Source of the DNA: a virus
Direction: 5' to 3' (one strand)
Length of the DNA stretch: 64,000 nucleotides
IMG/VR virus record: IMGVR_UViG_3300025727_000008
Coordinates: 14,573-78,572 of that record
Shown here: piece after piece, positions 1 to 64,000 of the stretch
Layout of the letters: each line of letters begins with the position of its first letter
Numbering within the stretch: position 1 is the first letter of the stretch
The notes under the pieces: generated by a model
Told to the model about the DNA's origin: nothing
The model's input: the letters and a program-made list of their open reading frames with translations, nothing else
Databases searched by the model: none
Program-made: the position numbers and the translations under genes

Positions 1-179
1 ACAGTATCTTCAATTAGTTTTTCCATTGCCTTTAAAAATGATTCACCGTGATATTGAAAGAAATCTTCAACATGATTTTCTTGTAAAGTTAAAAGGTTAT
101 TGATTGTTTTAAATTGGGTTTGCTGTTGCGCCCCCATTTGTGTTGATAAGTTACTATTACTCGTTCCAAATAACCCCAT
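1..179 (-). CDS. Hypothetical protein, partial (runs off the window), starts MGLFGTSNS
   Basis: Hand-translated open frame from ATG at 179 that overlaps the stop of the upstream ORF. Confidence 0.6.
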   Translation of the reverse strand, partial: MGLFGTSNSNLSTQMGAQQQTQFKTINNLLTLQENHVEDFFQYHGESFLKAMEKLIEDT

Positions 180-865
180 TACTCAACCACCTCTTCCGTA
201 ACAATTGCGACCTTAACGCCATCGGTTAATAGAGTTTTGACTCGCTCATTAATACTGTTAGTTTCTATTACTAATCTAAATAATTCTTCTTCTTTAGATT
301 CAATACCCATAGTAGGTGGTTTAATTGTCCAACCTAATGAAGATAATGATTGCATGTCTGTCTGTTTTAAACTAGTCAATGGGGCAGAAATTAAAGGGTT
401 TAACATTTTAGCAGAAGGAATATATGCACTAAAAGAAAGACCATGTTCTTCTGCTAACATTTGTTGTTCTAACATTTCATATTGCTTATGGATTGTTGCG
501 TGTTTATTACAATAAGTTCCCCTCATAGGATAGCCCCTTCTTACTTTATGTAATGGTAAAGGGGGGCGCATAGAATCTCCTGCTTCCCATATTTTTTGAG
601 AGCCACATACAACACATCTATCTTTAATATTATATTTAAATTTATATGGGAATTTAAGAAATGTTTTTTTCTCAGGCATTAAAACTTTAATTATTTCCTT
701 CAATTGTTTTTTGGGTTTTAAATTTTTATATTCATATTGCATTACTGACCCTGCTGCTCTCGCAGTACTAAAAGTATCTAAATATGGGTTTGAAGTAATA
801 TGTGCTGATTGTGCGCCTATTAAATTTGGGGGGTTGAAATTCATTGCCATGTGATATTCTCCCAT
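179..865 (-). CDS. Hypothetical protein with Zn-binding motif (CVVC...CNKH); likely start MAMNF at 850
   Basis: ORF track; Cys/His pattern; coupled to the GTPase gene. Confidence 0.6.
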   Translation of the reverse strand: MGEYHMAMNFNPPNLIGAQSAHITSNPYLDTFSTARAAGSVMQYEYKNLKPKKQLKEIIKVLMPEKKTFLKFPYKFKYNIKDRCVVCGSQKIWEAGDSMRPPLPLHKVRRGYPMRGTYCNKHATIHKQYEMLEQQMLAEEHGLSFSAYIPSAKMLNPLISAPLTSLKQTDMQSLSSLGWTIKPPTMGIESKEEELFRLVIETNSINERVKTLLTDGVKVAIVTEEVVE

Positions 866-1533
866 TAGTAATCCTTTATCATTGTTAGGATTCCCCTATA
901 TACCATTTCTGAATCTGATTTAGCACTTACTATGTATTTATAACAAGGTATTCCTTTATCATTTAACTTTTGCATACCATTTCTAAATGAGTCAAATATT
1001 GGATGTTTTTCAATAGATGTATAGTCATATTTATCTTTCCATAAATCATGTTTATTAGCCCATAATCCAACTGCAACAGGGTAATCATGTATTTTCTTTT
1101 TTTGTTTTTTTCCTTTGTGGTTCCAATAAGGAGTACAAATTGTATCAACTAAAAAAGTCCAACATAATTGTTGTTCTATATCATAATGTTTATCCATATG
1201 TCTATCATCAATCATAAAAATAATATATTTTACTTTTCTAGTTTTCATGTCTTGAACCCATTCATTCCAAAATACTGTTTCACCACCAACATCAGCAGTT
1301 TTAATGGTATGAGCATCACCATCTAATTTTACAAATTTTCTAGATGGTCGTTGTAATCCAACAGTTCTATCTGTAATAGCAGGGATTTCACCTCTAGTTC
1401 TTAATTGATGATGTAGAGTAGTTTTACCTACTTTACTTGCACCATATACTCCAAAAGGAATTGAATGTAATCTTTGATAGATTCTATTCATTCCTTCTAC
1501 AAATAAAATAGCGAAACCCGCCATCACCGACAT
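865..1533 (-). CDS. Ras/Arf-like small GTPase
   Basis: G1 GASKVGKTT, G2 Thr (RTVG), G3 DVGG, G4 NKHD, G5 SAK in correct order and spacing; hydrophobic N-terminal helix. Confidence 0.88.
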   Translation of the reverse strand: MSVMAGFAILFVEGMNRIYQRLHSIPFGVYGASKVGKTTLHHQLRTRGEIPAITDRTVGLQRPSRKFVKLDGDAHTIKTADVGGETVFWNEWVQDMKTRKVKYIIFMIDDRHMDKHYDIEQQLCWTFLVDTICTPYWNHKGKKQKKKIHDYPVAVGLWANKHDLWKDKYDYTSIEKHPIFDSFRNGMQKLNDKGIPCYKYIVSAKSDSEMVYRGILTMIKDY

Positions 1534-1539
1534 TATTAA

Positions 1540-1764
1540 TCACACCAAATGATGCCATAAATTAACAATCCCATTCCATGTAGAAGAATATAAATTATAC
1601 CCAAATAAAGGTATTGCATGACCTATCAAAAAACCTATTACTGTTGAGATTATACCCCATAACCAAAACCTCGCTCTAAGAAACCAAATATCAGCAGAGT
1701 GCGCTCTTTGCAAATCATATGCTAATGTGGATTCATCGAACCCCATTAGTATCTCAGATACCAT
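1540..1764 (-). CDS. Small membrane protein
   Basis: Hydrophobic segment FWLWGIISTVIGFLIGHAIPLFGY. Confidence 0.7.
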   Translation of the reverse strand: MVSEILMGFDESTLAYDLQRAHSADIWFLRARFWLWGIISTVIGFLIGHAIPLFGYNLYSSTWNGIVNLWHHLV

Positions 1765-1771
1765 TTAATCA

Positions 1772-2215
1772 CTACTCGTTAAATCCAGTTAAAAATGTAG
1801 GGTTTATTGTATTGCTATCAAATTGCGGTTGTTGGTTTTGTTGCATTGTAGGTAAGTTAGCATCTCCATACACCGGCTGACCGAAGGTTTGATTGAAACT
1901 TCTTAATGATTCTCTAACTCTCTTTCTATTATCTTCATCCCTTGCTTTTCTATTCCAATAAGAATCTATTTTTCTTTGTAGCAGGAAATCTTCTATTACA
2001 TCATTTAACATTAAATCAAATAGTGCTTTCAATAACATGATACCCCCTACTGTGCATATACCGAATAATACTGCATGGGAAAGTCCTGTGTATGGGAAAT
2101 CCATACCATATAAAGTATAGAAATAAATATTTGTTCCACTAATTGCACCAACAAATAGTATAGTCATTACTAGTCTTGTATCTGTATCAATACTAGGCAA
2201 ACACATCAACTCCAT
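1772..2215 (-). CDS. Two-TM membrane protein with Q-rich cytoplasmic tail
   Basis: Two hydrophobic segments followed by a charged helix; start codon uncertain. Confidence 0.7.
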   Translation of the reverse strand: MELMCLPSIDTDTRLVMTILFVGAISGTNIYFYTLYGMDFPYTGLSHAVLFGICTVGGIMLLKALFDLMLNDVIEDFLLQRKIDSYWNRKARDEDNRKRVRESLRSFNQTFGQPVYGDANLPTMQQNQQPQFDSNTINPTFLTGFNE

Positions 2216-2484
2216 GTGCAGGAATATGAGCCACCTGAACCGGATAGTATTGCAGTTATACCTGTTCCCATTGCTCTGTCGTGCATATCAAATTCAATAG
2301 TATTATTAGCAGTAAGAATTAATCTAGCAACTTCATCTGCTGAACCAACAGTAGTGTTATTATGGTCATATAATTTTAATGTTGCAGTTCCAGTAGAACA
2401 AAAATGAATGCTGGTCATTTTACATCTACCGTCATTCAATACTGCACTAGATGTTTTAACAGGACTACCTGCTGAAACCATCAC
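2206..2484 (-). CDS. Small beta-rich putative virion protein
   Basis: G/S/T-rich composition; downstream of the capsid gene. Confidence 0.5.
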   Translation of the reverse strand: MMVSAGSPVKTSSAVLNDGRCKMTSIHFCSTGTATLKLYDHNNTTVGSADEVARLILTANNTIEFDMHDRAMGTGITAILSGSGGSYSCTWS

Positions 2485-2894
2485 TTCACATCCTTAGTGG
2501 TTTTCTTCTTAGTAGTGGTTTTCTTAGCAACGGGTTTCTTTTCTTTTACTGTTTCTTTAGGGACAACAGTTTCAACCACTGCTTCAACCACTGCTTCAAC
2601 CTGCTTTTTAACAGGAGTTTTTACTTTCTTAGGAAATAATATATCATTAACATCGCCTTCTACACCTAAATGTCGTCGTATTGCTTTAATTCTATTTTCA
2701 GGTAAATTAGCAATATCCTTTTTATCATCAACTGTAAAGTCAACTTGGATTGCTTCATCTCCTAAATAAAGTGCTGCGATTCTAGCAGGTACTTCACAAG
2801 GGGTTTGTGCTGTAAGAGAATATATTTTTTCTCCAACCCCTCTAATTTCTAATGCGCCTTCAACTCTATGTGTTTTCAATCTTATTAATGCCAT
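2481..2894 (-). CDS. Hypothetical protein with K/T-rich C-terminal tail (start re-assigned to MALIRLK at 2894)
   Basis: GGTGA SD precedes ATG 2894; the track's longer N-terminus runs through a hairpin. Confidence 0.6.
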   Translation of the reverse strand: MALIRLKTHRVEGALEIRGVGEKIYSLTAQTPCEVPARIAALYLGDEAIQVDFTVDDKKDIANLPENRIKAIRRHLGVEGDVNDILFPKKVKTPVKKQVEAVVEAVVETVVPKETVKEKKPVAKKTTTKKKTTKDVK

Positions 2895-2915
2895 AATATC
2901 ACCATTTTTTAAAGG

Positions 2916-2957
2916 GTAGTAACCCCTACCCCGATGTTTCGGAGTAGAGGCTACTAC
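2916..2957 (-). terminator. Stable stem-loop after the major capsid gene (terminator or mRNA-stabilising hairpin)
   Basis: Minus-strand gtagtagcctctactccga-aaca-tcggggtaggggttactac, 19-bp stem with G-U pairs. Confidence 0.6.
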
Positions 2958-2985
2958 TTTACATTTCACTTATTATTTAAGTATC

Positions 2986-4389
2986 TCAAGCACTCTTTAG
3001 GTTGGTAATCTTACCTTGACCCTTGAAGAAGGAACAGCATGTTTCGCCCATTGTGCGATACATACCTTGATTTCCAAGTTTACCAACACCGAATGGATTT
3101 CCACTAGTAATTCCATCCTCAAAATACTGAGTAGGCTTCATTACAGATAACCAAAGATGGTCTGTATCAAGAATTAACATATCACTTAACCTGTTGCTTG
3201 TTGATTGACCAGTTGACGGCATATCTTTAGCAGGGATAATTGGTATGTCGTAGTAGGTTGCCACACGGAAACCTACTTCTTGACCCTTTACTCCACGAAC
3301 ACCATTATGGGAAGGAACTATTTCTTTCCTATCCATAAATCGCTCTTGTGATTGTAGTAAATCAGAAAGTTTCTGTATGGTATCATATCCAGTAATGATA
3401 ACTTTAGGATTACCACCGTTAGTGCGGATTCTACGAATCATATCATTAAGTATGCTTAGAGTTAAAACTCTACAATTACCTGATGTATAATCAGTACCGA
3501 AGTCAACTTCTGCGTCTAGGAAAGATGCAACACCTGTGTAAGTGTAAGCACCTGTTCCGCCGCTAGTATCAACAGTAACAGTTCTAGTTGAACCAAAGAT
3601 AGTAGTAGCATCAGCAAGTTGTGCTGCTGTACCATTATTTGTTTGGTTGTGATAGAATACGTCGTCATCAGCCATCTTTGCAAGTTCAGCAGCAGATGAT
3701 ATAATCTTCATTAGAGAAGTATAATTCTTCTCAATTCCAGTTGTACCGTTCTCTGAATACTTTTCAAGAGGCATAACTAACATCTTGCTTTGTACTTCAG
3801 CGTGTAACTTACCCATGTCTTCTCTAACGATAGCGCGAATATCTCCGACACCATCATCAATTGCAGCCATTTCCATTCCTAGTTCTGAGAACTCAAATAG
3901 ATGTGCAATAGTCTTAGGGCTAACATATAGTTTAGTATATTCAGGAGCGATTGCTCTGAATCCATCTGCACCACCTAATGCTGCGTTTTCTCCAACACCA
4001 CCAATTTGGTCTGCTCTAGGTGTTTCTGCCTGAGCAGAAGTCATTGCTGCTGTTACTGCATTAGTACCAGTTCCGAATGCTGCACTTGAACCACCAATAG
4101 GTCGGCTCTTTAGTACTCTCCAACCACTAGATGTGTAAGGTCGCTTTGCAAGCATTGCAAGAGGGTTAACTTCTTGGTTTAATACTGACCAAACTTTTTG
4201 TCCGTATAATAGGTTGTATAAATCTCCTAATCCTGCTGCACCGGTAAATGCATTAGCACTAGTATCGTGAGGTGTTCCAAATCCACCAACGACTCCACCT
4301 GCTTTAAGCAAAGCGTTGCCGCTACCAGTTCCACCATATCCGTATGTTGCTGCTTCTAAATCTTTCATTGTCTTAATATATCCACTCAT
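2986..4389 (-). CDS. Major capsid protein (HK97 fold)
   Basis: 467 aa, directly after protease/scaffold; C-terminal pattern typical of haloviral-type MCPs (VATYYDIPIIP..MLILDTDHL); high-expression codon bias. Confidence 0.85.
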   Translation of the reverse strand: MSGYIKTMKDLEAATYGYGGTGSGNALLKAGGVVGGFGTPHDTSANAFTGAAGLGDLYNLLYGQKVWSVLNQEVNPLAMLAKRPYTSSGWRVLKSRPIGGSSAAFGTGTNAVTAAMTSAQAETPRADQIGGVGENAALGGADGFRAIAPEYTKLYVSPKTIAHLFEFSELGMEMAAIDDGVGDIRAIVREDMGKLHAEVQSKMLVMPLEKYSENGTTGIEKNYTSLMKIISSAAELAKMADDDVFYHNQTNNGTAAQLADATTIFGSTRTVTVDTSGGTGAYTYTGVASFLDAEVDFGTDYTSGNCRVLTLSILNDMIRRIRTNGGNPKVIITGYDTIQKLSDLLQSQERFMDRKEIVPSHNGVRGVKGQEVGFRVATYYDIPIIPAKDMPSTGQSTSNRLSDMLILDTDHLWLSVMKPTQYFEDGITSGNPFGVGKLGNQGMYRTMGETCCSFFKGQGKITNLKSA

Positions 4390-4391
4390 AT

Positions 4392-5570
4392 TTAATCACC
4401 CCTCACTAGGTTGTGAACGTCATCCCAAGTCATAGATGCTGCTGCTTCTAAACTTGTAGGTATTCCTTCAGGTAGCGTCATAGACACTTCTGCGCTCTTG
4501 CGAATTGTTTCATTTTCTTTTGATAGAGATTTGCGTAGTAATACAAACTCTTCTTTTAGTGCTGCTACATCTGTTCGGGCATCGTATGATGCTGATTCAT
4601 GGTTTGCTTTCTTTACAGAAAGTTCTTCAGCAAGTCTAGATTCAAAAGTCTTGCTTAGATTATCATAAGCGTATTTTTCCATCTGTTCTGCTTTAAACTG
4701 CACATATGCCTTTTCAACATTCTCTGCGCTTAGGTTAAGAGTACTAAAATCAGAGTCATTTAGACCCTCACTCTTTAGTTCAGAAGGTGCTGCTGTTGGT
4801 TTACCGCCGCTAACAACTAATTCTCCTGCTTCATAATCTCTAGTTGTATCTTCATCTAGAGCCTTCAGTTCTTCCTCTTCTTCTTCAGAATCTCCCTTTT
4901 CCATTTCAGGTTCTTCTTCAGTGTCCATATACTGTTCATTCTTCGTTACTTCTTCATTTTCTTGCTCTCCGAGTCCGTTAACTTGTTTCATTAAGTCATT
5001 CAACTCTTCAAGTGCTTTTTCTAATTTTTCACTCATTGTTTTGTCCTCCATTTTTAAAATGTCGAATTTTGCTTCGGGATTAATACCCTTTTCGCAGATA
5101 GTTACTTCGTGTAACTCTAATCTGTCTATCTCATTGTATTCGCCAAACTCTTCTGATGTTCTTTGTTTCTTAGAAATCGCTTGACCCCCAATACTAAAAG
5201 AACGAAGTGTTCCCTTTCTAATACTTCTTGAAATTTCTTTTGCTTTTTCTATGTCCTCTCTTAACTTAATAACAACATAAAACCCTACATCATCTACACC
5301 GGTTTTATGTAAAGTTCCATTAGTATCACGATATTTTTCAATAACTTCTCCAACTTGCACATTAGAATGATTAGACATTACATTTCTATATTTCTTCTCA
5401 CCCATATATTTTACAACTGCTTCATCTAAAGCACTTAATGTAATTAAATCGTTTTGTTTATCTACTATTTCTATAGAAGCATATCCACCAATAACTAAAT
5501 TATCAGACTTAAGAATAGTAAATTCATGATGAGAATTTGCTTTCAACAAAAGTGTAGGCTGCATCAGCAT
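4392..5570 (-). CDS. Prohead protease fused to an acidic coiled-coil scaffold
   Basis: IGGYASIEIVDKQND, catalytic-type His (SNH), FSIGG, LHEVTICEKGINPEA motifs of the HK97 protease family; acidic C-terminal half. Confidence 0.88.
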   Translation of the reverse strand: MLMQPTLLLKANSHHEFTILKSDNLVIGGYASIEIVDKQNDLITLSALDEAVVKYMGEKKYRNVMSNHSNVQVGEVIEKYRDTNGTLHKTGVDDVGFYVVIKLREDIEKAKEISRSIRKGTLRSFSIGGQAISKKQRTSEEFGEYNEIDRLELHEVTICEKGINPEAKFDILKMEDKTMSEKLEKALEELNDLMKQVNGLGEQENEEVTKNEQYMDTEEEPEMEKGDSEEEEEELKALDEDTTRDYEAGELVVSGGKPTAAPSELKSEGLNDSDFSTLNLSAENVEKAYVQFKAEQMEKYAYDNLSKTFESRLAEELSVKKANHESASYDARTDVAALKEEFVLLRKSLSKENETIRKSAEVSMTLPEGIPTSLEAAASMTWDDVHNLVRGD

Positions 5571-5602
5571 TATTTTTTAATTTTTAACTTTTACTATATT
5601 AA

Positions 5603-8188
5603 CTAATCGCTATTTTTATTAGGAAATTTTAAATTACTATATTTATCCTCATTAATATTCCATATATTAACATCATCTTCATCCTTTAACATTGATTGTT
5701 TCTTACCTGTCCAAGCAATCCATGTTTTCTTTTCATTTATTGGAACAACTCTTAGATGTAGTCTAGTTTCAAACTTATCTCCTTCTAATTTATATTCATG
5801 ATAACCGTCTTTTTGAACACCTAATGTTACTATCCCCTTATCTATAATTTTACCTTCATTTATATTAGTTGCAACAATAGCAGGATATTTATTAGATTTA
5901 CCAAATAAATTATAAATATCATCAGTATCTTCAATATCTATTAACCATGCTAATCTTTTATTTTTATAATTAATTACAAAATTAATATTACCATCTTCTT
6001 GAAGAGAAATATTAAATTTTCCTTGTTTAGAATCTTCCTTATAGATTATATTTTCATCCACATCTTTTTCTAAAATTTCTTCATTAGAAAAGAATTTATT
6101 AGGATGTTTGTAAATGAATGAATCTTGTTTTTTCATCCAAGACATTAATTTAGATTCTACTGATTTAAATAAACTTTGGAATAAATCAGGGTATTCTTTC
6201 TTTACAAATAAAACTATTTTTTCAAATTCTAATTCATCATTTCCGCTATTTAATATTTCATTTCTTATAGATATTCTTAACTCAGAACGCTTACTTTTTA
6301 TTAATTGATTTAATTCTTCTTTCCACAAATCAATATTATGTAAAGCGTTTTTCTCCATTAAATTATCTCCTTCAAATCCATATAAAGTATAGCCTTCTAA
6401 ATTTTCTTTTAATATAATTTCAGCAGTTCCATGTATATCGTCTGTAATATAATATCCCTTTTTTAGTTTTTTAGGTTTTACTAAATCAGACTCTAAACCA
6501 CTCATAACTCTAAATGGTTTAGGAACAACTCCTGAAACTAAACCGCGTATAGCAGATAATGATTTTTTACTTTTAGATGCTAATTTTTCTAATGTTGCGA
6601 TATTATCAGATTGAGTAACTTCAGGAACTTCTATCACTTTAGCGGAATACAAACTAAAACCATTTTTATTTTTAGTAACTTCATCAACTTTAACTCTAAC
6701 AATACTACCAACATCTACATTGATTTTAGTGTTTAAAGCCTTACCAACTTCTAAATAATCCTTCCCTTCAAATTCAACAGTTGCATAATTTCTAGCAACT
6801 TCTGCTGTAACTGCACCTATACCCATTGTATAAGAATGTAAATTGCTTTTAGTTTTTCTATCTTTTAGAACTATCACATCTAAGTCAACAAATTTTTTCC
6901 ATTTAATCCATTTTGGATTTTTTCTATTTCCAATATAATAGGTAGATTCTATATCTTTAATAACTACTCCTTCAGAAGCAGGTAATTTCATAATATCTTT
7001 AGAATACTCTTCTACTTCTTTCTTAGAATCTGCAATACGAGTATCTTTTTTAGAAGGAAATGCTAAATTTTCAGAAGAGTGTTGAGCATATTGATATAAT
7101 AAAATATTAATTCTTTCTCTTAAAGGTTCTTCTGTTATTTCTTTTCCTTCATGTATCATAATATCAAAAACATGAGCCTTTAGTGTACCTTCAGTTTTTT
7201 TATGGAAAACATGAGTAATAGTGTCTGCTCGTTGTAATGGCTCATCATCTAAGAATAACATTAATTCTGCATCTAAGATACAATCACCAAACTGTTTCTT
7301 TTCCATATGTTTAACTTGTTCAGGGCATTTTAAAGTAATATCTTTTTGATTAAAAGAATAAATTTTAACTTTATTATCAAACTTATGAATTTGTATTCTC
7401 ATTCCATCATATTTTTCTTGAACTACAAATTCACCTGTTAAACCTTTAATATCATCTAAATCATCTATTTCAAATATCCTATACATTGGTTTATTTGGTT
7501 GAATAAAATCTATTCCTGCTTTTGTTATATCTAATTCTAATAATGAATCCCATTGTTCTTCATTATATTTTTCTAAATATATTTTTTCTAATTGTTTAAA
7601 TGCGTGTTTACATTTAGATTCTATTCTTCTAGTATCGTCATTTTCATCACCATAATGTTCAATAATATAAATAGGAACATCTTTAGGTTCTAAATCCAAA
7701 CCCATATATCCTTGAGTAATATTATCAGGTTGTAAATTATGTGCATTCCAAGATTTATCAGGAATAGGATTAGTATGAGAACGCACTGCATAATGAATAA
7801 ATGCTAATAACATAGATTCATTTTTCATAAATTCTTTGATTACATCATCACCTAATTGTTTTGAAAATGGGTCGCTTACTTTATCAGATTTGAACCTAAG
7901 ACTTTTAACACCTTCATAAATTTCTTTTGCTTGTCTAGATTCAGGGTCATATGCTTCTTCTGAAAAAACTATATCTTCTTTCAAATATTTTTTTAATTCT
8001 CTAGTAAAATCATCTAAAGAATCAAACTGATTTCTAACTTCCTTTACTGTTTTTCGCCACTTCTTGTTATAATCAGAAGGGTTTTCTTTAGCAGATAAAT
8101 AAGAATATCTGACTCTTTCAAAAAAATCCAATACTCGTTTAGTTAAAGTATCTTTTTCCTTTTCAAAAATAACCCCTGTTTGCGGCAT
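5603..8188 (-). CDS. Multi-domain ATP-dependent DNA ligase-like protein in the head module
   Basis: EKYDGMR (motif I), LDAEL, VFDIM, EGVVIK, WIKWK; OB domain; extra N- and C-terminal domains. Confidence 0.82.
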   Translation of the reverse strand: MPQTGVIFEKEKDTLTKRVLDFFERVRYSYLSAKENPSDYNKKWRKTVKEVRNQFDSLDDFTRELKKYLKEDIVFSEEAYDPESRQAKEIYEGVKSLRFKSDKVSDPFSKQLGDDVIKEFMKNESMLLAFIHYAVRSHTNPIPDKSWNAHNLQPDNITQGYMGLDLEPKDVPIYIIEHYGDENDDTRRIESKCKHAFKQLEKIYLEKYNEEQWDSLLELDITKAGIDFIQPNKPMYRIFEIDDLDDIKGLTGEFVVQEKYDGMRIQIHKFDNKVKIYSFNQKDITLKCPEQVKHMEKKQFGDCILDAELMLFLDDEPLQRADTITHVFHKKTEGTLKAHVFDIMIHEGKEITEEPLRERINILLYQYAQHSSENLAFPSKKDTRIADSKKEVEEYSKDIMKLPASEGVVIKDIESTYYIGNRKNPKWIKWKKFVDLDVIVLKDRKTKSNLHSYTMGIGAVTAEVARNYATVEFEGKDYLEVGKALNTKINVDVGSIVRVKVDEVTKNKNGFSLYSAKVIEVPEVTQSDNIATLEKLASKSKKSLSAIRGLVSGVVPKPFRVMSGLESDLVKPKKLKKGYYITDDIHGTAEIILKENLEGYTLYGFEGDNLMEKNALHNIDLWKEELNQLIKSKRSELRISIRNEILNSGNDELEFEKIVLFVKKEYPDLFQSLFKSVESKLMSWMKKQDSFIYKHPNKFFSNEEILEKDVDENIIYKEDSKQGKFNISLQEDGNINFVINYKNKRLAWLIDIEDTDDIYNLFGKSNKYPAIVATNINEGKIIDKGIVTLGVQKDGYHEYKLEGDKFETRLHLRVVPINEKKTWIAWTGKKQSMLKDEDDVNIWNINEDKYSNLKFPNKNSD

Positions 8189-8198
8189 AATACCTCAC

Positions 8199-8414
8199 TC
8201 AGTTAGATTTATTTTCTTTTCCTTCAATATTACTAGTTTGAGGCAATTTAACTTCTTTAGGATTTTCTTTAGGTTTCTCTACCTTAACTTCTTCACCTGT
8301 TAATGGTTCTTTAAGTTCTAAAGTTCCTAAATGTTTAGCCTCTTGAATTACTTCTTTGGCTTTTGCAATCGCTAGTTCTAATATTTTTTCTTCTCTTGTT
8401 ACTTTTTCCGGCAT
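8199..8414 (-). CDS. Small charged hypothetical protein (MPEKVTREE)
   Basis: GGGGTG SD upstream of the ATG near 8414. Confidence 0.55.
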   Translation of the reverse strand: MPEKVTREEKILELAIAKAKEVIQEAKHLGTLELKEPLTGEEVKVEKPKENPKEVKLPQTSNIEGKENKSN

Positions 8415-8419
8415 TTTAT

Positions 8420-8650
8420 TCACCCCATTGTATTTACTAATTCGTGTATATCTTCCCATTCCATACTCTTTTTTATTGGGCTGCCACTCATAGGAATATT
8501 TGTACTGTCCATCATTGGTGAAGGAGAATCTACCACTACTAATCCTGATTTCATAAGTAAGTTATCTTTATGATAAACTGCTTCTTCAAGATGTTTCACT
8601 TTACTTACTAATTCTTTTAATAATAATAACATTTCATTTTCTTCACTCAT
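8420..8650 (-). CDS. Small scaffold-like protein
   Basis: Coiled-coil N-terminus; C-terminus MEWEDIHELV resembles the protease-scaffold end MTWDDVHNLV. Confidence 0.55.
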   Translation of the reverse strand: MSEENEMLLLLKELVSKVKHLEEAVYHKDNLLMKSGLVVVDSPSPMMDSTNIPMSGSPIKKSMEWEDIHELVNTMG

Positions 8651-8722
8651 AAAAACCATTCCTTCGATATGCTGCCACTAGTTCTTCTGTTATTAATCTT
8701 TTAAGTTCTCTTTTCATATTCA

Positions 8723-9031
8723 TTATTTACCATCTCTCGGTTTATATATTTTAGTTCCTATATATTTCGGTTCAGGTAATGTAGGACTTAAAGGATGTTC
8801 AGTATTCATTAAACAACTCCCATTATCACTAATAGTTACTTCAGGTAAAGAACATTTTAAGTTTTTATTATGACCACATTTGGTAGCCTCACATTTTCTT
8901 ACTTTACAATCTGATGCAGTAGGTATAAACGCAGTTCCTTTTGGTATATATTTTGTTCCGCCACCTGCAATATCACTAATTCTAGAAGCCATTTCTGCAT
9001 CTTCATTCTTAACTATATCTTTCCAACTCAT
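8723..9031 (-). CDS. Leader-motif protein (MSWKDIVK) with DUF1540-like Cys cluster
   Basis: C.A..C.HN....C.....I....C pattern. Confidence 0.6.
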   Translation of the reverse strand: MSWKDIVKNEDAEMASRISDIAGGGTKYIPKGTAFIPTASDCKVRKCEATKCGHNKNLKCSLPEVTISDNGSCLMNTEHPLSPTLPEPKYIGTKIYKPRDGK

Positions 9032-9043
9032 TTAATCATCTCC

Positions 9044-9520
9044 TTAATATTCTGCACCATATTGGTTATCTACTTTAACAGGCAGCATTAGTCCATCACC
9101 CATTGGTTCTCCCCACATTTCATCATCCTTTAGTTTGTAATCTATATATGCTGGATGAACTTCACCCATTCCACCTGAAGGAGTTTGTCGCATATTGGTA
9201 TCTTTCTTACTATTCGTTTCTTCCTTATATTCATCAGATGTATCTACTAAGCCTTGAATTAAGTGAAGCAAAGCACTATTGTAGGATTCTTTAGCATGTT
9301 CTAACCTGTTAAATTTCTCATCAATATATTTAAAATCTTCTTCTGATAACTTTCCGTCTAATTTTGGAAATCGCTCATATGCTAAATGCTCAAAATCACC
9401 CCAATCTAATTTGGAAAAAGGCTCTATTTCCAAACTTTCTAATTCGTCTGCTATATCTTCTAATTCTTCCGCAATGCTACCTTTATCATTTATCTTTACT
9501 ATATCTTTCCACCAACTCAT
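9044..9520 (-). CDS. Leader-motif hypothetical protein (MSWWKDIVK)
   Basis: ORF track; GGTGA SD. Confidence 0.65.
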   Translation of the reverse strand: MSWWKDIVKINDKGSIAEELEDIADELESLEIEPFSKLDWGDFEHLAYERFPKLDGKLSEEDFKYIDEKFNRLEHAKESYNSALLHLIQGLVDTSDEYKEETNSKKDTNMRQTPSGGMGEVHPAYIDYKLKDDEMWGEPMGDGLMLPVKVDNQYGAEY

Positions 9521-9552
9521 TTAATCACCTTAATTTTGTCGTATCTGCAAAT

Positions 9553-9825
9553 TCAGGTGATTCTGCTGTACCACTCAATTTTCTCCTTTATTAGTATATC
9601 TTTTATTGTCTCGGCTTCCTTATCCCATTCAACATCTTCAGGATTTGTGTCGCCTTTTGCCAAATCCTCAAACAACCTTTGAATATATTTTAAACTTCCT
9701 AGTAAATTATTTACCCGCCCTCCAAGTTCACGAATTACGGCACTATCAGTTCCCTGTCGTAGGGTTTTATTATTAGGATTTCTCTTATCTGCGTCTTCTT
9801 TCTTTATTTCATCTTTCCAAGTCAT
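9553..9825 (-). CDS. Leader-motif hypothetical protein (MTWKDEIKK)
   Basis: ORF track; ATGA coupling. Confidence 0.65.
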   Translation of the reverse strand: MTWKDEIKKEDADKRNPNNKTLRQGTDSAVIRELGGRVNNLLGSLKYIQRLFEDLAKGDTNPEDVEWDKEAETIKDILIKEKIEWYSRIT

Positions 9826-10148
9826 TCTAAATCCCCCTTACTCTTAGGATAAACCATATCTCTTAATTGACGATATAGTGTTTCATAATCTTTTCTAAGT
9901 TCTGCTGCTGATGATACTATTTCTAAATTCCTTTCATCAAAGCCCTCAAACTTTTTTTGTAATTTTTTATCAGATTTAACTAAATCTAATTTACGCATTT
10001 CATCTAATAAATCAGATAAATGAGTCATCTCTTGACCCATATATTCAGTAGGTTGGGTTTTCTGTAAAAGTTTCTTAAGTTTCTTTTTTTGTTTAGGTTC
10101 AACTTTTTCTAAAATTGAAGTAGATTTAAGTATATTTTTCCAACTCAT
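9822..10148 (-). CDS. Leader-motif helical protein (MSWKNILK)
   Basis: ORF track. Confidence 0.7.
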   Translation of the reverse strand: MSWKNILKSTSILEKVEPKQKKKLKKLLQKTQPTEYMGQEMTHLSDLLDEMRKLDLVKSDKKLQKKFEGFDERNLEIVSSAAELRKDYETLYRQLRDMVYPKSKGDLE

Positions 10149-10185
10149 ATCTTACCCTTATCCATTCGCTTGTATGTATAGTTTA

Positions 10186-12174
10186 TCAATTTATGTTTTT
10201 AAGTTTAGAAATAATTAATTTTTCTAACCCGTTATTTTTCATAGATGTTACATATTCATTATAAATATCATCTAATTGCTTTTCAGTAGGGTTTGTTAAT
10301 TTACTTTGTTTTTCTTTTAGTGTTTTTATAAATTCCATATGTTGTATCTGCGCTGGTCTATTTAATTTTAAATCTCTAAGTGTATCAAACCATGAATCAG
10401 CCTCATCTTTCAAACTATCTATATTATCTCCTGTTTGGCTAGCATTTACATCTTTAATTTTCCTCTTCATGCGATGTGTTTCTTCTTTAGTATTATCAGG
10501 TAAATCTCCAAACCCTTCACCTAAAGCACCAGTACCATTAAATAAATTACTTAATTTTGTTAATTTCTTAACATATTTCTTTTTAAGTTCCTTAATTTTA
10601 TTTATGTTAGATTTGTTTTCCCGTTCTGTTATAGATGCGTCAACACGTTCTGTTAATTGTTCTATAGTTAATTTTTCACCTTTTTTACTATTTAAAGTAG
10701 TATCAAGCATATCTAAAATTTCTGTTTCTATTTCAATTATTTCTATATTTAACTTCTCTAGAAGAATATATTTTCCTTTAATTTTCAATGCAGATAAAAT
10801 ACCATTAAGTGCTTTTGATATTTTTTTCCTTTTACTAACTAATTCTTTAAAATTATCAATAATGGCTAAAGGCTCATTAGGTTTTGAATAACTAATACTA
10901 TCTTTGAAATCTTCAGTCATTTCATATCCATCATCATTAATATCTTTTACCCATTGTCGTTTTTGAGGTTTAACTTCTTTAGAGAGTTCGTATAGTTCTT
11001 TTATTGATACTCCGTCTAATGGAATGTCTGCATCTATTAGTGTTATTTCGTTTGATTTATCATTTAAATCTTTTATTGATTCATTTAAATCATCAATTCT
11101 AGATTGTTTCATAGGATTTTTAATTTCTACCATACAACTAATTATGAGTCTTAATATTTTTAAATTAGATTCAATTTCTAACATAAATTCTTTAAAATCA
11201 GGTTTATCCTTTTCAATATCAATACCATTATCACCTATTTCATCTTCTAATATTATTATTTTTTTTATTATTTCATATCCAATTAAATCATTATTTTTTT
11301 TAAAAAGAAGTGGTAAATGTTCATCTGCCTCTTTTATTAATTCAATATTATTTGATTCTATAGGTTCAATAAATTCTTCTATAAATTTAATAGTACTTTC
11401 ATAATCCATATCAAAATATTCAGTTAACAATTCTGTTGATTTATCACTTATATATTGATTATCAAATGTAATATCTAATTTATCAAATATAGCATATAAT
11501 ATTTTTTTGGATTTTATAAATCCGAAGTCTGTTATAATTTTAGAATATCTTTTAGGTATTTTTTCATTATTATTTAAATAACCATTTAATGATTCAGCAA
11601 GGCGTTTAATTAATTCATTTTCACTGTTAGTAGTAGTCTTTCCTGTATTTAATATTTTTTTAAACATTTCAAGGTCTTTATCTGATTTGTGTTTTTTAGG
11701 AATACCATAAATCTCTTTTAATCTAAAAATTAATCCACTTTTACGCTTTTTCTCTTCTAATAATAAGTTATATGCTTCAGGATATTTATCTTTAGTTATA
11801 TTTTTTTCAACATCATCTATTGCATTTTTAAGAATATTTAAAACTTTAAAATCATCTATTTTCCTTGTTCCTGTATCGTCTTTAGGAGTAGTAGTTTGTG
11901 TTTTTTCACCCTCTTCAAGTCGTTCCGTGTCTGTAAATGTTTTATGATGTATATATGTCCACTCACTATTATTAATATCATCCAAATTAAAAATATCTAA
12001 TTGAGGAACACCATCTAATTGATTATATTTATTTTTTACGTCTTTCATATCCCTAATTAAAGTCTTACTTTCCTTTAAATCCATCTCCCTATATTTACGC
12101 AAAATTTTTATTATGATTTCCGATAATGGTTTAAGTTTACGTTCTTTATTTTTTAAAATATCCATAAACGACAT
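10186..12174 (-). CDS. Large K/E/I-rich helical protein (MSFMDILK), candidate internal virion protein
   Basis: 662-aa ORF in the head module with a variant leader. Confidence 0.65.
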   Translation of the reverse strand: MSFMDILKNKERKLKPLSEIIIKILRKYREMDLKESKTLIRDMKDVKNKYNQLDGVPQLDIFNLDDINNSEWTYIHHKTFTDTERLEEGEKTQTTTPKDDTGTRKIDDFKVLNILKNAIDDVEKNITKDKYPEAYNLLLEEKKRKSGLIFRLKEIYGIPKKHKSDKDLEMFKKILNTGKTTTNSENELIKRLAESLNGYLNNNEKIPKRYSKIITDFGFIKSKKILYAIFDKLDITFDNQYISDKSTELLTEYFDMDYESTIKFIEEFIEPIESNNIELIKEADEHLPLLFKKNNDLIGYEIIKKIIILEDEIGDNGIDIEKDKPDFKEFMLEIESNLKILRLIISCMVEIKNPMKQSRIDDLNESIKDLNDKSNEITLIDADIPLDGVSIKELYELSKEVKPQKRQWVKDINDDGYEMTEDFKDSISYSKPNEPLAIIDNFKELVSKRKKISKALNGILSALKIKGKYILLEKLNIEIIEIETEILDMLDTTLNSKKGEKLTIEQLTERVDASITERENKSNINKIKELKKKYVKKLTKLSNLFNGTGALGEGFGDLPDNTKEETHRMKRKIKDVNASQTGDNIDSLKDEADSWFDTLRDLKLNRPAQIQHMEFIKTLKEKQSKLTNPTEKQLDDIYNEYVTSMKNNGLEKLIISKLKNIN

Positions 12175-12189
12175 TACTATTACCTCTGC

Positions 12190-12420
12190 TTAAAATGGGA
12201 TATTTTCACTACGCATATTTTTTCTTTTAGGAGTTATCATAACATCAGGTATGTTACTAGGGGCATCATCTGTTTTATTTTTTAATGTTGTAGATGGGTC
12301 TACACCAACTACCGCATAATCCTTACTAACAGTAACATTACTTCTCTGTTCCGAACCTTCCTTAATTCTTGCTTGCTTCAATTCTCTTTCTAATTGTCTT
12401 ACACTTTTTTCTTCACTCAT
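12190..12420 (-). CDS. Small hypothetical protein
   Basis: ORF directly after the portal gene. Confidence 0.6.
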   Translation of the reverse strand: MSEEKSVRQLERELKQARIKEGSEQRSNVTVSKDYAVVGVDPSTTLKNKTDDAPSNIPDVMITPKRKNMRSENIPF

Positions 12421-12421
12421 T

Positions 12422-14092
12422 TTATCCTACTCTCCTTTCTGTTCTTTTATCATTATTTTGATTACCAGCATCTTTAGGTAATCCTGTAAATCTTTTATCA
12501 GGGGCAACATTCATTCTAGGTTTGTTTCTCTTTTTAGGGGGTTCTGATTTTGCTTTTTCTGGAACACCCGCTTCTGCCAAACTAGGTTTATTACCCGCTT
12601 CCATCATTTGCCCTAATTGGCTTGCATCAACATCAGTTCCAGCATAAGGGTCAGGTTTGAAATCATCACCATCTGTTTGGGTTTTACCTTGTTCATCTCC
12701 TTCTACTGGTTCGGGTTTAGTATAAATAAATCCACCTTCATCATCCATTTCTACATCAAACCCTAAATTCTTTATTGAACCTGCAATATTAACTTCCATT
12801 TCTCTTAATCGAAGAACAGCAATTTCATCTTCTTCTTCAGAAGGTGGTAATTTTAATTCCCAATCAGTAATGCCAAATTCACTAGTCATAAAAGGAAATA
12901 CATAATTATTCCAAGTTGTTTGTGCCATCTCTACTGCGCGATTAGTAACAAGAATTTGCATACCTTCGTTATTTAACCCACCACTAGCAGAAGCATCATT
13001 CATAAACACTTTACTAACTCCATAGAACCCTGATATTCTATCTCTCAAATCATCTTTAACTGCAATATAATCCATTTCCTTAAGGCTGTCCATAAATCTA
13101 ACCCATTCAACAGAACCCTTACCACCTTCAGATTCTATTCCCATTACAGGTATGAAGTGTGGGTCTTGTTCCATCTTCTCTTTAACGCCACGCCAAAAAG
13201 ATTTCATTGAATCCATATTTCTAGTTTGAACAGCCAACAATCCCTTCGGCATTCTTGCCTTAGTATATGATGAATTTACATAATTATCCATTGCTATTAA
13301 GGTTGTAACATTATTCCATAATGTTATTATTGGCGACATACCATATAATCTAGAAGGAGAATATTTACTAAAATGTACTACTTCACCTTTAATGAAATAC
13401 TGTTCCTCTCCATTTACTCTATTAACATAATGAACAGGATATAATTCAGATGCACAAGTTTCACATAACTCAGTTTGATGACTATGTACTCTATCTCTAT
13501 GTCTTAAACAAATAAATCCACCTTTACCTCTTTCCCCTAATTCATTAGAATAAATATGCATAGTAACAGGGTCGCCTCTAAATATTTCTTTAATTTTATG
13601 CATTCTAATTTTTGAATTATTATCTAAATAATATTCTTTAACATTAACTAAATATGCATCATCCATAATATTCAAATCATCTTCTAATTCTTTTAATACA
13701 TCAATAAATAATTGTTCTGCACCATTAACATAACCATCTAAAAAATCTTTAGCATAACTTAATTGTTTAGGTTCAGGTTTAACTAAATTGGTAGAACCGC
13801 AATCAACACATTCCTTTACAGGAGTAGAATGTTCTTTATCACATTCTGCACACTTTTCTGTAAATTTTCCTTCCCATATATATCCCCGTCTAAATATTTC
13901 TTGTTTCAATTGAGTTATACAAGTTCGTACTATTGTTGATTGTTGAACTATATGATAAATTATAGGACTAGTTAACATATAGGAATTATCTCTTTCTTGT
14001 ATTCCTAAATTAAACACCGTTCTATCTGCGGGTTTAGGTGTAGTATTTCTAAACAAGTTAGTAAATGAAAACTTTCTTTTTTCTTCAACCAT
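12422..14092 (-). CDS. Portal protein with Zn-ribbon insertions
   Basis: Position between terminase and protease; EVVHFSKYSPSRLYGMSPI, MPKGLL and ISGFYGVSKVFM portal-type motifs. Confidence 0.85.
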   Translation of the reverse strand: MVEEKRKFSFTNLFRNTTPKPADRTVFNLGIQERDNSYMLTSPIIYHIVQQSTIVRTCITQLKQEIFRRGYIWEGKFTEKCAECDKEHSTPVKECVDCGSTNLVKPEPKQLSYAKDFLDGYVNGAEQLFIDVLKELEDDLNIMDDAYLVNVKEYYLDNNSKIRMHKIKEIFRGDPVTMHIYSNELGERGKGGFICLRHRDRVHSHQTELCETCASELYPVHYVNRVNGEEQYFIKGEVVHFSKYSPSRLYGMSPIITLWNNVTTLIAMDNYVNSSYTKARMPKGLLAVQTRNMDSMKSFWRGVKEKMEQDPHFIPVMGIESEGGKGSVEWVRFMDSLKEMDYIAVKDDLRDRISGFYGVSKVFMNDASASGGLNNEGMQILVTNRAVEMAQTTWNNYVFPFMTSEFGITDWELKLPPSEEEDEIAVLRLREMEVNIAGSIKNLGFDVEMDDEGGFIYTKPEPVEGDEQGKTQTDGDDFKPDPYAGTDVDASQLGQMMEAGNKPSLAEAGVPEKAKSEPPKKRNKPRMNVAPDKRFTGLPKDAGNQNNDKRTERRVG

Positions 14093-15429
14093 TAAGCAAC
14101 AACTCCTTCTAATCTATCCATTTCAAACATCTTACATTTATCATGTAATTTCGCTACCGTAGTAATATCTACCCCATCTTTAGAAAAATCATATCCTACA
14201 TGGTCTTTATGATTCTCATATTTCATTAATTGAAATAATTCTGTCTTTCTATTATTATACCAATCTTCTTTTTTATGTGATTTTTTCATTCGTATTAACT
14301 CCAATAAAATATCAGCATTAGACCCCTTCATTTTGAAGTGCGGTCTACACTTAGTTAGTATTTCAGTCACATCTGCTGCCGAATAAAAATTTAATCTATT
14401 AACTGGTCTAGTATCTTGTGGTGATTTTTGGTCTAAATGTAATCTCCCACATCCTAATGATTTATGCATTTCTAACATGAAAGCCTTACCTCTTTCACCT
14501 GTTGCAACTAATCCTACTCTTGGATTGAATTTTTTATCCATTGTTATGTAGCCATCAGAATCTATGAAAGCCGCAGTATATGCATAAATATCCTTTTTAA
14601 TATCATCACTAATTTTATACAAAGCACCGTTTACATTTGTAACATTACAAGATACTGCCATCTTTGAAATTATACTTGGAGTAGTTTTATTGAATAACGA
14701 TTTAGGTAATCGTTCATGTATTTGTCTTGCTGAAATACCAGCATCCTCACTAACAAGTTTAACTATGTTTTGCTTTATAATTTCTTTATCAAATCCCTTG
14801 TTAATAGATTTCATATGTTTCTTTATTAAATGTTTAAATTTTCTTTTGGTTGAAGTCATTTCCTTAGATAAATCACAATATTCTTGATTATATTTCATAT
14901 CTTTTAGTTCTAATTTTGCTTCCCAATATTTACATAATGTATCTACTAATTCTCTTCTAGTAGATTCATCTTGAACATATGATAATTTAATTAAATGTTC
15001 TTCACTGCAAGTCATATCTTTAACTACGGGTTTATATTTACTTATCCAATAAATATCATCTATACTTTTATCTAAATGATTAGAATAACCATCAATTAAA
15101 TTATCTATTGAATTTGATATTTTTATTTTATTATCCCCCTTTAAAGTTCTACGATATTTACGCATTTGTTTTATTAATTTAGGTATATCATTTCCTTCAA
15201 CTTCATATTTTTTTAATTTATAATTCAAATGTTTTTTAGCATCTGTTAATGATAATTTAAATTCTTTAGCAAAGATTTTCTCAAGTTGTGTATGGTCTGA
15301 TAAATTAGAATCAACTAACCAACTTCTTTTTAACTCATCAGTTATTCTTTTTTGTTCATCTTTAAGACGTTCTTCTTCATCAGCAAGTTCAGCCATTTCT
15401 CTCAAGTTTTCGCCTTTTTCACTAACCAT
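14092..15429 (-). CDS. LAGLIDADG homing-endonuclease-like protein with long helical N-terminus and HTH
   Basis: AYTAAFIDSDGYI motif, LGCGRL, ILTKCRPHFKMK. Confidence 0.75.
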   Translation of the reverse strand: MVSEKGENLREMAELADEEERLKDEQKRITDELKRSWLVDSNLSDHTQLEKIFAKEFKLSLTDAKKHLNYKLKKYEVEGNDIPKLIKQMRKYRRTLKGDNKIKISNSIDNLIDGYSNHLDKSIDDIYWISKYKPVVKDMTCSEEHLIKLSYVQDESTRRELVDTLCKYWEAKLELKDMKYNQEYCDLSKEMTSTKRKFKHLIKKHMKSINKGFDKEIIKQNIVKLVSEDAGISARQIHERLPKSLFNKTTPSIISKMAVSCNVTNVNGALYKISDDIKKDIYAYTAAFIDSDGYITMDKKFNPRVGLVATGERGKAFMLEMHKSLGCGRLHLDQKSPQDTRPVNRLNFYSAADVTEILTKCRPHFKMKGSNADILLELIRMKKSHKKEDWYNNRKTELFQLMKYENHKDHVGYDFSKDGVDITTVAKLHDKCKMFEMDRLEGVVA

Positions 15430-15441
15430 TATATCACCGCC

Positions 15442-16875
15442 CTAAAAGTTCAGTCCTAGCATACCGCCTAAAGAGTTATTCGTAGGAGTAGGAGATTCAA
15501 ATAACCCCATATCATCTAATAACATAAAAACATCTTGTGAATTTTGAGTAGCGGCATTGGCTAATGCTAAACTCATAACTAAATCGTCATGTGCGCCAAC
15601 TCCCTCAAATTTACCTGAATGAGTAATAGAAAACATAGACAATTCTTCTACTAATAAATTAGTTAATCTCTTACTAGTATTATCACCATAAGGAAAATTG
15701 ATTTTTCCATTTTCTATGTTCATTTGAAGGTTCAAAATGATTTCTTGTTTTCTTTTTCTAGTAGTATTGAAATCTGTAACATTCAAATCTGAAATGTTTC
15801 TTAATTCTTGAGTAAATGCTTTAGCAAAGGTATTAGTTTCGTATAGGATTTCTTCAGGTTCAAATATTTTACCAATCAATCTAATTTTATCTATGTTTTC
15901 TCTAAACTCAACATTTTTTGCTCTATCAACATGAACTACGGTTTTATTCATATGTTCATCTACTTCTAATACAGTAATAACATTATAATCACCATCTGTT
16001 GAAATAGCAGGGTCAACCCCAACATAATATTTGTAGCCTTTGTGTTTTCTATGTCCTAATTTAAGAACGTAATCTTTATTTTTACATTTATCTATAAATT
16101 GAGGATTAAATAATGCTGTTCCAGTGGAAATCGGAACACATAGATATTCCCTTGTAAACTTTAAAGAACCAATTTCCTTTTTCCTACGCATAAGGGCATC
16201 ATAATCCCATCTATCAACCCAAAGTGGTTCATTTAAGGCATTAAGACATGGATATTTAGTAACAGTATATGCTTCATTATCCTCTAATTGTGCAAAAATA
16301 TCAGTATAAGTGAAAGGAGTTCCAATCATTCTCAACTTAGAAGAATGGTGTAGGGTTGGTATCATATCTCCAAAGAACCAATCAGTTACTTTCTCAATAC
16401 CTACTAAACTAAATTCTTTCAAAGGGTCATCAATAATGATTTCTTGCGGGTGAAGTCCTCTAATTTGAGAACCAACTGAACGCTCTAAAATTGCGTTTCC
16501 ATTTGTAAGTTGTATATTTCCAATAGCCCAACCACGACTAGGTTTGTATGGTTTTAATGCTGGAAGATTAAAATATCTATCAATTTCTCGCATGTGAACT
16601 AATGTCTGTTTTTGGTTAGATGAAATGTATAGCATTTGGAATGGTGGTTCTTGGAATACTAAGTTCCACACAACCCAACTATGCATAAATACAGATTTAC
16701 CGTGGTCGCGGCTACAAATGATAACTGTTCTATCTGTTGTTTGCATACTCTCTAACCATTCATGCATATATTCAGGATATAATAATCCCAATACATTTTG
16801 GAAAAAATATGGAAAGGAAGTTTTAGATAATTCCATATCCATTTGAGTTACAAAATCTAAATTATCCAATTCCAT
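15442..16875 (-). CDS. terL: Terminase large subunit
   Basis: Walker A SRDHGKS, Walker B IIIDD, IGTPF, nuclease VGVDPA and HDDLVMSLALA. Confidence 0.93.
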   Translation of the reverse strand: MELDNLDFVTQMDMELSKTSFPYFFQNVLGLLYPEYMHEWLESMQTTDRTVIICSRDHGKSVFMHSWVVWNLVFQEPPFQMLYISSNQKQTLVHMREIDRYFNLPALKPYKPSRGWAIGNIQLTNGNAILERSVGSQIRGLHPQEIIIDDPLKEFSLVGIEKVTDWFFGDMIPTLHHSSKLRMIGTPFTYTDIFAQLEDNEAYTVTKYPCLNALNEPLWVDRWDYDALMRRKKEIGSLKFTREYLCVPISTGTALFNPQFIDKCKNKDYVLKLGHRKHKGYKYYVGVDPAISTDGDYNVITVLEVDEHMNKTVVHVDRAKNVEFRENIDKIRLIGKIFEPEEILYETNTFAKAFTQELRNISDLNVTDFNTTRKRKQEIILNLQMNIENGKINFPYGDNTSKRLTNLLVEELSMFSITHSGKFEGVGAHDDLVMSLALANAATQNSQDVFMLLDDMGLFESPTPTNNSLGGMLGLNF

Positions 16876-16876
16876 A

Positions 16877-17467
16877 CTATGTCTCCATAAACATAAACAT
16901 AGTTGCTTCTAATTCACTCATTGCCTTTACAATATTCCAAGCCTTATTCATTGAATTAGGATTCCAAACTAATATTTTATCCCCGCCAATTCTTTTTCTT
17001 TCATTTTCAACTACTTCCATTGGTAATCCTTCAGGAATTTCTTCATCAGTAGGATTTTTAATCCAACCTCTTCTTTGAAATGCAGCAATCCAACCACCAT
17101 CAGGTATAGTTTTATTATTTATACTACCTAAAATAGGTTTATCCTTTATCAATTGCATTCTTTTATCTATTAAATTAGAAGAAATTCTTTTTTTTCTATA
17201 TGGAGTAGCAATAGTGCTTCCGGCTAAAACCACATAACTTTTTTTTTCAGACCAACCCGAATAACCCACAATCATATCTCCGTCTAATGCAATTAGATAT
17301 TTTACATTATCAACAGAATATGGACTTAAAGTGGGGCGTGTTTTTCTAGGGTTTTTATTTTGAACATATATTTTTTGCCAATTTTCTTCGCGAGATTCTC
17401 CCCATTGACTATTCCATAGTTCTAACATCTCTGCTTCTGTATATATTTTACTAGGGTATGTTATCAT
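16877..17467 (-). CDS. GNAT-fold acetyltransferase
   Basis: YLIALDGDMIVGY strand and ATPYRKKRISSNLI motif-A-like segment. Confidence 0.6.
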   Translation of the reverse strand: MITYPSKIYTEAEMLELWNSQWGESREENWQKIYVQNKNPRKTRPTLSPYSVDNVKYLIALDGDMIVGYSGWSEKKSYVVLAGSTIATPYRKKRISSNLIDKRMQLIKDKPILGSINNKTIPDGGWIAAFQRRGWIKNPTDEEIPEGLPMEVVENERKRIGGDKILVWNPNSMNKAWNIVKAMSELEATMFMFMET

Positions 17468-17471
17468 AATA

Positions 17472-20234
17472 TCACCTAAAGTTAGCCTTTAAGAAATATA
17501 CACTTTCTTTTGGAACACCATGTTTTACACCAATTTCACCTAAAGAATTAATCTCATTAACTATTAAATATATTTCATGGGCAGTTACATCTACATTATA
17601 ATCATTTTTCATTATTTCAATAGCAGCATTAGTATGGTCGAAATTATCTAATTTAGATGTATTATAGTATATTGGTTTACCTAACATTTTTCTAATACTA
17701 TCATGTGCTTTTAGCATTTTATATTCCATAGTTGCTTCAGAATTTTTAAACTCATCTAATGCCTGTACGAAATTAATTATAATATTAGCATTTTTTTGTT
17801 TACTTCCACTAAAAGACTGTTCAATACTTTCTCTATGATTATGTATTTCTTTAACTATCATATAAAATGGGTAATTTTTTCTCTTACTCTTACTACTATC
17901 ATCATGCCAATTTTCAGGAGTTTTCTTAGAGTCTGAATTAGGGAAATATCCTTCAGGATTAATATTACTCTTACTATGATACTCAAAATATTCCTCTAAC
18001 CTTCCATAGTTATCTAATATATTATACAGATGTGTTCCGAATTCTTCATTAGCATCTGTTAATAATATTTTATCATTTTTATCTAAATCTGCAATTAGTT
18101 TAACTAAGTTAATTCCTTCTTTCATCAGGTCAATAATTTTAGCCATTGTTATATTTTTATTGGGGGTATTTATTTTATTAAGATAATTAGTTACTCTTTT
18201 AATATGTCTAGGTTTAAATTTACTATAACCTAGTTCTAATGTTTCATCCGACATATAATTTTCAAGTGTTTTTCTTTTAGTAGCACCTCTCAATATACCA
18301 AATACTCTCGTTAAATTATTATCTCCTGTATCTAACGATAATGAATCTTCAAAAGGGGAATATCTACTGTTTATGGGAGTTACAAAATACTCATTAATAA
18401 TTTCTAATAATGCTTTAAATGTTTTATCTAGTTTTTTAAGTTGCTCACCTTCAATCATAATTTCATCATCACCAATAGAACCTAAGTTTTCCAATAATGG
18501 TGATATTAATGCCTGTACTGCTGTTTTTTTCTTACGATATTTATCAGTAGTTTTGGTAGGTGCAACAACACCAGTATCATATAACTTAGAAAAAGTAATT
18601 AAAAATTCTGCAATCCTATCTGTTTTTATCTTTATTTTTCCAACTTCTGTTATAGGAGTTTCAACATATTCATCAACATTTTCTTCTCTACCTTCCTTTA
18701 CTTGATTATCCATTTTACCCATAAATAATGTAGATATGGTAGTCTTAGATAATGGTAAATAATATTCAGACTCATTTAACACAGAAGCAGTTCGGTTTAA
18801 TTTTTTAACATATTGTAATATTAATGGCTCTATATCCACATCCATTACTGAATGATATTTATCTGATTCATTAAGTAATAATCTTTCTAATGTTTTCATT
18901 TCATCGAATAATACAGGAGTAGGGTCTTTAAATGCTTTATTTTTAAATTCTAAATAATACAAAGGGTCAACCTTTATTTTTCTCATATCACTTAATGTCT
19001 TACCTAAAACAATAATATCTTTTTTAGGTAATTCTGCTCCTTTTTTCCCACCTTCCACTTCCGCAGTATCAGACACTATATTACCCTCATCATCAAATTG
19101 AGCAACACTCTCGTAATGTTGTTCATCAGGTTCAAATTCATCTTTTATTAAAGGTAATAATTTTTTATTGTTTAAAATCCCCTCAAATAAAACTAAATGT
19201 TTTTCATGTTTCATAAAATCATCTAACTCTTTTGCTTCAAAAGAACTAACATAATTTAAATTATTATCAAGTTCATTACTAACTATATTTTCATTAAATT
19301 CTAATAATTTAATAATAATATTTTTAGTTTCTCCGGTAAATTTTTCTATACCCATATTGTCGATTTCTGTTTTAAATGCCTTAAATTTATTTTGAAAGAC
19401 CTTGTAATCTTTATTTACTTCTTCCCAATACTGATATATGGCCGCTCTATTACTTGCTTTACGAGAATCTAATGTTCCTACCATATCATTAATAGGTAAA
19501 AACATTTTTTTATTATCATTTGAATTATATATTTTAAGTTGTTCATAGATAGGTTGCATTGGAGTTTTCTTATGTGGTTCAAGAAGATTAATAAAATCCA
19601 TATATTTATCTATATCTTTTTTATCTATATCTTTACCTTGTTTGAAATTAACTACATCTATTTTTTGCGTCATGTTTTCAAACACTTTTTTGTAGTTTAC
19701 AGATTTACCATCAGAATCAACGAACAAATTCAATATTTCTTTTATTTTATCATTTTCAGATTGTAACTCATTTTGTCTTTGTCCAGCAGATACTTTACCA
19801 CTTACCTCTATATCATGTTCTTTTAATACATGTTGTATCATTAAACTAACCTTATTTGAAAAATCACTAATATATTCTTCATCTATTCTTTTATTAAGAT
19901 GGGTATAAGCACCAAATATTTGTTTTGTAAACTCATTTTTTGTTTGAGTATCATTTGATGTTCTTTCTAGGTTTAATTTTCCATCTTCATTTAATATGTA
20001 TTCTCTTTTCGGTGTTGAAGGAGAATTTAAAAAATCATTTAATTTTTCAGGTTTATTAAATATTTTATCAAGAACACTTTTTGTAAATTGTATTTTATCT
20101 GATATAGTATTTTCAATAAATTCGGTATTTTCTTCATAGAAATTTTTGATAATATATTTCCTAGTTGGTTTATATCCTTCTAACATATACTTAGCAAAAA
20201 TTTCCTTCTCGTCTTGCCAACTTATTTCACTCAT
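17472..20234 (-). CDS. Large hypothetical protein (920 aa), candidate virion protein
   Basis: Long ORF in the structural arm; no recognisable motif. Confidence 0.7.
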   Translation of the reverse strand: MSEISWQDEKEIFAKYMLEGYKPTRKYIIKNFYEENTEFIENTISDKIQFTKSVLDKIFNKPEKLNDFLNSPSTPKREYILNEDGKLNLERTSNDTQTKNEFTKQIFGAYTHLNKRIDEEYISDFSNKVSLMIQHVLKEHDIEVSGKVSAGQRQNELQSENDKIKEILNLFVDSDGKSVNYKKVFENMTQKIDVVNFKQGKDIDKKDIDKYMDFINLLEPHKKTPMQPIYEQLKIYNSNDNKKMFLPINDMVGTLDSRKASNRAAIYQYWEEVNKDYKVFQNKFKAFKTEIDNMGIEKFTGETKNIIIKLLEFNENIVSNELDNNLNYVSSFEAKELDDFMKHEKHLVLFEGILNNKKLLPLIKDEFEPDEQHYESVAQFDDEGNIVSDTAEVEGGKKGAELPKKDIIVLGKTLSDMRKIKVDPLYYLEFKNKAFKDPTPVLFDEMKTLERLLLNESDKYHSVMDVDIEPLILQYVKKLNRTASVLNESEYYLPLSKTTISTLFMGKMDNQVKEGREENVDEYVETPITEVGKIKIKTDRIAEFLITFSKLYDTGVVAPTKTTDKYRKKKTAVQALISPLLENLGSIGDDEIMIEGEQLKKLDKTFKALLEIINEYFVTPINSRYSPFEDSLSLDTGDNNLTRVFGILRGATKRKTLENYMSDETLELGYSKFKPRHIKRVTNYLNKINTPNKNITMAKIIDLMKEGINLVKLIADLDKNDKILLTDANEEFGTHLYNILDNYGRLEEYFEYHSKSNINPEGYFPNSDSKKTPENWHDDSSKSKRKNYPFYMIVKEIHNHRESIEQSFSGSKQKNANIIINFVQALDEFKNSEATMEYKMLKAHDSIRKMLGKPIYYNTSKLDNFDHTNAAIEIMKNDYNVDVTAHEIYLIVNEINSLGEIGVKHGVPKESVYFLKANFR

Positions 20235-20238
20235 ATTA

Positions 20239-22500
20239 TTAACCTCTTATATTATGTTCTTCTGCTAACCAAGTAATTGGTTGAAACTTACGGTTTCCAC
20301 TTAAAACAACATCTTCATTTATTACATATTTTATAGATTCTTGTATTTCATTAAGAAGTGATTTTCTTACATGTTCGTATCTATCTAATAATAAATCACG
20401 CATGTCTTTAATAAGAGTTTGTTTATTTTCATCATCATCTATTTTTTCATTTTTATTTTTATCTAAAATATCCCAAGCACGACGTATTTCATTGTTACCA
20501 TTTATATTCCCATCTAAACCCTTACTAAACATTATAAATTTCCCAAAATTTCTACTTACATTATATTCGATTATTTCTGCTTCGGGAGATGTAAGGGTTT
20601 CTTCATCTTCATCCTCAGTATTAAAAACCATTTTTTTGAATTTTTGAAGAGTTATTTTATCTGCATTATTTTGAGTTTCAAAATCTATATGTGTCTTAAC
20701 CATATTGTTAAGTATTGTTTTAAATTTATTTATATCCATCAGACTCTCTATTGCCATCCCAATATCAAAAAATTCTAATCCTGTTAATCTTTCTATTTTA
20801 TTTTCAGTTTCATCATCTACCTTACCTTCAAATAATAACAAACCTTCTCTTTCATTAGAAGTTAAAGTAGCCCCTAAATATGAATCTTCTAGTTTATTTA
20901 ATAATTTTTTAACACCCGTTTTAAATCTCAAATCACTTTCGTTATCTACATGTCTGTCTACCGGAAGTATTGTTGCCATTAAATTCCAAGTATTAGAATT
21001 ATAATTATTATATTTATTTTGTAATTCATCTAATAAGTCGTCGTCTATTTTAGTGTCTGTTTTAAGTTGTTTTGTTTCATGTTTATCAAAATAACTTTTT
21101 AACTTAATAAGCAATTTACTTGTTTTAATTTTACTTTTAACTTCGGTTAACATCTCATTAAGTAATGGTTCTAGTTGTTCTTTATTTTCATGGTTAAAAT
21201 AAATATCAAACATATACTTATAGGTATCATAATCATCAACAAGAAGTCTAAATGACTTATTAGTACCTTGTAACATTTGCTTTTTATCTGACTTTGTTCC
21301 AGTCGTTATAGCCTTTAAAAAATATTCTATTGATACCTTTGTTGATGGTTGTTCAATCTCATTTTTACGTCGCCCAGTAATCCTTGTTAATTCTTCCGTA
21401 CTTTTTTTACCTGCTTTTTTACGCGAACTTTTTTCACTTGAATCAAAATCAATATATTCAGCAAACTTCAAAGTTTGAGCCAACTTAGTTCTTTTAATAG
21501 CATTATAATTATTAGTTGTTCCATTAGAAAATATAAATAATTGTTCTTTAGTCATAAATTTAGGAAACCCTGTAAACGCAAATAAACTTCTTTCTTTATT
21601 TCCATACGCCCTTTCAGTTTTTGATTTGCTAGGTAGTTTTAATTTAGGTGGTGGGGCTAACAGGTTCTTACCCGAAAGAGGTTGAGGATTCGCATTAAAT
21701 CCGAACGTAGACCAATCTATATGTCTAAATTTAGATTCTAATGGTTTACCACCTATAGTATATGTTTCATTTATTTTATCATATAATACAGGTTTAGGTG
21801 TATCAATATCAAGGTCGAGTTTTTCAGCCTTAATCTTAATAGCATCTGCAACTTTACCTTCTATCTCCATAAGTATCATAGTTCCATCTTTAATTTCATA
21901 CCCTAATATTTCAGGATTAGATTTTAATTTCTCTATGATTTTTTTCTTATCAATTTTATTATTATTAATTAATCTACCTAATATCACCTGTCTTTGAGTA
22001 ATTGCATCTTCCGCTAATACTCTTTTTTTGGTAACTAGTTTTTTCTTATCTCTAAAAATATGTTCACTATAAGAAACCTTACCAGTTAAATATTCAATAA
22101 GTTTTTCAATATCATTATTATATAGTTCCATAATAATACTATGATTATGATTACTATGCATATTTTTCAATTCTATAATCCATTTTATTTTTTCACGATA
22201 TTTTGAGAATTCTTTCATAGGTAATTTAACATGTGAAATTGATATTGGTGGTTCTTTAAAATAATCAACTTCAGGTGGGGCTAACAGTTTCTTATGTAGT
22301 ATAGTTAAAATTTCTTGAAATTTAGGTTCAGTCATTTTATCCGAAGGAACAGGGGGTTTACCAGTATGAATATGTTTATCATAAAAATCACTAACTGCAT
22401 TATTCATTTCTGATTTATTATATCCTAATAATGGATATACTAATTTCATTTTAGGCGACATAACTTTCGCTCTATCTTTAAGAATTAATTGCCAACTCAT
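20239..22500 (-). CDS. Large leader-motif protein (MSWQLILK, 753 aa)
   Basis: Long ORF with the shared leader. Confidence 0.7.
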   Translation of the reverse strand: MSWQLILKDRAKVMSPKMKLVYPLLGYNKSEMNNAVSDFYDKHIHTGKPPVPSDKMTEPKFQEILTILHKKLLAPPEVDYFKEPPISISHVKLPMKEFSKYREKIKWIIELKNMHSNHNHSIIMELYNNDIEKLIEYLTGKVSYSEHIFRDKKKLVTKKRVLAEDAITQRQVILGRLINNNKIDKKKIIEKLKSNPEILGYEIKDGTMILMEIEGKVADAIKIKAEKLDLDIDTPKPVLYDKINETYTIGGKPLESKFRHIDWSTFGFNANPQPLSGKNLLAPPPKLKLPSKSKTERAYGNKERSLFAFTGFPKFMTKEQLFIFSNGTTNNYNAIKRTKLAQTLKFAEYIDFDSSEKSSRKKAGKKSTEELTRITGRRKNEIEQPSTKVSIEYFLKAITTGTKSDKKQMLQGTNKSFRLLVDDYDTYKYMFDIYFNHENKEQLEPLLNEMLTEVKSKIKTSKLLIKLKSYFDKHETKQLKTDTKIDDDLLDELQNKYNNYNSNTWNLMATILPVDRHVDNESDLRFKTGVKKLLNKLEDSYLGATLTSNEREGLLLFEGKVDDETENKIERLTGLEFFDIGMAIESLMDINKFKTILNNMVKTHIDFETQNNADKITLQKFKKMVFNTEDEDEETLTSPEAEIIEYNVSRNFGKFIMFSKGLDGNINGNNEIRRAWDILDKNKNEKIDDDENKQTLIKDMRDLLLDRYEHVRKSLLNEIQESIKYVINEDVVLSGNRKFQPITWLAEEHNIRG

Positions 22501-22631
22501 ATTAAATCACTACTTTCTAAAATAATTCTAATATCATTTATGGTTGGATTACCTTTCATTACTTTTATAATTTCATTTAGAGCGTCTGACCTTTTAGCCC
22601 CTATGTTTTTAATGGTATCTTCCCAACTCAT
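22497..22631 (-). CDS. 44-aa leader-motif peptide MSWEDTIKNIGAKRSD... (missing from the ORF track)
   Basis: Hand-translated; ATGA overlaps with neighbours at both ends. Confidence 0.7.
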   Translation of the reverse strand: MSWEDTIKNIGAKRSDALNEIIKVMKGNPTINDIRIILESSDLI

Positions 22632-22987
22632 TTTGCCTTACCCCCCGTACATTTTTCAAAATTATCTATCATTTTTTCTAGTTCTGCTAATCCCCAAGTG
22701 GGAAAGTTACTATCTTTTTGTGGTTTTTTAACTTCATCTATCATATGCAAAATTGTTCCCACTACCACATCACAAGGCTTTTCTAATATGCTCAGAAAAT
22801 AATCTTTCATACCGTTAACATCTTCTTCAAACAACCCCTCTCTAGAATGACCTAATTTTTCAGCGTAATATTCAACTAATTTTTCAATAAACATACTATA
22901 CTCAGTTTTTAATTGAGAACAACACGATTCATACGCATCGAACTTTACATCTAAAATTTGTATTTTTAAAACATCTTGCCAACTCAT
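22628..22987 (-). CDS. Leader-motif protein (MSWQDVLK) with CC...C...C pattern
   Basis: ORF track. Confidence 0.65.
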   Translation of the reverse strand: MSWQDVLKIQILDVKFDAYESCCSQLKTEYSMFIEKLVEYYAEKLGHSREGLFEEDVNGMKDYFLSILEKPCDVVVGTILHMIDEVKKPQKDSNFPTWGLAELEKMIDNFEKCTGGKAK

Positions 22988-22993
22988 TGTAAC

Positions 22994-23329
22994 TTATCCC
23001 TCCAAATTACCATCTAAACTATACAGTATTACATCTGATACTGCTACTTCTAATGATATAATCAGTTCTCTTAATTCTTTATCTAATACCCCTGCGTTTC
23101 TTACCGCCATCCTATAATCATCATCATGCTCCATGTCGTAAGGTTCTCCTTTCTCGTCTATTAAATACGGGTTATTTTTATGATGAGCATATTTTTTAGC
23201 GTTTAATAAGAACTGTTGAAGTTGTCTAATTTCATCAAGAGTCATAGAACCAAAATTAGGGTGAGTTTGCATAAGTTTAACCATAGCATTTACTTCGGGT
23301 TTATTCTTTAAGATATTATTCCAACTCAT
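22994..23329 (-). CDS. Leader-motif protein (MSWNNILK)
   Basis: ORF track. Confidence 0.65.
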   Translation of the reverse strand: MSWNNILKNKPEVNAMVKLMQTHPNFGSMTLDEIRQLQQFLLNAKKYAHHKNNPYLIDEKGEPYDMEHDDDYRMAVRNAGVLDKELRELIISLEVAVSDVILYSLDGNLEG

Positions 23330-23736
23330 TGCATCAACTCTATCATTAATCCTTTTTCATCAATTTCTGTAACTTTCAGTTCTGAATTATTCTTCAGTTT
23401 ATCTGCAACCTTATACAAATGAGGATTCGTTATTCGACCATAGGCTAACCAAAATGGCCTATATTCTCCTAATACCCCATTAGTGTCCATTAATGCCCCA
23501 ACTACCATTTTTTCTGCAAACCCTTTTCTTTGGTAATCAGGATGAATAGAAATATGTAATTCTCTTATCTTTCCATCATTAAATGGCTTCATGTTTTCAA
23601 GGCTACTATAATCTTTAGGCCGGTAATGCAAAATTAGTTTATCTCCGTATTCCTCAAACAAAACATTGTGAAACCAACCATCATCATCTACTGAAATAGG
23701 ACTAATTTCCGCTTTTAATAACTGTTGCCAACTCAT
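23326..23736 (-). CDS. Leader-motif GNAT-fold acetyltransferase (MSWQQLLK)
   Basis: LHISIHPDYQRKGFAEKMV matches GNAT motif A (Q/RxxGxA). Confidence 0.7.
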   Translation of the reverse strand: MSWQQLLKAEISPISVDDDGWFHNVLFEEYGDKLILHYRPKDYSSLENMKPFNDGKIRELHISIHPDYQRKGFAEKMVVGALMDTNGVLGEYRPFWLAYGRITNPHLYKVADKLKNNSELKVTEIDEKGLMIELMQ

Positions 23737-24392
23737 TGTAACTTCTCCATTTTACTTCTAACATCTAACCAAACTTCAGGATGGTTTTGTGCTAACACCT
23801 CTTTGATAATTTGCATCTGATGAACAATAATTGTATCTTGCCTCTTATGTACTAACTTACCTTTGAACTCCATCAAGTATCTCAAACTCTCACGGACTTC
23901 TTTAGCCAACTTAGTTAGTGAATCAATATGTTTAGCATCCAAATCATCGGAATCAAAAAGCATATCTAACTTAATATCTAATCTAGAAATATTTGCACTC
24001 AAGGTATCAACCTCATTTATTTCTTGCATAGCAATCATATTTGCAGCAGACTGTTGAACTAAAGGTTGCACATGATTTTTAATATGTCTAACTACTTGGT
24101 CAGCAGTACAATTTAACATTAAACCAACTTCTTCAGGAGTTATATTTGCACCATGTAATTGCAATTCAATCTCACTTCTATGTTCACTAATACAAATGTT
24201 ACATCTAGGATTAGAAGAATTAACATATCCTTCCATGTGATTTCTTTGATGTCTTGAAGCAGTTCCACTAGACCAATCCATTTGGACATCCAAATCATCA
24301 GCAGTAATTATCATATTATCTAATTCATCTTCTAGAGTTTGCCTATTATCTAAATTACAAAATACACAACGTTTTCTGGTTATCATTTCCAT
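23733..24392 (-). CDS. Putative terminase small subunit (tandem CxxC..HTH..RH..NH repeats plus coiled coil)
   Basis: Two repeats CVFC...RHQRNH and CNIC...RHIKNH, then an oligomerisation-like helix; upstream of terL. Confidence 0.55.
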   Translation of the reverse strand: MEMITRKRCVFCNLDNRQTLEDELDNMIITADDLDVQMDWSSGTASRHQRNHMEGYVNSSNPRCNICISEHRSEIELQLHGANITPEEVGLMLNCTADQVVRHIKNHVQPLVQQSAANMIAMQEINEVDTLSANISRLDIKLDMLFDSDDLDAKHIDSLTKLAKEVRESLRYLMEFKGKLVHKRQDTIIVHQMQIIKEVLAQNHPEVWLDVRSKMEKLQ

Positions 24393-24751
24393 AATTCCTC
24401 TTCAGGGTAAAGTTCCATAGCCTCTTCTATATCTTCTCTAAAGTTTTCAGCGACTTCTAACCAATCAACATCTGATATTGAATCTCCTACTTCATCTCTA
24501 TCATTAACGGGAGATAATAATTCATCCATGAAACCTTTACTTTGAGTCATCATTTCAGGTAACTCTTTTGCTATTGTATTTAATATATCATCTATAACAT
24601 CTTGTTTAGTCCAGTTGAATTCAAGATAACCTTTTACCTTTAATTTAATTAACTGTACTATAGGAAAATAAAGTTCTTCAGTATTCATAACCCATAAATC
24701 TGCACTTCTAGTAGCAGTTGCGGTATCTTTCAATATCTTTTTCCAACTCAT
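24383..24751 (-). CDS. Leader-motif protein (start re-assigned to MSWKKILK at 24751)
   Basis: ATGAGTTGG at 24751 with upstream GGAG. Confidence 0.65.
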   Translation of the reverse strand: MSWKKILKDTATATRSADLWVMNTEELYFPIVQLIKLKVKGYLEFNWTKQDVIDDILNTIAKELPEMMTQSKGFMDELLSPVNDRDEVGDSISDVDWLEVAENFREDIEEAMELYPEEELWK

Positions 24752-24823
24752 CTTAATACTCTCCACAATAAGGACACATAATCCCTGAATAATTATCACT
24801 GTTAATATTTATTTTACAACACT

Positions 24824-25990
24824 TTAACATATTAATTCCCTCTTTAAAATATCTCGCCAATCATTAACTTCTACATCATTAGTTTTTTTAGTTTGAGATT
24901 TAACTTCCGGTTTATCAAATCTAATAGTAACAGTATTATGTTTCCTACCTGTTTTTGGTTCAGTAAACTTTCTATTATTTTCCTTCAATAATATTTTTGC
25001 CATCTGATTTGCTACCCCTCTAGTTAATTTAAAATATCCTCGTTTAAGTGTGAAAAATTCAGGTATTCCTAAATTATTCCTAACTCTATTTTGAAAATCT
25101 TTTCTTGTTGGCAATAAATGACTTTTACTCTCTATTTCTCGCATAACCTCGCCATATCGAAATGCACCATTTCTACCTGCCATATCAGGTTCAATATATT
25201 TACGAACTATTCTCTTAATACTATTAATTTCTAATGCTTTTTCAGCCCAACCTGTTTGTCCTTTTTTTCCTAATTTAATAGGATTATCTTTACTTATACC
25301 TACACCGTCTTTTAAGGCTTCAATACCTTCTTCTATGATTTCATGTAAACTTTTAGAACTTGTAATTTTAACCTCACCTTCTCTACCATACATAACTTGC
25401 CAAAAAGGTGGTTCGGCTACACCTTTAGAATAGTCATACCAAGATTCAGGACATGCCGGTGCAGGGTTTAAATCCCTTTTAGGGAATTTTTTCATTTTAA
25501 TTTTTCTTTTATTTTCATAATTTTTAGTACGATAGTGTCCATATACTTCTTCTTCATCTACAACTTTACCACTATCTTCATCTACTTCTTTATCGGTAAA
25601 AGAAATATTTCTAGGATTTAAAGGGTTTTGAGGGCTACTATAAGAATCCATTAAAAGTCTAACTTTATTTAATTTTATTATATCATCTATACCAATATCT
25701 TCTCCATCAACAATATTAGTAATAATTCCTATAATTTCAGAACCACCTTTACCACTAGTATAAGGTGAAGGGGATTTATCACCTTGTAATCTACCAATTA
25801 ATCCTTGTTGTTTAAACATCTGATAAAGACTAATATCATTTTCCATAAATAATGTTTCACCACTTATTTCTGATAACTGTTGTTGCCAATTATCAAACGA
25901 TTTTCCAAACATTTGGACATTAGCACCAGTTAATTTAACATCATTTTTTAAGATTATATTTGACGTTCTTTCTAGGTTTCTTTTTGCCAC
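24824..25990 (-). CDS. Hypothetical protein with C-terminal motif copy (DWRDILK)
   Basis: 388-aa ORF. Confidence 0.7.
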   Translation of the reverse strand: MAKRNLERTSNIILKNDVKLTGANVQMFGKSFDNWQQQLSEISGETLFMENDISLYQMFKQQGLIGRLQGDKSPSPYTSGKGGSEIIGIITNIVDGEDIGIDDIIKLNKVRLLMDSYSSPQNPLNPRNISFTDKEVDEDSGKVVDEEEVYGHYRTKNYENKRKIKMKKFPKRDLNPAPACPESWYDYSKGVAEPPFWQVMYGREGEVKITSSKSLHEIIEEGIEALKDGVGISKDNPIKLGKKGQTGWAEKALEINSIKRIVRKYIEPDMAGRNGAFRYGEVMREIESKSHLLPTRKDFQNRVRNNLGIPEFFTLKRGYFKLTRGVANQMAKILLKENNRKFTEPKTGRKHNTVTIRFDKPEVKSQTKKTNDVEVNDWRDILKRELIC

Positions 25991-26108
25991 GTTTTTTACC
26001 CCCTATTGATTTATTATTAAATAAAGATGAAGTTCCACTATTACTAGTAGTAACTGCCCCTGCCATTCTTAGTATTGTAAACCATTTAGTGTTAAGAGAA
26101 GATGCCAC
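25941..26108 (-). CDS. 55-aa basic peptide MASSLNTKWFTILRMAGAVTTS...KKRGKKKPRK (missing from the track)
   Basis: Hand-translated from GTG; carries WFTILR motif then a basic tail. Confidence 0.55.
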   Translation of the reverse strand: MASSLNTKWFTILRMAGAVTTSNSGTSSLFNNKSIGGKKRGKKKPRKNVKYNLKK

Positions 26109-26251
26109 TTATCTAAGCGCAATACTACTTGGACTATAACTATTCTTCTTCTCCTTCTATTGCTCTAATAATAGCATACCAGTATTCTTCTTCTTGAGTT
26201 AGAATTTTATTATTCTTATCTTTTTTCATTTTTATTAAACCAATTTCTATT

Positions 26252-26551
26252 TCACTCCAATCCTTTAAACGAATCTCTTTCTGAAATACCAGCATCATCC
26301 ATTATATCTTGCAATCTAGCAACAAGATACTCATTTGTGAACACCTGCCAATTACCTTCTTCGGTTTGCATTGCTTCTAATCCACTTTCTAACCAAGTCA
26401 ACCATCGGTGAGCATCATGTTCTAACTGTCCTTTCAACTTAGGCAAATACTCTAATCTAAACCTTCTAAGAAAATCCTTTACTTGCGCTACAGTCAATTC
26501 ATTAGGATTGTAATGGGGTTTTTCCTTTCTAATTATATTAAACCAATTCAT
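26252..26551 (-). CDS. Leader-motif protein (MNWFNIIRK)
   Basis: ORF track. Confidence 0.65.
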   Translation of the reverse strand: MNWFNIIRKEKPHYNPNELTVAQVKDFLRRFRLEYLPKLKGQLEHDAHRWLTWLESGLEAMQTEEGNWQVFTNEYLVARLQDIMDDAGISERDSFKGLE

Positions 26552-26766
26552 TTTAATTGCCTTCTTAACATTGGTTTTTTAAATGTATTATATAATTCCC
26601 ATAATGGTTCACTTGAATTAAGCCTAGTTATTTCATCATTCAGTTTTTTCATTCTATAAAGTGCTTGTGCGTCAGATTTAAAATCTTTAACTTTATCTCC
26701 TACTTCTGTGTACCATTCAGTATTACCCGATATGTGTCCTTTCTTAATTTGTTTTTTCCAATCCAT
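26548..26766 (-). CDS. Leader-motif protein (start re-assigned to MDWKKQIKK)
   Basis: ATG at 26766 follows the previous stop; ATGA coupling downstream. Confidence 0.6.
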   Translation of the reverse strand: MDWKKQIKKGHISGNTEWYTEVGDKVKDFKSDAQALYRMKKLNDEITRLNSSEPLWELYNTFKKPMLRRQLK

Positions 26767-26770
26767 AATA

Positions 26771-27253
26771 TCATTTCCCCCTTGCCATAACTTCAGCACA
26801 CCTTCTACAATAGTGTAACTCTTTAGGTGAACCCTTTGAATGTATTTTACCATCTCTTATATATTTTTTAGTGCCTAGAGATACCGGTTTTTTGCATCGA
26901 ACACAGCGAAATTTACTAAGATTAGAATTTGGTTTTTTCTTTTCTTTTCCTTCAGGTCGCCCACTTGCATTAAATCCTTTAATACCATATTGCACTTCAC
27001 CTTCTTGTGCCATTGATGTTCCTAACCTAGTTTTTCTCTCTTCGATTAATTTTTTACCTTCAACATTCCTGTTTAGTGGTAAATCTGTTCCTCTTCCCAT
27101 TGTTCTACTAGTGCCTTTGGGTGCATGACCTTCCTCTTCAATAGATTTTACTCTTTCGTTAGGTTTTAATCGTTCACCACCCATTATATCAACAGGTTTC
27201 CTGTTCCTATTCTTTCTAGGCCGATTTCTTTTAATTAAATCAAACCAAGTCAT
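26771..27253 (-). CDS. Basic leader-motif protein (MTWFDLIKR) with C-terminal Zn finger
   Basis: CVRC...CRRC. Confidence 0.65.
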   Translation of the reverse strand: MTWFDLIKRNRPRKNRNRKPVDIMGGERLKPNERVKSIEEEGHAPKGTSRTMGRGTDLPLNRNVEGKKLIEERKTRLGTSMAQEGEVQYGIKGFNASGRPEGKEKKKPNSNLSKFRCVRCKKPVSLGTKKYIRDGKIHSKGSPKELHYCRRCAEVMARGK

Positions 27254-27516
27254 TTTTTCCCACCTTCTAATATATTCCTACTAACTTGGCAACACAATCT
27301 AATCTTTTGTGTACTTTCTAAAAACCAAAAAGAATCCTTATCCCAATCAAATTTATTCTCAACATGATTACAAAGTTCTCTTCTTCCCATGTTTTGCAAA
27401 TCACCATCTATACTAACATCAAGAATATCACCTTTCGGATGCACTAACTTCTTATCTAACCAAACATAGGTACTACCCATGAATGCAATCAATTTTCTAA
27501 TTATCCATTGCTTCAT
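27250..27516 (-). CDS. Hypothetical protein
   Basis: ORF track; ATGA coupling. Confidence 0.6.
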   Translation of the reverse strand: MKQWIIRKLIAFMGSTYVWLDKKLVHPKGDILDVSIDGDLQNMGRRELCNHVENKFDWDKDSFWFLESTQKIRLCCQVSRNILEGGKK

Positions 27517-28214
27517 ACTAAATCACCTACTACAATATCATGAATATTATTTGAACTATCTAAATATTGCAATATTAGTTTTACTTTTTCTTCATGCTTG
27601 ATAACATCGTCATAAAAAATATCTATAGATGAAGGAAACAAATATACATTCTCATGCTTTAATTGCCATACTTTATTACTGTAACTACCAGTTTCATCCC
27701 ACGTTGTTATATTTTCATCGTAAATAGTCAATGGTCTAATTACCAGTAAGTTATCCATGTGATTTAGTAGTTCATTTAAAGGCTGGTGGAAAATGGAAGT
27801 TCTGTTGTTTTCGGAGAGCCATCCATCATCTTCTTCTTGCATTGCGTTATACTCTTCCCACATTCTTTCATTCTCTAATTCATTTTCTGTTTTTTCCGGT
27901 TCAATCATATGGAGTTTATTATATCTTTTCGTTATATTATTTTTAGCAATATTAACTATCTTTTTGAATTTTTCATTCAACACATTATGCCCATTAAGAG
28001 TTAGACCACGATTACGCTTAATCCAATTAATAGTTTCTTCCTTAGTTTTCTGAGTTTCAATTGGTTGGCTCTTAGTCCAAGCAGACGGTTGTTCATGATA
28101 TTTTTTCGGAGTAACATTTCCACCTGACTTATTAGGACTTGACTTATTTCTATTCTTCTTTTGAGCATTACTAGGCCACTTCTTTTTTCTTTTTAGAATA
28201 TCAAACCAAGTCAT
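27513..28214 (-). CDS. Leader-motif protein (MTWFDILKR) with basic N-terminal region
   Basis: ORF track. Confidence 0.65.
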   Translation of the reverse strand: MTWFDILKRKKKWPSNAQKKNRNKSSPNKSGGNVTPKKYHEQPSAWTKSQPIETQKTKEETINWIKRNRGLTLNGHNVLNEKFKKIVNIAKNNITKRYNKLHMIEPEKTENELENERMWEEYNAMQEEDDGWLSENNRTSIFHQPLNELLNHMDNLLVIRPLTIYDENITTWDETGSYSNKVWQLKHENVYLFPSSIDIFYDDVIKHEEKVKLILQYLDSSNNIHDIVVGDLV

Positions 28215-28218
28215 TTTT

Positions 28219-28647
28219 TCACCCTTTATTTTCTATGCCTAATTTAACATTTGGTGTTCCAAACAAACCATCAATAATTCGCCTGTATGGTTTACTAATA
28301 TAACTATTGTATGCAACAAAATCTATTAATTCTTGAACGGAACTAAATTCTGTCTTAGTTAAATATTGTTCTATTTCTTCAGAATCCCACATAAAATGCC
28401 CCCCATTAGAAAACGAATTACCATCCAGTCTTTTGGGAGAACCACGCTCATCATATTTTTTATATTGTAATCCTAATCTAGATGCTGTGTTTTTAATTTC
28501 TTCTTCAATTTCATTAGACCAAGAAATAGGAATATAACCAATTGCCTTTTGTTGATTTGAATTAAACATATTTTCTAATTCTCTTAATTTATTTAGATTG
28601 TGTTCTTTATCGAACCTTTCATTCTTTAAAACACTAAACCAATCCAT
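28219..28647 (-). CDS. Leader-motif protein (MDWFSVLK)
   Basis: ORF track; GGTGA SD. Confidence 0.65.
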   Translation of the reverse strand: MDWFSVLKNERFDKEHNLNKLRELENMFNSNQQKAIGYIPISWSNEIEEEIKNTASRLGLQYKKYDERGSPKRLDGNSFSNGGHFMWDSEEIEQYLTKTEFSSVQELIDFVAYNSYISKPYRRIIDGLFGTPNVKLGIENKG

Positions 28648-28789
28648 TTTATCACCAAAGTTGTGGGTACTGAAATGTTTTACCTAATGAAAACTGAAAA
28701 ATGTGGTGGAATTTATTTAGCACTAGCGCGATTTTTTTTGTTGGGTAGTAACCATAAACAGTATAAGGATAATAGTAATGTGCCATTTA

Positions 28790-28999
28790 TTATTCCTCGA
28801 TAAACTTTAGTGTTGTTTGTTTTGAATTAGGTTTCTGTTCATCAGCACTAATAACTTTAGTTGGTTTAGGTTTACCTTTAAACCATTTACTCGCAGGTTT
28901 AGATGATACAGTTGCACCGTCAATTAATTCTTCAGGTAGTTTTGTTTGTGTTGTATTCTTTTTATTTTTACTATCTTTGATAATATTAAACCAGTTCAC
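28790..28999 (-). CDS. Leader-motif peptide (MNWFNIIK, GTG start)
   Basis: GGTGATG SD; first gene of the minus arm. Confidence 0.6.
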   Translation of the reverse strand: MNWFNIIKDSKNKKNTTQTKLPEELIDGATVSSKPASKWFKGKPKPTKVISADEQKPNSKQTTLKFIEE

Positions 29000-29256
29000 A
29001 ACATCACCAATAGATTAACCCGATACACTATCCTTAATTAAATTAGTTATTAATAATAATAAAATAAAAAAAAAATTAAAACGCAAAGCATATGGTTGGA
29101 TAAATATATTGTTGTCCAACCATATGGTAGCATTCATTGTTAAATGTGCTACCATACGGGGTTTCGGGGGGAATACTAATGTTTGACGAAGAAGATTGAT
29201 TAACAAGTTAAGTCTATCATACGGGAGTATTCCCCCCAACCATATGGTAATGCACT

Positions 29257-29502
29257 TTGTACTTATTACCTTATATGTATGGTAATTATACCATTATTAT
29301 GGTAAACTTTACACGAGCGGACTTTCAATTACTTGCAGTGTTAGCAATTGATATGAAATTAACAGAAGAACAAAAGAACATATATGTTGCTAATCTAAAA
29401 CGCACTAATATTAACTTCAATGAAGATAAATTCAGAAAGGCTATGATGATTGAATATAACAATCGTCATATTGCCGGCGAATTTGCAATAGGTGGGATTT
29501 AA
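29257..29502 (+). CDS. Small hypothetical protein (likely start MVNFTRAD at 29299)
   Basis: ORF track; follows a palindrome copy. Confidence 0.5.
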   Translation: MYLLPYMYGNYTIIMVNFTRADFQLLAVLAIDMKLTEEQKNIYVANLKRTNINFNEDKFRKAMMIEYNNRHIAGEFAIGGI

Positions 29503-30133
29503 ATGAAAGAATGCTATAAATGTGGAAAAATAATCAGTGATAATAAATATTGTTGTTATTCTTGTATTAAAAGTGAGGCGATATAATGTTTGACGAAGAA
29601 GATTAATATAACTCAAACGGGCAAATGCGAAGACTACTGAGCGAACTTTGTAGGTTAATGAACTCGGCCATAATGGTTTTCTATTGAAATACCATTTGGA
29701 TAGCCAACCTACCCATTGTAAGTCCCGACCTAATAAAATTCCCTTCGGGGTCTTAATAATCACAAAGTTCTCACAACCATATGGTAGCATCAATAAAGAT
29801 GCGCTACCACATCGGGGGTGAAAATAAGTGTACGACGACGAAGATTGATTATCCTAACAATACAAGTGTAAGTCCTACCACACCATATGGTTTGGTAACT
29901 TTGTGGAAACCCTAATTATAATAAAATTATAACAAATTACTAAAAGGGCATCGGGTAGCAGTGACTTTACTATAAAATACGATTAAGGTTCTTGCAATCC
30001 GTTCCGGTATGTCGAAGTTTCTAGAATGTCGGGATAGCGGTCAGGCATAGTGTTTGTGTCTTGCGTCGTGGTTTTTTATATCGTGAAATTAATCACTGTG
30101 CGTGTGTATTGCTACTTTCAGCCCTAAAGGTAA

Positions 30134-30442
30134 TCAGATTACAATGGGAATGGGTGTTAGGGAAAGAAGAAGAGTATTATATTGTTCAATATTATCTTCA
30201 GTAATATCACCAAAGGCATTTATTGCATCAATGTTTTTCTTCATTATTGTTAGTGCTTTAGTTGCTTCTTCTACTACTTCAGATGCAAAATCACCTCTAA
30301 ATTTTAAGGACTTAATAATAATCTTATGTACTGAACCAGATTTAGATTGTGATATTTCTATTTCAAAGGGATAAGACATATTTAATATCTGTTCGGGTGT
30401 GTTTGTATGTTCTGCCATAATCCAAGCATGATAAATATACAT
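30134..30442 (-). CDS. Small hypothetical protein (likely start MAEHTN)
   Basis: ORF track; divergent from 30559. Confidence 0.5.
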   Translation of the reverse strand: MYIYHAWIMAEHTNTPEQILNMSYPFEIEISQSKSGSVHKIIIKSLKFRGDFASEVVEEATKALTIMKKNIDAINAFGDITEDNIEQYNTLLLSLTPIPIVI

Positions 30443-30558
30443 ATGAGGTAATGATTACAAAGTATCATACCATATGGTTGTGAACTTTGTGAACTCACCC
30501 TATATGTGAATATATTCACCCCTCATTGTGCTGAGGGTAATACCACAGAGAAAGGAAA

Positions 30559-31041
30559 GTGAATAAAATGGCAAAATACACAACAACCGAAATAAGAGAT
30601 ATAATGACGACATGGGTGGATTCTGAAAAGAACACTACCGGATGGATGAAAGGAGCAGTTGAGGATGCTTGCGCTAATTTAGATGCAGGAGAAATAACTG
30701 AATCTGTATTCAGTTCTTCAATTCAAGGAATGTGCAGACAACTTAAGGAGAATCCACTATCACGACGCGGAACCAATTTCTCATATGATGAAACACGAGA
30801 AATTAACCTCGCAGAATGCAAGACCTTTACCACAACAATTGAAACAGCATTTAATAAATTAAGCCCAGTGGCTCAAACTTATTACCGAGCAAAGATTTCA
30901 GACCAACGCCCAGCAGGAATATACGCCAACGGCGCAGATTTAGCCGGATTTATGTACGAAAGATGCGAAGGCGAAGCAAAAATTCAGCAAAAGGCTGATA
31001 AAAAGTCAAGCAAAGCAAGTGCGAAAGGGGGCAATATCTGA
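30559..31041 (+). CDS. Hypothetical protein with GC-richer codons and basic C-terminus
   Basis: ORF track; flanked by palindromes at 30469 and 31089. Confidence 0.7.
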   Translation: MNKMAKYTTTEIRDIMTTWVDSEKNTTGWMKGAVEDACANLDAGEITESVFSSSIQGMCRQLKENPLSRRGTNFSYDETREINLAECKTFTTTIETAFNKLSPVAQTYYRAKISDQRPAGIYANGADLAGFMYERCEGEAKIQQKADKKSSKASAKGGNI

Positions 31042-31099
31042 GGTTGTCCCTTCCCTCGGCACACTTGGGGTTTCTCACAAAGTTCCACACCATATGGTT

Positions 31100-31157
31100 G
31101 GATAGTATATTCTTAGATTTTTTAAGGATAGTATATTCTTAGGATTTTTAAGGATAG
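31100..31157 (+). repeat. 26-bp tandem repeat, about 2.2 copies (GGATAGTATATTCTTAGrwTTTTTAA)
   Basis: Units at 31100 and 31126, partial at 31152. Confidence 0.85.
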
Positions 31158-31436
31158 GAAAAAAAGAGAGGGTACATCGGATGGAAAAGTTGCTTTATAT
31201 ATGAATGGAATGTATATGGATTATAGATGATGGGAGAATCCGTTAAAGTGCGTGTTTCTCTATAACATCATATAATGACCACTAACTTAAGGGAAAAACA
31301 TTTCACTACCTATTTTAATGGTTCATAAGGATAGTAATATCTCCCATCCCATATAATATAATATAAAATATCAATATTTATACTATATAGGATATATCAT
31401 AATAAATATAATAATACATGATTTAGTTATCATGGT

Positions 31437-31712
<276 letters not shown>

Positions 31713-32581
31713 TACATGATAAGTAATTCATATACACCAATGTTACGATATGTAGCATTTTACACTCACACTAGGCGATAGTCCTGTAAATCTATCAAAG
31801 AGTTCCCCTTCTTCGGAAAAAGTTCAATTTGATAGTATGCGCCGTGAGAACAGGGGTTTTTTACAATAATAAGAACCGAGGAATGGAACTATCCATAGGA
31901 ATTATCTGACTTAGCGGAAGGATAAGGAACATGAGGAATTCCATTCTTCAGAAAAAGATAAAGAAGTTTATATTAGAAACTGAATATGGAAAAGATTAGA
32001 ATTAGTGTTACATGATTAACATACCTTAAATGCCTTCGGGAGTTATACGGCAGTTAATCATTATCTGATTCTAGTTTAAGTAAGTATTCTAGTTTTTAAA
32101 AAGATGTTTATGCAAGGAAAGGTGTTCCTTGTGTACTGCGGCCATTAATAAGTAAAAGCATTGTTAATCAAGGAATTTATTTCTTGTGTTTGTTAGTAAC
32201 ATCAGTAGTCAACATCGAATAGTAAAAACTAATTAATAACATTTGACTAATGTGATTACATCACCTTCGCGTAAACCGGCATAGCACGTTTTTTCTTTCC
32301 CCATACCTTTCACAAACACTTTTCAGGTATTACCCTGATTTGGGGCTTACTACTTTTTTGCCATTGTAGTAAGTCCCTTCACACTCAACACTCACTAACG
32401 ATACATATACCAAGTATGGGACAGTATTATGCTTAGTGAATACTGAGTTAGGTTTTGAACAAGTAATAAATTGTATTATGCACATTGCCCCAAGCGGTAC
32501 TGTTCTTAATCCTGTGGTGGGATGAACAATTTTCCTAACTATTCACATTCCCAAATAATAATAATAAAAGAGGAAATAAAA

Positions 32582-34021
32582 ATGATAATAAAAGGAACAA
32601 ACGAACAAGAAGAAATATGGAAAGAAATGACTTATGGTGATTCACATATGATGGTTTATGCTGGTGCTGGCACTGGTAAGACATTCACAATTGTTGAAGG
32701 TGCTGAACATGTAGTTGGTAATAAATGCTTTTTAGCATTTAACAAGGCAATTGCAACTGAATTAGCAAATAAATTACCTGATGATTGTGAAGCAAAAACA
32801 TTTCATAGTTTAGGTCTATCATCTATTAAGATGGTTAAAAGGAATTGTAAAGTTGATAATAAGAAAACCTACAACATAGTAAACAACCTAATGGGTAGGA
32901 AGTTCAAATCTACATCACAATTAATTAAATTAGTTAGTTTGATTAAATCATCAATGATTGAATGGGATGATAGAGAATCAATTCAAAAAATAATGGATGA
33001 ATATAATATTGAGTTTGATGGTGTATTAGAAATGAATAATGCCCTGAAGTATCTCCCTACAATAAAGAACAATTGTATGGATTTATCAATCGTTGATTTT
33101 GATGATATGATTTGGCTTCCAGTTGTTATGGATTTAAGCGTTAAACATTATGATGTAATATTTGTTGATGAAGCACAAGACTTCAATGAAGTTCAAAGAC
33201 AATTAATTTTGAAAACCTGTAATGGTGGTAGGATGATTGTAGTGGGCGACCCAAAGCAAGCCATCTATGGATTTAGAGGTGCAGATAGCGCATCAATGAA
33301 TTTATTTCAAGACACATTAAATCAATCTCCTAGAGGGGTAAAAGATTACACTCTAAGTATTACTTGGAGATGCCCTAAATCCGTAGTCAAAGAAGCAAAT
33401 CGTTTCTTTGGTGATTATACATGTCGAGAAGATGCTGAAGAAGGAGTAGTTAAAACTAATGCAGATTTTGACCCTAAAGTTGGAGATTTAGTTTTATGTA
33501 GAACTAATGCACCTTTGATTCAAAGTTGCTTCTCATTAATTTCACAAGGAATACCTGCTTATGTATTAGGTAGGGATATTGGTTATAGTTTGAATCTTCT
33601 AGTAAAGAAGGTAACAAAGAATATGGATATGTCTATTGCAGAATTTCTACCTTTATTAGAAAAACATGTTTCATATCAAGTTGATGTATTAAAGAAAGCA
33701 GACAAAGAGCGATTAGTTCAATCTGTTGAAGATAAACATCAATGTATAATTTATCTCACTAAAAATGCAAGTAGTGTTCAAGGTATTCTTGATAACATTA
33801 AGGCTATATTTGGTGATGGTAAAAAGAGAGGCGTTGTATTCTCTACTATTCATAAAGCCAAAGGTCTTGAAAGAGATAACATTTGGATATTAAAACCTGA
33901 ACTTATGCCTCATCCTATGGCAAAGTCAGCAGCAGATAAGCAGCAAGAAAAGAATCTTTGTTATGTGGCAATCACAAGAGCAAAGAAAACTTTGAATTAT
34001 GTAGGTGAGAGAATTGGTTAA
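32582..34021 (+). CDS. SF1 UvrD/Rep-like helicase
   Basis: AGAGTGKT, FVDEAQD, VGDPKQAIYGFRGA, STIHKAKGLE, YVAITRAK; GAGG SD before ATG 32582. Confidence 0.93.
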   Translation: MIIKGTNEQEEIWKEMTYGDSHMMVYAGAGTGKTFTIVEGAEHVVGNKCFLAFNKAIATELANKLPDDCEAKTFHSLGLSSIKMVKRNCKVDNKKTYNIVNNLMGRKFKSTSQLIKLVSLIKSSMIEWDDRESIQKIMDEYNIEFDGVLEMNNALKYLPTIKNNCMDLSIVDFDDMIWLPVVMDLSVKHYDVIFVDEAQDFNEVQRQLILKTCNGGRMIVVGDPKQAIYGFRGADSASMNLFQDTLNQSPRGVKDYTLSITWRCPKSVVKEANRFFGDYTCREDAEEGVVKTNADFDPKVGDLVLCRTNAPLIQSCFSLISQGIPAYVLGRDIGYSLNLLVKKVTKNMDMSIAEFLPLLEKHVSYQVDVLKKADKERLVQSVEDKHQCIIYLTKNASSVQGILDNIKAIFGDGKKRGVVFSTIHKAKGLERDNIWILKPELMPHPMAKSAADKQQEKNLCYVAITRAKKTLNYVGERIG

Positions 34022-34169
34022 GTGTGAAGAATGTAAAGATACAGGTTTAGTAGCAGTGCAACTTCCTGAAGGTGGTTTAGTGGTTGAACCATGTATGCCA
34101 TGTTCTATGGAAGATTATATTAAATATATAGATACATTAGATTTCTATGATAAACATGGAATTAATTAA
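34014..34169 (+). CDS. Small Zn-ribbon protein (CEEC...CMPC), missing from the track
   Basis: Hand-translated from TTG with GGTGA SD. Confidence 0.5.
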   Translation: MVKCEECKDTGLVAVQLPEGGLVVEPCMPCSMEDYIKYIDTLDFYDKHGIN

Positions 34170-34409
34170 TACTTTAAGGATAATTAAGAATTAGTATTAT
34201 TACATGCGAAATGGTTCTGGTGATAACTACTGGTGATAACAATGTTGCTATTGGACACAAAGCAGGATGTAAAAAGTGTGTTTTTAGCCTAAAAACAGTG
34301 TTTTTTATGTTGTAAAATTTATGCGAAATAAAAAAAGTAGATATTGTGGTAGGGATAGAAGGTTTCATAAAGGAATAAAATGTTTTGATGTATTGCCTTC
34401 TCGGTGTGA

Positions 34410-34709
34410 TTGTTAATCATGCCAATAGAAGATTTTAGTCGTAAACATTATGCAAGATTTACTAATGGAGTAGTGTGTATAGATGATGTTCAAGCATTCA
34501 CATGGAGTAAATTAAAACCTAATGATGAGTTAACTAAATTTATCTATCCTTCAACAAGAAAGGGGGATGTGTATAAAATAGTTTTATTCTTAAAAGGTGG
34601 ACAGAATTTTATCACTGCAACTAGTAGAAAAAACCTTAAAAAAATAATAACTAGATTTAAGGCTCAAAAAACCCTTTTAGGAGAGGATGAGTTATGGGAA
34701 GAGGAATAG
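34410..34709 (+). CDS. Hypothetical protein
   Basis: ORF track. Confidence 0.55.
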   Translation: MLIMPIEDFSRKHYARFTNGVVCIDDVQAFTWSKLKPNDELTKFIYPSTRKGDVYKIVLFLKGGQNFITATSRKNLKKIITRFKAQKTLLGEDELWEEE

Positions 34710-34897
34710 TAACTGAAGATATAATAAAGAACATACAAGCAATGCAATATCATTACAATAAAATGGTTGAAGCATATGAAAAATTACCTACTCTAACGCC
34801 AATGAGAAAGGTAATAATAGACGATGCATTAATAGTTATAGGAGCAACTATGGATGGAGTTTATAATGAATTAAAAGATTATGGCGAACAAATATGA
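34694..34897 (+). CDS. Hypothetical protein
   Basis: ORF track; GAGG SD. Confidence 0.5.
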   Translation: MGRGIVTEDIIKNIQAMQYHYNKMVEAYEKLPTLTPMRKVIIDDALIVIGATMDGVYNELKDYGEQI

Positions 34898-35228
34898 GGA
34901 AATAAAAATGAATGAAGAAAAAGAAATTAACCCTTTTATGGGAATGAAAGAACAACACAAATATGAGGTAATAAAAATGTATAATAAAGAAAGAAAAAAA
35001 TTGAATAAGGAATTAAGAATGAGTGCTGCTATACCAAAAGGTATGGAAGATTTGAATGAAACTACTTGGAAAAATAAGTATAATAATTGTATAATTACAA
35101 TTGTAAAAAGAATAGTTACAGATACAGGTAATGTTTTTTGGTATTCAAATACTGATGAAATATACACTATTAAAGATTTGAATAAACATTGGCATCTTGT
35201 TTCTGATACTACCGAAGAAGAGGAATAA
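34881..35228 (+). CDS. Hypothetical protein
   Basis: ORF track. Confidence 0.55.
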   Translation: MANKYEEIKMNEEKEINPFMGMKEQHKYEVIKMYNKERKKLNKELRMSAAIPKGMEDLNETTWKNKYNNCIITIVKRIVTDTGNVFWYSNTDEIYTIKDLNKHWHLVSDTTEEEE

Positions 35229-35229
35229 T

Positions 35230-35472
35230 ATGAATAAAGAAAGTAATGTAGAATTTAGAATGGTATCTGATGATGAGATGCCACCAATAGTGATAACTAT
35301 GAATGAAGATGATAAAGTTAAAGTTGTTTTAAATCAAAATAATTTAATATGGTTATCTCTACATAGAAAAACAATTGGTGGACTACCTGAAGCACTATAT
35401 TCAAAACTAGATATGCTTCTTGATGGTTTTCTACGAGAACAAAGACATAATGAAAGGATTGATTTAGAATGA
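35230..35472 (+). CDS. Hypothetical protein (start MNKESNV)
   Basis: GAGGAA SD before ATG. Confidence 0.6.
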   Translation: MNKESNVEFRMVSDDEMPPIVITMNEDDKVKVVLNQNNLIWLSLHRKTIGGLPEALYSKLDMLLDGFLREQRHNERIDLE

Positions 35473-36563
35473 ATGCAGATATATTTGAAGAACAACTTAA
35501 AATAAAAAGTAATAATTATCCTAGATTGACTGGTAAATTATTAGAATTATCTAATGCTGATAAATATGATGATGCTAAACAGGAATGGAGAATAACAGGT
35601 AAAACTTGGGACACTAATAGACATTATAATAATCATCCTGATGTTTTATTGGAACTTAATAACCATCCTAGTAATCATAAACATCATTGTTTATGTGGTC
35701 ATAATATTAGATACCATTTTGAAATAGAAAACACTACAACTAATGTATTAGAAATAGTAGGTTCTAGTTGTATTAACAATTGGATGGTATTAAGACATAT
35801 TAATGAGGTATTGAAAATAGATAAGAGAACCATTACTGAAAAGATGATTGATGAATGGAAACAAACAGCAGTTCAATCTTTGGTGAAGGATTCATGGTGG
35901 GAATTAGATGGTGAAGAGTTTACTAATAATTTTAATAATATAAAGGATTTAGATTTAAGAATAAATGTGAAAAAGACAGGAAGGAAATATTGGGATGAAA
36001 TGTTAAAGGAATACAGACCCCAAACATATATTCGCAAATCAAGTAATGGTATATATGGACACCCTGATTATCAAATGGCTTCAATTGTTTGGAGATGGAA
36101 TCATCCTGATAATAAACGAAGTCAAATAAATAGTAAGAGGGGATTTCCTAATGAAAGACTAATTAATGATATTGCTCATTTTCTTATTAATATGAATAGA
36201 ATACTTACTATAATTCAAATTGAAGATAAAAAGGATTCAGAAAGGTATCAAGAATTAGCATTAATTGATAATGTTATTCGTAATGAAATAATTAAAACTA
36301 ATGAAAATGATTTAGACCAACATCATTTTTTGAAGGGATGTGATTATTTTGGTATCAGACCATTCACAGCAGGTGAAGCAAGAAATGCTTGGGAACGACG
36401 ATTTCTGAGAGATATGAGAAGGGTAGTGGTTAATATTCAACAGCCTACAGAAAAACAAGCCGATAAACTTATTAATATATTAAATAGAAGAAGTATTACA
36501 GAAGAAGGGGCGGTTCTTTCCAACGATGAATTTGTTAACCCTGACGATACAATGAGGATGTAA
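35469..36563 (+). CDS. Hypothetical protein with CxCG..I...VGSxCI Zn-binding motif
   Basis: HHCLCGHNIRYHFEIEN...VGSSCI. Confidence 0.7.
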   Translation: MNADIFEEQLKIKSNNYPRLTGKLLELSNADKYDDAKQEWRITGKTWDTNRHYNNHPDVLLELNNHPSNHKHHCLCGHNIRYHFEIENTTTNVLEIVGSSCINNWMVLRHINEVLKIDKRTITEKMIDEWKQTAVQSLVKDSWWELDGEEFTNNFNNIKDLDLRINVKKTGRKYWDEMLKEYRPQTYIRKSSNGIYGHPDYQMASIVWRWNHPDNKRSQINSKRGFPNERLINDIAHFLINMNRILTIIQIEDKKDSERYQELALIDNVIRNEIIKTNENDLDQHHFLKGCDYFGIRPFTAGEARNAWERRFLRDMRRVVVNIQQPTEKQADKLINILNRRSITEEGAVLSNDEFVNPDDTMRM

Positions 36564-36565
36564 AT

Positions 36566-36829
36566 ATGGCAAAGAAAAATAAGAAAATAGAAGAAGAAGT
36601 AACGGAAGAAGAATCAGAAGATGTGGCTATGCAAACGCCATTAAATACATTGCAAGAAGATTTCAATCGTCTTTTAGAATATGCTAAGGGGTTAGAAGGA
36701 ACTCTTCAGTCATTCAGACAGAAGGTTGATGTTTACGAAGCAATGCAAATACAACTACTTGGTGATAAGCGCGAGTTAAAATCGTATATTACACAATTAG
36801 AAACAGCACAAAGACAAAGTGAGTCTTAA
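36566..36829 (+). CDS. Coiled-coil protein
   Basis: Heptad pattern. Confidence 0.6.
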   Translation: MAKKNKKIEEEVTEEESEDVAMQTPLNTLQEDFNRLLEYAKGLEGTLQSFRQKVDVYEAMQIQLLGDKRELKSYITQLETAQRQSES

Positions 36830-36853
36830 ACACACAAACATAGAGGAATAAAA

Positions 36854-37069
36854 ATGGTTAAAGAAATGAAATTAAGAATAATGAATGAAACAGGCGACAC
36901 AAATTTAGTTGTTAACACAACTGAAATGTGTGAGCAAATAGCAGAACACCCAACACATTGGGTTTATGTTGACGGAGATATGATTTCTAGGGAATCTGTA
37001 GTCAATGTAGATTGGAATGAAGTTGAGGCTGTTAACTTAGTACCAGCACTTGTTGGCGGAAGTCAGTAA
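36854..37069 (+). CDS. Ubiquitin-like (beta-grasp, ThiS/MoaD/SAMP-type) protein ending LVGG-SQ
   Basis: 71 aa; beta-hairpin, helix, WVYVDG strand, VNLVPALVGG end typical of ThiS/MoaD; strong SD. Confidence 0.72.
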   Translation: MVKEMKLRIMNETGDTNLVVNTTEMCEQIAEHPTHWVYVDGDMISRESVVNVDWNEVEAVNLVPALVGGSQ

Positions 37070-37220
37070 ATCTGTAAATATTAAGTATATCTTACTATAG
37101 ACTATAGTGTCTATCGGTAATTACTATAGGTCTAGTCTGACTGTTAGTAATCCCAATAACGGGAGTTGTTATCTAATGGGTGTGAAGCCCATTAAATCTT
37201 ATTTAAAGGAGAAAAAAAAA

Positions 37221-39143
37221 ATGAATAAAGAAACTGAATTTGCATCAAAAATAACACACTTTACTAAATACGCTAAACATAAACCCGAATATAATAGAAG
37301 AGAAACATGGGAAGAAACTTGTATTAGAAATCTAATAATGCATCAAAATAAAATAACCACCGAATACACAAATATTAACACTCAAAATTTACTTTTACAT
37401 AAACTATATGATGTTTATGATAATTATGTAATTCCAAAACTAATACTACCATCAATGCGCTCTATGCAATTCTCAGGGAGAGCAATAGAACGCTCACCAA
37501 ATAGAATATACAATTGTGCTTACTTACCAATAGATAATATTTTATCTTTTTCAGAAACAATGTACCTTCTATTAGGTGGAACAGGTGTAGGTTATTCTGT
37601 TCAGCAACATCACATTGAACAATTACCGATAATTAAAAAGGCAACATATCCTATGAAGTATATTATTCAAGATACCATTATAGGTTATGCTGATGCAGTA
37701 AAGGTTTTAGTTGAATCTAATACAGGAATAATAGACTATAACCCTGTTTTTGATTTAAGTGAGATTAGACCTGAAGGAACTTTGTTAAAAACTACTGGTG
37801 GTAAATCTCCTGACCCAATGATTCTAAAAAGATGTTTAGAGAATATTTCTAATGTTTTTAATAGCAAACAAAATGGAGATAAATTAACCCCTTTAGAATC
37901 ACATGATATTCTTTGTTATATTGCAGATGCAGTATTAGCAGGTGGTATTAGGCGTTCAGCAATGATTGCTTTATTTAGTTATGATGATAATGAAATGATT
38001 GACTGTAAAAGTGGTGAATGGTGGACTTTTAATGAACAAAGAGGTATGGCGAATAATTCTGCTGTATTAGATAGGAATGAAGTTACCCAAAGTGATTTTA
38101 AGGTTCTATGGAATAAAGTTCAAAATAATGGTAGCGGAGAACCTGCATTCTATTTCACTAACGATACAGAATGGGGAACAAATCCCTGCGTAGAAATAAG
38201 TTTAAAACCATATAGTTTCTGTAATCTTTGTGAAGTAAATGTTGCTAATGTTAAAGACCAATTAGATTTAGAAAATAGAATAGATGCGGCTACATTTTTA
38301 GGAACTTTACAAGCAACATATACAGATTTTCATTATTTACGACCTATATGGAAACAAACAACTGAAGAAGATGCATTAATTGGAATATCTATGACGGGTA
38401 TTGCTAATAATAGAATTAAAGGATTAAATTTAATTAACGCTAGTGATTTAGTTAAAGAAAAAAATCAGTATTACTCACAATTAATGAAAATTAATCAAGC
38501 GGCAAGAACAACTTGCGTTAAACCTGCTGGAACAACTAGCCTAATATTAGGCACAAGTAGTGGTATTCATGCATGGCATTCTAAATACTATATTAGAAGA
38601 ATGAGAATAGGTAAAAAAGAACCTATTTATAATTATTTATTAGAGAATATTCCTAAATTAATAGAGTGTGAGATTAAACACAATAAAACTACGGGAGAAT
38701 CTTATTCTTCAGAACATTCTGCTGTGTTATCATTACCTCAAAAAGCACCCTATAAAAATAGCATTGTAAGAGATGATGAATCAGCGTTAGATTTACTTAA
38801 CCGTATTAAATATATTTCAACTAATTGGGTAAAGAATGGACATAACAATGGTATTAACACAAATAATGTATCTGCTACTGTTAGTGTGAAACCTAATGAA
38901 TGGAAAGAAGTTGGTGAATGGATGTGGGATAACAGAATTTTATACAATGGTATAGCATTATTACCGTATGATGGTGGTAATTATACACAAGCACCATTTG
39001 AAACTATTGATAAGAATAAATTTGAGGAAATGGTTAATATTATAGAAGATTCTAATTTTAATCTACAAGATATTGTAGAAATAGATGATAATACTAATCT
39101 ACAATCCGAAATTGCTTGTGCTGGTGGAACTTGTGAAATTTAA
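37221..39143 (+). CDS. nrdJ: Class II (adenosylcobalamin) ribonucleotide reductase
   Basis: RRETWEE, PSMR, YNC, GTGVG, TNPCVEI, TTCVKPAGT, C-terminal CAGGTCEI; AAGGAG SD before ATG 37221. Confidence 0.9.
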   Translation: MNKETEFASKITHFTKYAKHKPEYNRRETWEETCIRNLIMHQNKITTEYTNINTQNLLLHKLYDVYDNYVIPKLILPSMRSMQFSGRAIERSPNRIYNCAYLPIDNILSFSETMYLLLGGTGVGYSVQQHHIEQLPIIKKATYPMKYIIQDTIIGYADAVKVLVESNTGIIDYNPVFDLSEIRPEGTLLKTTGGKSPDPMILKRCLENISNVFNSKQNGDKLTPLESHDILCYIADAVLAGGIRRSAMIALFSYDDNEMIDCKSGEWWTFNEQRGMANNSAVLDRNEVTQSDFKVLWNKVQNNGSGEPAFYFTNDTEWGTNPCVEISLKPYSFCNLCEVNVANVKDQLDLENRIDAATFLGTLQATYTDFHYLRPIWKQTTEEDALIGISMTGIANNRIKGLNLINASDLVKEKNQYYSQLMKINQAARTTCVKPAGTTSLILGTSSGIHAWHSKYYIRRMRIGKKEPIYNYLLENIPKLIECEIKHNKTTGESYSSEHSAVLSLPQKAPYKNSIVRDDESALDLLNRIKYISTNWVKNGHNNGINTNNVSATVSVKPNEWKEVGEWMWDNRILYNGIALLPYDGGNYTQAPFETIDKNKFEEMVNIIEDSNFNLQDIVEIDDNTNLQSEIACAGGTCEI

Positions 39144-39430
39144 TTTAAAAAATTATCCAATACTGTCCCATACAGAAAAAAATAACTTTTTACTTATTGA
39201 AGAAGATATAATAGATATTATAGAAAATACAGAGGGTAAATATATTATTAGAAGTAATTTCAATGCAAGAAAAAAGGGTGAATTATCCCATACTAAATTA
39301 ATTAAAAATATTGTATATTATGTAATATATGGATATACAATAATAAATACTATAGATGAATTAGAGAATTATATCTACTATTCAATAGATGTTAAAATAA
39401 ATAATAAAAAAAATAAATGGAGAAATAAAT

Positions 39431-40744
39431 ATGAAAATAAAAATAGCAATACCAACTGTCGGTGATAGTGGAAACACAACAAATTCTAGTTTTTTGTTTA
39501 GAGCAGAAGAAAAGGACAAATTTCTGTTTAGTAAGTTATACACAAGGGAATATGTTAAACCTAACTATATTTATAAAAGTCGTGGTTTAAATAATCGTGG
39601 TGAGAAAGTTATTACTTGTGGTAGAGTAACTATAGGAAATAATAACGATGACCCTGTTTTACACACTATATCTACAACTATTAATGATTCGTTATTCCCA
39701 ACAAAGATTAGAGATACGACAAAATCTAATTTTATGAATACTATTACATTTAAATATATTAATGGTTCTATGATGTTATTTTATGGTAGAACTAATAAAA
39801 GATATTATATTAATGGTATGTTGATAAATAAAGCAGACCTTATTAAAGCAATAAGTAAAATTATATTAAGGGCTTCATTAACTAGATGTAAAAACCAATT
39901 ATTTCAGTATATGAGAAAAGTAACACTATTTCCTCATAATGTTCTTTATGCTTTAGAAAATAGAACACCTTATCATTTTCAACATGAAATGAGAAAAACA
40001 GAAGTAGTAATTAATACTAAATTAATTAATGAAGAAGAATGTGTATTAGAAATATCTGATGGTATTTGGGGAGCATTAAAAACAAAAGAATTAAGCACTT
40101 TTATTGATTATTTTAAATATAATAAGAAGAGAAGTAAAACATGGAAAGTAGGAATTACTAATGAGTTCTTATGGGAACAATTAATGGGTGAACCACCTTC
40201 AAGAACAGAACTATCTAAAATGACGCAGTGGTTATTACAACATAGAACATCTGATTTAATAGAAGATAGAGCAACTAAATTGTTATTTGATATTTCCGCA
40301 GAAAATCCTGCTATTGATTTTGTTCAGTTTCGTAATCCACAAAATAAAGCATTATTTGTACATGGAAAATATTCTGATTGGGTTATAGTGTATATTGGTA
40401 AAGGTATGAAGCGAGGAAGACAAGATGTAGTAACCTACCAAATTAAAGCCCCTTCTAAAGAGAAAGGTAATTGGCATGGAATGAAACTTTCAGGTAGTAT
40501 TTGTATTGATAATGTGTCTAGAGGGTCTAGTATTGGCGACCAATTAGTTGCTAGAGCATTAGCGTTGGTTGATGAAAGAATAGCGGCACACCACCTTTAC
40601 ACGATTAAACCGTTGATAACCCCTGCATTAATTAGTGGGGATGTAATTATGCCGAGATTAGATAGAAAGAAATTAAATAGTTGGAATCAATCAAAGGCAA
40701 ATGAATATACTTTAAAGCAAACACAAAAGAGGAATGTAAAATGA
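39431..40744 (+). CDS. Hypothetical protein with candidate C-terminal E2 (UBC-like) domain
   Basis: LSGSICIDNV resembles the UBC active-site GxICLDIL; lies between the Ubl and E1 genes. Confidence 0.45.
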   Translation: MKIKIAIPTVGDSGNTTNSSFLFRAEEKDKFLFSKLYTREYVKPNYIYKSRGLNNRGEKVITCGRVTIGNNNDDPVLHTISTTINDSLFPTKIRDTTKSNFMNTITFKYINGSMMLFYGRTNKRYYINGMLINKADLIKAISKIILRASLTRCKNQLFQYMRKVTLFPHNVLYALENRTPYHFQHEMRKTEVVINTKLINEEECVLEISDGIWGALKTKELSTFIDYFKYNKKRSKTWKVGITNEFLWEQLMGEPPSRTELSKMTQWLLQHRTSDLIEDRATKLLFDISAENPAIDFVQFRNPQNKALFVHGKYSDWVIVYIGKGMKRGRQDVVTYQIKAPSKEKGNWHGMKLSGSICIDNVSRGSSIGDQLVARALALVDERIAAHHLYTIKPLITPALISGDVIMPRLDRKKLNSWNQSKANEYTLKQTQKRNVK

Positions 40745-41661
40745 AATGTTCAGAATGTAATTGTATTACAACTTCCTTTGATGAAAGATTAGGTGAAACT
40801 ATTTGTAATGATTGCGGTCTGATTTTATCAGTAGATATTTTTGAAGAAACAATGAGTGTAATTACAACAACAAAGCAACAAGGTAATATTAAATTTAATA
40901 GAAGTGCTGATATTTATACTCTAGGTTCTGTAATATGGAAGAATGATGTGAAGGTAGGCTACAATAGTAATAACTACAAGTTGTTTCGTGAACAATTAAG
41001 GTCAGTTTCTAATCCAACAGAACAAAAGTTCAAGGTTTCATCCGGTATGTTTTTATCTTATTATAGTGGAAAATCACTACTTCCTGAAGTTTTTTTGAAG
41101 TTTAAAATTCTTAAAGAAGAACATATAATAAGAGGACTACCTATTGATAATGTAGCCGCAGGTATAGTATATTATGTTCTTAAAGAAAAAAATATTCCTG
41201 TTTCATTGAAGGATTTTTCAAAGAAAAGTAAAATACCCACTAAAAATATAATGAGAACGGCTAAAAAACTAACTAAGAGGTTTGGTAAAGCACATGTATT
41301 TAGTGATTTAAATGTAAATGATATAATTAATCAATTTATAGAAAATTTAAATTCTTTAGAAGGTAAATGTAAGATACCTGATTCTGTTAGAATGGATTGT
41401 TACAATTTTATTGAATATATAAAAAGGTGTTATGATAATTTTAACTTAACATTTACAAGAAACCATATAATAACAGCAATATGGATGGTAGGACAAACAC
41501 ATATTTCACTAAATATAACACAAGATTCTCTCAAAGAATTATGTAACATAAGCCCATATACTATTAGACATAAAACTGAACAGATTTGTAATAATCTAAA
41601 TTTAGATAGAAGTAAATTGAAATTATATACTATTGAAAATATTATAAATGGGGTAAGATAA
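40741..41661 (+). CDS. tfb: Transcription factor B (TFB/TFIIB)-like protein
   Basis: N-terminal CSEC...DERLGETICNDCGLIL Zn ribbon plus two cyclin-like repeats (RGLPIDNVAAGIVY). Confidence 0.82.
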   Translation: MKCSECNCITTSFDERLGETICNDCGLILSVDIFEETMSVITTTKQQGNIKFNRSADIYTLGSVIWKNDVKVGYNSNNYKLFREQLRSVSNPTEQKFKVSSGMFLSYYSGKSLLPEVFLKFKILKEEHIIRGLPIDNVAAGIVYYVLKEKNIPVSLKDFSKKSKIPTKNIMRTAKKLTKRFGKAHVFSDLNVNDIINQFIENLNSLEGKCKIPDSVRMDCYNFIEYIKRCYDNFNLTFTRNHIITAIWMVGQTHISLNITQDSLKELCNISPYTIRHKTEQICNNLNLDRSKLKLYTIENIINGVR

Positions 41662-41662
41662 T

Positions 41663-41809
41663 ATGGGAATAATGAATGAAATAGATATAATGGTTAAAAA
41701 CCAAGAAAGCCCTGAAGAAATAGCAAAAGTTATTCTCAGTTCAGGGAATTTTGATGGTAATAGTGATGAAGCATTAAGATGTGCAATAGAAATAATAAAG
41801 GAGCAATAA
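41663..41809 (+). CDS. 48-aa three-helix peptide (missing from the track)
   Basis: Hand-translated MGIMNEIDIMVKNQESPEEIAKVILSSGNFDGNSDEALRCAIEIIKEQ; fills the gap between tfb and E1. Confidence 0.55.
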   Translation: MGIMNEIDIMVKNQESPEEIAKVILSSGNFDGNSDEALRCAIEIIKEQ

Positions 41810-41811
41810 AA

Positions 41812-42453
41812 ATGAAAATAAAAAAATTAAAACAAAGAAAAATATTGATAATAGGAGCAGGTGGGATAGGTAGTTATCTTGTATCTTTCCTAGAAAGAAT
41901 TAGTGAGAGAAGACAACCACTTTATCACATTACTATTTATGATGATGATAAAGTAGAAGAAAAGAATTTATCTTATCAGAATTATAATGTAAGTGATGTT
42001 GGTAAAACAAAAGTAAGCGTTGTTGGTAATTCAGTAGGGATAAAACCTGCTATAATTAATCGAGAAGAATTTCAAGTATTAATATCTAAACAAATGCATG
42101 GATATAAAGGTAAATATCCTTATGACCTTGTAATTTGTTGTGTTGATAATCTTGCTGCTAGAAGATTAATGTATAAAGAAGGACATGGAGAAGATTGTCC
42201 TGTAAAATGGTTAGACCTTAGAGCGCAAGGTAGAAATGCAGTATTGATTTCTTACAAAGTTAATCCTATATTAATACCGGATTTACTTGCCGGTGCAGAT
42301 GGTTCATTTAGTTGCCAAAATGGAGATTGGGATGGTTCTGCTAAAGACGTTAATTCAATGCATATTGCAATAGCAGGTATTGGAACTCAATGGATTCAAC
42401 GATGGTTTAATGATAATAATGATGTTGCAGATAAAATGGTGGTGCATGTATGA
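41812..42453 (+). CDS. ThiF/MoeB/E1-like adenylating enzyme
   Basis: IIGAGGIGS, YDDDKVEEKNLSYQ, VGKTKV, VICCVDNLAARR, candidate catalytic SC. Confidence 0.9.
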   Translation: MKIKKLKQRKILIIGAGGIGSYLVSFLERISERRQPLYHITIYDDDKVEEKNLSYQNYNVSDVGKTKVSVVGNSVGIKPAIINREEFQVLISKQMHGYKGKYPYDLVICCVDNLAARRLMYKEGHGEDCPVKWLDLRAQGRNAVLISYKVNPILIPDLLAGADGSFSCQNGDWDGSAKDVNSMHIAIAGIGTQWIQRWFNDNNDVADKMVVHV

Positions 42454-42686
42454 GAGCCGCGTCAAAGGCTCATGTTGAGTATGAAGTGTTAAGATATATT
42501 CTTAATAATATAGACTTGTCTGATTTAGAAGAAAGAATGTGTCCTAAAGATGATGCTAAGTTAGAGTTACTAACTAAGAGATTTAATGATGGTGCAAACG
42601 CTATTTCTAAACAGATTAATAATAAGATTCAAAGTAGGAAGAATAAACTTCCAAAGAAGCATTCAGCATATGAGGTGAAAGAATGA
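42450..42686 (+). CDS. Hypothetical protein
   Basis: ATGA-coupled to E1. Confidence 0.6.
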   Translation: MRAASKAHVEYEVLRYILNNIDLSDLEERMCPKDDAKLELLTKRFNDGANAISKQINNKIQSRKNKLPKKHSAYEVKE

Positions 42687-42973
42687 GTGATGAAAGTGGA
42701 ATGCTAAAAGAGATGTGCGACGAGTGTGGTAAGGATTATTCAGGTGACGAGATTCGACGCTGCTCTATCTGCAACACAGCAGTTCACATGAACAGTTGTG
42801 GGGATGAGTGGAAGTATGACGAGTCACTACATGACGAGCATCACAGAAGCGGTGATGTGTGTTCCCGCTGCGTAACAAACATTATCTTACACCACTTACA
42901 ACATTTAGGTGAGAGTGAGGATAGACAAGCCAACTTTACTTGGTGGTTCAACAAAGGAGATGAAGAAGAATGA
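42683..42973 (+). CDS. C4HC3 PHD/RING-variant-like Zn-finger protein
   Basis: CDEC-x11-CSIC-x4-H-x3-C-x20-CSRC. Confidence 0.6.
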   Translation: MSDESGMLKEMCDECGKDYSGDEIRRCSICNTAVHMNSCGDEWKYDESLHDEHHRSGDVCSRCVTNIILHHLQHLGESEDRQANFTWWFNKGDEEE

Positions 42974-43524
42974 ATGATAAAGAAGAAGATGATAGAATGA
43001 TTGATGAAAGCAAATACGAAGGACACACACCTGCACCTTGGCGAGTTGAAAACGGAAGCATACACGCAAAAGCCGATTGGTGGTCAGGAGCAGGTGATAT
43101 GATTTTCTTTTCAAAACGACACGGACAAGATGCAAACTCACAACTCATGGCAGACGCACCACTTCTCTTAGCAGAAGTCAAGCGGTTGCGTAAGATATTA
43201 GGCGATATTGTTGAGACTGAATCTCCGGAAATATGTTTGGCTTGTAATGGAGTGAATAAAGACCCCGAAACTCACGGATATTGTGAAAACTGCCGAGTGA
43301 AATGCGAGATTTGCGGAAATTATTTGGATGAAGACACCGAAGGAGAAAATTATGAGAATGAGAATTGTGGGTGTTGTTATGTTGAAGCAGGGATTATCCC
43401 CGAATGGATGGGTCATTCCTATTACGCCAACGATTATCTCAAAGATTTCTCCCCCAAAGTGTTAGAAGAATACGGGTATGATAACCCTTGTGATTGTGGG
43501 GATGAGGAAGGTGATGCAGAATGA
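42970..43524 (+). CDS. Phage HTPxPW-type protein with Cys-rich C-terminus
   Basis: GHTPAPWRV...ADAPLLLAEVKRL; several CxxC. Confidence 0.6.
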   Translation: MNDKEEDDRMIDESKYEGHTPAPWRVENGSIHAKADWWSGAGDMIFFSKRHGQDANSQLMADAPLLLAEVKRLRKILGDIVETESPEICLACNGVNKDPETHGYCENCRVKCEICGNYLDEDTEGENYENENCGCCYVEAGIIPEWMGHSYYANDYLKDFSPKVLEEYGYDNPCDCGDEEGDAE

Positions 43525-43781
43525 AGTATATTCATTTCAATATATTAGATAGGGTTCTATGTGATGCAGAAGCAGAACCCGTTCCAGAAAAATTGGCAAA
43601 CACTAGAAGATTGTGTAATGATTGTATTCAAGTTATATGGAAGGAACAGTATAGTAGAAGTCGATTTTTTCCCCAAGAGTGGGTAGAAAAAGTTGATACA
43701 CAAACGGAGTTATTACCACCTAAAAAAATAAAACCATTAGCGTATTATTTAAAATTAAAGGAAGTACAACTATGGGAGTAA
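43521..43781 (+). CDS. Hypothetical Zn-binding protein
   Basis: H...LC...CNDC. Confidence 0.55.
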   Translation: MKYIHFNILDRVLCDAEAEPVPEKLANTRRLCNDCIQVIWKEQYSRSRFFPQEWVEKVDTQTELLPPKKIKPLAYYLKLKEVQLWE

Positions 43782-43969
43782 AAAGATACCGGTATATGGA
43801 TGGTGAAAAAGGTGATGAACAATACCTAAAAGCGAAAGATGAGGAATCAGAAGCCGTAACCATGTTTATGCACAATCTAATAGAAAGGGCTGAAATAAAA
43901 GCAAGTAAATATAGAAATATTGCTTTACTTTCTAATGTCTGTTGGATTTTAGTATATTATTGGTGGTGA
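43772..43969 (+). CDS. Small protein with C-terminal TM anchor
   Basis: IALLSNVCWILVYYWW. Confidence 0.5.
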   Translation: MGVKRYRYMDGEKGDEQYLKAKDEESEAVTMFMHNLIERAEIKASKYRNIALLSNVCWILVYYWW

Positions 43970-44055
43970 AAGTATGAGCAATGACTCAGTAAATAATTGC
44001 CCTATTTGTAAAGAACCAATGAAATTAATGAAGGGAATATCCCATAAATCCCGTT

Positions 44056-44376
44056 ATGATGACGGTGTTTCAACACAATACCATTATTGTGTTCATTGTA
44101 GTGAAGAAAAATGGAAAAACAAGGAGAGTGAATAAAATGGTAGAAGATACAGATATAGATGATATAATAGAAGAAGATGTAGGGAATATAATGAATGTAA
44201 TAACAACTGATGGTTATTATATTCAAGCCCAAGTAGTAAAGGTATCATGCCCTGCTTGTGGTGAGGAATTTTTAGGAACTAAACGCCATGCTGGTGGATT
44301 TATTGCAGGTCATATAGCCTTTCATGAATTTGAAAATACCCGCGACACAATAGTAGAATCAATGGGGGGAATATAA
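44056..44376 (+). CDS. C2H2-like Zn-finger protein (likely start MVEDTD)
   Basis: CPAC...GHIAFH. Confidence 0.55.
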   Translation: MMTVFQHNTIIVFIVVKKNGKTRRVNKMVEDTDIDDIIEEDVGNIMNVITTDGYYIQAQVVKVSCPACGEEFLGTKRHAGGFIAGHIAFHEFENTRDTIVESMGGI

Positions 44377-44462
44377 TTGGTTTCGTGGTCGTTTGAAGAA
44401 AGAACAATGTTATATGAATTAGATAATGATGGACACCTGATGGTAATTAGGAGTGAAATAAA

Positions 44463-45025
44463 ATGAAAGAAAAAATAAAAATAGAAGAAGAAAATAAAGC
44501 AATGAAAGATTTTGATTGGAAGAATCACATTAGGGATGTGTATAAAGATATGAATAAAATCAATGAAGGTGGTGTTAATTTTATTAGCCCTTGCCAAGAT
44601 AGTGAAGTATTTTTAACATCAATTTGGAATATGTCTATGGATGTATTAGATGGTATGGAAGTGCAAGTAGTTATTGACGACAAAGATGATTTGTATATCA
44701 GTAGTGGTTCAGCATCATTTGTATCTTTTGAAAATCATGAAGATGAATTAGTAAATGGTGCGCCAATGAGAATACCAATTAAATCATGGATTCATACCCA
44801 TCCATTTGGTGAGGCTTACCTTAGCGGTACAGATTGGAAAACAGTAAAGACATGGCAACCTATTATGAAAAGTGCTATTGTGTTAGGTGATAATCAATAC
44901 CTTGCGGTGAACATGGATAATGCTAGATACGAAAAGGGAACTTTTTCAGCAAAGAAGGTTTACTATGGATTATTAGAACAAACTAATTTTGGTGATGTAG
45001 AACCTATGATGGAAGGTGAAGAATA

Positions 45026-45026
<1 letters not shown>
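44463..45026 (+). CDS. JAB/MPN+ (JAMM) metalloprotease
   Basis: Glu in MEVQV plus HTHPFGEAYLSGTD = HxH-x7-S-x2-D JAMM motif. Confidence 0.88.
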
Positions 45027-45325
<299 letters not shown>

Positions 45326-45423
45326 ATGACTACATTAACTGAAGAGAATAGCAGACAAACAACATTAGAAGAATTTGGATTATTTTTATACTTAAAGTTT
45401 GGAGATGAAGAATGGTGGTTAGA

Positions 45424-45867
45424 ATGAAGAAATTTATTGCAATATTATTTGCATCAATTCTATTAGCAGGGTGTTCCATTCCTGACCCTGAAGAAGTATT
45501 TGCTGAAGAAAAGGAAGCCCCTAAAGAATGGATTAATATTAATGGGTCATTTACTTATTTAATTAATGATATGAATAATTCTACACAAGAAACTATTTGG
45601 ATAAATGTTAATAGTTCTCATGGTTTAATTGAGTTAGATAGTTTCCAATATAATATTACACATCTAAGTTTTGAAGTAGTGAATAATACAGTTTATTTTC
45701 ATAACTATACATATGTTGTATCGGGTTATCTTGAACAAAATAATTTTATGTGGAATATTGGATATGCACCTAATTTTGGTAATGCAAGTTTAATATTTCC
45801 AACCTTTCCATTTGATGTAACTATTTATTACAATGTTAATTATCGTATATGGAATGGTCAAGAATGA
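45424..45867 (+). CDS. Putative lipoprotein
   Basis: MKKFIAILFASILLAGC signal with lipobox; multiple N-x-S/T sequons. Confidence 0.7.
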   Translation: MKKFIAILFASILLAGCSIPDPEEVFAEEKEAPKEWININGSFTYLINDMNNSTQETIWINVNSSHGLIELDSFQYNITHLSFEVVNNTVYFHNYTYVVSGYLEQNNFMWNIGYAPNFGNASLIFPTFPFDVTIYYNVNYRIWNGQE

Positions 45868-46265
45868 ATAAGAAAGCATTGACTGTTCATTTTCCTGCAC
45901 CATTACCAGCAGAAATACCTTGCCCTATTTGTGAAGGCAATAAATGTAAGGTTTGTGATAAAACAGGTAAGATGAAATTAGTAGTAGATGCTAAAGTACC
46001 AATACAAAGAAATCTTATTATAAAATATATTTCTAATAATTTAGAACATATAGCAATAGAATTATCTAGACAGTATGGTTTAGTTCCTGAAGTTAATACT
46101 GAAGAAATATTTGAGTGTGATGAAGGAACAACATATGAAATTGCAAAGATAAGTAGTTTAGGTGGAGTGATATGGATAGCAAGCAGATTAGACAAATTAG
46201 AATCTCCTAGATATTTTAATAGTGTTAAAGAATTAACTCGATTTAAAGAAGGGTGGTTTACATGA
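45849..46265 (+). CDS. Protein with DnaJ-type CxxCxG Zn finger
   Basis: CPICEGNKCKVCDKTG. Confidence 0.6.
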   Translation: MEWSRMNKKALTVHFPAPLPAEIPCPICEGNKCKVCDKTGKMKLVVDAKVPIQRNLIIKYISNNLEHIAIELSRQYGLVPEVNTEEIFECDEGTTYEIAKISSLGGVIWIASRLDKLESPRYFNSVKELTRFKEGWFT

Positions 46266-46492
46266 GTGATGATATGGATATAATAGCAAGAGTACCACGA
46301 AATGCTACCACTGAACTATTAATCAAAACAGGAACTTTTTGGAAAATTGAAGTGGTAGATATTAGATGGTATTCTGATGGTAAACCAACAAGAAAAGGAG
46401 TAAGAATAAATATGGATGAATTGCCTACTTTAATTAAGGCACTTCAAAAAATTAATAATAAAAATGAGGCAAACAAGGATGAGTCTGAGTAG
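46253..46492 (+). CDS. PC4/YdbC-like ssDNA-binding protein
   Basis: VVDIRWYSDGKPTRKGVRINMDEL is a PC4-family signature. Confidence 0.78.
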   Translation: MVYMSDDMDIIARVPRNATTELLIKTGTFWKIEVVDIRWYSDGKPTRKGVRINMDELPTLIKALQKINNKNEANKDESE

Positions 46493-48008
46493 ATTATCAA
46501 AAATGTGTGAAGCAATAGAAATAACTAATAGTTTCAAAGATAAAATTAAAATTATAGATGAATCGTTGAGTTCATTTTCTAATCCTAAATTAGTGTTAGA
46601 TATTCTAACTCTAAATTTAGAAACTAATTCTATTGGTAATAAACGAGCAATAACTTGGGTTGCTAATGCTTTAGAGTTGTTTGAAGAAGAAGTTAAAAGT
46701 CAAGAAGAAATATGGGGAGATATAGGAGAAGGACTGTATCAATATTTACCTAGTAAAGAAGATAGTAAACTTTCAATTAAAGAAGTTTATTCCTTATTAT
46801 TATTAGATTGTTCTAGTATTAACAGTAATTCATATGTTATTTTTGCTAGTGCAATAAAAGATATGTCTGATTTAGAGATTAAATGGTTTATTAGATATTG
46901 GTTAAGGATTCCTAGAAATAGAGTTTCATATTCAATTGTTGTTAAGGCAATAAATAAAAGATTTCCTAATAATGATGTAATTAAATTATGTAATATACAA
47001 CATGTTTCAATAGTATTTTCTTATTTAGAATCAGGTAGAACACCACCTACTACTATACAAACAGGAATGTTTCTAAAACCATCATTGGCTAAAACTTATA
47101 ATTCTAATTTACCTTCAGAATATATTTTAGACATAAAGTATGATGGTAATAGATATCAAATACATAAAGATAATAAAAATGTTATGATTTTTAATAGAAA
47201 AGGTAAACTTGTAACTCATCAGTTTCCTGATGTAGCAGAACAGGTTTCACACTTCAATGCCAATAGTTGTATTTTAGATACTGAAATATATCCCATAATT
47301 AAAAATGGTAGTATAGACCCTGCACCACACAAGAAAATGGCGGCAAGGGTACATTCCAAAGATAAACAAGAAGCCTTGCTTAAATGCCCAGTTAAAATGG
47401 TAATTTTTGATATTATACAATACATGGGTGAGTTATTAATTGACGAACCATATAGAATAAGGTTATCACATCTATTGGATTTTCCAATAGAAAATAGAGT
47501 ATGGAGTTTTGATATAGATACTTCGATTGAATCAGCATATAACATTGCTATTAATAGAGGATTTGAGGGTATTATGATTAAAGATTTAAATGCCCCATAC
47601 AAAAGTGGTAGGAGTAATAATATATTGAAACATAAACCTTCTAGAATAGAATTAGATGTAGTTATTACTTCTGCTGAATATGGTAAAGGTAGAAGGACAG
47701 GTGTGTTTAGTTCATTTGGAATTTCAGTAAAAACTGAAAATGGATATGAAAGTATAGGTAAAGTAGGCACTGGATTATCAGATAGTGATTTGCTACATCT
47801 AACAACAGAACTTAAGAAGATAATAGATAACTATTCTTCGGATGTGTATTATGTATTACCTAGAATAGTTTTAGAAGTTAGATGTGATTTAATATCACAA
47901 GATTCTAATGGTAATTATGGATTAAGGTTTCCTAGAGTAGAGAGAATTAGAAATGATAAACACCCATATGATTGCAATACTTTAGAAGATGTTAAAAACA
48001 ATAGGTAA
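46464..48008 (+). CDS. lig: ATP-dependent DNA ligase (replicative, archaeal type)
   Basis: DIKYDGNR, LDTE, IFDI, EGIMIK, KVGTG, LRFPRV..IRNDK. Confidence 0.93.
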   Translation: MRQTRMSLSRLSKMCEAIEITNSFKDKIKIIDESLSSFSNPKLVLDILTLNLETNSIGNKRAITWVANALELFEEEVKSQEEIWGDIGEGLYQYLPSKEDSKLSIKEVYSLLLLDCSSINSNSYVIFASAIKDMSDLEIKWFIRYWLRIPRNRVSYSIVVKAINKRFPNNDVIKLCNIQHVSIVFSYLESGRTPPTTIQTGMFLKPSLAKTYNSNLPSEYILDIKYDGNRYQIHKDNKNVMIFNRKGKLVTHQFPDVAEQVSHFNANSCILDTEIYPIIKNGSIDPAPHKKMAARVHSKDKQEALLKCPVKMVIFDIIQYMGELLIDEPYRIRLSHLLDFPIENRVWSFDIDTSIESAYNIAINRGFEGIMIKDLNAPYKSGRSNNILKHKPSRIELDVVITSAEYGKGRRTGVFSSFGISVKTENGYESIGKVGTGLSDSDLLHLTTELKKIIDNYSSDVYYVLPRIVLEVRCDLISQDSNGNYGLRFPRVERIRNDKHPYDCNTLEDVKNNR

Positions 48009-48040
48009 AATATTAATTACCTACAGCCAAAGGCAAGTAT

Positions 48041-48442
48041 ATGTTAGACCGGAATGTGGTTCTTGGTATTTGTTCAATAATAGCAAAACCCACAGTATCA
48101 ATTATTAAAGCCGAAAGATATAGTATGGGATATAGAGTTAAATTATCAATAGTATTTAGAAGCAATGCTGAAAGGTTGTTGGCACTTCAGCGTTGCTTCC
48201 TTCAAAACAATATAGAAAGTAAATATAAAATATCTGAATCAAAAAGTAGACAAAGACCTATTCTGATTATATCTAAGTTAAATGATATATCTAAATTTGT
48301 AGAAACATATGATATTGTTTCAGTATCTTTTAGTGATAATTGGGATATATTTATTAATGTTAAAAAATTAATAGGAGAAAACTCACATAAAACTATGAAG
48401 GGTCTTGATGAAATAATAGAATTAAAGGGGTATTTAATATGA
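48041..48442 (+). CDS. Degenerate single-domain LAGLIDADG-like protein
   Basis: YSMGYRVKLSIVF...LLALQRCF...HKTMKGLDEIIELK pattern; catalytic motif not evident. Confidence 0.5.
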   Translation: MLDRNVVLGICSIIAKPTVSIIKAERYSMGYRVKLSIVFRSNAERLLALQRCFLQNNIESKYKISESKSRQRPILIISKLNDISKFVETYDIVSVSFSDNWDIFINVKKLIGENSHKTMKGLDEIIELKGYLI

Positions 48443-48768
48443 AGTGTGTTAGATGTAATCTAAGAAATACTTCATCAAATAAAGACATGTGTAACATGTG
48501 TTATCTAAATATATTAGATAATAAACCTAAAAATAAAGTTGATGATGTAGAGATATTAGAATATCATATTCACAAGGCTCTTTGGGATGGTTGCAACGAT
48601 TGTGGTTGTAATGATTTTTATTGTGATGCAGGTATAAAAGAAGAAAAAGAAGTTAAATGGTACATATTAAAAGTTCGATGTCCCAATTGTAATAGTAATT
48701 ATGAACAAATAATGGAAGTAAGAATAAATGAGTTTAATAAAAATAAGCAAAGAACACATGAGCAGTAA
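48439..48768 (+). CDS. Cys-rich Zn-ribbon protein
   Basis: Four CxxC pairs. Confidence 0.6.
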   Translation: MKCVRCNLRNTSSNKDMCNMCYLNILDNKPKNKVDDVEILEYHIHKALWDGCNDCGCNDFYCDAGIKEEKEVKWYILKVRCPNCNSNYEQIMEVRINEFNKNKQRTHEQ

Positions 48769-49579
48769 GCCACTAATAGTTTTAGGCAATACTGCTATGG
48801 ATAAAATGAAAAGAGCAAGAAGTTTTGTTTCTGATAGTCCAATAGTAATGTATGCCAATGAGTTTAATATTGTAGACAATTATAGTATTCCTAAAGATAG
48901 AGGAATTATAATAGATGAGATGCACTTTAAACCAAATAATGATTTAATTAAAAAAACTATATTAGAATATGCAGGACAAGTAGTATTGATTTCTGATAGT
49001 AAAAAAGCAGTGTTGCCTACAATATATAATTTATGTGATATGAAAAGACCAACGGAAAAAATAGATGTGAAAAACATTTCACCAAGAGCAGATGAACCTG
49101 TTAATTATGAAGTAGATATGTTCACTTTAGCAAGAGAATATTTAACTAATAGAGATAGAGATGAAGTTGCATTAAAACTTAAGATAAATACACCAGCAGA
49201 TAATCAATTATTATCTTGGATTGTTCCTAATATAAACCCTAACAAAATAGCGTTTATAGATAATAATGTTAAAAGACGCTGGAACAGTTCATATTTTTAT
49301 GAGTTATTAGCATATTCTCATAATGGTAAACTAAGTGCTAAGATGGTTATGCCTACCAGAAGGAAATATTCTAAGTTAGGTAGTATCGCTAGTAGATTAG
49401 GATTAAGAAGGCATGAAACTTATTTGATTCAAGACCTTCTTAAAAATGAAGAATTTAAAAAATATGCTATGACTAAGTTAAATAATTCAGAATGTAGATT
49501 ATTAAAACTTGGTGAAAAGAAAGTTAGAAAAATAGATAATATTGTTTTACCTACTCCAACATTAGACAAGTGGTTATAA
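48728..49579 (+). CDS. Degenerate AAA+ protein, probable clamp-loader (RFC) large-subunit analogue
   Basis: Eroded Walker A (LGNTAMDK), Walker B IIIDE, C-terminal PIP-like PTLDKWL; near RFC small subunit. Confidence 0.5.
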   Translation: MSLIKISKEHMSSKPLIVLGNTAMDKMKRARSFVSDSPIVMYANEFNIVDNYSIPKDRGIIIDEMHFKPNNDLIKKTILEYAGQVVLISDSKKAVLPTIYNLCDMKRPTEKIDVKNISPRADEPVNYEVDMFTLAREYLTNRDRDEVALKLKINTPADNQLLSWIVPNINPNKIAFIDNNVKRRWNSSYFYELLAYSHNGKLSAKMVMPTRRKYSKLGSIASRLGLRRHETYLIQDLLKNEEFKKYAMTKLNNSECRLLKLGEKKVRKIDNIVLPTPTLDKWL

Positions 49580-49833
49580 TGGCAAGTCATAAAAAACACC
49601 AAGATAGAAAAAAGGCTCTAATAGAGTATGGAGAAAAACATATTAATACTACTCTAGATTTTAATGAGATAATGATATTCATTAACACTTATAAAAATAA
49701 TAGAGGTAGATTACATAGAAAGGTTAATACTAATAGACAAGTAATATATAATTTACTATTAGGAATGGATGAATTTAAAAAAGTAAAAAAAGGGTATTGG
49801 AAATATATACCTATTAAAAAAAATGAGGAATAA
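49570..49833 (+). CDS. Small basic HTH-like protein
   Basis: ORF track. Confidence 0.5.
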   Translation: MVIMASHKKHQDRKKALIEYGEKHINTTLDFNEIMIFINTYKNNRGRLHRKVNTNRQVIYNLLLGMDEFKKVKKGYWKYIPIKKNEE

Positions 49834-49835
49834 AA

Positions 49836-50756
49836 ATGAGTGAATTATGGACAGAAAAATATAGACCAACAAAACTTAGTGGGATTATAGGTCAAACTAA
49901 TTTTGTGTTGGATGCAGAACATTGGGTTTTGAATAAAGAAATGCCTAATGTTTTATTGTATGGTGTTGCAGGGGTTGGTAAAACAGCCGCCGCAATATCA
50001 TTAGCAAATGGGATATTAGGTAATGATAGGAAAAATAACTTCTTTGAGATTAATGCTTCTGATGATAGAAAGTTAGAAACAGTAAGAAATAAAATTAAAG
50101 AGATTGCTTCTACTAAAAGAATTGGTGATGTTCCATTCAAAATAATACTATTAGATGAAATGGATGGTATGACTAAAGATGCACAAAATGCATTGAAGAG
50201 AATCATGGAAAGATATTCTGATAATTGTAGATTTATTATTACTTGTAATGATAGATATAAAATTATTAATCCTCTAATGTCGAGGTGTGCTAATTATAAT
50301 TTCAAGCGACTTAATACTAAAGATATGAAATACATATTGACTGATATTCTGTTAAAAGAAGATGTTAAAACACATTCTGATGACCAATTAGATAAGTTTA
50401 TTACCTATTTGCAGGGTGATTTAAGACGAGGAATCAATGAATTACAGGCATCGTCAGCAAGCCAACGGACTCTTCAATATCAAATAGATATGAATATGAA
50501 ACCATACTCTGAAATTATAAAAATGATAAATGAAAATAAATATGAAAATGCTTTAGAGAAGGTTCACACTATGATTTATAATTCTACTGATATGAAAACC
50601 ATATGTATTAATTTACATACAACAGTGTTAGAAACTGAAAGTGATTTTAATTATAAATTTAAGATGCTTCGCATTATTGGTGAAGCAGAATGGAGAAGTG
50701 GAAACATGAATCCAAAAGTTTTAGCATCTTGGATGATAGGACAAATGATAAAATGA
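49836..50756 (+). CDS. rfcS: Replication factor C small subunit (clamp loader)
   Basis: LWTEKYRP, GVAGVGKT, EINASD, ILLDEMD, SRC, GDLRR. Confidence 0.95.
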   Translation: MSELWTEKYRPTKLSGIIGQTNFVLDAEHWVLNKEMPNVLLYGVAGVGKTAAAISLANGILGNDRKNNFFEINASDDRKLETVRNKIKEIASTKRIGDVPFKIILLDEMDGMTKDAQNALKRIMERYSDNCRFIITCNDRYKIINPLMSRCANYNFKRLNTKDMKYILTDILLKEDVKTHSDDQLDKFITYLQGDLRRGINELQASSASQRTLQYQIDMNMKPYSEIIKMINENKYENALEKVHTMIYNSTDMKTICINLHTTVLETESDFNYKFKMLRIIGEAEWRSGNMNPKVLASWMIGQMIK

Positions 50757-50835
50757 TAGAAATATTATTTATATTTATAGGACTTAGAATATTGATTAAA
50801 ATGTTAGATAATAGTAATAGGAGTGGAAGAAGAAA

Positions 50836-51084
50836 ATGGTAAAGAGATTTTTGGACTTTAATAAAGATGGGGTTGTTGATAAAGAAGATTTCAACCATCT
50901 CATATTAAGATATGAGATAATTGTGATAGGTGGTATATTACTAATGGTATTACCTATACTAAACACATTAGGCTACATTAGTGTTGATTCAAACTTTTTC
51001 TGGATGTTGTGTGGATTAGTCATGACGGCAGAAGGATTAGTTGAAATAAAATATGAGCGAAAAAAGAGGAATGAAAATGAATGA
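50836..51084 (+). CDS. Two-TM protein with N-terminal EF-hand-like loop
   Basis: DFNKDGVVDKED followed by two hydrophobic helices. Confidence 0.65.
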   Translation: MVKRFLDFNKDGVVDKEDFNHLILRYEIIVIGGILLMVLPILNTLGYISVDSNFFWMLCGLVMTAEGLVEIKYERKKRNENE

Positions 51085-52306
51085 AGATATGAAAAATGAA
51101 ATAATGAAAGCAGCAGAAATTCTCGGTTTAACCGAGGAAGATGCAATGAGTAAGTTTGAGGACATTTGTGCCAAGAACAATCTTGATGTATCTAAAGAAC
51201 CCTTGTTAGCAAGAGGTCTTTGGCGACAGTATTTTAGTAGTGCGAGAAACATACTAACCCGCGAAAGCACAACAACTAACAACACAAACAATTCTTTTTA
51301 CAAGAAGGCGTTTGGTTTCTTTGTATCGCTAGATGAAGCCGTTGATATAATGGCGTTAGATAGAGATAGAGTAATGAAAGAATACAATAGAGATAGTGAT
51401 TTAACTTACTCTCTTGGTAAGGTAGCACTTTTTGCTGAATCAGAAGATGGAAAATACGAAGGAAGAATGATGAGGGATAATGAAGAAAGAAGTAAAGTTA
51501 TGGATGAATTACCTGAAAATAATGTAGTATTAGATAATGGACTATTTTTAGTTCCATTGAATACTAATGATGCAGAATGGAATAAAAAGAACTACGGTAA
51601 ACCTACAAAGGCTTCGGAGTGGAGAAAAACAGGAATATTTGTAGGAGAAGTTGATGGAAGAATGGGTGCTTTTGCCTTTAGTTATAAAGGTGAATCTTGT
51701 TTAACATTTACACCAACAACATTTGAGTGGGTTCATTTTGATTCATTCTTTATGAACGAAGATTATACAAGTATCTTTGGTGGTAAGTCTAGAACGATGG
51801 AATCATTAATTCTTAATGATGATTTAGAAGAAGAAGATGATAGAAAGCGTCAACCATTTGGTGAAGTTCAAGATATAATTATGGAATACTGCACTGAAAA
51901 TTACAGCCCATTAGTTGATTTAGAACAGGCTCATAGTAATGCGGCGGCAAGACCATACAAACAAAAATATGTTGTTACTGATGGAACTGTTACTAGTATT
52001 AATATGACTCCAACTAATAATGGTAATAGGATTATTAACATTGATGATTTAACAACCGAGTTTAATTTTGATAATGATGGTTTTACAGCAACTACTTGTT
52101 GGACACCTTCATCATTAGTAATTGATTTTGGTATTGGTTCTGAAGTTATAGTTGTAGGGCGCACTAGTCAGGGAACTGATGATGAAGGCGCATTAAGACC
52201 AGTAACAATTAATGTTAGTGGAATATATGTTATTAATGCTAGAGGCGGAAGCCCAGAATTAATTGAACATGTTGATTCAGAAGAAACCGATTGGTTCTTT
52301 GATTGA
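51053..52306 (+). CDS. OB-fold ssDNA-binding protein (RPA-like)
   Basis: C-terminal OB pattern (VTDGTVTSI...VIVVGRTSQ...INVSGIY), acidic/aromatic tail; within the replication cluster. Confidence 0.6.
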   Translation: MSEKRGMKMNEDMKNEIMKAAEILGLTEEDAMSKFEDICAKNNLDVSKEPLLARGLWRQYFSSARNILTRESTTTNNTNNSFYKKAFGFFVSLDEAVDIMALDRDRVMKEYNRDSDLTYSLGKVALFAESEDGKYEGRMMRDNEERSKVMDELPENNVVLDNGLFLVPLNTNDAEWNKKNYGKPTKASEWRKTGIFVGEVDGRMGAFAFSYKGESCLTFTPTTFEWVHFDSFFMNEDYTSIFGGKSRTMESLILNDDLEEEDDRKRQPFGEVQDIIMEYCTENYSPLVDLEQAHSNAAARPYKQKYVVTDGTVTSINMTPTNNGNRIINIDDLTTEFNFDNDGFTATTCWTPSSLVIDFGIGSEVIVVGRTSQGTDDEGALRPVTINVSGIYVINARGGSPELIEHVDSEETDWFFD

Positions 52307-52383
52307 TTTCGTAAAAGTGTAGTCATGCACGAATTGTTGGCTATTAGGGGTGCAACTCCCCTTAATTTAAAAGAGGAATAAAT

Positions 52384-52623
52384 ATGAAAGAATATGAAAT
52401 AATAGATAATAGAATTATTAAAGGTAATAGTTTTTGGTTCAATGTAACCAAAGTTGACTTTACTACAAGAAGAATGAATGATGAAACTGGGGAATATTGG
52501 GTTAAGTTCCATTTCCCTTCAGGAAAAGAAATAAGAATAAAAGTAGATAGAAAAGATTTAGATGAATTAACTTCTCCTTTCAATTTTAATAATAATGGTG
52601 ATGATAATGGTAATAACATATGA
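52384..52623 (+). CDS. Small beta-rich hypothetical protein
   Basis: ORF track; SD. Confidence 0.6.
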   Translation: MKEYEIIDNRIIKGNSFWFNVTKVDFTTRRMNDETGEYWVKFHFPSGKEIRIKVDRKDLDELTSPFNFNNNGDDNGNNI

Positions 52624-53446
52624 AGAAAGAAAACAACAAATAATACAACAGATAGTAGATAGAAGAAGCGCAGAGAAGGAATTCCTATTAGTAGGAATTA
52701 CAGGTAGACCTAAAGTTGGTAAGTCAGGTTTAGCAATGGATTGTAGAACTGAAGAAGAAATTAAGAACGGTATGAAAGTAAAGATACTAGACCTTGATGA
52801 TGGTTCTACTGCTACTTGGGATTCTGCTTGGGATAGAGATGAGAACATAGAAGTTTATGTTCCTAATGTTTGGAACAATGATGGTTCTATGAATTGGGAT
52901 GAAACTTTTCACAACTGTTCTACTTGGATTAAGATGGCTGAAGAAGATATTAAAGAAGGTAATATTAAAGCAGTTATTCTAGATGGTGTAGATAAAATCT
53001 ATGAAGGTTCTAGTGATGTATTAAGGAAATCATTAGTTAAGAATGCAGCAAGAAGTGGTTCTGTAATACAAGATTCAGATACGGTGATGGTTAAACCATT
53101 AGATTGGAAAGTAAGAAATAATATCTATGATAGAATTATTAATCCATTTGTAGCACTAAGAGCAAATAGATTTCTAATTACACATATGAAACTTGTATAT
53201 GAAGGGATTGGCGCACCAATAGCAGTAGGAGAAACTCCTGATTGGTATAAGACAACACCACATAAATTACTACAAATAATAAATATAACCGAACAGAAAT
53301 TAGGAAATAAAACAACATACAAAGGAAAATTAGTTGCAAGTAAAACTAATTCCAATATGGTTGGTAAGAGTTGGCCTATCTTCGTATTAGAAGAATCGGG
53401 CAATGAATGGAATGGAATACCCGAATTAAAACAGGGTGAATTATAA
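52595..53446 (+). CDS. RecA-superfamily/AAA_24 (Sak4-like) ATPase
   Basis: GRPKVGKS, ILDLDDG, VILDG, LITH. Confidence 0.72.
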   Translation: MVMIMVITYEERKQQIIQQIVDRRSAEKEFLLVGITGRPKVGKSGLAMDCRTEEEIKNGMKVKILDLDDGSTATWDSAWDRDENIEVYVPNVWNNDGSMNWDETFHNCSTWIKMAEEDIKEGNIKAVILDGVDKIYEGSSDVLRKSLVKNAARSGSVIQDSDTVMVKPLDWKVRNNIYDRIINPFVALRANRFLITHMKLVYEGIGAPIAVGETPDWYKTTPHKLLQIINITEQKLGNKTTYKGKLVASKTNSNMVGKSWPIFVLEESGNEWNGIPELKQGEL

Positions 53447-53461
53447 TGGAGATAAATAACA

Positions 53462-54226
53462 ATGAAAATAATAATAGAGGCAAAGAGAATAAGTGAATTA
53501 ATAGAAAGTGTAGCATTGAAAGGAAGATACTTTAATGGTGCTGAATCTAAGAATGGAATGTTATCTGAGTGTGCATATTTAACATTAACAGATGGAAATT
53601 TAGATTTATGGAATGCAGATAACACAACTGTTTGTGGAATTAGAGAAGTATTAGAAATCACTCCTGATTTTGAAAATGGAGAAGTAGTTTTAGATATATT
53701 AAAAACAGTAAAATATCTTAAAGGATTTACTGGTGATGTTTTATTTGATGCGAGTGATTTCTTATGTATTTCTAATGAAGTATCTACTGCTACCCTACCA
53801 TTAGTAACAGAACATAGTCATAAGAATATGATTGATATGTTAATTGTTTTTAATGAAACTGTTAGAGATGTGAATGTAGTTTTCCCCACATTTAGAAAAA
53901 CTACATTTGAAACTAAAATACATCTTTTAGCATCAGACTTATCCTTATCAACAAAAGGATGTGATGTGATTAATACCGCTAGATATAAATTTGATTATAA
54001 TAATAGAGTGTTTACTATGTCTAGTATTAAAACTGATATTGATAAATATGAAACTGATGTTACTATGCTTACACAAGATGGTGATGAGTCTACTGTAGAA
54101 TTTACAGGTTTCTTTCATAGTTTCTTTAAAACAGTAGTGAATATATATCTTAAAGATGATTCACCTGTTTTGTTTGTATCACCTAATAGATTATTATTGA
54201 AAGCACCCTACATGGATAGGAGTTGA
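53462..54226 (+). CDS. DNA sliding clamp (PCNA-like)
   Basis: 254 aa, repeated beta-alpha-beta pattern, IYLKDDSPVLF and LLLKAP end; between RFC and PolB. Confidence 0.65.
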   Translation: MKIIIEAKRISELIESVALKGRYFNGAESKNGMLSECAYLTLTDGNLDLWNADNTTVCGIREVLEITPDFENGEVVLDILKTVKYLKGFTGDVLFDASDFLCISNEVSTATLPLVTEHSHKNMIDMLIVFNETVRDVNVVFPTFRKTTFETKIHLLASDLSLSTKGCDVINTARYKFDYNNRVFTMSSIKTDIDKYETDVTMLTQDGDESTVEFTGFFHSFFKTVVNIYLKDDSPVLFVSPNRLLLKAPYMDRS

Positions 54227-54230
54227 TTAA

Positions 54231-54482
54231 ATGAGTGCAAAGCAAGAATACACAGGATTTTACGAAACCGATTACATTTACTGTTGTGTAAATTACTCTT
54301 CCTGTGATGGGAGATACGATTCAGAACAGGAAGCGATAGAGTGTTGTTCCGTGTGTAGTGAGTGCGGCGATGCGTGGTATGAGTGCGTGGGACAATGCGA
54401 ATGGTGTGACGAGTGCTATACTCCCGAATGTAAGAACAGCCCCGACGGTGATGAACCCTGCCCCGAAAAGGAAGAGGAATAA
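54231..54482 (+). CDS. Acidic Cys-rich small protein (13 Cys in 83 aa)
   Basis: ORF track; locally higher GC. Confidence 0.55.
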   Translation: MSAKQEYTGFYETDYIYCCVNYSSCDGRYDSEQEAIECCSVCSECGDAWYECVGQCEWCDECYTPECKNSPDGDEPCPEKEEE

Positions 54483-54484
54483 AA

Positions 54485-56155
54485 ATGATAATCAATGAAA
54501 TAAAAAATGGAATAGGATTAAGGTGGAGAGAGAACGGTGAAGTTAAAGAAAAAATTGTTACTCTCAAAGAATTTCCGCATTACTTTTTTATTAAGGCTAC
54601 ATCTACTAGACATACTGATTTATTAATTAAAGATAACAATACTAGAGGGAAGTTTAAGATTGAGTTAAATTATGAAATGGGTGAATGGAAATCTCTTAAT
54701 GGTGATTTATTAGTTAAAGTAACTTGGGGAACTAAATCTCCTAATATAAAATATCAAATTAGAGAACAATTAGAAGAATTAGGTGTTGATACTTATGAAG
54801 CAGACATTCCACATCATTATCGTTATACTGTTGATTGTATTGATAAGATACCCGAATATAAAATGCGTAAGTGTTTTTGGGATATGGAATGGCAAATAGG
54901 TGGTGAACATGATGGTAAGATTACATGTATAGTTGCTTATGATAACTACGATAGTAAGTACAATACTTTTGTTTGGTTTCCTACTGGAACAGTGTTAGCA
55001 CATATTAAGAATGTTAATATATTTACATCAGAAGAAGATATGTTAAATGCATTCTTAGAATATATTGTTAATAAAAGACCCGACATGTTAATTTCTTGGT
55101 TCGGATGGAAGTTCGACTTACCTAAATTAATAGAAAGGAATACTGTTTATAATATTGATTCTAGATTACTGTCGCCATATAATGAAGTTAGAGGTGTTTC
55201 TTGGAGTGAAGATAAAGTTAAAATCTATCCTAAACATATACATGATTCTTCACCTGTGTCGCAACCAATAAAAGGTTTAATTACAGTAGCATTAGATTTA
55301 GTATTTGAAAGACAATGGAACGATGCACAACGAGGAACATTACCTTCTATGGCTTTGGATTATATTTCTGAAACTGTTTTAGGAGATAATAAATTAGTTA
55401 GTGAAAAGTTTCCTGATAAAATTGAGTTCTTTAGAAGGGCATGGTTAGAAGATACTGAAACATATTTAGAATATGCTTTGAAAGATGTAGAACTTATTAA
55501 AAGGATTGATGAAGAAAACCATTGTATTGATTCAGTATTAGCACTACAAAAATTACTAATCGCACCCTTTGATGCTTGCTTCTATGCAAGTAATATGGGT
55601 GGAATATATTTCATGCGTAATGCTTCTTGGAAAGCACCGACAGGTAAGAAAGGAGAACGTGTTAATTATGAAGGGGCTATGATATACAATCCTTTGACTG
55701 AAGGCACAAATGGACTTCATCATAATGTAGCGGCATTTGATTTTGCTTCTCTTTATCCATCAATGATAATTTCACGGAATATTTCTTGGGAATCTAAATC
55801 TGCAACTCCTACTGAGTTCGCAGTTAACTTAGCAATACCTAGAGATTTTAGTGAAGTTAAAGAAGAGAAAATGCTTTACTACAAGACCAATGAATTAGGT
55901 TTGTTACCTAAATCTTTAATTGAACTTAAAGCATTAAGAAACGAATACAAAAAGAATATGAAAGAAGCATCAACCAAAGATGGTAAGATTAAATGGAACA
56001 ATAATCAAATGGCTGTAAAAAGGCTGATGGCATCTTTCTATGGGATAACGGCGTATCAAGGGTTTGGTTGGGCTGATATAGACTTAGCCGCTAGTATTAC
56101 TGCTAGTGCTAGAGAAGCAATTAGAGCCGCAGCATTTAAGGTGAGAGAATTATGA
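54485..56155 (+). CDS. polB: Family B DNA polymerase, N-terminal part (exonuclease plus motifs A and B)
   Basis: FWDMEW, FDLPKL, YALKD; FDFASLYPS; KRLMASFYG. Confidence 0.92.
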   Translation: MIINEIKNGIGLRWRENGEVKEKIVTLKEFPHYFFIKATSTRHTDLLIKDNNTRGKFKIELNYEMGEWKSLNGDLLVKVTWGTKSPNIKYQIREQLEELGVDTYEADIPHHYRYTVDCIDKIPEYKMRKCFWDMEWQIGGEHDGKITCIVAYDNYDSKYNTFVWFPTGTVLAHIKNVNIFTSEEDMLNAFLEYIVNKRPDMLISWFGWKFDLPKLIERNTVYNIDSRLLSPYNEVRGVSWSEDKVKIYPKHIHDSSPVSQPIKGLITVALDLVFERQWNDAQRGTLPSMALDYISETVLGDNKLVSEKFPDKIEFFRRAWLEDTETYLEYALKDVELIKRIDEENHCIDSVLALQKLLIAPFDACFYASNMGGIYFMRNASWKAPTGKKGERVNYEGAMIYNPLTEGTNGLHHNVAAFDFASLYPSMIISRNISWESKSATPTEFAVNLAIPRDFSEVKEEKMLYYKTNELGLLPKSLIELKALRNEYKKNMKEASTKDGKIKWNNNQMAVKRLMASFYGITAYQGFGWADIDLAASITASAREAIRAAAFKVREL

Positions 56156-56167
56156 TGAGGAATATAA

Positions 56168-56257
56168 ATGAAATGTAGAAAAAATAAATGTAATAATTTA
56201 ATATTACCAAACCATAAGTTATGTTTTTATCATATTTTTTGGGGGGATGAAGAATGA
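56168..56257 (+). CDS. 29-aa CCCH-type peptide MKCRKNKCNNLILPNHKLCFYHIFWGDEE (missing from the track)
   Basis: GAGGAA SD; ATGA-coupled to the next gene. Confidence 0.45.
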   Translation: MKCRKNKCNNLILPNHKLCFYHIFWGDEE

Positions 56258-56544
56258 GTAAGATAGAAGATGAAGTATGTGAGAAAATTCAGAATAGAGC
56301 AGAACAAGCAAGGGTGGAAAAACCCTGTCCTAAATGTGGTCATGCTAATTTAAAATATAACAATAAGACTATGGAACGAAATGACTTATCTAATGAAGAG
56401 TGGTTAATTCATGCACAAGAAGAGGCTATGGATTTAGCGGTGTATTTACAGAAGTTAATCACTACACAAATACCTTCTAACTCAACACAAGAACTTGAAT
56501 CAATAAGAAAAGAATATATTAAATCAAAGAGGGATTTCAAATGA
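56254..56544 (+). CDS. Phage MazG-like/all-alpha NTP pyrophosphohydrolase-like protein between the polB halves
   Basis: KY..TMERNDL...WLIHAQEEAMDLAVYL (EExxD). Confidence 0.5.
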   Translation: MSKIEDEVCEKIQNRAEQARVEKPCPKCGHANLKYNNKTMERNDLSNEEWLIHAQEEAMDLAVYLQKLITTQIPSNSTQELESIRKEYIKSKRDFK

Positions 56545-57467
56545 AAGTAGTTTACGGACACACTGATTCTATTTATGTTAAATGTGATGATATAGTAAAA
56601 GCAAAAGAAGTTTGTAATGAGGTTAACGATTATGTAAGAACTTTCTTTCCTAATATATTAGGATTAGAAGAACATCCTGTAACCTTAGAGTTTGAAAAGT
56701 ATTACAAATCATTAGGAGTAGGTGCTACCAAAAATAGAAATGCTGGATTAATAACTTGGAAAGACGGAGAATATCTTGAAGAAGATGAATTTGTCCTTAC
56801 TGGTTTTTCTGCTAAGAGAGTTGCACAAACTAAATTAGCAAAAGAAACACAATTAAAGATTCTTAAAATGTGGGTTGATGGTGATAGTGAAGAAGTAATT
56901 ACAGATTATTTACATGAACTATTCGTTAATGTGCTTAGTGGTAATATAGAATTATCAATGTTAATTAACAGAAGCAGATACAAAGAAGAGAGATTTAAAG
57001 TTAGATGTATGGGAGAATGTAAGAAAATGAAATGGGGAAAAATACTTACATTATCAGAAATTATTAAGAATATTGTAAAACATAGAACTAATTTTTCAAG
57101 TGATGATTGGAAGTGTTGTAATAGTCCTAACTTAAGAACAACCCAAAATAAAAGACCTGTAATTGGTTCAGGTATTGAAGGGGTTTTGTATTATAATTCT
57201 ATTAATACAATTCCTATTGATGATTCATATTTATACATGAAAATTAAAGATGTTAATGATACTTATATTCATCCCTTAACCCAAAAAGACACTGTGCCTT
57301 CTTGGGTTGCAGGTAAACAAGAAAAAGAATTACTTGAATTTACTCCTGATTATTTGCATTATGCCTATCAAGTTGTTAGTAAAGCAGAACCTATTTACAA
57401 AGCAATGGAATGGGATGTAAATAATATTATAAGAAGTAGGCATCAAGATTTGGAGGATTGGTTTTGA
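56541..57467 (+). CDS. polB: Family B DNA polymerase, C-terminal part (motif C, thumb, PIP-like end)
   Basis: YGHTDS, LEFEKYY, KNRNAG, C-terminal QDLEDWF. Confidence 0.9.
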   Translation: MKVVYGHTDSIYVKCDDIVKAKEVCNEVNDYVRTFFPNILGLEEHPVTLEFEKYYKSLGVGATKNRNAGLITWKDGEYLEEDEFVLTGFSAKRVAQTKLAKETQLKILKMWVDGDSEEVITDYLHELFVNVLSGNIELSMLINRSRYKEERFKVRCMGECKKMKWGKILTLSEIIKNIVKHRTNFSSDDWKCCNSPNLRTTQNKRPVIGSGIEGVLYYNSINTIPIDDSYLYMKIKDVNDTYIHPLTQKDTVPSWVAGKQEKELLEFTPDYLHYAYQVVSKAEPIYKAMEWDVNNIIRSRHQDLEDWF

Positions 57468-57820
57468 AACTATCTTGGTCTATGCAAAGAAGAGTAGATA
57501 GATGGAAGATTAAATATGATAAATTAATTAAATTAGTTATTAAAATTAAAAAGAAAATAAAAAAAATAAATAAAAAGGGAGTTAATAAAATGAATAAAAA
57601 TAAAAAGTTATTACAATCAGATAAAACAATATTATTTGAAGAATATTCTAATGAGTATATAGGATTAACAATAGAAAAAGACACAATTAGTTTGATTAAT
57701 AGTCCACCACTTACTTTACCTGTATCTAAACATCATAGAAAATGTGAATGTGATATATGTATAGAAATGTTAATAGGAAATTTAGCATATCAATTTGATA
57801 AGGAGAATGATGAGGAATGA
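57458..57820 (+). CDS. Hypothetical protein (true start probably internal)
   Basis: ORF track; CECDIC. Confidence 0.45.
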   Translation: MVLKLSWSMQRRVDRWKIKYDKLIKLVIKIKKKIKKINKKGVNKMNKNKKLLQSDKTILFEEYSNEYIGLTIEKDTISLINSPPLTLPVSKHHRKCECDICIEMLIGNLAYQFDKENDEE

Positions 57821-58713
57821 AAATACAGAAAAAAGATGGATTTGAAAGAGAATTTACATACCAATGGAATGCTAAATGGAAAGAAGATGATATTAGTAAG
57901 CCCATTTTGAAGTTAACAAAATCCTCATTAGGTTCTTATGATTGGTGTCCTAAAAAATATCAATTTAACTACATGGAAGGGAAACCACAAGATACTTCTG
58001 AAGCAATGCACAATGGAACTTTGGTTCACAATGCCTTAGAAGAGTTTTATAATGTTTTTGATATTAAGAAAGCAGAAACAATGGATGTTGCTGAAGTAAC
58101 TGAATATTGTTTTAGTTTATTTCCAATAGATAATATGTCTGAAATGTATGAAACATTATCTATTAATGAAGCACAACGTTTTATGGTTGCTAAAGAAGAT
58201 AAGACATTAGAAATGTTTTTGCCTGTGATTAATGAAGTTTGTTTAAATGCACAAATAGTTATTAATCGAGCAGATTTTCCTAAGTTCCCCTTAAAAAGAG
58301 ATTACACTGTGCATTTACAAGGGATTATTGATAGGATGTTTGTAGATAAAACAGGATATATCCCTATGGAGTTAAAAACTGGTGCTTGGAAAGAATACAA
58401 GAAAACTTCTATGAGAAAGGAAATGGCTTATTATAAATTATTATTCGATAATTGTCCGATAGAACAATTAGAAGCAATAGGAATTAATAGAGATTTATCA
58501 ATAACTCATTGGGGTTGGAGATACCCTGCTTCAAATCATATATATGTAGAAGAACAAAAGAAAAGTAGCCATACAGCAGTTATGAGAAGTATAGCAAAAT
58601 TAATAAAAGCATATGAAGATGATTTATTCCCAACTAAATATAATGCTAGAACATGTTCGTTTTGTAGTTACTTAGATATTTGTGATGGTGGAGCAGACGA
58701 GGGGTGGTTATGA
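57817..58713 (+). CDS. Cas4-like PD-(D/E)xK exonuclease with Fe-S cysteines
   Basis: SSL..Y.WCPKKY, GTLVH, GIIDR, ELKTG, CSFCSYLDIC. Confidence 0.85.
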   Translation: MKIQKKDGFEREFTYQWNAKWKEDDISKPILKLTKSSLGSYDWCPKKYQFNYMEGKPQDTSEAMHNGTLVHNALEEFYNVFDIKKAETMDVAEVTEYCFSLFPIDNMSEMYETLSINEAQRFMVAKEDKTLEMFLPVINEVCLNAQIVINRADFPKFPLKRDYTVHLQGIIDRMFVDKTGYIPMELKTGAWKEYKKTSMRKEMAYYKLLFDNCPIEQLEAIGINRDLSITHWGWRYPASNHIYVEEQKKSSHTAVMRSIAKLIKAYEDDLFPTKYNARTCSFCSYLDICDGGADEGWL

Positions 58714-58982
58714 TGGAAATTAAATGGATTACCCATCAAGGAATAAGGGTGTTAGCACTATTAGTGGATGATAATGACCCATATTATATATGTGAAAATT
58801 GCGGTAATAAGAGTTATGCACATCCTAAATTAGCAACTAAAGAAGATGCAGAATGGTGCGGAGATTGTAATGACGCTCATTTTAAAAAACACATGTCTGA
58901 AGCAGAAATAGGTATGTGGTCTATATGGCAAATGCAAAGAAATAAAGCAATACTAATAGTAAAAAAACTCAGAGGAAAGTGA
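58704..58982 (+). CDS. Zn-ribbon protein
   Basis: CENC...CGDC. Confidence 0.55.
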   Translation: MVMMEIKWITHQGIRVLALLVDDNDPYYICENCGNKSYAHPKLATKEDAEWCGDCNDAHFKKHMSEAEIGMWSIWQMQRNKAILIVKKLRGK

Positions 58983-58986
58983 TTGA

Positions 58987-59373
58987 ATGAAAGATAAAGT
59001 AAAGAAAATATTAAGTTCTAAAGAATGGACATTTGCTGATTTGGCTAACATGAGTGAATTAGTAAAGCAGTTCTCAGAAGAAATATATAATGAGTTAAAT
59101 GCTAGGGAAAAATTAGAATTAGTTTGGAATCTTGATATCTATGATGATGAACACCATTTTATGAAGTTTGGGAACTATTTCAATATCCTAGTATTAGAAC
59201 AAATACAAATACAAGTAGCAAGCATACTACAAGAACAATTACTTACAGCAAATGTAAATTTTAGTAACAATGAAAATAAGGAGGATAATAAAAATGAAAT
59301 TTCCAAGAGAAGTGTGGGCAGGAAGTCATCTAAAAAACGCACAGCAAATGAAAAGAAAGATAGTGAAGAATAA
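58987..59373 (+). CDS. Hypothetical protein
   Basis: ORF track. Confidence 0.6.
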   Translation: MKDKVKKILSSKEWTFADLANMSELVKQFSEEIYNELNAREKLELVWNLDIYDDEHHFMKFGNYFNILVLEQIQIQVASILQEQLLTANVNFSNNENKEDNKNEISKRSVGRKSSKKRTANEKKDSEE

Positions 59374-60295
59374 AAAGGAATTTATAGATTGGGTTAATAT
59401 TTATAATGGTAGAATGAATTGCTATACAACTGTTTATGATTTTGATATAGTTAATGAAAACACGAAAATAGATTCATCTGTTGTATTAAACAGAATGTTT
59501 TTAGATTTTGATGCACACGATGAACCCTTAGAAAATGCACATAGAGATTTTATGAGTGTCGGAAAGAAACTATCATCATTGAATATAATGTTTAATGCCT
59601 ATTTCAGTGGCAAAGGTTTTCATATCATTGCACACGGAGAACGAGTTAATGATATTAGATGCATTCAACAGTATTATACCGAATTGGCTAAAGACCATCC
59701 TACACTTGATAGAACAGGTATTCAAACTAATAGGTTGAGAAGAGTTCCAAATACTTTGAATCTAAGTAGTGGTAAAGAAGGTAATCATTACTTTTGTTCT
59801 CCCCTAGACTTTGCTTCTTTAGAAGGAGTTTCTATGTATGATATATTAGTTATGGCTAAACATAGAAATCCTATGATAACTACGGGAACGGAAAGAATTG
59901 TATTTCCTACCGTGAAACCAATTCACTTAGCAGATATTGAAATTGAAATTCCCAAACCCATAGGTAAATTACCAATCATACCCTGCTTGCACAATGCTAT
60001 TATGGTAGAGAATCCTAGTCATTATGCTAGAGTATATTTAGTTCAATGGTATAGAGATTTATTAACATTAGGTGAAAGGAATGTTTCTTTAGAACAGCAA
60101 AAAGAAGTAATTGATTTAATTATGTCTGAGTTAGAAACAATAGCAACAACACCTGAAGTGTGGTTAGATTGGGAATTTAATAAAACTAAAAAGTATGTTA
60201 CTGGAATTGTATCTAGGGGTTATCATGCAGTGGGTTGTAGTTCTTTAATTAATCAAGGATATTGTGTTGGTAAATGTTGGAGATATCACGAATGA
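59294..60295 (+). CDS. Archaeo-eukaryotic primase with fused PriL-like C-terminal domain
   Basis: FLDFD, SGKGFH, RLRRVPNT; then PCLHN..HYAR..GCSSL..GYC..KC. Confidence 0.85.
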   Translation: MKFPREVWAGSHLKNAQQMKRKIVKNKKEFIDWVNIYNGRMNCYTTVYDFDIVNENTKIDSSVVLNRMFLDFDAHDEPLENAHRDFMSVGKKLSSLNIMFNAYFSGKGFHIIAHGERVNDIRCIQQYYTELAKDHPTLDRTGIQTNRLRRVPNTLNLSSGKEGNHYFCSPLDFASLEGVSMYDILVMAKHRNPMITTGTERIVFPTVKPIHLADIEIEIPKPIGKLPIIPCLHNAIMVENPSHYARVYLVQWYRDLLTLGERNVSLEQQKEVIDLIMSELETIATTPEVWLDWEFNKTKKYVTGIVSRGYHAVGCSSLINQGYCVGKCWRYHE

Positions 60296-60438
60296 ATTAT
60301 TTAAGAAAATATACATGTAAATTATGTAAAGAAACATTTCAGGGCTTTGGACATATGTTATCTAAAGGAGGTTACTGTTGTGATAATTGTAATTATACAA
60401 AGGTATTACCGGCTAGATTTAAAGGTGAACATTTATGA
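60292..60438 (+). CDS. 48-aa Zn-finger peptide (CKLC...GH...CCDNCN), missing from the track
   Basis: ATGA-coupled at both ends. Confidence 0.6.
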   Translation: MNYLRKYTCKLCKETFQGFGHMLSKGGYCCDNCNYTKVLPARFKGEHL

Positions 60439-61133
60439 AACTAATAATAGATAGTAGAGAAAACTCGGAATTAACAGAGAGAGTAATAGAAAAAGCCCAA
60501 AGTCTAAATGTCCCATATGAAAAACAATGGTTAGAAATTGGAGATTATGTATTCAATGATGTTTGTTTTGAAGCGAAATCTTCTTTCGATTTCATACAAT
60601 CAATAGTAAATAAAAGATTATGGAATCAATTAGATAACATGGATAGAGCCTATGTAAATAATTTAGTTATTGTTTATGGTTCATTCGATGGTGGTTTCAG
60701 AAAACACTTAGAATATATTAAAACAAGTATGAACAAATCATCACAAAGAATTATTCTTAGGAAGAAATTTTATGGTGCAATAGGAAAAATAATATTAGAT
60801 ACCGATTGTAGTATTATTTGGGTTAAGGATGCATTAACAGCCGCAGAAATTATAGCAGTTGTTTGTAAAATGCAACCACATGATAGGGCAGTATATGTTC
60901 CTAGAATAGTTAAACAGAAAAAAATTAGCACTACTGATTTAAGAGTAGATGTATTATCTACAATTAAAGGAGTTAGTGAGAAAAAAGCAAAATTATTAAT
61001 TGATACCTTCGGGTCAATTATGGAGATTGGGGAAGCAGACCTATCAGAACTATCTGCGTTAAATGGTATAGGGAATGTATTAGCATCCCGTATTATTGAA
61101 ACATTAAATTCTGAAACTAAACTGCAAATATAG
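60435..61133 (+). CDS. ERCC4/XPF-family nuclease with HhH repeats
   Basis: IIDSRE, IGDY, FEAKSSFDF, IKGVSEKKA and LNGIGNVLA. Confidence 0.88.
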   Translation: MKLIIDSRENSELTERVIEKAQSLNVPYEKQWLEIGDYVFNDVCFEAKSSFDFIQSIVNKRLWNQLDNMDRAYVNNLVIVYGSFDGGFRKHLEYIKTSMNKSSQRIILRKKFYGAIGKIILDTDCSIIWVKDALTAAEIIAVVCKMQPHDRAVYVPRIVKQKKISTTDLRVDVLSTIKGVSEKKAKLLIDTFGSIMEIGEADLSELSALNGIGNVLASRIIETLNSETKLQI

Positions 61134-61143
61134 AGAGATAAAT

Positions 61144-62712
61144 ATGGAAAATATAAATAATAATTTTAATGAAGATGAATTACTAGAAGAAGCAATGAGA
61201 AGTCAGTTTAATGAAACTAAAAATACTAAATTGAGTTTACCTAAAATAATAGAGGATTATGCAGATAGCGCAATAGAAGTATCTAGAAATAATAGAGTTC
61301 CTGCAATATTATCCGCCTATTCTTTATTAGGACAAATATGTAAAGAAATGGTTTACATCCCTAAAGGTAGAGGAACAGAAGATACTAGAGTGCATGTTAT
61401 TTGGTTACAAACAAGTGGCTCAGGAAAAACTGAAATGTATAATTTTACAGGAAGAGTTGGACAATATGTTTTTGATATACTTAATGAAAGGTATAGAGAT
61501 AATGTTGAAGCAGAAAGTTCAGGCGAAAGACATAATAGGTTTTCTATTCATGGGGTTAAGTCAACTACTGATGCTGCGTTAGTGGGTAAAATGATAATAG
61601 AAGATGTTACTGTTACTGATGATGATGGTAATACAACTTATGAGAAAATACCTAAACAGTTGTTTGGTGGTTTAGAAGGTGATGGGCTTTGTGTATATGA
61701 TGAGTTTGAATATTCAGGAGTATTCAAACCAACACAACATAAACAAGAAGTGGTTATGTATCTAAATACTTTTATGAATACTTTGGCAGGTGAAAATTAT
61801 CGTATCACTAGACAATTAGCAGAAGGTGGAGAAATGTATTGTGATAGTAGACGTTCATTATATGCAACATCATATATTCCCAAAACATTAACAACTGTTA
61901 TCGCTGAAACCGGACTACTGCAACGCTGTTTAATCTATATTAGAGAAGTTCCAATAGAAGAACAAAATCAAATTAGAGAAAAGTTAAGTCATGATTATGG
62001 TAATATTATAGATACACAAACTCCCATTAATAATTTTGGTAATGCTTTTGTAGAAATATATGAAACCTTGAAAGAAAGATATGATGATGAACCATTAATA
62101 ATAAATGATAATATGACGGAACAACAAATTAAAGAAGCCGAAGTTATTAGAAGAAAGAAAATTGTTACTTTTTCTAAGGGAGTAAACGACACAATAATTA
62201 ATGAAACAATCAAATTTCAGAATTTTGTACATAATAGCAGACCTGCTGTAATAGAAATAGCAAATAATTTTATTACTAGAATGCAAGTAAGTATGGTTAG
62301 GTTAGCCGTCTTGTCTTGTATTGCTGAAGCACCTAAATTACCGGTGAAAGATAGGTTTAAATTAACTAATAAACATGTGTTACAAGCATCTCATGTAACC
62401 CAACAGTGTTATAAATCTCTTGTATTGTGGTTAGATTCAGCATTAAGAGCCGAAAGACTATCTTCTGCAAAGAAACAAAAATTAGATGTGTTCAAAAATG
62501 AATACCAAAGACTAGTAGATAATAAAAAATCAACTCAAATAGAAGGACAAACAGGAGAGTGGGTAAATAAATCAGTGCTATTGGAAACAGTAAGAATAGC
62601 GAGTAATAAGTCGCCCGCAACAATATATAGAAATTACAAATCTAATGCGGAGTTTTATGAAGAAGTTAAACATAATAAAAGTAGATTTGTAAAAATTAAA
62701 GGAAGTAAATAA
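61144..62712 (+). CDS. MCM-like AAA+ replicative helicase
   Basis: SGSGKT, TDAALVG, VYDEFE, GLLQR; winged-helix-like C-terminus. Confidence 0.65.
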   Translation: MENINNNFNEDELLEEAMRSQFNETKNTKLSLPKIIEDYADSAIEVSRNNRVPAILSAYSLLGQICKEMVYIPKGRGTEDTRVHVIWLQTSGSGKTEMYNFTGRVGQYVFDILNERYRDNVEAESSGERHNRFSIHGVKSTTDAALVGKMIIEDVTVTDDDGNTTYEKIPKQLFGGLEGDGLCVYDEFEYSGVFKPTQHKQEVVMYLNTFMNTLAGENYRITRQLAEGGEMYCDSRRSLYATSYIPKTLTTVIAETGLLQRCLIYIREVPIEEQNQIREKLSHDYGNIIDTQTPINNFGNAFVEIYETLKERYDDEPLIINDNMTEQQIKEAEVIRRKKIVTFSKGVNDTIINETIKFQNFVHNSRPAVIEIANNFITRMQVSMVRLAVLSCIAEAPKLPVKDRFKLTNKHVLQASHVTQQCYKSLVLWLDSALRAERLSSAKKQKLDVFKNEYQRLVDNKKSTQIEGQTGEWVNKSVLLETVRIASNKSPATIYRNYKSNAEFYEEVKHNKSRFVKIKGSK

Positions 62713-62713
62713 A

Positions 62714-62968
62714 ATGACTGATAAAAAAACATATGAACATACATTCCAAATGTATCAAGTAAAAGATGGGCCGAAAGTAATGATAGAGTCGCTTAACACT
62801 TTAGGACAAGAAGGTTGGGCGTTAGCAACAGTAATGAATATAGGAACAGACCGATTAATAGCATTTTTAATTAGAGATACTACTAAGGAATCACCTAACG
62901 CTAAGAAGGCAGATTTAGATAAAACTGTTGCTCTATGGTCTGCTACTGGAGAAAGTGATGATGAATGA
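62714..62968 (+). CDS. DUF4177-like protein
   Basis: LNTLGQEGWALATV. Confidence 0.6.
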   Translation: MTDKKTYEHTFQMYQVKDGPKVMIESLNTLGQEGWALATVMNIGTDRLIAFLIRDTTKESPNAKKADLDKTVALWSATGESDDE

Positions 62969-63058
62969 AATGGTTTAAACGAAATGATTATTCTTTGTAT
63001 AAAGCACATTTAAAATGGATGAAAAGCAATTACAAAATATCTTCAAAAAGTCCACCGG

Positions 63059-63667
63059 ATGATGATGATGCCTAATATATTAGCAATAGATTTAGAAACA
63101 AAAAACATGTCTTATGATATAGGCGGGTGGGATAATACTCACATGTTTAAAGTATCTACAGTTTGCACTTGGGATGGTGATGTTGGCACAATTTATATTG
63201 ATAAAGCAGTTGATGATTTAAAGAAATCTAATATTACTATTAAACCATTATCAGAACTTAAGTTTGATTTAGATAACCATTTTGAAAAAGGTGGAAAATT
63301 GTTAGGACATAATATTAGAAATTTTGATTTACCGGTATTAAAGAATGCAATGGATATTTATTGTATCAAAAAATACTTTGATAATCCTGATTCTTATATT
63401 GATACAAGTGCAATTCTTTCTAAAGAACATGGAGAAAGATATAGTCTTTCTAATTTAGTTCAACATACATTAGGTTCAGATAAATTAATGGATAGTTCCG
63501 ATGCACCTAAGATTTGGAAAACCGGTGGCTACTCGCAAGTAGCAGAATATTGTTTGAAGGATTGTGAGTTAGTTTATGACTTATGGAAGCATGGGGTCGA
63601 GAACCAAATAGTTAAAGGCTTCTCCCTTGAAGAAGCAATTGAGAAAGATTTGGAGGTGATGTGGTAA
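63059..63667 (+). CDS. DEDD/RNase H-fold 3'-5' exonuclease (YprB-like)
   Basis: IDLET, GHNIRNFD, YCLKD. Confidence 0.82.
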   Translation: MMMMPNILAIDLETKNMSYDIGGWDNTHMFKVSTVCTWDGDVGTIYIDKAVDDLKKSNITIKPLSELKFDLDNHFEKGGKLLGHNIRNFDLPVLKNAMDIYCIKKYFDNPDSYIDTSAILSKEHGERYSLSNLVQHTLGSDKLMDSSDAPKIWKTGGYSQVAEYCLKDCELVYDLWKHGVENQIVKGFSLEEAIEKDLEVMW

Positions 63668-63828
63668 TGGCTTTAAGTGCAACATCTATTGTTTTATGGT
63701 GTGTATTCATAATTGTGATTTCTTTGTTATTCTTTGCTGCTTTTGGTAATAGTAAATATACCGAAGATAGCATAGAAGATTACATGAGTAATCTAATTAA
63801 TGAGGAACAAAAACGTGGCTCTAGTTGA
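63667..63828 (+). CDS. 53-aa single-TM protein (missing from the track)
   Basis: MALSATSIVLWCVFIIVISLLFFAAFG; GGAGGTGA SD. Confidence 0.6.
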   Translation: MALSATSIVLWCVFIIVISLLFFAAFGNSKYTEDSIEDYMSNLINEEQKRGSS

Positions 63829-63952
63829 GGTTTGTAACTTCTGTAAAGAAGAAACAATACCTAGAAGGATTCGCGGGGTCTATGTTGGTAGTCTTGATGA
63901 AATCAAGATTTGGCAATGTAGAATATGTAAGGCGTTATGGTCGAATAGTTAA
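63815..63952 (+). CDS. 45-aa Zn-ribbon peptide (CNFC...WQCRIC), missing from the track
   Basis: GTG start with GAGG SD. Confidence 0.55.
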   Translation: MALVEVCNFCKEETIPRRIRGVYVGSLDEIKIWQCRICKALWSNS

Positions 63953-63976
63953 ATAATTATTCGGTCATAACGCTGG

Positions 63977-64000
63977 TTTTTTTTTTTTGGATTTTTTTTT
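63977..64000 (+). terminator. Oligo-T tracts, archaeal-type terminator ending the plus-strand arm
   Basis: Two long T runs after the last ORF. Confidence 0.5.

Follow-up and report, generated by a model that had tools for sequence, protein, structure and literature searches.

The window, a stretch of 64,000 nucleotides, was found to correspond to bases 14573-78572 of a 78.6-kb IMG/VR virus contig with an estimated completeness of 81%. The virus genome was found to have a G+C content of ~30% and to carry its genes in two divergent arms. The minus-strand arm contained the genes for a terminase, a portal, an 861-aa protein with an ATP-dependent ligase domain, an S78 prohead protease and an HK97/SU10-type major capsid protein, and the plus-strand arm contained those for a UvrD helicase, a second ATP-dependent ligase and a family-B polymerase. 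Magroviruses are tailed viruses infecting Marine Group II archaea, with genomes of 65-100 kb, one or two ligases and, in group B1, a split polymerase, and thermosome genes are on record in them (PMC5434244). Since the gene content of the window fits this published description the virus is called magrovirus-like, and because of this genome type and its G+C content the host is probably to be sought among Marine Group II archaea; the halophilic setting assumed in the preliminary description does not fit such a virus.

At the start of the window, on the minus strand, a cassette of five genes was found in the order TM147, TM74, GTPase, Zn228 and p244 (Table 1). The spacer between TM147 and TM74 was 7 nt and that between TM74 and the GTPase gene 6 nt, followed by TAATG start-stop overlaps at the GTPase/Zn228 and Zn228/p244 junctions. 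On the upstream side, the stop of the capsid gene was followed after 16 nt by p162, which overlaps the gene of a 91-aa protein (p91) at TGATG, and the latter overlaps TM147 by 10 nt. The two membrane proteins and the MGLFG protein named in the preliminary description are therefore present, and their tight coupling is confirmed by these spacers and overlaps. The cassette had also been placed downstream of the capsid gene; the same gene string was found, but p162 and p91 intervene and the linkage to the capsid gene holds in one group of viruses only. These two genes are coupled to the cassette, yet they are not conserved with it beyond that group (group 1, below).

Table 1. Features of the cassette and of its upstream neighbours, with nucleotide positions in the window.
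Feature	Residues	Position (nt)	Strand	Basis or remark
p244, MGLFG/Gln-rich protein, first 59 codons in the window		1..179	-	244 aa in full contig
Zn228, 228-aa Cys/His protein		179..865	-	C84-x2-C87 ... C119-x2-H122 at nt 488-616
Arf-like small GTPase, 222 aa		865..1533	-	motifs, alignment, AF2 model
GTPase G5, SAK	203-205	919-927	-	motif
GTPase G4, NKHD	160-163	1045-1056	-	motif
GTPase basic insert, KGKKQKKK	140-147	1093-1116	-	sequence
GTPase G3, DVGGE	81-85	1279-1293	-	motif
GTPase G2, R56-T57	56-57	T57 at 1363-1365	-	motif
GTPase G1, GASKVGKTT	31-39	1417-1443	-	motif
GTPase N-terminal hydrophobic helix	2-22	1468-1530	-	AF2 model, hydropathy
TM74, 74-aa protein, one membrane span	span 33-51	1540..1764	-	hydropathy
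TM147, 147-aa membrane protein		1772..2215	-	hydropathy
p162 (Lys-rich C-terminus) and 91-aa beta-rich protein		2206..2969	-	two genes between capsid gene and cassette
HK97-type major capsid protein		2986..4389	-	upstream neighbour in group 1 only

A word-indexed protein search with the GTPase gave 353 cluster representatives, most of them from marine data sets such as Tara, on contigs of up to 104 kb, and three groups of viral loci were distinguished. Group 1, to which the window belongs, contained 416 IMG/VR loci. Among its 80 best loci, with GTPases 74-90% identical, the five-gene order was kept in 80 of the 80 where the contig reaches, and TM74 was seen in 80 ORF matches of this group. The full order in group 1 was found to be the ligase fusion, protease, capsid, p162, p91, TM147, TM74, GTPase, Zn228 and p244, followed by a variable protein and by the neck and tail genes. 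The GTPase was the most conserved protein of the region; at one locus (L079) the identity was 75% for the GTPase, 66% for the capsid protein, 55% for the protease, 44% for TM147, 59% for TM74, 58% for Zn228 and 56% for p244. Group 2 (288 IMG/VR loci, with a higher G+C content) contained a GTPase of ~240 aa at ~35% identity within the same five-gene series, followed by an extra 83-aa protein with two spans. No capsid, protease or neck gene was found within 10 kb of the group 2 cassette, which was flanked upstream by large proteins without assigned function and downstream by an HTH protein that matches small-terminase families weakly. In group 3 (loci L164-L167, one of them on a contig of 110 kb) the series directly follows a large ORF, which from its N-terminal sequence is read as a probable thermosome/chaperonin gene, and is followed by further membrane or secreted proteins. 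More distant relatives (P0145, P0155 and P0135) were absent from IMG/VR.

The neighbourhood of the cassette thus differs in the three groups, being a capsid gene, a terminase-like gene or a probable thermosome gene, respectively. As the five genes travel together while their surroundings change, the block looks like a self-contained functional module rather than a section of the capsid operon. The linkage of the GTPase gene to the membrane-protein genes, on which the preliminary description depended, survives in this comparison, with the five-gene order present in groups 1, 2 and 3 between different flanks. The same positions bear on a role in genome entry, in which the GTPase and the membrane proteins would travel in the virion and, once injected, make an opening in the host membrane through which the DNA enters, on the model of the ejection proteins of T7 or P22. 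The group 1 block does lie between the head and neck genes, a frequent site of ejection genes, but its position differs in groups 2 and 3 and a GTP switch would presumably be left inside the capsid without a supply of nucleotide, so that this role appears most improbable.

All five G motifs proposed in the preliminary description were confirmed in the GTPase, and G1-G5 were found in order inside a G domain of about 170-200 aa, as in the Ras superfamily. The residues G31, G36, K37, T39, D81, G84, N160, K161 and D163 were invariant in a 20-sequence alignment reaching down to 25-34% identity, and the G motifs were intact, without variation, over ~700 viral loci. The AF2 model (pLDDT 89, pTM 0.85) contained a canonical G domain after the helix at residues 2-22. 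The GTPase is intact and strongly constrained. A chance ORF was ruled out by the conserved motifs, the confident fold and the ~700 conserved loci. No fused or longer form of the GTPase was found when such forms were looked for.

The catalytic Gln position was found to be variable. The window GTPase contains E85 at this position, and in group 1 Glu occurs in 38 of 54 unique sequences and Gln in the remainder. Group 2 contained mostly Gln, with Glu or Asp in some members, and group 3 contained His, as does Sar1; the distant relative P0142 contained Ala. As the residue varies (E, Q, H, D and once A), the rate of hydrolysis may differ among the lineages.

By structure comparison the GTPase was found to be nearest to Arf/Arl and not to Ras/Rab/Rho, and in a protein atlas the Arf-bearing bacterial and Asgard clusters were the closest ones after the viral clusters. 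An exhaustive phmmer search of 1.84 billion representative proteins gave 61 matches at E <= 0.001: close relatives that form a single cluster at the 50% identity level, fragments, and full-length proteins of ~220-264 aa that are 28-39% identical. In the PDB profile search Rab33, the Asgard GTP-binding protein 8OUN and KRas all lay within one order of magnitude, so that the family is not assignable from sequence alone. In Pfam, SRPRB came first (E 2.2e-4), followed by MMR_HSR1, Roc and Ras, all of them sub-threshold, and in NCBIfam the small_GTP match was found, also sub-threshold. Pfam Arf (PF00025) gave no match to the window GTPase at E <= 0.1 and its gathering score was not reached; in the wider alignment, 21 of 58 members matched Arf at E <= 0.01, the best value (1.9e-15) coming from a single member. 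Taken together, the protein is a genuine but very divergent Arf-type small GTPase.

The rank of SRPRB raises the question of an SR-beta-like targeting factor, a membrane-anchored GTPase that would help to insert or assemble the co-encoded viral membrane proteins. The score for the SR-beta family (PF09439) was 21.1 bits against a curated cut-off of 25, Arf proteins score higher structurally, and no SR-alpha-like partner was seen among the neighbours; archaea are not known to have SR-beta, and such a role is improbable.

The N-terminus had been described earlier as a hydrophobic or amphipathic helix of the Arf/Sar1 type. The hydrophobic helix stands and was present in the GTPases of all groups, but the amphipathic part is limited to residues 8-21 (moment ~0.5); residues 1-12 were hydrophobic throughout, with a mean Eisenberg H of 0.79 and a moment of 0.14. 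Judged by these values, the N-terminus looks more like a hydrophobic anchor than like a classical Arf amphipathic helix. The AF2 model also contained a beta-hairpin insert at residues 136-145, which bears the basic KGKKQKKK stretch.

Membrane spans were predicted with a simple hydropathy window. The span of TM74 had a Kyte-Doolittle value of 1.79, and TM147 contained a strong span at residues 43-61 and a weaker one at about residues 14-36, followed by a charged helix and a Gln/Asn-rich tail. Groups 2 and 3 contained positional analogues of TM74 of 72-85 aa and proteins of TM147 architecture of 178-272 aa. The hhalign comparison of the membrane proteins of group 1 with those of group 2 gave probabilities of 1-5% and a best E of 0.0082, and for TM74 between groups E was 0.035, neither of which is significant for homology; the membrane proteins of the groups have position, size class and architecture in common, and their sequence similarity is not significant. 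The TM147 class, at 147-272 aa over the groups, is large for a holin, a point to be set against a lytic role. The genome was also found to encode several other small proteins with hydrophobic spans outside the cassette, and these could themselves be lysis genes, which likewise counts against a lytic role for the block.

In Zn228, C84 and C119 were invariant in 125 unique relatives and H122 was present in all but two; C87 was conserved in group 1 only. With the second Cys thus group-specific, metal binding is plausible. Iterated profiles joined Zn228 over the three groups, with 155 matches in groups 1 and 2 and E ~1e-13 in group 3. That the Zn228 site is not fully conserved, and that the catalytic position of the GTPase varies, are further observations that weigh against a role in release. 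The full p244 gene, at L002:14017-14751 (= G000:C1:14017-14751), encodes a protein that starts with MGLFG, has a helical and conserved middle part (ITQENID) and ends, after a region rich in Gln, Met and Pro, in a hydrophobic C-terminus. The MGLFG N-terminus was retained in p244 of group 3 (L167), and an iterated HMM joined p244 to 15 matches in group 2 and to group 3, and in the protein atlas it matched its own viral cluster only (score 0.79).

Contigs identical to the window were found in RNA libraries (four runs of one study); contig depth was low over the covered parts of TM147 and Zn228 and higher over the capsid and protease genes, the GTPase gene was left uncovered, and such contigs cannot rank expression. 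They may reflect DNA carry-over, and the gap in coverage is uninformative.

Beyond these viruses, a pattern scan for close relatives of the GTPase in one genome per species (185,579 prokaryote species) gave one copy. It lies in a MAG labelled Maricaulis, on a contig of 28.9 kb that also contained a magrovirus capsid gene, the protease gene and the whole cassette and is most likely a mis-binned viral contig. The tblastn search of the GTPase against 50,697 phage records of GenBank gave no match. The GTPase family is known from viruses only. In the magrovirus papers searched neither a GTPase (main text) nor the cassette was mentioned, the survey of archaeal tailed viruses did not mention a GTPase either, and a search of the literature on Poseidoniales viruses and GTPases gave nothing relevant.

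The nearest cultured relatives by capsid protein were haloviruses such as HCTV-1, at 23.6% identity. Between its capsid gene and neck genes no P-loop protein was found; the equivalent site of HCTV-1 contained four small proteins, one of them (109 aa) with a hydrophobic span at its N-terminus and an acidic tail. For a related head module to work, the GTPase is thus not needed at this site. This bears on the possibility that the block is a membrane platform for virion assembly, for genome packaging or for a replication/assembly compartment, to which the GTPase would recruit viral components, much as the head assembly of T4 starts on the inner membrane. In the window the block and the capsid gene make up one tight operon, and in every group the block lies inside or beside morphogenesis genes (capsid, terminase-like HTH or thermosome), as such a platform might, but its place with respect to any one structural gene varies, and the fact that HCTV-1 builds virions with a related head module and without the GTPase there argues against a core assembly role. 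We regard a platform of this kind as unlikely.

The best explanation overall, which we hold tentatively, is a late membrane-remodelling or membrane-permeabilising module for virion release. We infer, with good support, that the GTPase is a membrane-anchored GTP switch acting on the host cytoplasmic membrane. The block TM147-TM74-GTPase-Zn228-p244 would be a self-contained viral module that is expressed together with the structural genes, a timing suggested by gene position only. Its Arf-like GTP switch is in all likelihood held at this membrane via the hydrophobic N-terminal helix, with the conserved basic/aromatic insert probably aiding this attachment. TM147 and TM74 may be anchors or targets of the GTPase, Zn228 may be its regulator or effector, and the Gln-rich p244 may be a scaffold. 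Late in infection the module would remodel or permeabilise the host membrane and so lead to virion release, which is our leading guess, with GTP binding or hydrolysis acting as the trigger or timer. A bolder proposal, to which we give a modest chance, is that archaeal tailed viruses have in this cassette their first egress machine to be identified, with all five proteins taking part in a GTP-timed deformation or rupture of the membrane.

The release reading is drawn from the late-gene context and from the extra membrane proteins beside the block, groups 2 and 3 carrying further small membrane or secreted proteins right behind it. The group 2 block lies just before the HTH protein with its weak small-terminase matches, a position in which lambda has its lysis genes. 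The release reading is drawn also from the dispensability of the module for assembly in relatives and from the state of knowledge on egress, the machinery of which has been stated to be completely uncharacterised in archaeal tailed viruses (PMC10791045). Also counted in its favour are the invariant G motifs, the hydrophobic N-terminal helix of all groups, the strong conservation of the GTPase, and the gene order and coupling kept between different flanks; the RNA-library contigs over TM147 and Zn228 are a weak further point. On the other side, no partner in the cassette resembles a holin family, ArvB/ArvC, an ArfGAP or a defence protein. The preliminary description had also reasoned by elimination from the lack of a recognisable holin or endolysin in the window, an argument that carries little weight, as the genome encodes further small membrane proteins outside the cassette.

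With a GTPase that is more conserved than the capsid protein, is found in viruses only and has four fixed partners, the block is a concrete and cloneable candidate for a membrane-acting system, and it extends the few known non-eukaryotic Arf-like GTPases (Asgard ArfR, ArvA) by a viral branch. Even if egress is not its role, a GTP switch that hundreds of viral lineages have retained likely controls an important step of infection. If the release reading is true, the block would represent a lysis principle unrelated to holin-endolysin systems.

Compared with holin/lysis cassettes, the block is similar in its small membrane proteins with charged C-terminal tails, tightly coupled beside late genes, and in the place of the group 2 block just upstream of a terminase-like gene. 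The cassette proteins gave no family match reaching threshold in Pfam, PHROG or NCBIfam, and no holin family; no cell-wall hydrolase or endolysin was found in the block, and the likely host presumably lacks murein. We know of no lysis cassette of which a GTPase is part.

Compared with the Arf family, the viral GTPase has only 16-23% identity to Arf1, Arf6, Arl1, Arl3, Arl6, Arl8 and Asgard ArfR (8OUM/8OUK/8OUN; bioRxiv 10.1101/2024.02.28.582541). It differs in its uniformly hydrophobic N-terminus, in the basic hairpin insert at residues 136-150 and, in most group 1 members, in the Glu that replaces the catalytic Gln. It probably works like an Arf/Sar-type membrane switch, yet it stays under the Pfam membership thresholds.

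The operon ArvA/ArvB/ArvC (OapA/B/C) of Haloferax volcanii acts in vesiculation; ArvA is ambiguous between MMR_HSR1 and Arf, and its main holders are Halobacteriota, Methanobacteriota and DPANN, with Poseidoniales not mentioned (PMC10927574). What the viral block shares with it is a small GTPase that has an N-terminal helix, is encoded together with a Zn-motif protein and acts, putatively in the viral case, on the cell membrane; in place of ArvB, the viral block has two membrane proteins and a Gln-rich protein. The ArvA analogy of the preliminary description is limited to the architecture, a GTPase followed by a Cys-motif protein, and fails for the neighbours, which match neither OapC/ArvC nor any other Pfam family. 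The Pfam search of the cassette neighbours in groups 1 and 2 gave no family match and hence no ArvB (DUF2073) or ArvC (OapC, PF09845), and OapC gave no match at E <= 1 in 38 relatives of the Zn protein, with a PF09845 model that does match the Haloferax control genome. The likeness would also suit a host takeover or superinfection exclusion at the membrane, by a block of entry, an altered transport or ArvA-like decoy vesicles, since vesiculation in archaea can be driven by ArvA, likewise a small GTPase that has an N-terminal helix and shares its operon with a Zn-ribbon protein (PMC10927574). Given neighbours without OapC homology, a PADLOC run that gave no matches, and the place of the block in the late structural arm and not among early genes, we consider this distinctly unlikely. 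For the viral block as a whole the ArvA operon is the closest functional analogy in archaea, and if the reading of a late module for virion release is true, the block would be the second archaeal example, and a viral one, of membrane remodelling driven by a small GTPase.

The GTPase cassette was found to be present as a whole in a contig of 28.9 kb (NZMJ01000101.1) contained in a MAG labelled Maricaulis sp. The same contig was found to contain a magrovirus protease and the capsid gene, and its GTPase was 76% identical to that of the window. The contig is most likely a viral contig which was mis-binned into a bacterial MAG.

In a close relative (L005, a contig of 91.7 kb, GTPase 90% identical), two frameshifts were found to interrupt the gene of the Cys/His protein Zn228, leaving three separate ORFs with lengths of 77, 62 and 105 aa (L005:7093-7779). 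The window was found to contain an A-run at the stretch corresponding to these breaks, and the frameshifts may stem from errors in assembly and not from decay.

The cassette was followed by a slot occupied by a Lys/Glu/Asn-rich protein (table), which was the only slot found to be non-conserved in the relatives, where similarity was 25-29% or absent and the distance to the next gene differed by kilobases. On the capsid side, the contig depth in two of the four RNA-library runs was found to fall from about 17-23 over the capsid gene and the beginning of p162, one of the two small genes that separate the capsid gene from the cassette, to about 2 in the rest of p162 (window 2600-2700), which, contig depth being a poor measure, gives only a hint of attenuation ahead of the cassette.

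Two ligase genes were found in the window, along with three further small ORFs, which are alternatives to the cassette proteins as candidate membrane-acting or holin-like proteins.

Genes outside the cassette and their positions
Feature	Position	Strand	Remarks
861-aa protein	window 5603-8188	-	ATP-dependent DNA ligase domain at aa 251-431; structural arm, adjoins prohead protease
Second ligase	window 46464-48008	+	canonical
Small ORFs, 81-90 aa	window 29257-29502, 30102-30374, 50836-51084	+	one predicted hydrophobic span each
1244-aa protein	L002 (full contig):10269-14003		contig bases upstream of window

In the divergent cassette-bearing magroviruses (L164-L167), an ORF of 511-553 aa was found directly upstream of the cassette (L164:7250-8785; L167:6820-8481), and by its N-terminal sequence it looks like a thermosome/chaperonin gene. 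In the related halovirus HCTV-1, the site between the head and neck genes, which in the window's group of magroviruses holds the GTPase cassette, was found to contain gene 116 (L168:9203-9532), encoding a protein of 109 aa with a hydrophobic span at the N-terminus followed by an acidic tail.

Follow-up and report, generated by a model that had tools for sequence, protein, structure and literature searches.

A gene at 4392–5570 encodes a prohead protease of the assemblin fold and of family S78 (HK97 type), fused in frame to a scaffold protein, and three or four conserved lysine sites are plausible cuts by the virus's own HK97-type head protease. The window, that is, the whole 64-kb stretch of DNA analysed here, is from an oceanic, magrovirus-like archaeal tailed virus. 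The complete proposal, comprising the protease–scaffold fusion, a scaffold made separately, and Lys-directed cuts at K173 and K358 of the fusion protein, K29 of the major capsid protein (MCP) and K8 of short N-terminal leaders, has, in our estimate, a probability of about one half. The features considered are listed below, with the basis of each assignment in brackets; a slash in a motif denotes the proposed scissile bond.

4392–5570, minus strand: protease–scaffold fusion gene, 392 aa (PF04586 Peptidase_S78 and PHROG head maturation protease)
5055–5507, minus strand: protease domain, residues 22–172 (AlphaFold2 model and Foldseek)
5508–5522, minus strand: FTILK, residues 17–21, directly ahead of the protease fold (leader-profile rank 7)
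5052–5066, minus strand: FDILK, residues 169–173, where the last protease strand exits (leader-profile rank 1)
5045–5049, minus strand: GGAGG, Shine–Dalgarno-like motif 8 nt upstream of an internal ATG (reading of the sequence)
4392–5036, minus strand: putative nested in-frame scaffold ORF from M179, 214 aa (conserved internal start)
4863–4865, minus strand: codon of K236 in ELK/ALDED, closing a variable acidic stretch (conservation)
4497–4511, minus strand: ETIRK, residues 354–358, with K358 situated 34 aa from the C-terminus (conservation and model)
4395–4433, minus strand: C-terminal M-T-W-D-D-V-H-N-L-V-R-G-D motif of the scaffold (conservation of W382)
2986–4389, minus strand: MCP, 467 aa, HK97 fold (PF17236 SU10_MCP)
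4303–4317, minus strand: NALLK, MCP residues 25–29, candidate propeptide cleavage site (conservation)
28191–28214, minus strand: MTWFDILK leader of ORF 27513–28214 (one of the leader-bearing ORFs, of which there are about 15 at 8723–28999)

The protease and its fold

The protease–scaffold gene is situated directly upstream of the gene encoding the HK97-fold capsid protein. Its product matches PF04586 (Peptidase_S78) in Pfam over residues 26–175 with 40.2 bits, the cut-off being 21, and its PHROG match is the head maturation protease. Residues H68 and S126, which from knowledge of the family we take to be the catalytic pair, are invariant in the 28 sequences of alignment A2, down to 23% identity, and at least 90% conserved in an alignment of 134 sequences. 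The latter alignment was used for the AlphaFold2 model, whose pLDDT averages 94–98 per 10-residue block over residues 31–170 and 85 in the block 21–30; a model from 16 close homologues was discarded (pLDDT 38). Foldseek with the protease model retrieved herpesvirus assemblins (1o6e, 4v07, 1nkk) and T4 gp21 (5jbl), the probability being 1.00 for the EBV, PRV, HCMV and VZV proteases and for T4 gp21. Profile searches of solved structures with alignments A1 and A2 yielded only low-complexity matches, and no protease was found by sequence. Beyond the protease residues 22–172, the same ORF contains in the model helices 178–199, 282–328 and 331–359, and a C-terminal helix 382–391, the latter being the tail of the scaffold.

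The boundaries of the protease domain

The first-pass annotation suggested that the protease domain is bracketed by two copies of a hydrophobic-hydrophobic-Lys motif, FTILK/SD and FDILK/ME, serving as maturation cleavage sites. Both strings are indeed present, ending at K21 and K173, respectively.

K173 is the best candidate for the release site of the protease, judging from its conservation and its place in the model, two residues past the last strand (168–171). Of 116 aligned homologues (rows with less than 60% identity), 89% have Lys in the corresponding column, and in the same set P2 is hydrophobic in 100% and P3 in 99%. In the halovirus HVTV-1 the protease domain ends with FGVVSK, a distant counterpart of FDILK. 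Lys is found in none of five homologues that have at most 15 residues after the protease domain, as opposed to 107 of 115 homologues with longer extensions (Fisher 7e-6; this and the other association tests ignore shared ancestry).

A different explanation, possible but in our opinion doubtful, is that the motifs are structural or binding elements, whereas the protease cuts elsewhere and possibly not after Lys. Then FDILK would be simply the last β-strand, FTILK would pair with the first one, and the L-L-K of the MCP and the I-L-K of the leaders would form helices or strands docking on the scaffold or the capsid. Indeed, residues 168–171 are predicted to be a strand of the fold, the hydrophobic pattern of FDIL persists in homologues that have no Lys, K173 could be retained for a structural contact with the linker, and the specificities of capsid proteases differ, Glu being recognized in T4 and Lys in HK97. 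However, Lys 173 is lost exactly in those proteins where there is nothing downstream to release.

K21 is kept in 36 of 37 close relatives and is the last residue ahead of the confidently folded domain, residues 16–19 having pLDDT below 50. In homologues, this motif is located 4–8 polar residues before the first strand, sometimes as close as 9–14 residues from the N-terminus, where a cut would remove almost nothing; this speaks for a structural role. The column of K21 contains 49% Arg, but this is no argument for tolerance of Arg at P1, as those rows carry a different, misaligned motif, SPAEILTLSRAYP.

The scaffold

An SD-like 4-mer is present upstream of the Met equivalent to M179 in 27 of 28 relatives, despite different linker residues; for comparison, such a 4-mer is found ahead of 70% of gene starts and ahead of 18.5% of Met codons inside genes. 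The segment M179-SEKLEKALEEL is invariant in alignment A1, and two representatives (P0131 and P0267) begin at the equivalent point. These features suggest that M179 is a conserved internal start of a nested scaffold gene, and most of the scaffold is probably made separately, from this start. In that case cleavage at K173 would be unnecessary for producing free scaffold.

Two lysines of the scaffold stand out in the 37 relatives. K358 is 100% conserved, compared to 40% for its neighbours. It ends helix 331–359, which is followed by a low-confidence linker in the AlphaFold2 model, and the pattern hydrophobic-x-K-[SK] aligns at this position in distant homologues (alignment A2). By its conservation and predicted position, K358 is a candidate maturation site, where a cut would free the scaffold from its tail. 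K236 is 97% conserved, compared to 37% for its neighbours; hydrophobicity is not conserved at its P2 and P3 positions.

At the very end of the protein, W382 is invariant, and the C-terminal W motif persists to about 25% identity. This motif is the probable capsid-binding tail of the scaffold.

The major capsid protein

The MCP matches PF17236 (SU10_MCP) in Pfam with 42.9 bits, the cut-off being 24.1, and phrog_24667 with 2.4e-24. The MCPs of haloviruses HCTV-1, HVTV-1 and HCTV-5 are 23–30% identical to it, and the two full-length matches align from residue 59. The string NALLK/AGG, noted in the first-pass annotation, is present and ends at K29. L-L-K or its conservative variant is found in all 35 of 35 related loci, retrieved with a nine-sequence alignment, while the Gly-rich flanks vary; in one representative of an MCP cluster K29 is replaced by Asn. 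As for the N-termini of the halovirus relatives, the ChaoS9 paper and a 2021 survey of archaeal viruses contain no cleavage data.

Leaders and avoidance of the motif

About 15 ORFs in the window share a short N-terminal leader ending with I-L-K. As had been noted, FDILK is exactly identical to residues 4–8 of MTWFDILK, which starts ORF 27513–28214, so the same pentapeptide ends a leader and closes the protease domain. In 80 related loci there are 101 unique starts of the type M-x-W, of which 84 have Lys at position 8, and K8 is conserved to the same degree as W3, which is not what one would expect if the leader were only a structural element.

A profile constructed solely from the N-terminal leaders of the relatives was applied to 22,772 internal pentamers of the genome. 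FDILK ranked first and FTILK seventh (P about 0.006); pentamers with scores as high as that of FTILK also occur in replication proteins. The scaffold sites and NALLK ranked from 62 to 8,185, with NALLK at 764, and hence they do not resemble the leader.

The leader-bearing proteins themselves are depleted in hydrophobic-hydrophobic-Lys, with the observed-to-expected ratio of 0.65 (0.50–0.79) compared to 1.15 in other proteins. For the mirror motif the ratios are 0.98 and 1.04, respectively, and control motifs in which K is replaced by E, R, D, N or Q show no depletion. Separate runs of Lys as the cause of the depletion are rejected, since the mirror motif is not depleted. Further, leader codons 6–8 vary synonymously, hence an explanation at the nucleotide level is rejected and the selection acts at the protein level. 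The orientation-specific depletion is difficult to obtain from binding alone.

On the other hand, copies of the W motif are not always associated with Lys or with the N-terminus. The motif occurs without Lys in the scaffold tail and in ORF 8420–8659, and in ORF 24824–25912 DWRDILK is so close to the C-terminus, five residues away, that a cut would serve no purpose. Both observations are in line with the motif being a docking element, and the C-terminal copies lacking Lys imply that binding may be the main function of the leader.

Distribution of the lysine motif

The cleavage code proposed in the first-pass annotation comprised nine sites: K21 and K173, six scaffold sites, that is, VTK/N (K210), MEK/G (K225), ELK/A (K236), ELK/S (K266), VEK/A (K287) and IRK/S (K358), and K29 of the MCP. 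All six scaffold strings are present as well. However, the same hydrophobic-hydrophobic-Lys motif is shared by only three of the nine, K21, K173 and K29, whereas in each of the six scaffold sites either P2 or P3 is hydrophobic, never both. Conversely, strict matches at K10, K54, K102 and K195 of the protease–scaffold and at K6, K94, K228, K418 and K456 of the MCP were missing from the list. A loose definition of the motif fits 27 of the 36 lysines in the protease–scaffold and 59% of the 2,171 lysines in the proteome. There are 278 strict copies proteome-wide. The protease–scaffold contains six, compared to 3.0 expected from shuffled sequences (P=0.065), and the MCP also six, compared to 2.2 (P=0.014), both counts being similar to the rate in the whole proteome, 12.8% of lysines; if exposed, the copies in the MCP argue against avoidance of the motif. 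Thus, the code as originally worded does not discriminate among lysines.

The suggestion that the motif marks domain boundaries holds, according to the AlphaFold2 model, for K21, K173 and K358; the other sites fall within helices or in an acidic stretch that is disordered. As for conservation, K173, K29, K358 and K236 stand out; K210, K225 and K266 vary even among close relatives, being retained in 22%, 8% and 27% of the 37 sequences, respectively. The listed scaffold sites other than the likely candidates are best regarded as ordinary Lys residues of a protein rich in this amino acid. The first-pass interpretation, cleavage specifically after Lys, is partly supported: the conservation of K173 and of the MCP L-L-K, the leader profile, the motif depletion and the Lys at position 8 of the leaders speak in its favour, and the variability of the three scaffold sites speaks against it.

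One could go further and ascribe the entire pattern to compositional chance in an AT-rich, Lys-rich genome, with the examples selected by eye. We consider this quite unlikely. The Lys content of the protease–scaffold (9.2%), the permissiveness of the loose rule there and proteome-wide, the strict count in the protease–scaffold, not significantly above shuffles, and the lack of conservation at K210, K225 and K266 are all compatible with chance. However, chance does not account for the prevalence of Lys in the K173 column among such diverged homologues, for the conservation of L-L-K in the MCP, for the ranks of FDILK and FTILK in the leader-profile search, or for the depletion in the leader-bearing proteins. 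Chance is refuted for K173, K29 and K358, because they are conserved, and stands for K210, K225 and K266.

Finally, it is very improbable that the leader Lys is a modification or recognition site, e.g. for ubiquitin-like conjugation, rather than the scissile residue: Lys 8 is nearly invariant, as such a site might be, but the same pentapeptide ends protease domains as far as halovirus HVTV-1, and the avoidance of the motif in leader-bearing proteins points to a protease.

Proposed mechanism of head maturation

We propose the following scheme, in which the gene architecture, the fold, the conservation, the internal start signal and the motif counts are observations, and the cuts and their Lys specificity are inferences. 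The scaffold is a coiled coil and ends in the conserved Trp-containing tail. The full-length fusion would carry the protease into the procapsid, the bulk of the scaffold being supplied from M179. In the procapsid, the protease would cut after Lys residues that have a hydrophobic residue at P2 and/or P3 and are exposed. In the order of support, the likely sites are K173, where a cut would separate the protease and the scaffold; K29 of the MCP, where it would remove a propeptide of 29 residues; K358, where it would detach the scaffold body from the capsid-bound tail; and K8 of the M-[ST]-W-x-[DE]-[IV]-[LI]-K leaders on about 15 unrelated head-module proteins.

A more speculative version, which we would sooner doubt than accept, unites loading and cutting. 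About 15 unrelated proteins would enter the procapsid by virtue of the leader M-S-W-x-D-I-L-K, a mimic of the capsid-binding tail of the scaffold. A single Lys-specific protease would then recognize one hydrophobic-hydrophobic-Lys signal in all its targets, namely the leader, the capsid propeptide, the scaffold tail and the junction that joins the protease itself to the scaffold, so that whatever is attached to the shell would be released at once.

Of the viruses that infect archaea in the surface ocean, magroviruses belong to the most abundant. To our knowledge, no magrovirus has been cultured, and hence their assembly is known from sequence only. A defined cut signal together with a loading leader would predict which proteins travel inside the particle, the form of the mature capsid protein, and the way in which the shell loses its scaffold. 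Moreover, it would demonstrate the tag-and-trim logic of T4 in archaeal viruses, on the basis of a different protease family. The practical value is modest, as the principle is already known from phages.

Comparison with known systems

In phages lambda (C/Nu3) and Mu (I/Z), an in-frame start inside the protease gene is used for translation of the scaffold, which thus shares the C-terminus with the protease product. The predicted arrangement here is similar, with a nested in-frame scaffold start and a common C-terminus. Unlike the enzyme described here, lambda gpC belongs to protease family S49.

The herpesvirus UL26/UL26.5 locus encodes the assemblin precursor with a nested scaffold gene, and has release and maturation sites. 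The likeness extends to the fold of the N-terminal protease, the scaffold that follows it in frame, the internal start of the scaffold (predicted here) and the conserved C-terminal tail. The candidate cuts also correspond in position, K173 closing the protease domain and K358 being situated some 34 residues before the C-terminus. The herpesvirus sites, however, are Ala/Ser, and the proteases are only 9–14% identical to this enzyme. In addition, the internal start in the present case would be a ribosome-binding site within one transcript, with no separate promoter.

In T4, gp21 cuts at I/L-x-E (PMC12991175), and a capsid-targeting sequence is common to the internal proteins (PMC3012670). As in IPI–III, a short N-terminal leader on unrelated proteins ends here in the proposed P1 residue, and head-assembly proteins contain further copies of this short motif. 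The differences are that gp21 is from a different protease family, the residue after which it cuts being Glu, and that in T4 the leader directs proteins to a separate scaffolding core, whereas the leader in this virus resembles the C-terminal tail of the scaffold itself. Packaging and leader removal are proven in T4; here both are predictions.

The precedent for cutting after Lys, to which the first-pass annotation appealed, is sound: the HK97 protease cuts the capsid protein gp5 at K103/S104 (PMC10275583). In HK97 the specificity has been measured, here it is inferred; the role of scaffold is played in HK97 by the delta domain at the N-terminus of the capsid protein, whereas in the present virus protease and scaffold form one polypeptide, and the N-terminal extension of the capsid protein is short, about 57 residues. 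At the same time, HK97 gp4 (PF04586, MEROPS S78) and the protease considered here belong to the same Pfam family, have the conserved His and Ser and are encoded next to the capsid gene, and the proposed P1 Lys is followed by a small residue (K29/A, K358/S, K21/S), as in HK97.

Sequence context and the motif as a rule

The window is AT-rich (GC about 30%), with the head module on the minus strand, from 1 to about 29,000, and the replication module on the plus strand. Two ORFs of the head module are considered here:

2986–4389, minus strand: HK97-fold major capsid protein (MCP), 467 aa (PF17236, 42.9 bits)
4392–5570, minus strand: protease-scaffold, 392 aa, with a Peptidase_S78 domain at residues 26–175 (40.2 bits, cut-off 21)

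The closest named relatives of the MCP come from the haloarchaeal siphoviruses HCTV-1, HVTV-1 and HCTV-5 (23–30% identity). Relatives of the protease number in the thousands in marine metagenomes, on contigs of 80–106 kb, which agrees with the magrovirus description in the literature, where the structural module is halovirus-like (PMC5434244). Leaders, motifs and cleavage are not mentioned in that description.

The first-pass annotation proposed that one motif, two hydrophobic residues followed by Lys, marks domain boundaries in these proteins and serves as a maturation cleavage code. All nine strings it quoted are found where it placed them, but only K21 (FTILK), K173 (FDILK) and MCP K29 (NALLK) share the motif in the strict sense, with hydrophobic P2 and P3. 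The six scaffold sites (K210, K225, K236, K266, K287, K358) follow a loose rule, hydrophobic P2 or P3, satisfied by 27 of the 36 lysines (9.2% of residues) of the protease-scaffold. Strict matches in this protein are K10, K21, K54, K102, K173 and K195, four of them absent from the original list (6 vs 3.0 in shuffles, P=0.065). The MCP also has six, one of them listed (6 vs 2.2, P=0.014). Of the 2,171 lysines in the proteome, 278 match strictly and 59% loosely. Since both kinds are so common, the rule as a code cannot separate a site from an ordinary lysine. If the motif does signal cutting, the five strict MCP matches other than K29 have to be hidden inside the fold.

Predicted structure

The protease-scaffold model, built from an alignment of 134 sequences (A4), has a mean pLDDT of 79. 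The protease domain is predicted confidently (94–98 in 10-residue blocks over residues 31–170, and 85 in block 21–30), while residues 1–20 are of low confidence and FTILK (17–21) lies outside any strand. The final protease strand is 168–171, so that K173 is two residues past its end. It is followed by a helix (178–199), acidic disordered residues 200–280, long helices 282–328 and 331–359, a weak linker, and C-terminal helices 374–378 and 382–391 bearing a Trp motif. Foldseek matches of the model are herpesvirus assemblins (1o6e, 4v07, 1nkk, 1vzv) and T4 gp21 (5jbl). Thus K21, K173 and K358 are at predicted domain boundaries, but K210, K225, K236 and K266 fall in the disordered stretch. K54, K102 and K195 are within secondary-structure elements of the model.

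Sites flanking the protease domain

An exhaustive search yielded 1,090 protease relatives (50%-identity representatives), and 122 aligned rows with identity below 60% were examined. In these rows K173 is conserved, with Lys in 89%, hydrophobic P2 in 100% and hydrophobic P3 in 99%, which is about the conservation of the catalytic columns; a variable linker follows, and the alignment dissolves. The five homologues with at most 15 residues past the protease domain have Tyr, Trp, Tyr, Asn or Gln in this column, whereas Lys is found in 107 of 115 with a longer C-terminal extension (Fisher test ignoring ancestry, 7e-6). In 8 of the 13 rows lacking Lys in the column, Lys or Arg occurs one position further on. 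The equivalent site of halovirus HVTV-1 is FGVVSK. The loss of Lys in proteins without the extension is the strongest single argument that K173 matters for the downstream part and not for the fold.

The K21 column is apparently 97% basic. The rows with Arg do not represent the same motif, as they belong to another subfamily with a misaligned SPAEILTLSRAYP motif. In the subfamily with the K21 motif, 4–8 polar residues separate the two hydrophobic residues and Lys from the first strand; some members have the motif at the junction with an N-terminal extension as long as 431 residues, others only 9–14 residues from the N-terminus. As it sits both at junctions and near the N-terminus, K21 may or may not be a cut site. 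A large S78 subfamily in A4 (e.g. P0145, P0147, P0160, P0164–P0167) features conserved SPAE[IL]LTL[SA]RA[YF]P, 25–35 residues before the protease fold and after N-terminal extensions of 60–165 residues, which may be an Arg-type counterpart of the K21 motif.

Probable nested scaffold gene

M179, five residues past K173, is invariant in close relatives and is preceded by a Shine-Dalgarno-like (SD-like) motif:

5049..5045, minus strand: GGAGG, with an 8-nt spacer
5036..5034, minus strand: ATG (M179), predicted internal start of the nested scaffold gene within ORF 4392–5570

Of 28 distinct relatives, 27 have an SD-like 4-mer 4–18 nt ahead of the corresponding Met, despite differing linker residues, compared with 70% of gene starts and 18.5% of internal Met codons. 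Hence the scaffold M179–D392 is probably also translated independently. This weakens one argument for K173, because the nested start would give free scaffold without a cut there.

Nested protease-scaffold genes are known in herpesviruses (UL26/UL26.5) and phage lambda (C/Nu3). With a probable nested start, an assemblin fold and a conserved C-terminal tail, the locus reproduces this layout, and by architectural analogy K173 would be the counterpart of the release site and K358 that of the maturation site close to the C-terminus.

Scaffold and MCP sites in relatives

A scan of viral contigs produced 80 related loci (51–86% identity), from which 37 distinct protease-scaffolds were compared.

Conservation of scaffold lysines and of their neighbours in 37 protease-scaffolds
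K210: 22%; neighbours 30%
K225: 8%; neighbours 28%
K236: 97%; neighbours 37%
K266: 27%; neighbours 30%
K287: 100%; neighbours 67%, within a conserved helix
K358: 100%; neighbours 40%

Half of the listed scaffold sites (K210, K225, K266) thus lack conservation, while K236 and K358 form conserved islands. Distant homologues have hydrophobic-x-Lys-[Ser/Lys] aligned with K358, about 30–45 residues from the C-terminus. The MCP site is retained in all 35 loci, where the N-terminus either has the sequence [N/x]-x-L-L-K-[ASQT]-[AGS]-G or differs from it conservatively (e.g. V-L-K, M-L-K), and the Gly-rich residues ahead of L-L-K vary freely. In the MCP cluster representative P0312, Asn replaces Lys at K29.

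Leader peptides

About 15 ORFs at 8723–28999 start with an octapeptide of the MTWFDILK type, and FDILK of the protease-scaffold is identical to residues 4–8 of this leader, as had been noticed. M-x-W starts are found on 111 of the 1,201 plus-strand ORFs of the related loci, with 101 unique 14-mers. Among the latter, I/V/T occupies position 6 and L/I/V position 7; position 8 has Lys in 84 and Arg in 4, and position 9 varies. Synonymous codon variation at positions 6–8 points to selection on the peptide. The Ser2 codon is AGT in 40 of 43 cases, compared with 23% of all Ser codons; ATGAGTTGG is conserved at the nucleotide level, unlike positions 6–8, which may reflect common ancestry or a start-region signal.

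A profile of positions 4–8, derived from the relatives' leaders only, was scanned over all internal pentamers encoded by this genome, 22,772 in total. FDILK ranks first, tying with the best real leader, and FTILK ranks seventh; the chance probability of two of the top seven occurring in a single 392-residue protein is about 0.006. The ranks of NALLK (764) and the six scaffold sites (62 to 8,185) are low, and hence the likeness of leader and candidate cut-site motifs holds for the two sites flanking the protease domain only. The pentapeptide alone is insufficient, since replication proteins hold pentamers of similar score.

Within the minus-strand operon, leaders occur only upstream of the protease gene; the tail-gene block upstream of the window (G000:C1:1-14572, ORFs up to 1,244 aa) contains no leader-bearing ORFs. 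An additional leader-bearing mini-gene (22497–22631, minus strand, 44 aa) starts with MSWEDTIK. The 662-aa protein at 10186–12174 (minus strand) starts with MSFMDILK and has a second, internal copy, DSWFDTLR, at residues 593–600, near its C-terminal end. The 362-aa ORF 24824–25912 (minus strand) ends with NDWRDILKRELIC, featuring leader-like W-x-D-I-L-K five residues from the C-terminus; this C-terminal copy suggests that the motif may work regardless of position.

The related loci supplied 92 unique leader-bearing proteins, which were compared, past their first 10 residues, with 983 others, the expectation being set by each protein's own composition. The observed-to-expected ratio for hydrophobic-hydrophobic-Lys is 0.65 (0.50–0.79) vs 1.15 (1.11–1.20), the bootstrap intervals being too narrow as orthologues are not independent. 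The mirror Lys-hydrophobic-hydrophobic yields 0.98 vs 1.04, and with Glu, Arg, Asp, Asn or Gln in place of Lys no depletion is seen in the leader-bearing proteins. Within this genome only, the direction is the same (0.77 vs 1.13) but not significant. Such orientation-specific depletion would be expected if the leader-bearing proteins and a motif-reading protease occupy one compartment.

Proposed mechanism and known systems

Going beyond architecture, conservation and statistics, we infer the following scheme of docking and cuts. The scaffold part would carry the full-length fusion into the procapsid. There, the inside of the shell is the probable docking surface for the scaffold tail and for the leaders that resemble it on other proteins, and the first 29 residues of the MCP may be what they bind. 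The protease would then cleave after exposed Lys with hydrophobic P2/P3, at K173, MCP K29, K358 and leader K8. We set the probability of Lys-specific cleavage at at least one of K173, K29 and K358 at about one half; removal of the leader at K8 is possible, with the odds somewhat against it. Overall, the initial observation is partly confirmed and its interpretation partly supported: for three or four sites the proposed cleavage code is a reasonable prediction that can be put to the test, and for the remaining listed ones it is noise.

The HK97 protease, gp4, indeed cuts its capsid precursor after Lys (K103/S104, PMC10275583), and it shares its Pfam family with the protease described here. In phage P1, DarB has its packaging signal at the N-terminus. 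T4 gp21 cleaves after Glu, at I/L-x-E (PMC12991175), and T4 internal proteins share a common capsid-targeting sequence (PMC3012670). If the proposed scheme is true, this would be another virus combining a head-protease motif with a loading leader, here an archaeal one with an S78 enzyme.

Follow-up and report, generated by a model that had tools for sequence, protein, structure and literature searches.

About 20 unrelated, fast-changing proteins of a magrovirus share an eight-residue peptide at one terminus. By a little over an even chance, we lean towards reading this peptide as a transferable helix by which accessory proteins dock in, and are loaded into, the procapsid, a view suggested by its sequence and by analogy with other tailed viruses. 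Magroviruses are uncultured tailed viruses that are abundant in the ocean and have marine group II archaea as hosts. The window (the whole 64,000-nucleotide stretch analyzed, from IMG/VR record IMGVR_UViG_3300025727_000008) had been described in a preliminary description as encoding a candidate capsid-targeting N-terminal leader. That interpretation is partly supported: the tag is modular, is confined to the head arm, and resembles the tails of the protease-scaffold and of a conserved small protein, p79. No published description of the tag was found in the literature, and HVTV-1, a halovirus and the nearest cultured relative by capsid protein, shows no such tag, a point against the loading reading.

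Between positions 8723 and 28999, 18 minus-strand open reading frames (ORFs) begin with M-[STND]-W-x-x-[ILV]-[ILV]-[KR] or a near variant. All of the tagged N-termini listed in the preliminary description were recovered on that strand, as were its near-terminal copies KWFTILR, DWRDILK, and AWNIVK. The degenerate DNA pattern ATGRNTTGGNNNNNNRTNNTNARR has 9 matches in the window, every one on the minus strand, where shuffles lead one to expect 0.02. The tagged ORFs are as follows.

28790..28999 (minus): N-tagged ORF, 69 aa, GTG start, (M)NWFNIIK, basic, pI 9.7
28219..28647 (minus): N-tagged ORF, 142 aa, MDWFSVLK
27513..28214 (minus): N-tagged ORF, 233 aa, MTWFDILKR, MTWFDILKRKKK
26771..27253 (minus): N-tagged ORF, 160 aa, MTWFDLIKR, MTWFDLIKRNRPRK, pI 10.4, 4 Cys
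26548..26766 (minus): N-tagged ORF, 72 aa if the start is MDWKKQIKK; the longest ORF starts upstream, at 26853
26252..26551 (minus): N-tagged ORF, 99 aa, MNWFNIIRK
26140..26298 (minus): ORF, 52 aa, C-terminal copy ...YWYAIIRAIEGEEE*
25941..26108 (minus): ORF, 55 aa, very basic (pI 11.8), displaced tag KWFTILR at residues 8-14
24824..25912 (minus): family 14, 362 aa from the first ATG, C-terminal tag ...NDWRDILKRELIC*
24383..24751 (minus): N-tagged ORF, 122 aa, MSWKKILK, acidic
23733..24392 (minus): conserved 219-aa protein, N-terminal Cys motif, possible scaffold-type tail ...EVWLDVRSKMEKLQ*
23326..23736 (minus): N-tagged ORF, 136 aa, MSWQQLLK, sub-threshold GNAT match
22994..23329 (minus): N-tagged ORF, 111 aa, MSWNNILK
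22628..22987 (minus): N-tagged ORF, 119 aa, MSWQDVLK, 4 Cys
22497..22631 (minus): N-tagged ORF, 44 aa, MSWEDTIK
20239..22500 (minus): N-tagged ORF, 753 aa, MSWQLILK; no Pfam, PHROG, or Atlas lead
16877..17467 (minus): GNAT-like family 8, 196 aa, degenerate C-terminal copy AWNIVK 15 aa from the stop
10186..12174 (minus): large variable protein, 662 aa, after portal and p76, Phe variant MSFMDILK
9822..10148 (minus): family 4, 108 aa, MSWKNILK
9553..9825 (minus): N-tagged ORF, 90 aa, variant MTWKDEIKK
9044..9520 (minus): N-tagged ORF, 158 aa, MSWWKDIVK, one-residue insertion
8723..9031 (minus): N-tagged ORF, 102 aa, MSWKDIVK plus a DUF1540-like Cys domain

The tagged genes form two islands, one upstream of a 920-aa gene and TerL, the other between portal and ligase. 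Counting N-terminal, C-terminal, and scaffold-type copies alike, island A (20239-28999) has 14 of 17 ORFs tagged and island B (8723-12174) 5 of 5, which together make 19/22. By the same loose definition, none of the 54 ORFs of the plus-strand replication arm is tagged, nor is any of the 18 neck and tail ORFs, including those in 14.5 kb of genome beyond the window. The two-island layout is kept among relatives, and tags lie only in the head arm in all of them. Confinement to the head-assembly arm, as first proposed, is supported, but within that arm the tagged genes are grouped in the two islands and are not spread among the head genes generally.

The proteins that bear the tag are numerous, soluble, and quickly replaced in evolution, and their genes lie in the head-assembly arm only. 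Across 160 related loci we counted 547 unique tagged ORFs in approximately 194 families, 120 of them singletons. A Pfam domain was absent from 114 of 120 family representatives, and with a transmembrane-like segment in only 2 of 498 tagged proteins, nearly all look soluble. Within the window, DUF1540 was the only cargo Pfam domain above the cut-off, and the GNAT assignments made earlier fell below threshold (Pfam E values of 0.013 and 0.063); the bodies are indeed unrelated, each falling in a separate BLAST cluster. Most window copies have no homolog in loci whose TerL is 92-94% and major capsid protein (MCP) 96% identical. Family 4 is the one tagged protein kept in nearly all relatives (111 loci), the family 14 tag, 5 residues from the stop, is kept in about 20 relatives, and the tag of the DUF1540-like ORF is retained in 6/6 database homologs. 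The cargo sums to approximately 3,900 residues per genome, including the 662-aa and 753-aa proteins, which is a lot of protein to pass through a portal and counts against the loading reading.

The tag works at either terminus and is set off from the body by variable or disordered linkers. W-x-x-Phi-Phi-K (Phi, hydrophobic) also occurs at the C-terminus in at least five other families, 2-15 residues from the stop, so that framing the motif as an N-terminal leader was too narrow, real as the N-terminal copies are. In the GNAT-like family the tag usually sits at the C-terminus; three members have it at the N-terminus instead, and in these the C-terminal copy is decayed. Family 4 consists of the tag, a variable linker of 0-37 aa, and a helical-bundle body, and linkers in the DUF1540-like cargo range from 0 to roughly 65 aa. 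AF2 models place the N-terminal tag, at low confidence, detached from a confident helical bundle, and in family 14 model the C-terminal tag as a helix past a disordered linker. The Trp, Phe, Ile, and Leu of the tag share a single face of the helix. Basic runs come after some copies (MTWFDILKRKKK, MTWFDLIKRNRPRK), and acidic stretches after many.

Selection acts on the tag as a peptide. All synonymous codons are in use at positions 6-8, with Leu at position 7 encoded by all six and the Ile, Val, and Lys codons free to vary; the earlier proposal of a modular, amino-acid-level tag on unrelated proteins is borne out by this variation and by placement at either end, and the alternative it named, conservation at the DNA level only, fits poorly with amino acids that are retained while these codons vary. 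Among 771,573 residues, matches to [ML]xWxx[ILVT] numbered 644 at residue 1, 228 in the last 25 residues, and 59 internally, so the tag is almost never internal. Start-anchored matches in 80 TerL-anchored loci were found 490 times on the TerL strand and 0 times on the opposite one. Position 8 is Lys in 455 copies versus Arg in 17, about 60% of copies have Asp or Glu at position 5, about 20% have Glu at position 4, and the residue following the Lys is unrestricted (K, A, E, R, N). The tag is not a cellular signal: a strict DNA pattern found about 70 times in some 2.2 Mb of magrovirus loci gave 36 single, scattered matches in 596 Gb of prokaryote genomes, where our own estimate of the chance expectation is about 26.

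A link to head assembly is suggested by the tails of two conserved gene products, listed here with the major capsid protein.

8420..8659 (minus): p79, conserved small coiled-coil protein (79 aa), scaffold-type tail ...SMEWEDIHELVNTMG*
4392..5570 (minus): prohead protease (Peptidase_S78) with fused scaffold domain, ends ...SMTWDDVHNLVRGD*
2986..4389 (minus): major capsid protein (HK97-like, SU10_MCP)

The protease-scaffold, ordered as S78 protease, acidic linker, coiled coil, and conserved tail, and p79 share the C-terminal sequence M-[SD]-W-x-[DE]-I-H-x-L-V; the wider form [ML]-[SDT]-W-x-[DE]-[IVL]-[HN]-x-Phi-Phi closes both proteins in every relative, down to 49% identity. Tag residues 1-6 (M-S-W-x-D-I) match these acidic tails in this lineage. 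The likeness is not general. Genomes with another leader type, A-F-x-x-A-W-x-L-L-K, include 3 of 14 with the scaffold tail M-S-W-D-E-V-H; because these three pair a different leader with the same tail, the leader is not simply a copy of the tail, and the two need not bind one site. Conserved in the N-terminal part of the MCP are a segment reading Y-I-x-T-M-x-D-L-E-A-x-T-Y-G and, at residues 27-30 here and about 28-36 residues in across all lineages examined, a near-invariant L-L-K-[AS]; this region is a candidate receptor and cleavage site.

On the loading reading, the tag would form a short N-capped amphipathic helix around one Trp, ending in hydrophobic-hydrophobic-Lys, and would tether unrelated soluble accessory proteins to the interior of the assembling procapsid. 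The receptor would be the capsid interior, most likely the conserved MCP N-terminal segment. Tethered proteins would be enclosed together with the scaffold and later lie in the head alongside DNA, and part of the cargo may reach the host with it. The Phi-Phi-K end could be a hook like the RIIK of phage 80alpha, an S78 prohead protease cut site (a possibility raised by the near-invariant L-L-K-[AS]), or both. Cleavage after the tag Lys is plausible by analogy; N-terminal tags would then be clipped and their cargo freed, and C-terminally tagged proteins would remain attached, a lack of release that counts against such a cut.

It is unlikely, in our view, that the tag is instead only a mark for the prohead protease, with Phi-Phi-Lys as cut site and the preceding helix as recognition element, playing no part in head entry; its bearers would be pro-proteins that the protease activates or destroys. 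HK97-type proteases cut capsid protein after Lys, the enzyme here is a Peptidase_S78, and the Lys bias at position 8 and the capsid L-L-K-[AS] agree with such a mark, as does the G-N-x-x-V-I-K repeated in Gly/Pro-rich linkers of the scaffolds in genomes with a 12-residue leader. F-x-ILK strings also flank the protease domain, in or beside the Pfam S78 match (residues 26-175; profile 15-158 of 165), but in our judgment they are ordinary strands of the fold and weak evidence for a cleavage code. A cut after the Lys of a C-terminal tag, however, 2-15 residues from the stop, would barely alter the protein; the capsid protein has a small residue past its Lys, a restriction that tags do not show; and a prohead protease works within the procapsid, so its substrates must enter anyway.

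Comparably improbable is docking to a non-capsid partner, such as a host chaperonin, a proteasome or ubiquitin-like system, a sliding clamp, or a virus-made compartment, with the tagged proteins acting in the infected cell and the scaffold-tail likeness reflecting coincidence or reliance on a common folding helper. Short linear motifs of the [SD]-W-x-x-[ILV] kind are very general, and peptides that bind clamps or chaperones typically sit at one terminus or the other. Island A opens the leftward gene block at its promoter-proximal end; early expression and a role in the infected cell are therefore conceivable for its genes, which counts against head loading, and the A-type leader alongside a B-type scaffold tail in three genomes points the same way. 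Against this stand the untagged replication arm, the restriction to the head arm in all relatives, the chance-level occurrence in cellular genomes, and the related tail on two conserved scaffold-like proteins, where the capsid-binding tails of other tailed viruses sit.

We regard as very doubtful an amphipathic helix of the MinD/FtsA/SepF type that targets the host membrane: the single hydrophobic face, the basic runs after some copies, and the fact that membrane-targeting helices can occupy either terminus would fit, but eight residues are short for binding membrane, acidic residues are frequent at positions 4 and 5, acidic stretches follow many tags, and the scaffold-type tails are acidic. 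Just as remote is a nucleotide-level signal, whether it helps translation to initiate or couple or provides homology for exchanging cassettes. In its favor, Ser2 is AGT in 279/287 distinct N-terminal contexts (in C-terminal copies, the Ser preceding Trp shows a normal codon mix), ATGAGTTGG is nearly fixed, and several starts overlap the preceding stop as ATGA. Such a signal can account for codon 2 and not for the motif, whose codons 6-8 vary freely, which has C-terminal copies and has relocated within one family, and whose 24 nt with variable third positions offer poor recombination homology.

Compared with known systems, the loading reading finds parallels and departures. In the HK97 maturation protease and the herpesvirus protease-scaffold, a protease enters the procapsid by way of the C-terminal tail of a scaffold to which it is linked or fused, and their domain order is the same as in the magrovirus; copies of such tails are not known from large sets of accessory proteins. 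Encapsulin cargo-loading peptides, which are short, mostly C-terminal, and sometimes N-terminal, and attach via flexible linkers, bring unrelated enzymes into an HK97-fold shell, but an encapsulin is a compartment of the cell that lacks portal, terminase, and DNA, whereas the magrovirus locus is a complete tailed-virus head module. The internal proteins of phage T4 are a diverse set in which only the targeting sequence is conserved, with a role in loading the prohead core (PMC3012670), and the analogy drawn in the preliminary description holds in its logic of a conserved tag on a hypervariable set. Like the magrovirus tag, the T4 capsid-targeting sequence (on IPI-III and Alt) is a short conserved N-terminal peptide on diverse, fast-evolving phage-encoded proteins that are hypervariable among close relatives. 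The sequences are dissimilar, the T4 protease is of the gp21 type and the magrovirus one S78 (HK97-type), and the magrovirus tag also occurs C-terminally, serves a virus with an archaeal host, and marks about 20 cargo families per genome, far above T4; loading in T4 is published, whereas packaging and clipping in the magrovirus are proposed. In 80alpha, the last 16 residues of the scaffold make up an amphipathic helix and RIIK hook that bind the capsid protein N-arm and the A/P cleft, and the 72-aa CpmB of SaPI1 has this tail too (PMC5644958). This terminal helix followed by hydrophobic-hydrophobic-Lys resembles the magrovirus tag, yet there is no sequence homology, the 80alpha motif is restricted to the C-termini of scaffolding proteins whereas the magrovirus tag is on dozens of accessory proteins, and the magrovirus scaffold tails end in H-x-L-V, not Phi-Phi-K. 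In 80alpha the tail occurs on the main scaffold and also on a small helical protein that forms dimers; the protease-scaffold and p79 are the parallel pair in the magrovirus.

The window covers most of a 78.6-kb virus record, in which the genes form two arms that point away from each other on either side of an intergenic region (about 29-30.5 kb). Replication genes lie on the plus-strand arm (UvrD-type helicase, ribonucleotide reductase, TFIIB-like factor, ATP-dependent ligase, and family-B polymerase), and the minus-strand arm is a tailed-virus head module containing the following genes:

2986-4389, minus strand: major capsid protein (MCP), HK97-type
4392-5570, minus strand: S78 prohead protease fused to scaffold (Peptidase_S78 and head maturation protease PHROGs)
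5603-8188, minus strand: second ligase, of the structural module (861 aa)
12422-14092, minus strand: portal
15442-16875, minus strand: large terminase (TerL)

A ligase inside the structural module is a published hallmark of magroviruses, viruses of marine group II archaea (PMC5434244). Hundreds of relatives are present in IMG/VR.

On the minus strand between 8723 and 28999, 17 ORFs start with M-[STND]-[WF]-x-x(-x)-Φ-Φ-[KR], where Φ is a hydrophobic residue, and an 18th carries the peptide at residues 8-14. The preliminary description, made from the sequence alone, had proposed that this leader is a capsid-targeting signal like that of phage T4 internal proteins; every N-terminus that it listed is present in the window, and its observation is confirmed and extended here. 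A degenerate DNA form of the tag gave nine matches, all on the minus strand, versus 0.02 expected from shuffles. The tagged genes form two islands in the window: island A (20239-28999), which has the terminase and a conserved 920-aa gene downstream of it, with 14 of 17 ORFs tagged, and island B (8723-12174), between portal and ligase, with 5 of 5 (counts that take in N-terminal, C-terminal, and scaffold-type copies). None of the 54 plus-arm ORFs is tagged, in keeping with the earlier remark that replication genes lack the leader, and neither is any of 18 neck and tail ORFs, a set that includes the 14.5 kb outside the window. The same two-island arrangement was found in 80 loci with terminases at least 78% identical, where all 490 start-anchored copies share the strand of the terminase.

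Several other proteins of the minus arm have conserved termini. An 88-aa ORF in island A (27250-27516, minus strand), conserved in 14 loci, starts M-K-Q-W-I-I-R-K, with the Trp followed directly by I-I-R-K, possibly the tag in compressed form. A conserved, untagged 219-aa protein of the same island (23733-24392, minus strand) has an N-terminal R-K-R-C-x-x-C cysteine motif and a conserved C-terminal H-P-E-V-W-L-D-V-R-x-K-M-E-x-K-L-Q that loosely resembles the scaffold-type tail. The structural-module ligase (5603-8188, minus strand) is untagged, and its relatives keep a C-terminal [IV]-W-[ND]-I-x-E-D-K-[YF]-x-x-L-x-[FL]-P, which could be another terminal docking element. Directly after the portal, a 76-aa protein (12190-12420, minus strand) has a C-terminal I-P-D-V-I-L-L-P-K-K...E-N-I-P-[FW] kept in all relatives. 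The 920-aa protein (17472-20234, minus strand) and family 14, a 362-aa protein with a C-terminal tag (24824-25912, minus strand), are present in most relatives and are only 34-36% identical where the terminase is 92-94% identical, which is very fast evolution for genes of conserved position.

By one scan of 596 Gb of prokaryote sequence (185,579 genomes), the tag is not a cellular signal: a strict DNA form of M-S-W-x-D-I-L-K gave 36 matches, with about 26 estimated by chance. These were single and scattered across taxa, none came from a Poseidoniales record, and host or cellular use was rejected on these grounds. In magrovirus loci totaling about 2.2 Mb, this DNA form gave about 70 matches, every one on the strand of the terminase.

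BLAST grouped 547 unique tagged ORFs (median 109 aa, range 40-825 aa) from 160 related loci into about 194 families, of which 120 were singletons. No Pfam domain was found in 114 of 120 family representatives, and one of the six matches is probably the protease itself caught at an internal start. Most tagged genes of the window had no homologue in the 160 loci, even though its nearest relatives share 92-94% terminase and 96% MCP identity; the candidate cargo set is thus polymorphic among close relatives, with the exception of family 4 (9822-10148, 108 aa, starting MSWKNILK), which is conserved in 111 loci. Searches of the window's cargo proteins against Pfam and PHROGs gave one domain above threshold (DUF1540); the GNAT labels of the preliminary description correspond to sub-threshold matches. 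These databases returned nothing for the 662-, 753-, 920-, and 388-aa proteins, and an ESM Atlas look-up of the 753- and 388-aa proteins gave no usable lead. The AF2 model of family 14 had no PDB match in Foldseek at E <= 0.001, and its strong BFVD matches were only three unnamed viral proteins. TM-like segments occurred in 2 of 498 tagged proteins versus 4 of 48 plus-arm proteins, and the pI of tagged proteins was bimodal. One relative's tagged protein matched the PAP2 phosphatase family (E 2.6e-13, alignment A3); this family is normally membrane-embedded, and such a protein would be odd capsid cargo.

Sequences and models indicate that the tag is a module separate from the protein body. Between tag and conserved body, family 4 has 0-37 residues, and a DUF1540-like protein (8723-9031) keeps the tag in six of six database homologues with linkers ranging from none to roughly 65 residues. 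The AF2 model of family 4 is a confident helical bundle (mean pLDDT 83) in which residues 1-10 have a pLDDT of 48, and in that of family 14 the C-terminal tag forms a helix (352-361) after a disordered stretch (335-349). We dropped an argument from disorder-rich linkers, as the disorder-promoting fraction of residues 9-24 after the tag was 0.67 versus 0.64, a negligible difference. Ser, Thr, Asn, and Asp, found at tag position 2, are classic helix N-cap residues, and the spacing W(i), Φ(i+3), Φ(i+4), K(i+5) puts Trp3, Φ6, and Φ7 on one helix face. The reading that we favor, with moderate confidence, is that the tag is a portable terminal docking helix that would bring fast-changing soluble accessory proteins into the procapsid, with clipping after Lys possible.

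The protease-scaffold (4392-5570) ends in ...SMTWDDVHNLVRGD, and p79, a conserved 79-aa coiled-coil protein (8420-8659), ends in ...SMEWEDIHELVNTMG. Their common tail, [ML]-[SDT]-W-x-[DE]-[IVL]-[HN]-x-Φ-Φ, is found in all relatives down to 49% protease identity, and its opening six residues match the leader, with a Met that does not serve as a start codon in the tails. We also examined 14 genomes with a 12-residue leader, M-T-A-F-D-x-A-W-x-L-L-K (A-type), a tag that occurs C-terminally as well, as ...KKAFDTAWEISIW at the stop codon. In A-type genomes, scaffold and p79-like protein have L-x-x-W-x-A-A-E in common. Of the 14, 11 end their scaffold differently, in D-[GA]-W-[RKL]-A-x-E-x-L, and the p79-like protein has a related L-x-E-W-x-[AQ]-A-E in the two looked at (G001 and G003). 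The other three (G004, G008, and G011; L240-L241, L244, and L249) have only the 12-residue leader, yet their scaffold tail is M-S-W-D-[DE]-V-H, of the window lineage's type (B-type); leader and scaffold tail are thus not strictly coupled, and the idea that the leader is a copy of the scaffold tail, true in the window lineage, was abandoned as a general rule. In this lineage, nature provides a test of which partner the leader follows. Constant in every lineage are the Φ-Φ-K end of the tag and an L-L-K-[AS] in the MCP, which follows a strongly conserved N-terminal segment and lies about 28-36 residues into the protein. Docking of the helix to a partner other than the capsid is a weaker explanation than the procapsid docking we favor. 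A single pointer to possible contact of the tail with the MCP N-arm or A/P cleft is that, in all genomes seen, leaders and MCP N termini vary in type together, a correlation confounded by shared ancestry.

The tag might also be purely a substrate mark for the protease. Cleavage after Lys by the S78 enzyme is plausible from the near-invariant L-L-K-[AS] of the MCP, from the preference for Lys (455) versus Arg (17) at tag position 8, and from G-N-x-x-V-I-K repeats in the Gly/Pro-rich scaffold linkers of genomes with the 12-residue leader. Two copies stand in such a linker in protease-scaffolds L237:7723-9120, L238, and L242, and they look like repeated protease sites resembling G-N-A-L-L-K of the window MCP. 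However, any residue is allowed behind the Lys in tags, and proteins tagged at the C terminus would not be freed by such a cut. The Pfam S78 match (residues 26-175, profile 15-158 of 165) contains or adjoins the F-x-ILK strings that flank the protease domain; these were given little weight because they were judged probably part of the fold, and they were set aside as a cleavage code. A pure protease mark explains the tag less well than a docking helix does, and cleavage would be a matter separate from loading.

Selection on the tag acts mainly at the peptide level. Synonymous codon use is free at positions 6-8, with all six Leu codons and mixed Ile, Val, and Lys codons; the preliminary description had allowed for conservation at the DNA level only, and here the codons vary while the amino acids are kept. 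Over 771,573 translated residues, [ML]-x-W-x-x-[ILVT] occurred 644 times at residue 1 and 228 times in the last 25 residues, with only 59 occurrences at all other positions. W-x-x-Φ-Φ-K stands just ahead of the stop codon in several families, including family 14 (24824-25912; ...NDWRDILKRELIC at the stop, conserved in about 20 loci), a 228-aa family, and a 1090-aa protein ending ...SSWQEILKVVR, and a 410/473-aa family has the tag at both ends. In a GNAT-like family beside the terminase (window 16877-17467), the tag is C-terminal in most members and N-terminal instead in three, with the C-terminal copy decayed in the one examined; the tag is therefore not start-codon context. Synonymous variation and C-terminal copies led us to reject both a pure translation-start signal and a recombination junction, and together with this movement between ends they make any nucleotide-level signal a weaker explanation than peptide docking. 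What remains on its side is the Ser codon at position 2, where AGC never occurs and AGT accounts for 279 of the 287 distinct N-terminal contexts (starts 9031, 9520, 10148, and 22500-24751, and relatives), while Ser before Trp in C-terminal copies shows an ordinary codon mix. This bias points to an RNA-level or start-context constraint, or to spread of the leader by copying, and does not account for the motif. Weaker, too, is a membrane-targeting amphipathic helix of the MinD/FtsA/SepF type, which is cationic and without conserved acidic residues, unlike the magrovirus tag, with Asp or Glu at position 5 in about 60% of 472 copies and acidic related tails in scaffold and p79.

Magroviruses, which are uncultured, are the dominant archaeal viruses of the surface ocean, and for most of their genes no function is known. 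Should the tag prove to be a capsid address, sequence alone would suffice to predict the packaged proteins, roughly a fifth of each genome would move from "hypothetical" to "virion cargo," and the fast-evolving cargo would be a likely source of counter-defense or host take-over factors. The peptide is small, appears to function at either end, and tolerates any linker, so it is directly testable in heterologous procapsids. A fuller and distinctly less probable proposal is an address code in which a terminal Trp-helix and Φ-Φ-K would direct head loading, N-terminal tags would be clipped after Lys and their cargo delivered with the DNA, and C-terminal tags would stay shell-bound. If true, about 200 "dark" protein families would be effectors that travel in the virion and take part in an arms race with marine group II archaea, and foreign proteins could be loaded into archaeal virus capsids by means of the tag.

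In halovirus HVTV-1, which by MCP (23% identity) is the closest relative in culture, the head module shows no terminal motif common to its proteins. Two magrovirus papers that were searched, PMC5434244 and PMC11706807, mention neither such a motif nor internal proteins. As a capsid address, it would be the first tag for cargo loading to be described in an archaeal virus. Encapsulins are HK97-fold shells without portal or terminase whose cargo genes lie in the operon, whereas the magrovirus locus has TerL, portal, protease, and tail genes. The capsid-targeting sequence of phage T4 is likewise one short terminal peptide on unrelated phage proteins; the magrovirus tag has 18 N-terminal copies in the window, and the candidate magrovirus cargo set is also polymorphic among close relatives, so that the parallel with T4 is one of logic. 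Judged from its consensus, M-[STND]-W-x-x-Φ-Φ-K, the magrovirus tag is not related to the T4 system in sequence: it ends in Lys, not in Glu as do the L/I-x-E sites, and the magrovirus protease is Peptidase_S78, not gp21-type. If the tag is indeed a capsid address, the T4-like strategy of one label for many proteins would have had a separate origin in viruses with an HK97-type protease and scaffold. The scaffold protein (SP) of phage 80alpha has a C-terminal stretch of 16 residues that forms an amphipathic helix with an RIIK hook; this binds the N-arm of the capsid protein, and the tail recurs on CpmB, a small protein of SaPI1 (PMC5644958). The magrovirus tag is similarly predicted to be an amphipathic helix at a protein's end, flexibly tethered and finishing in hydrophobic-hydrophobic-Lys, and the protease-scaffold and small helical p79 share one tail as do SP and CpmB; the parallel with this helix and hook is close in form.
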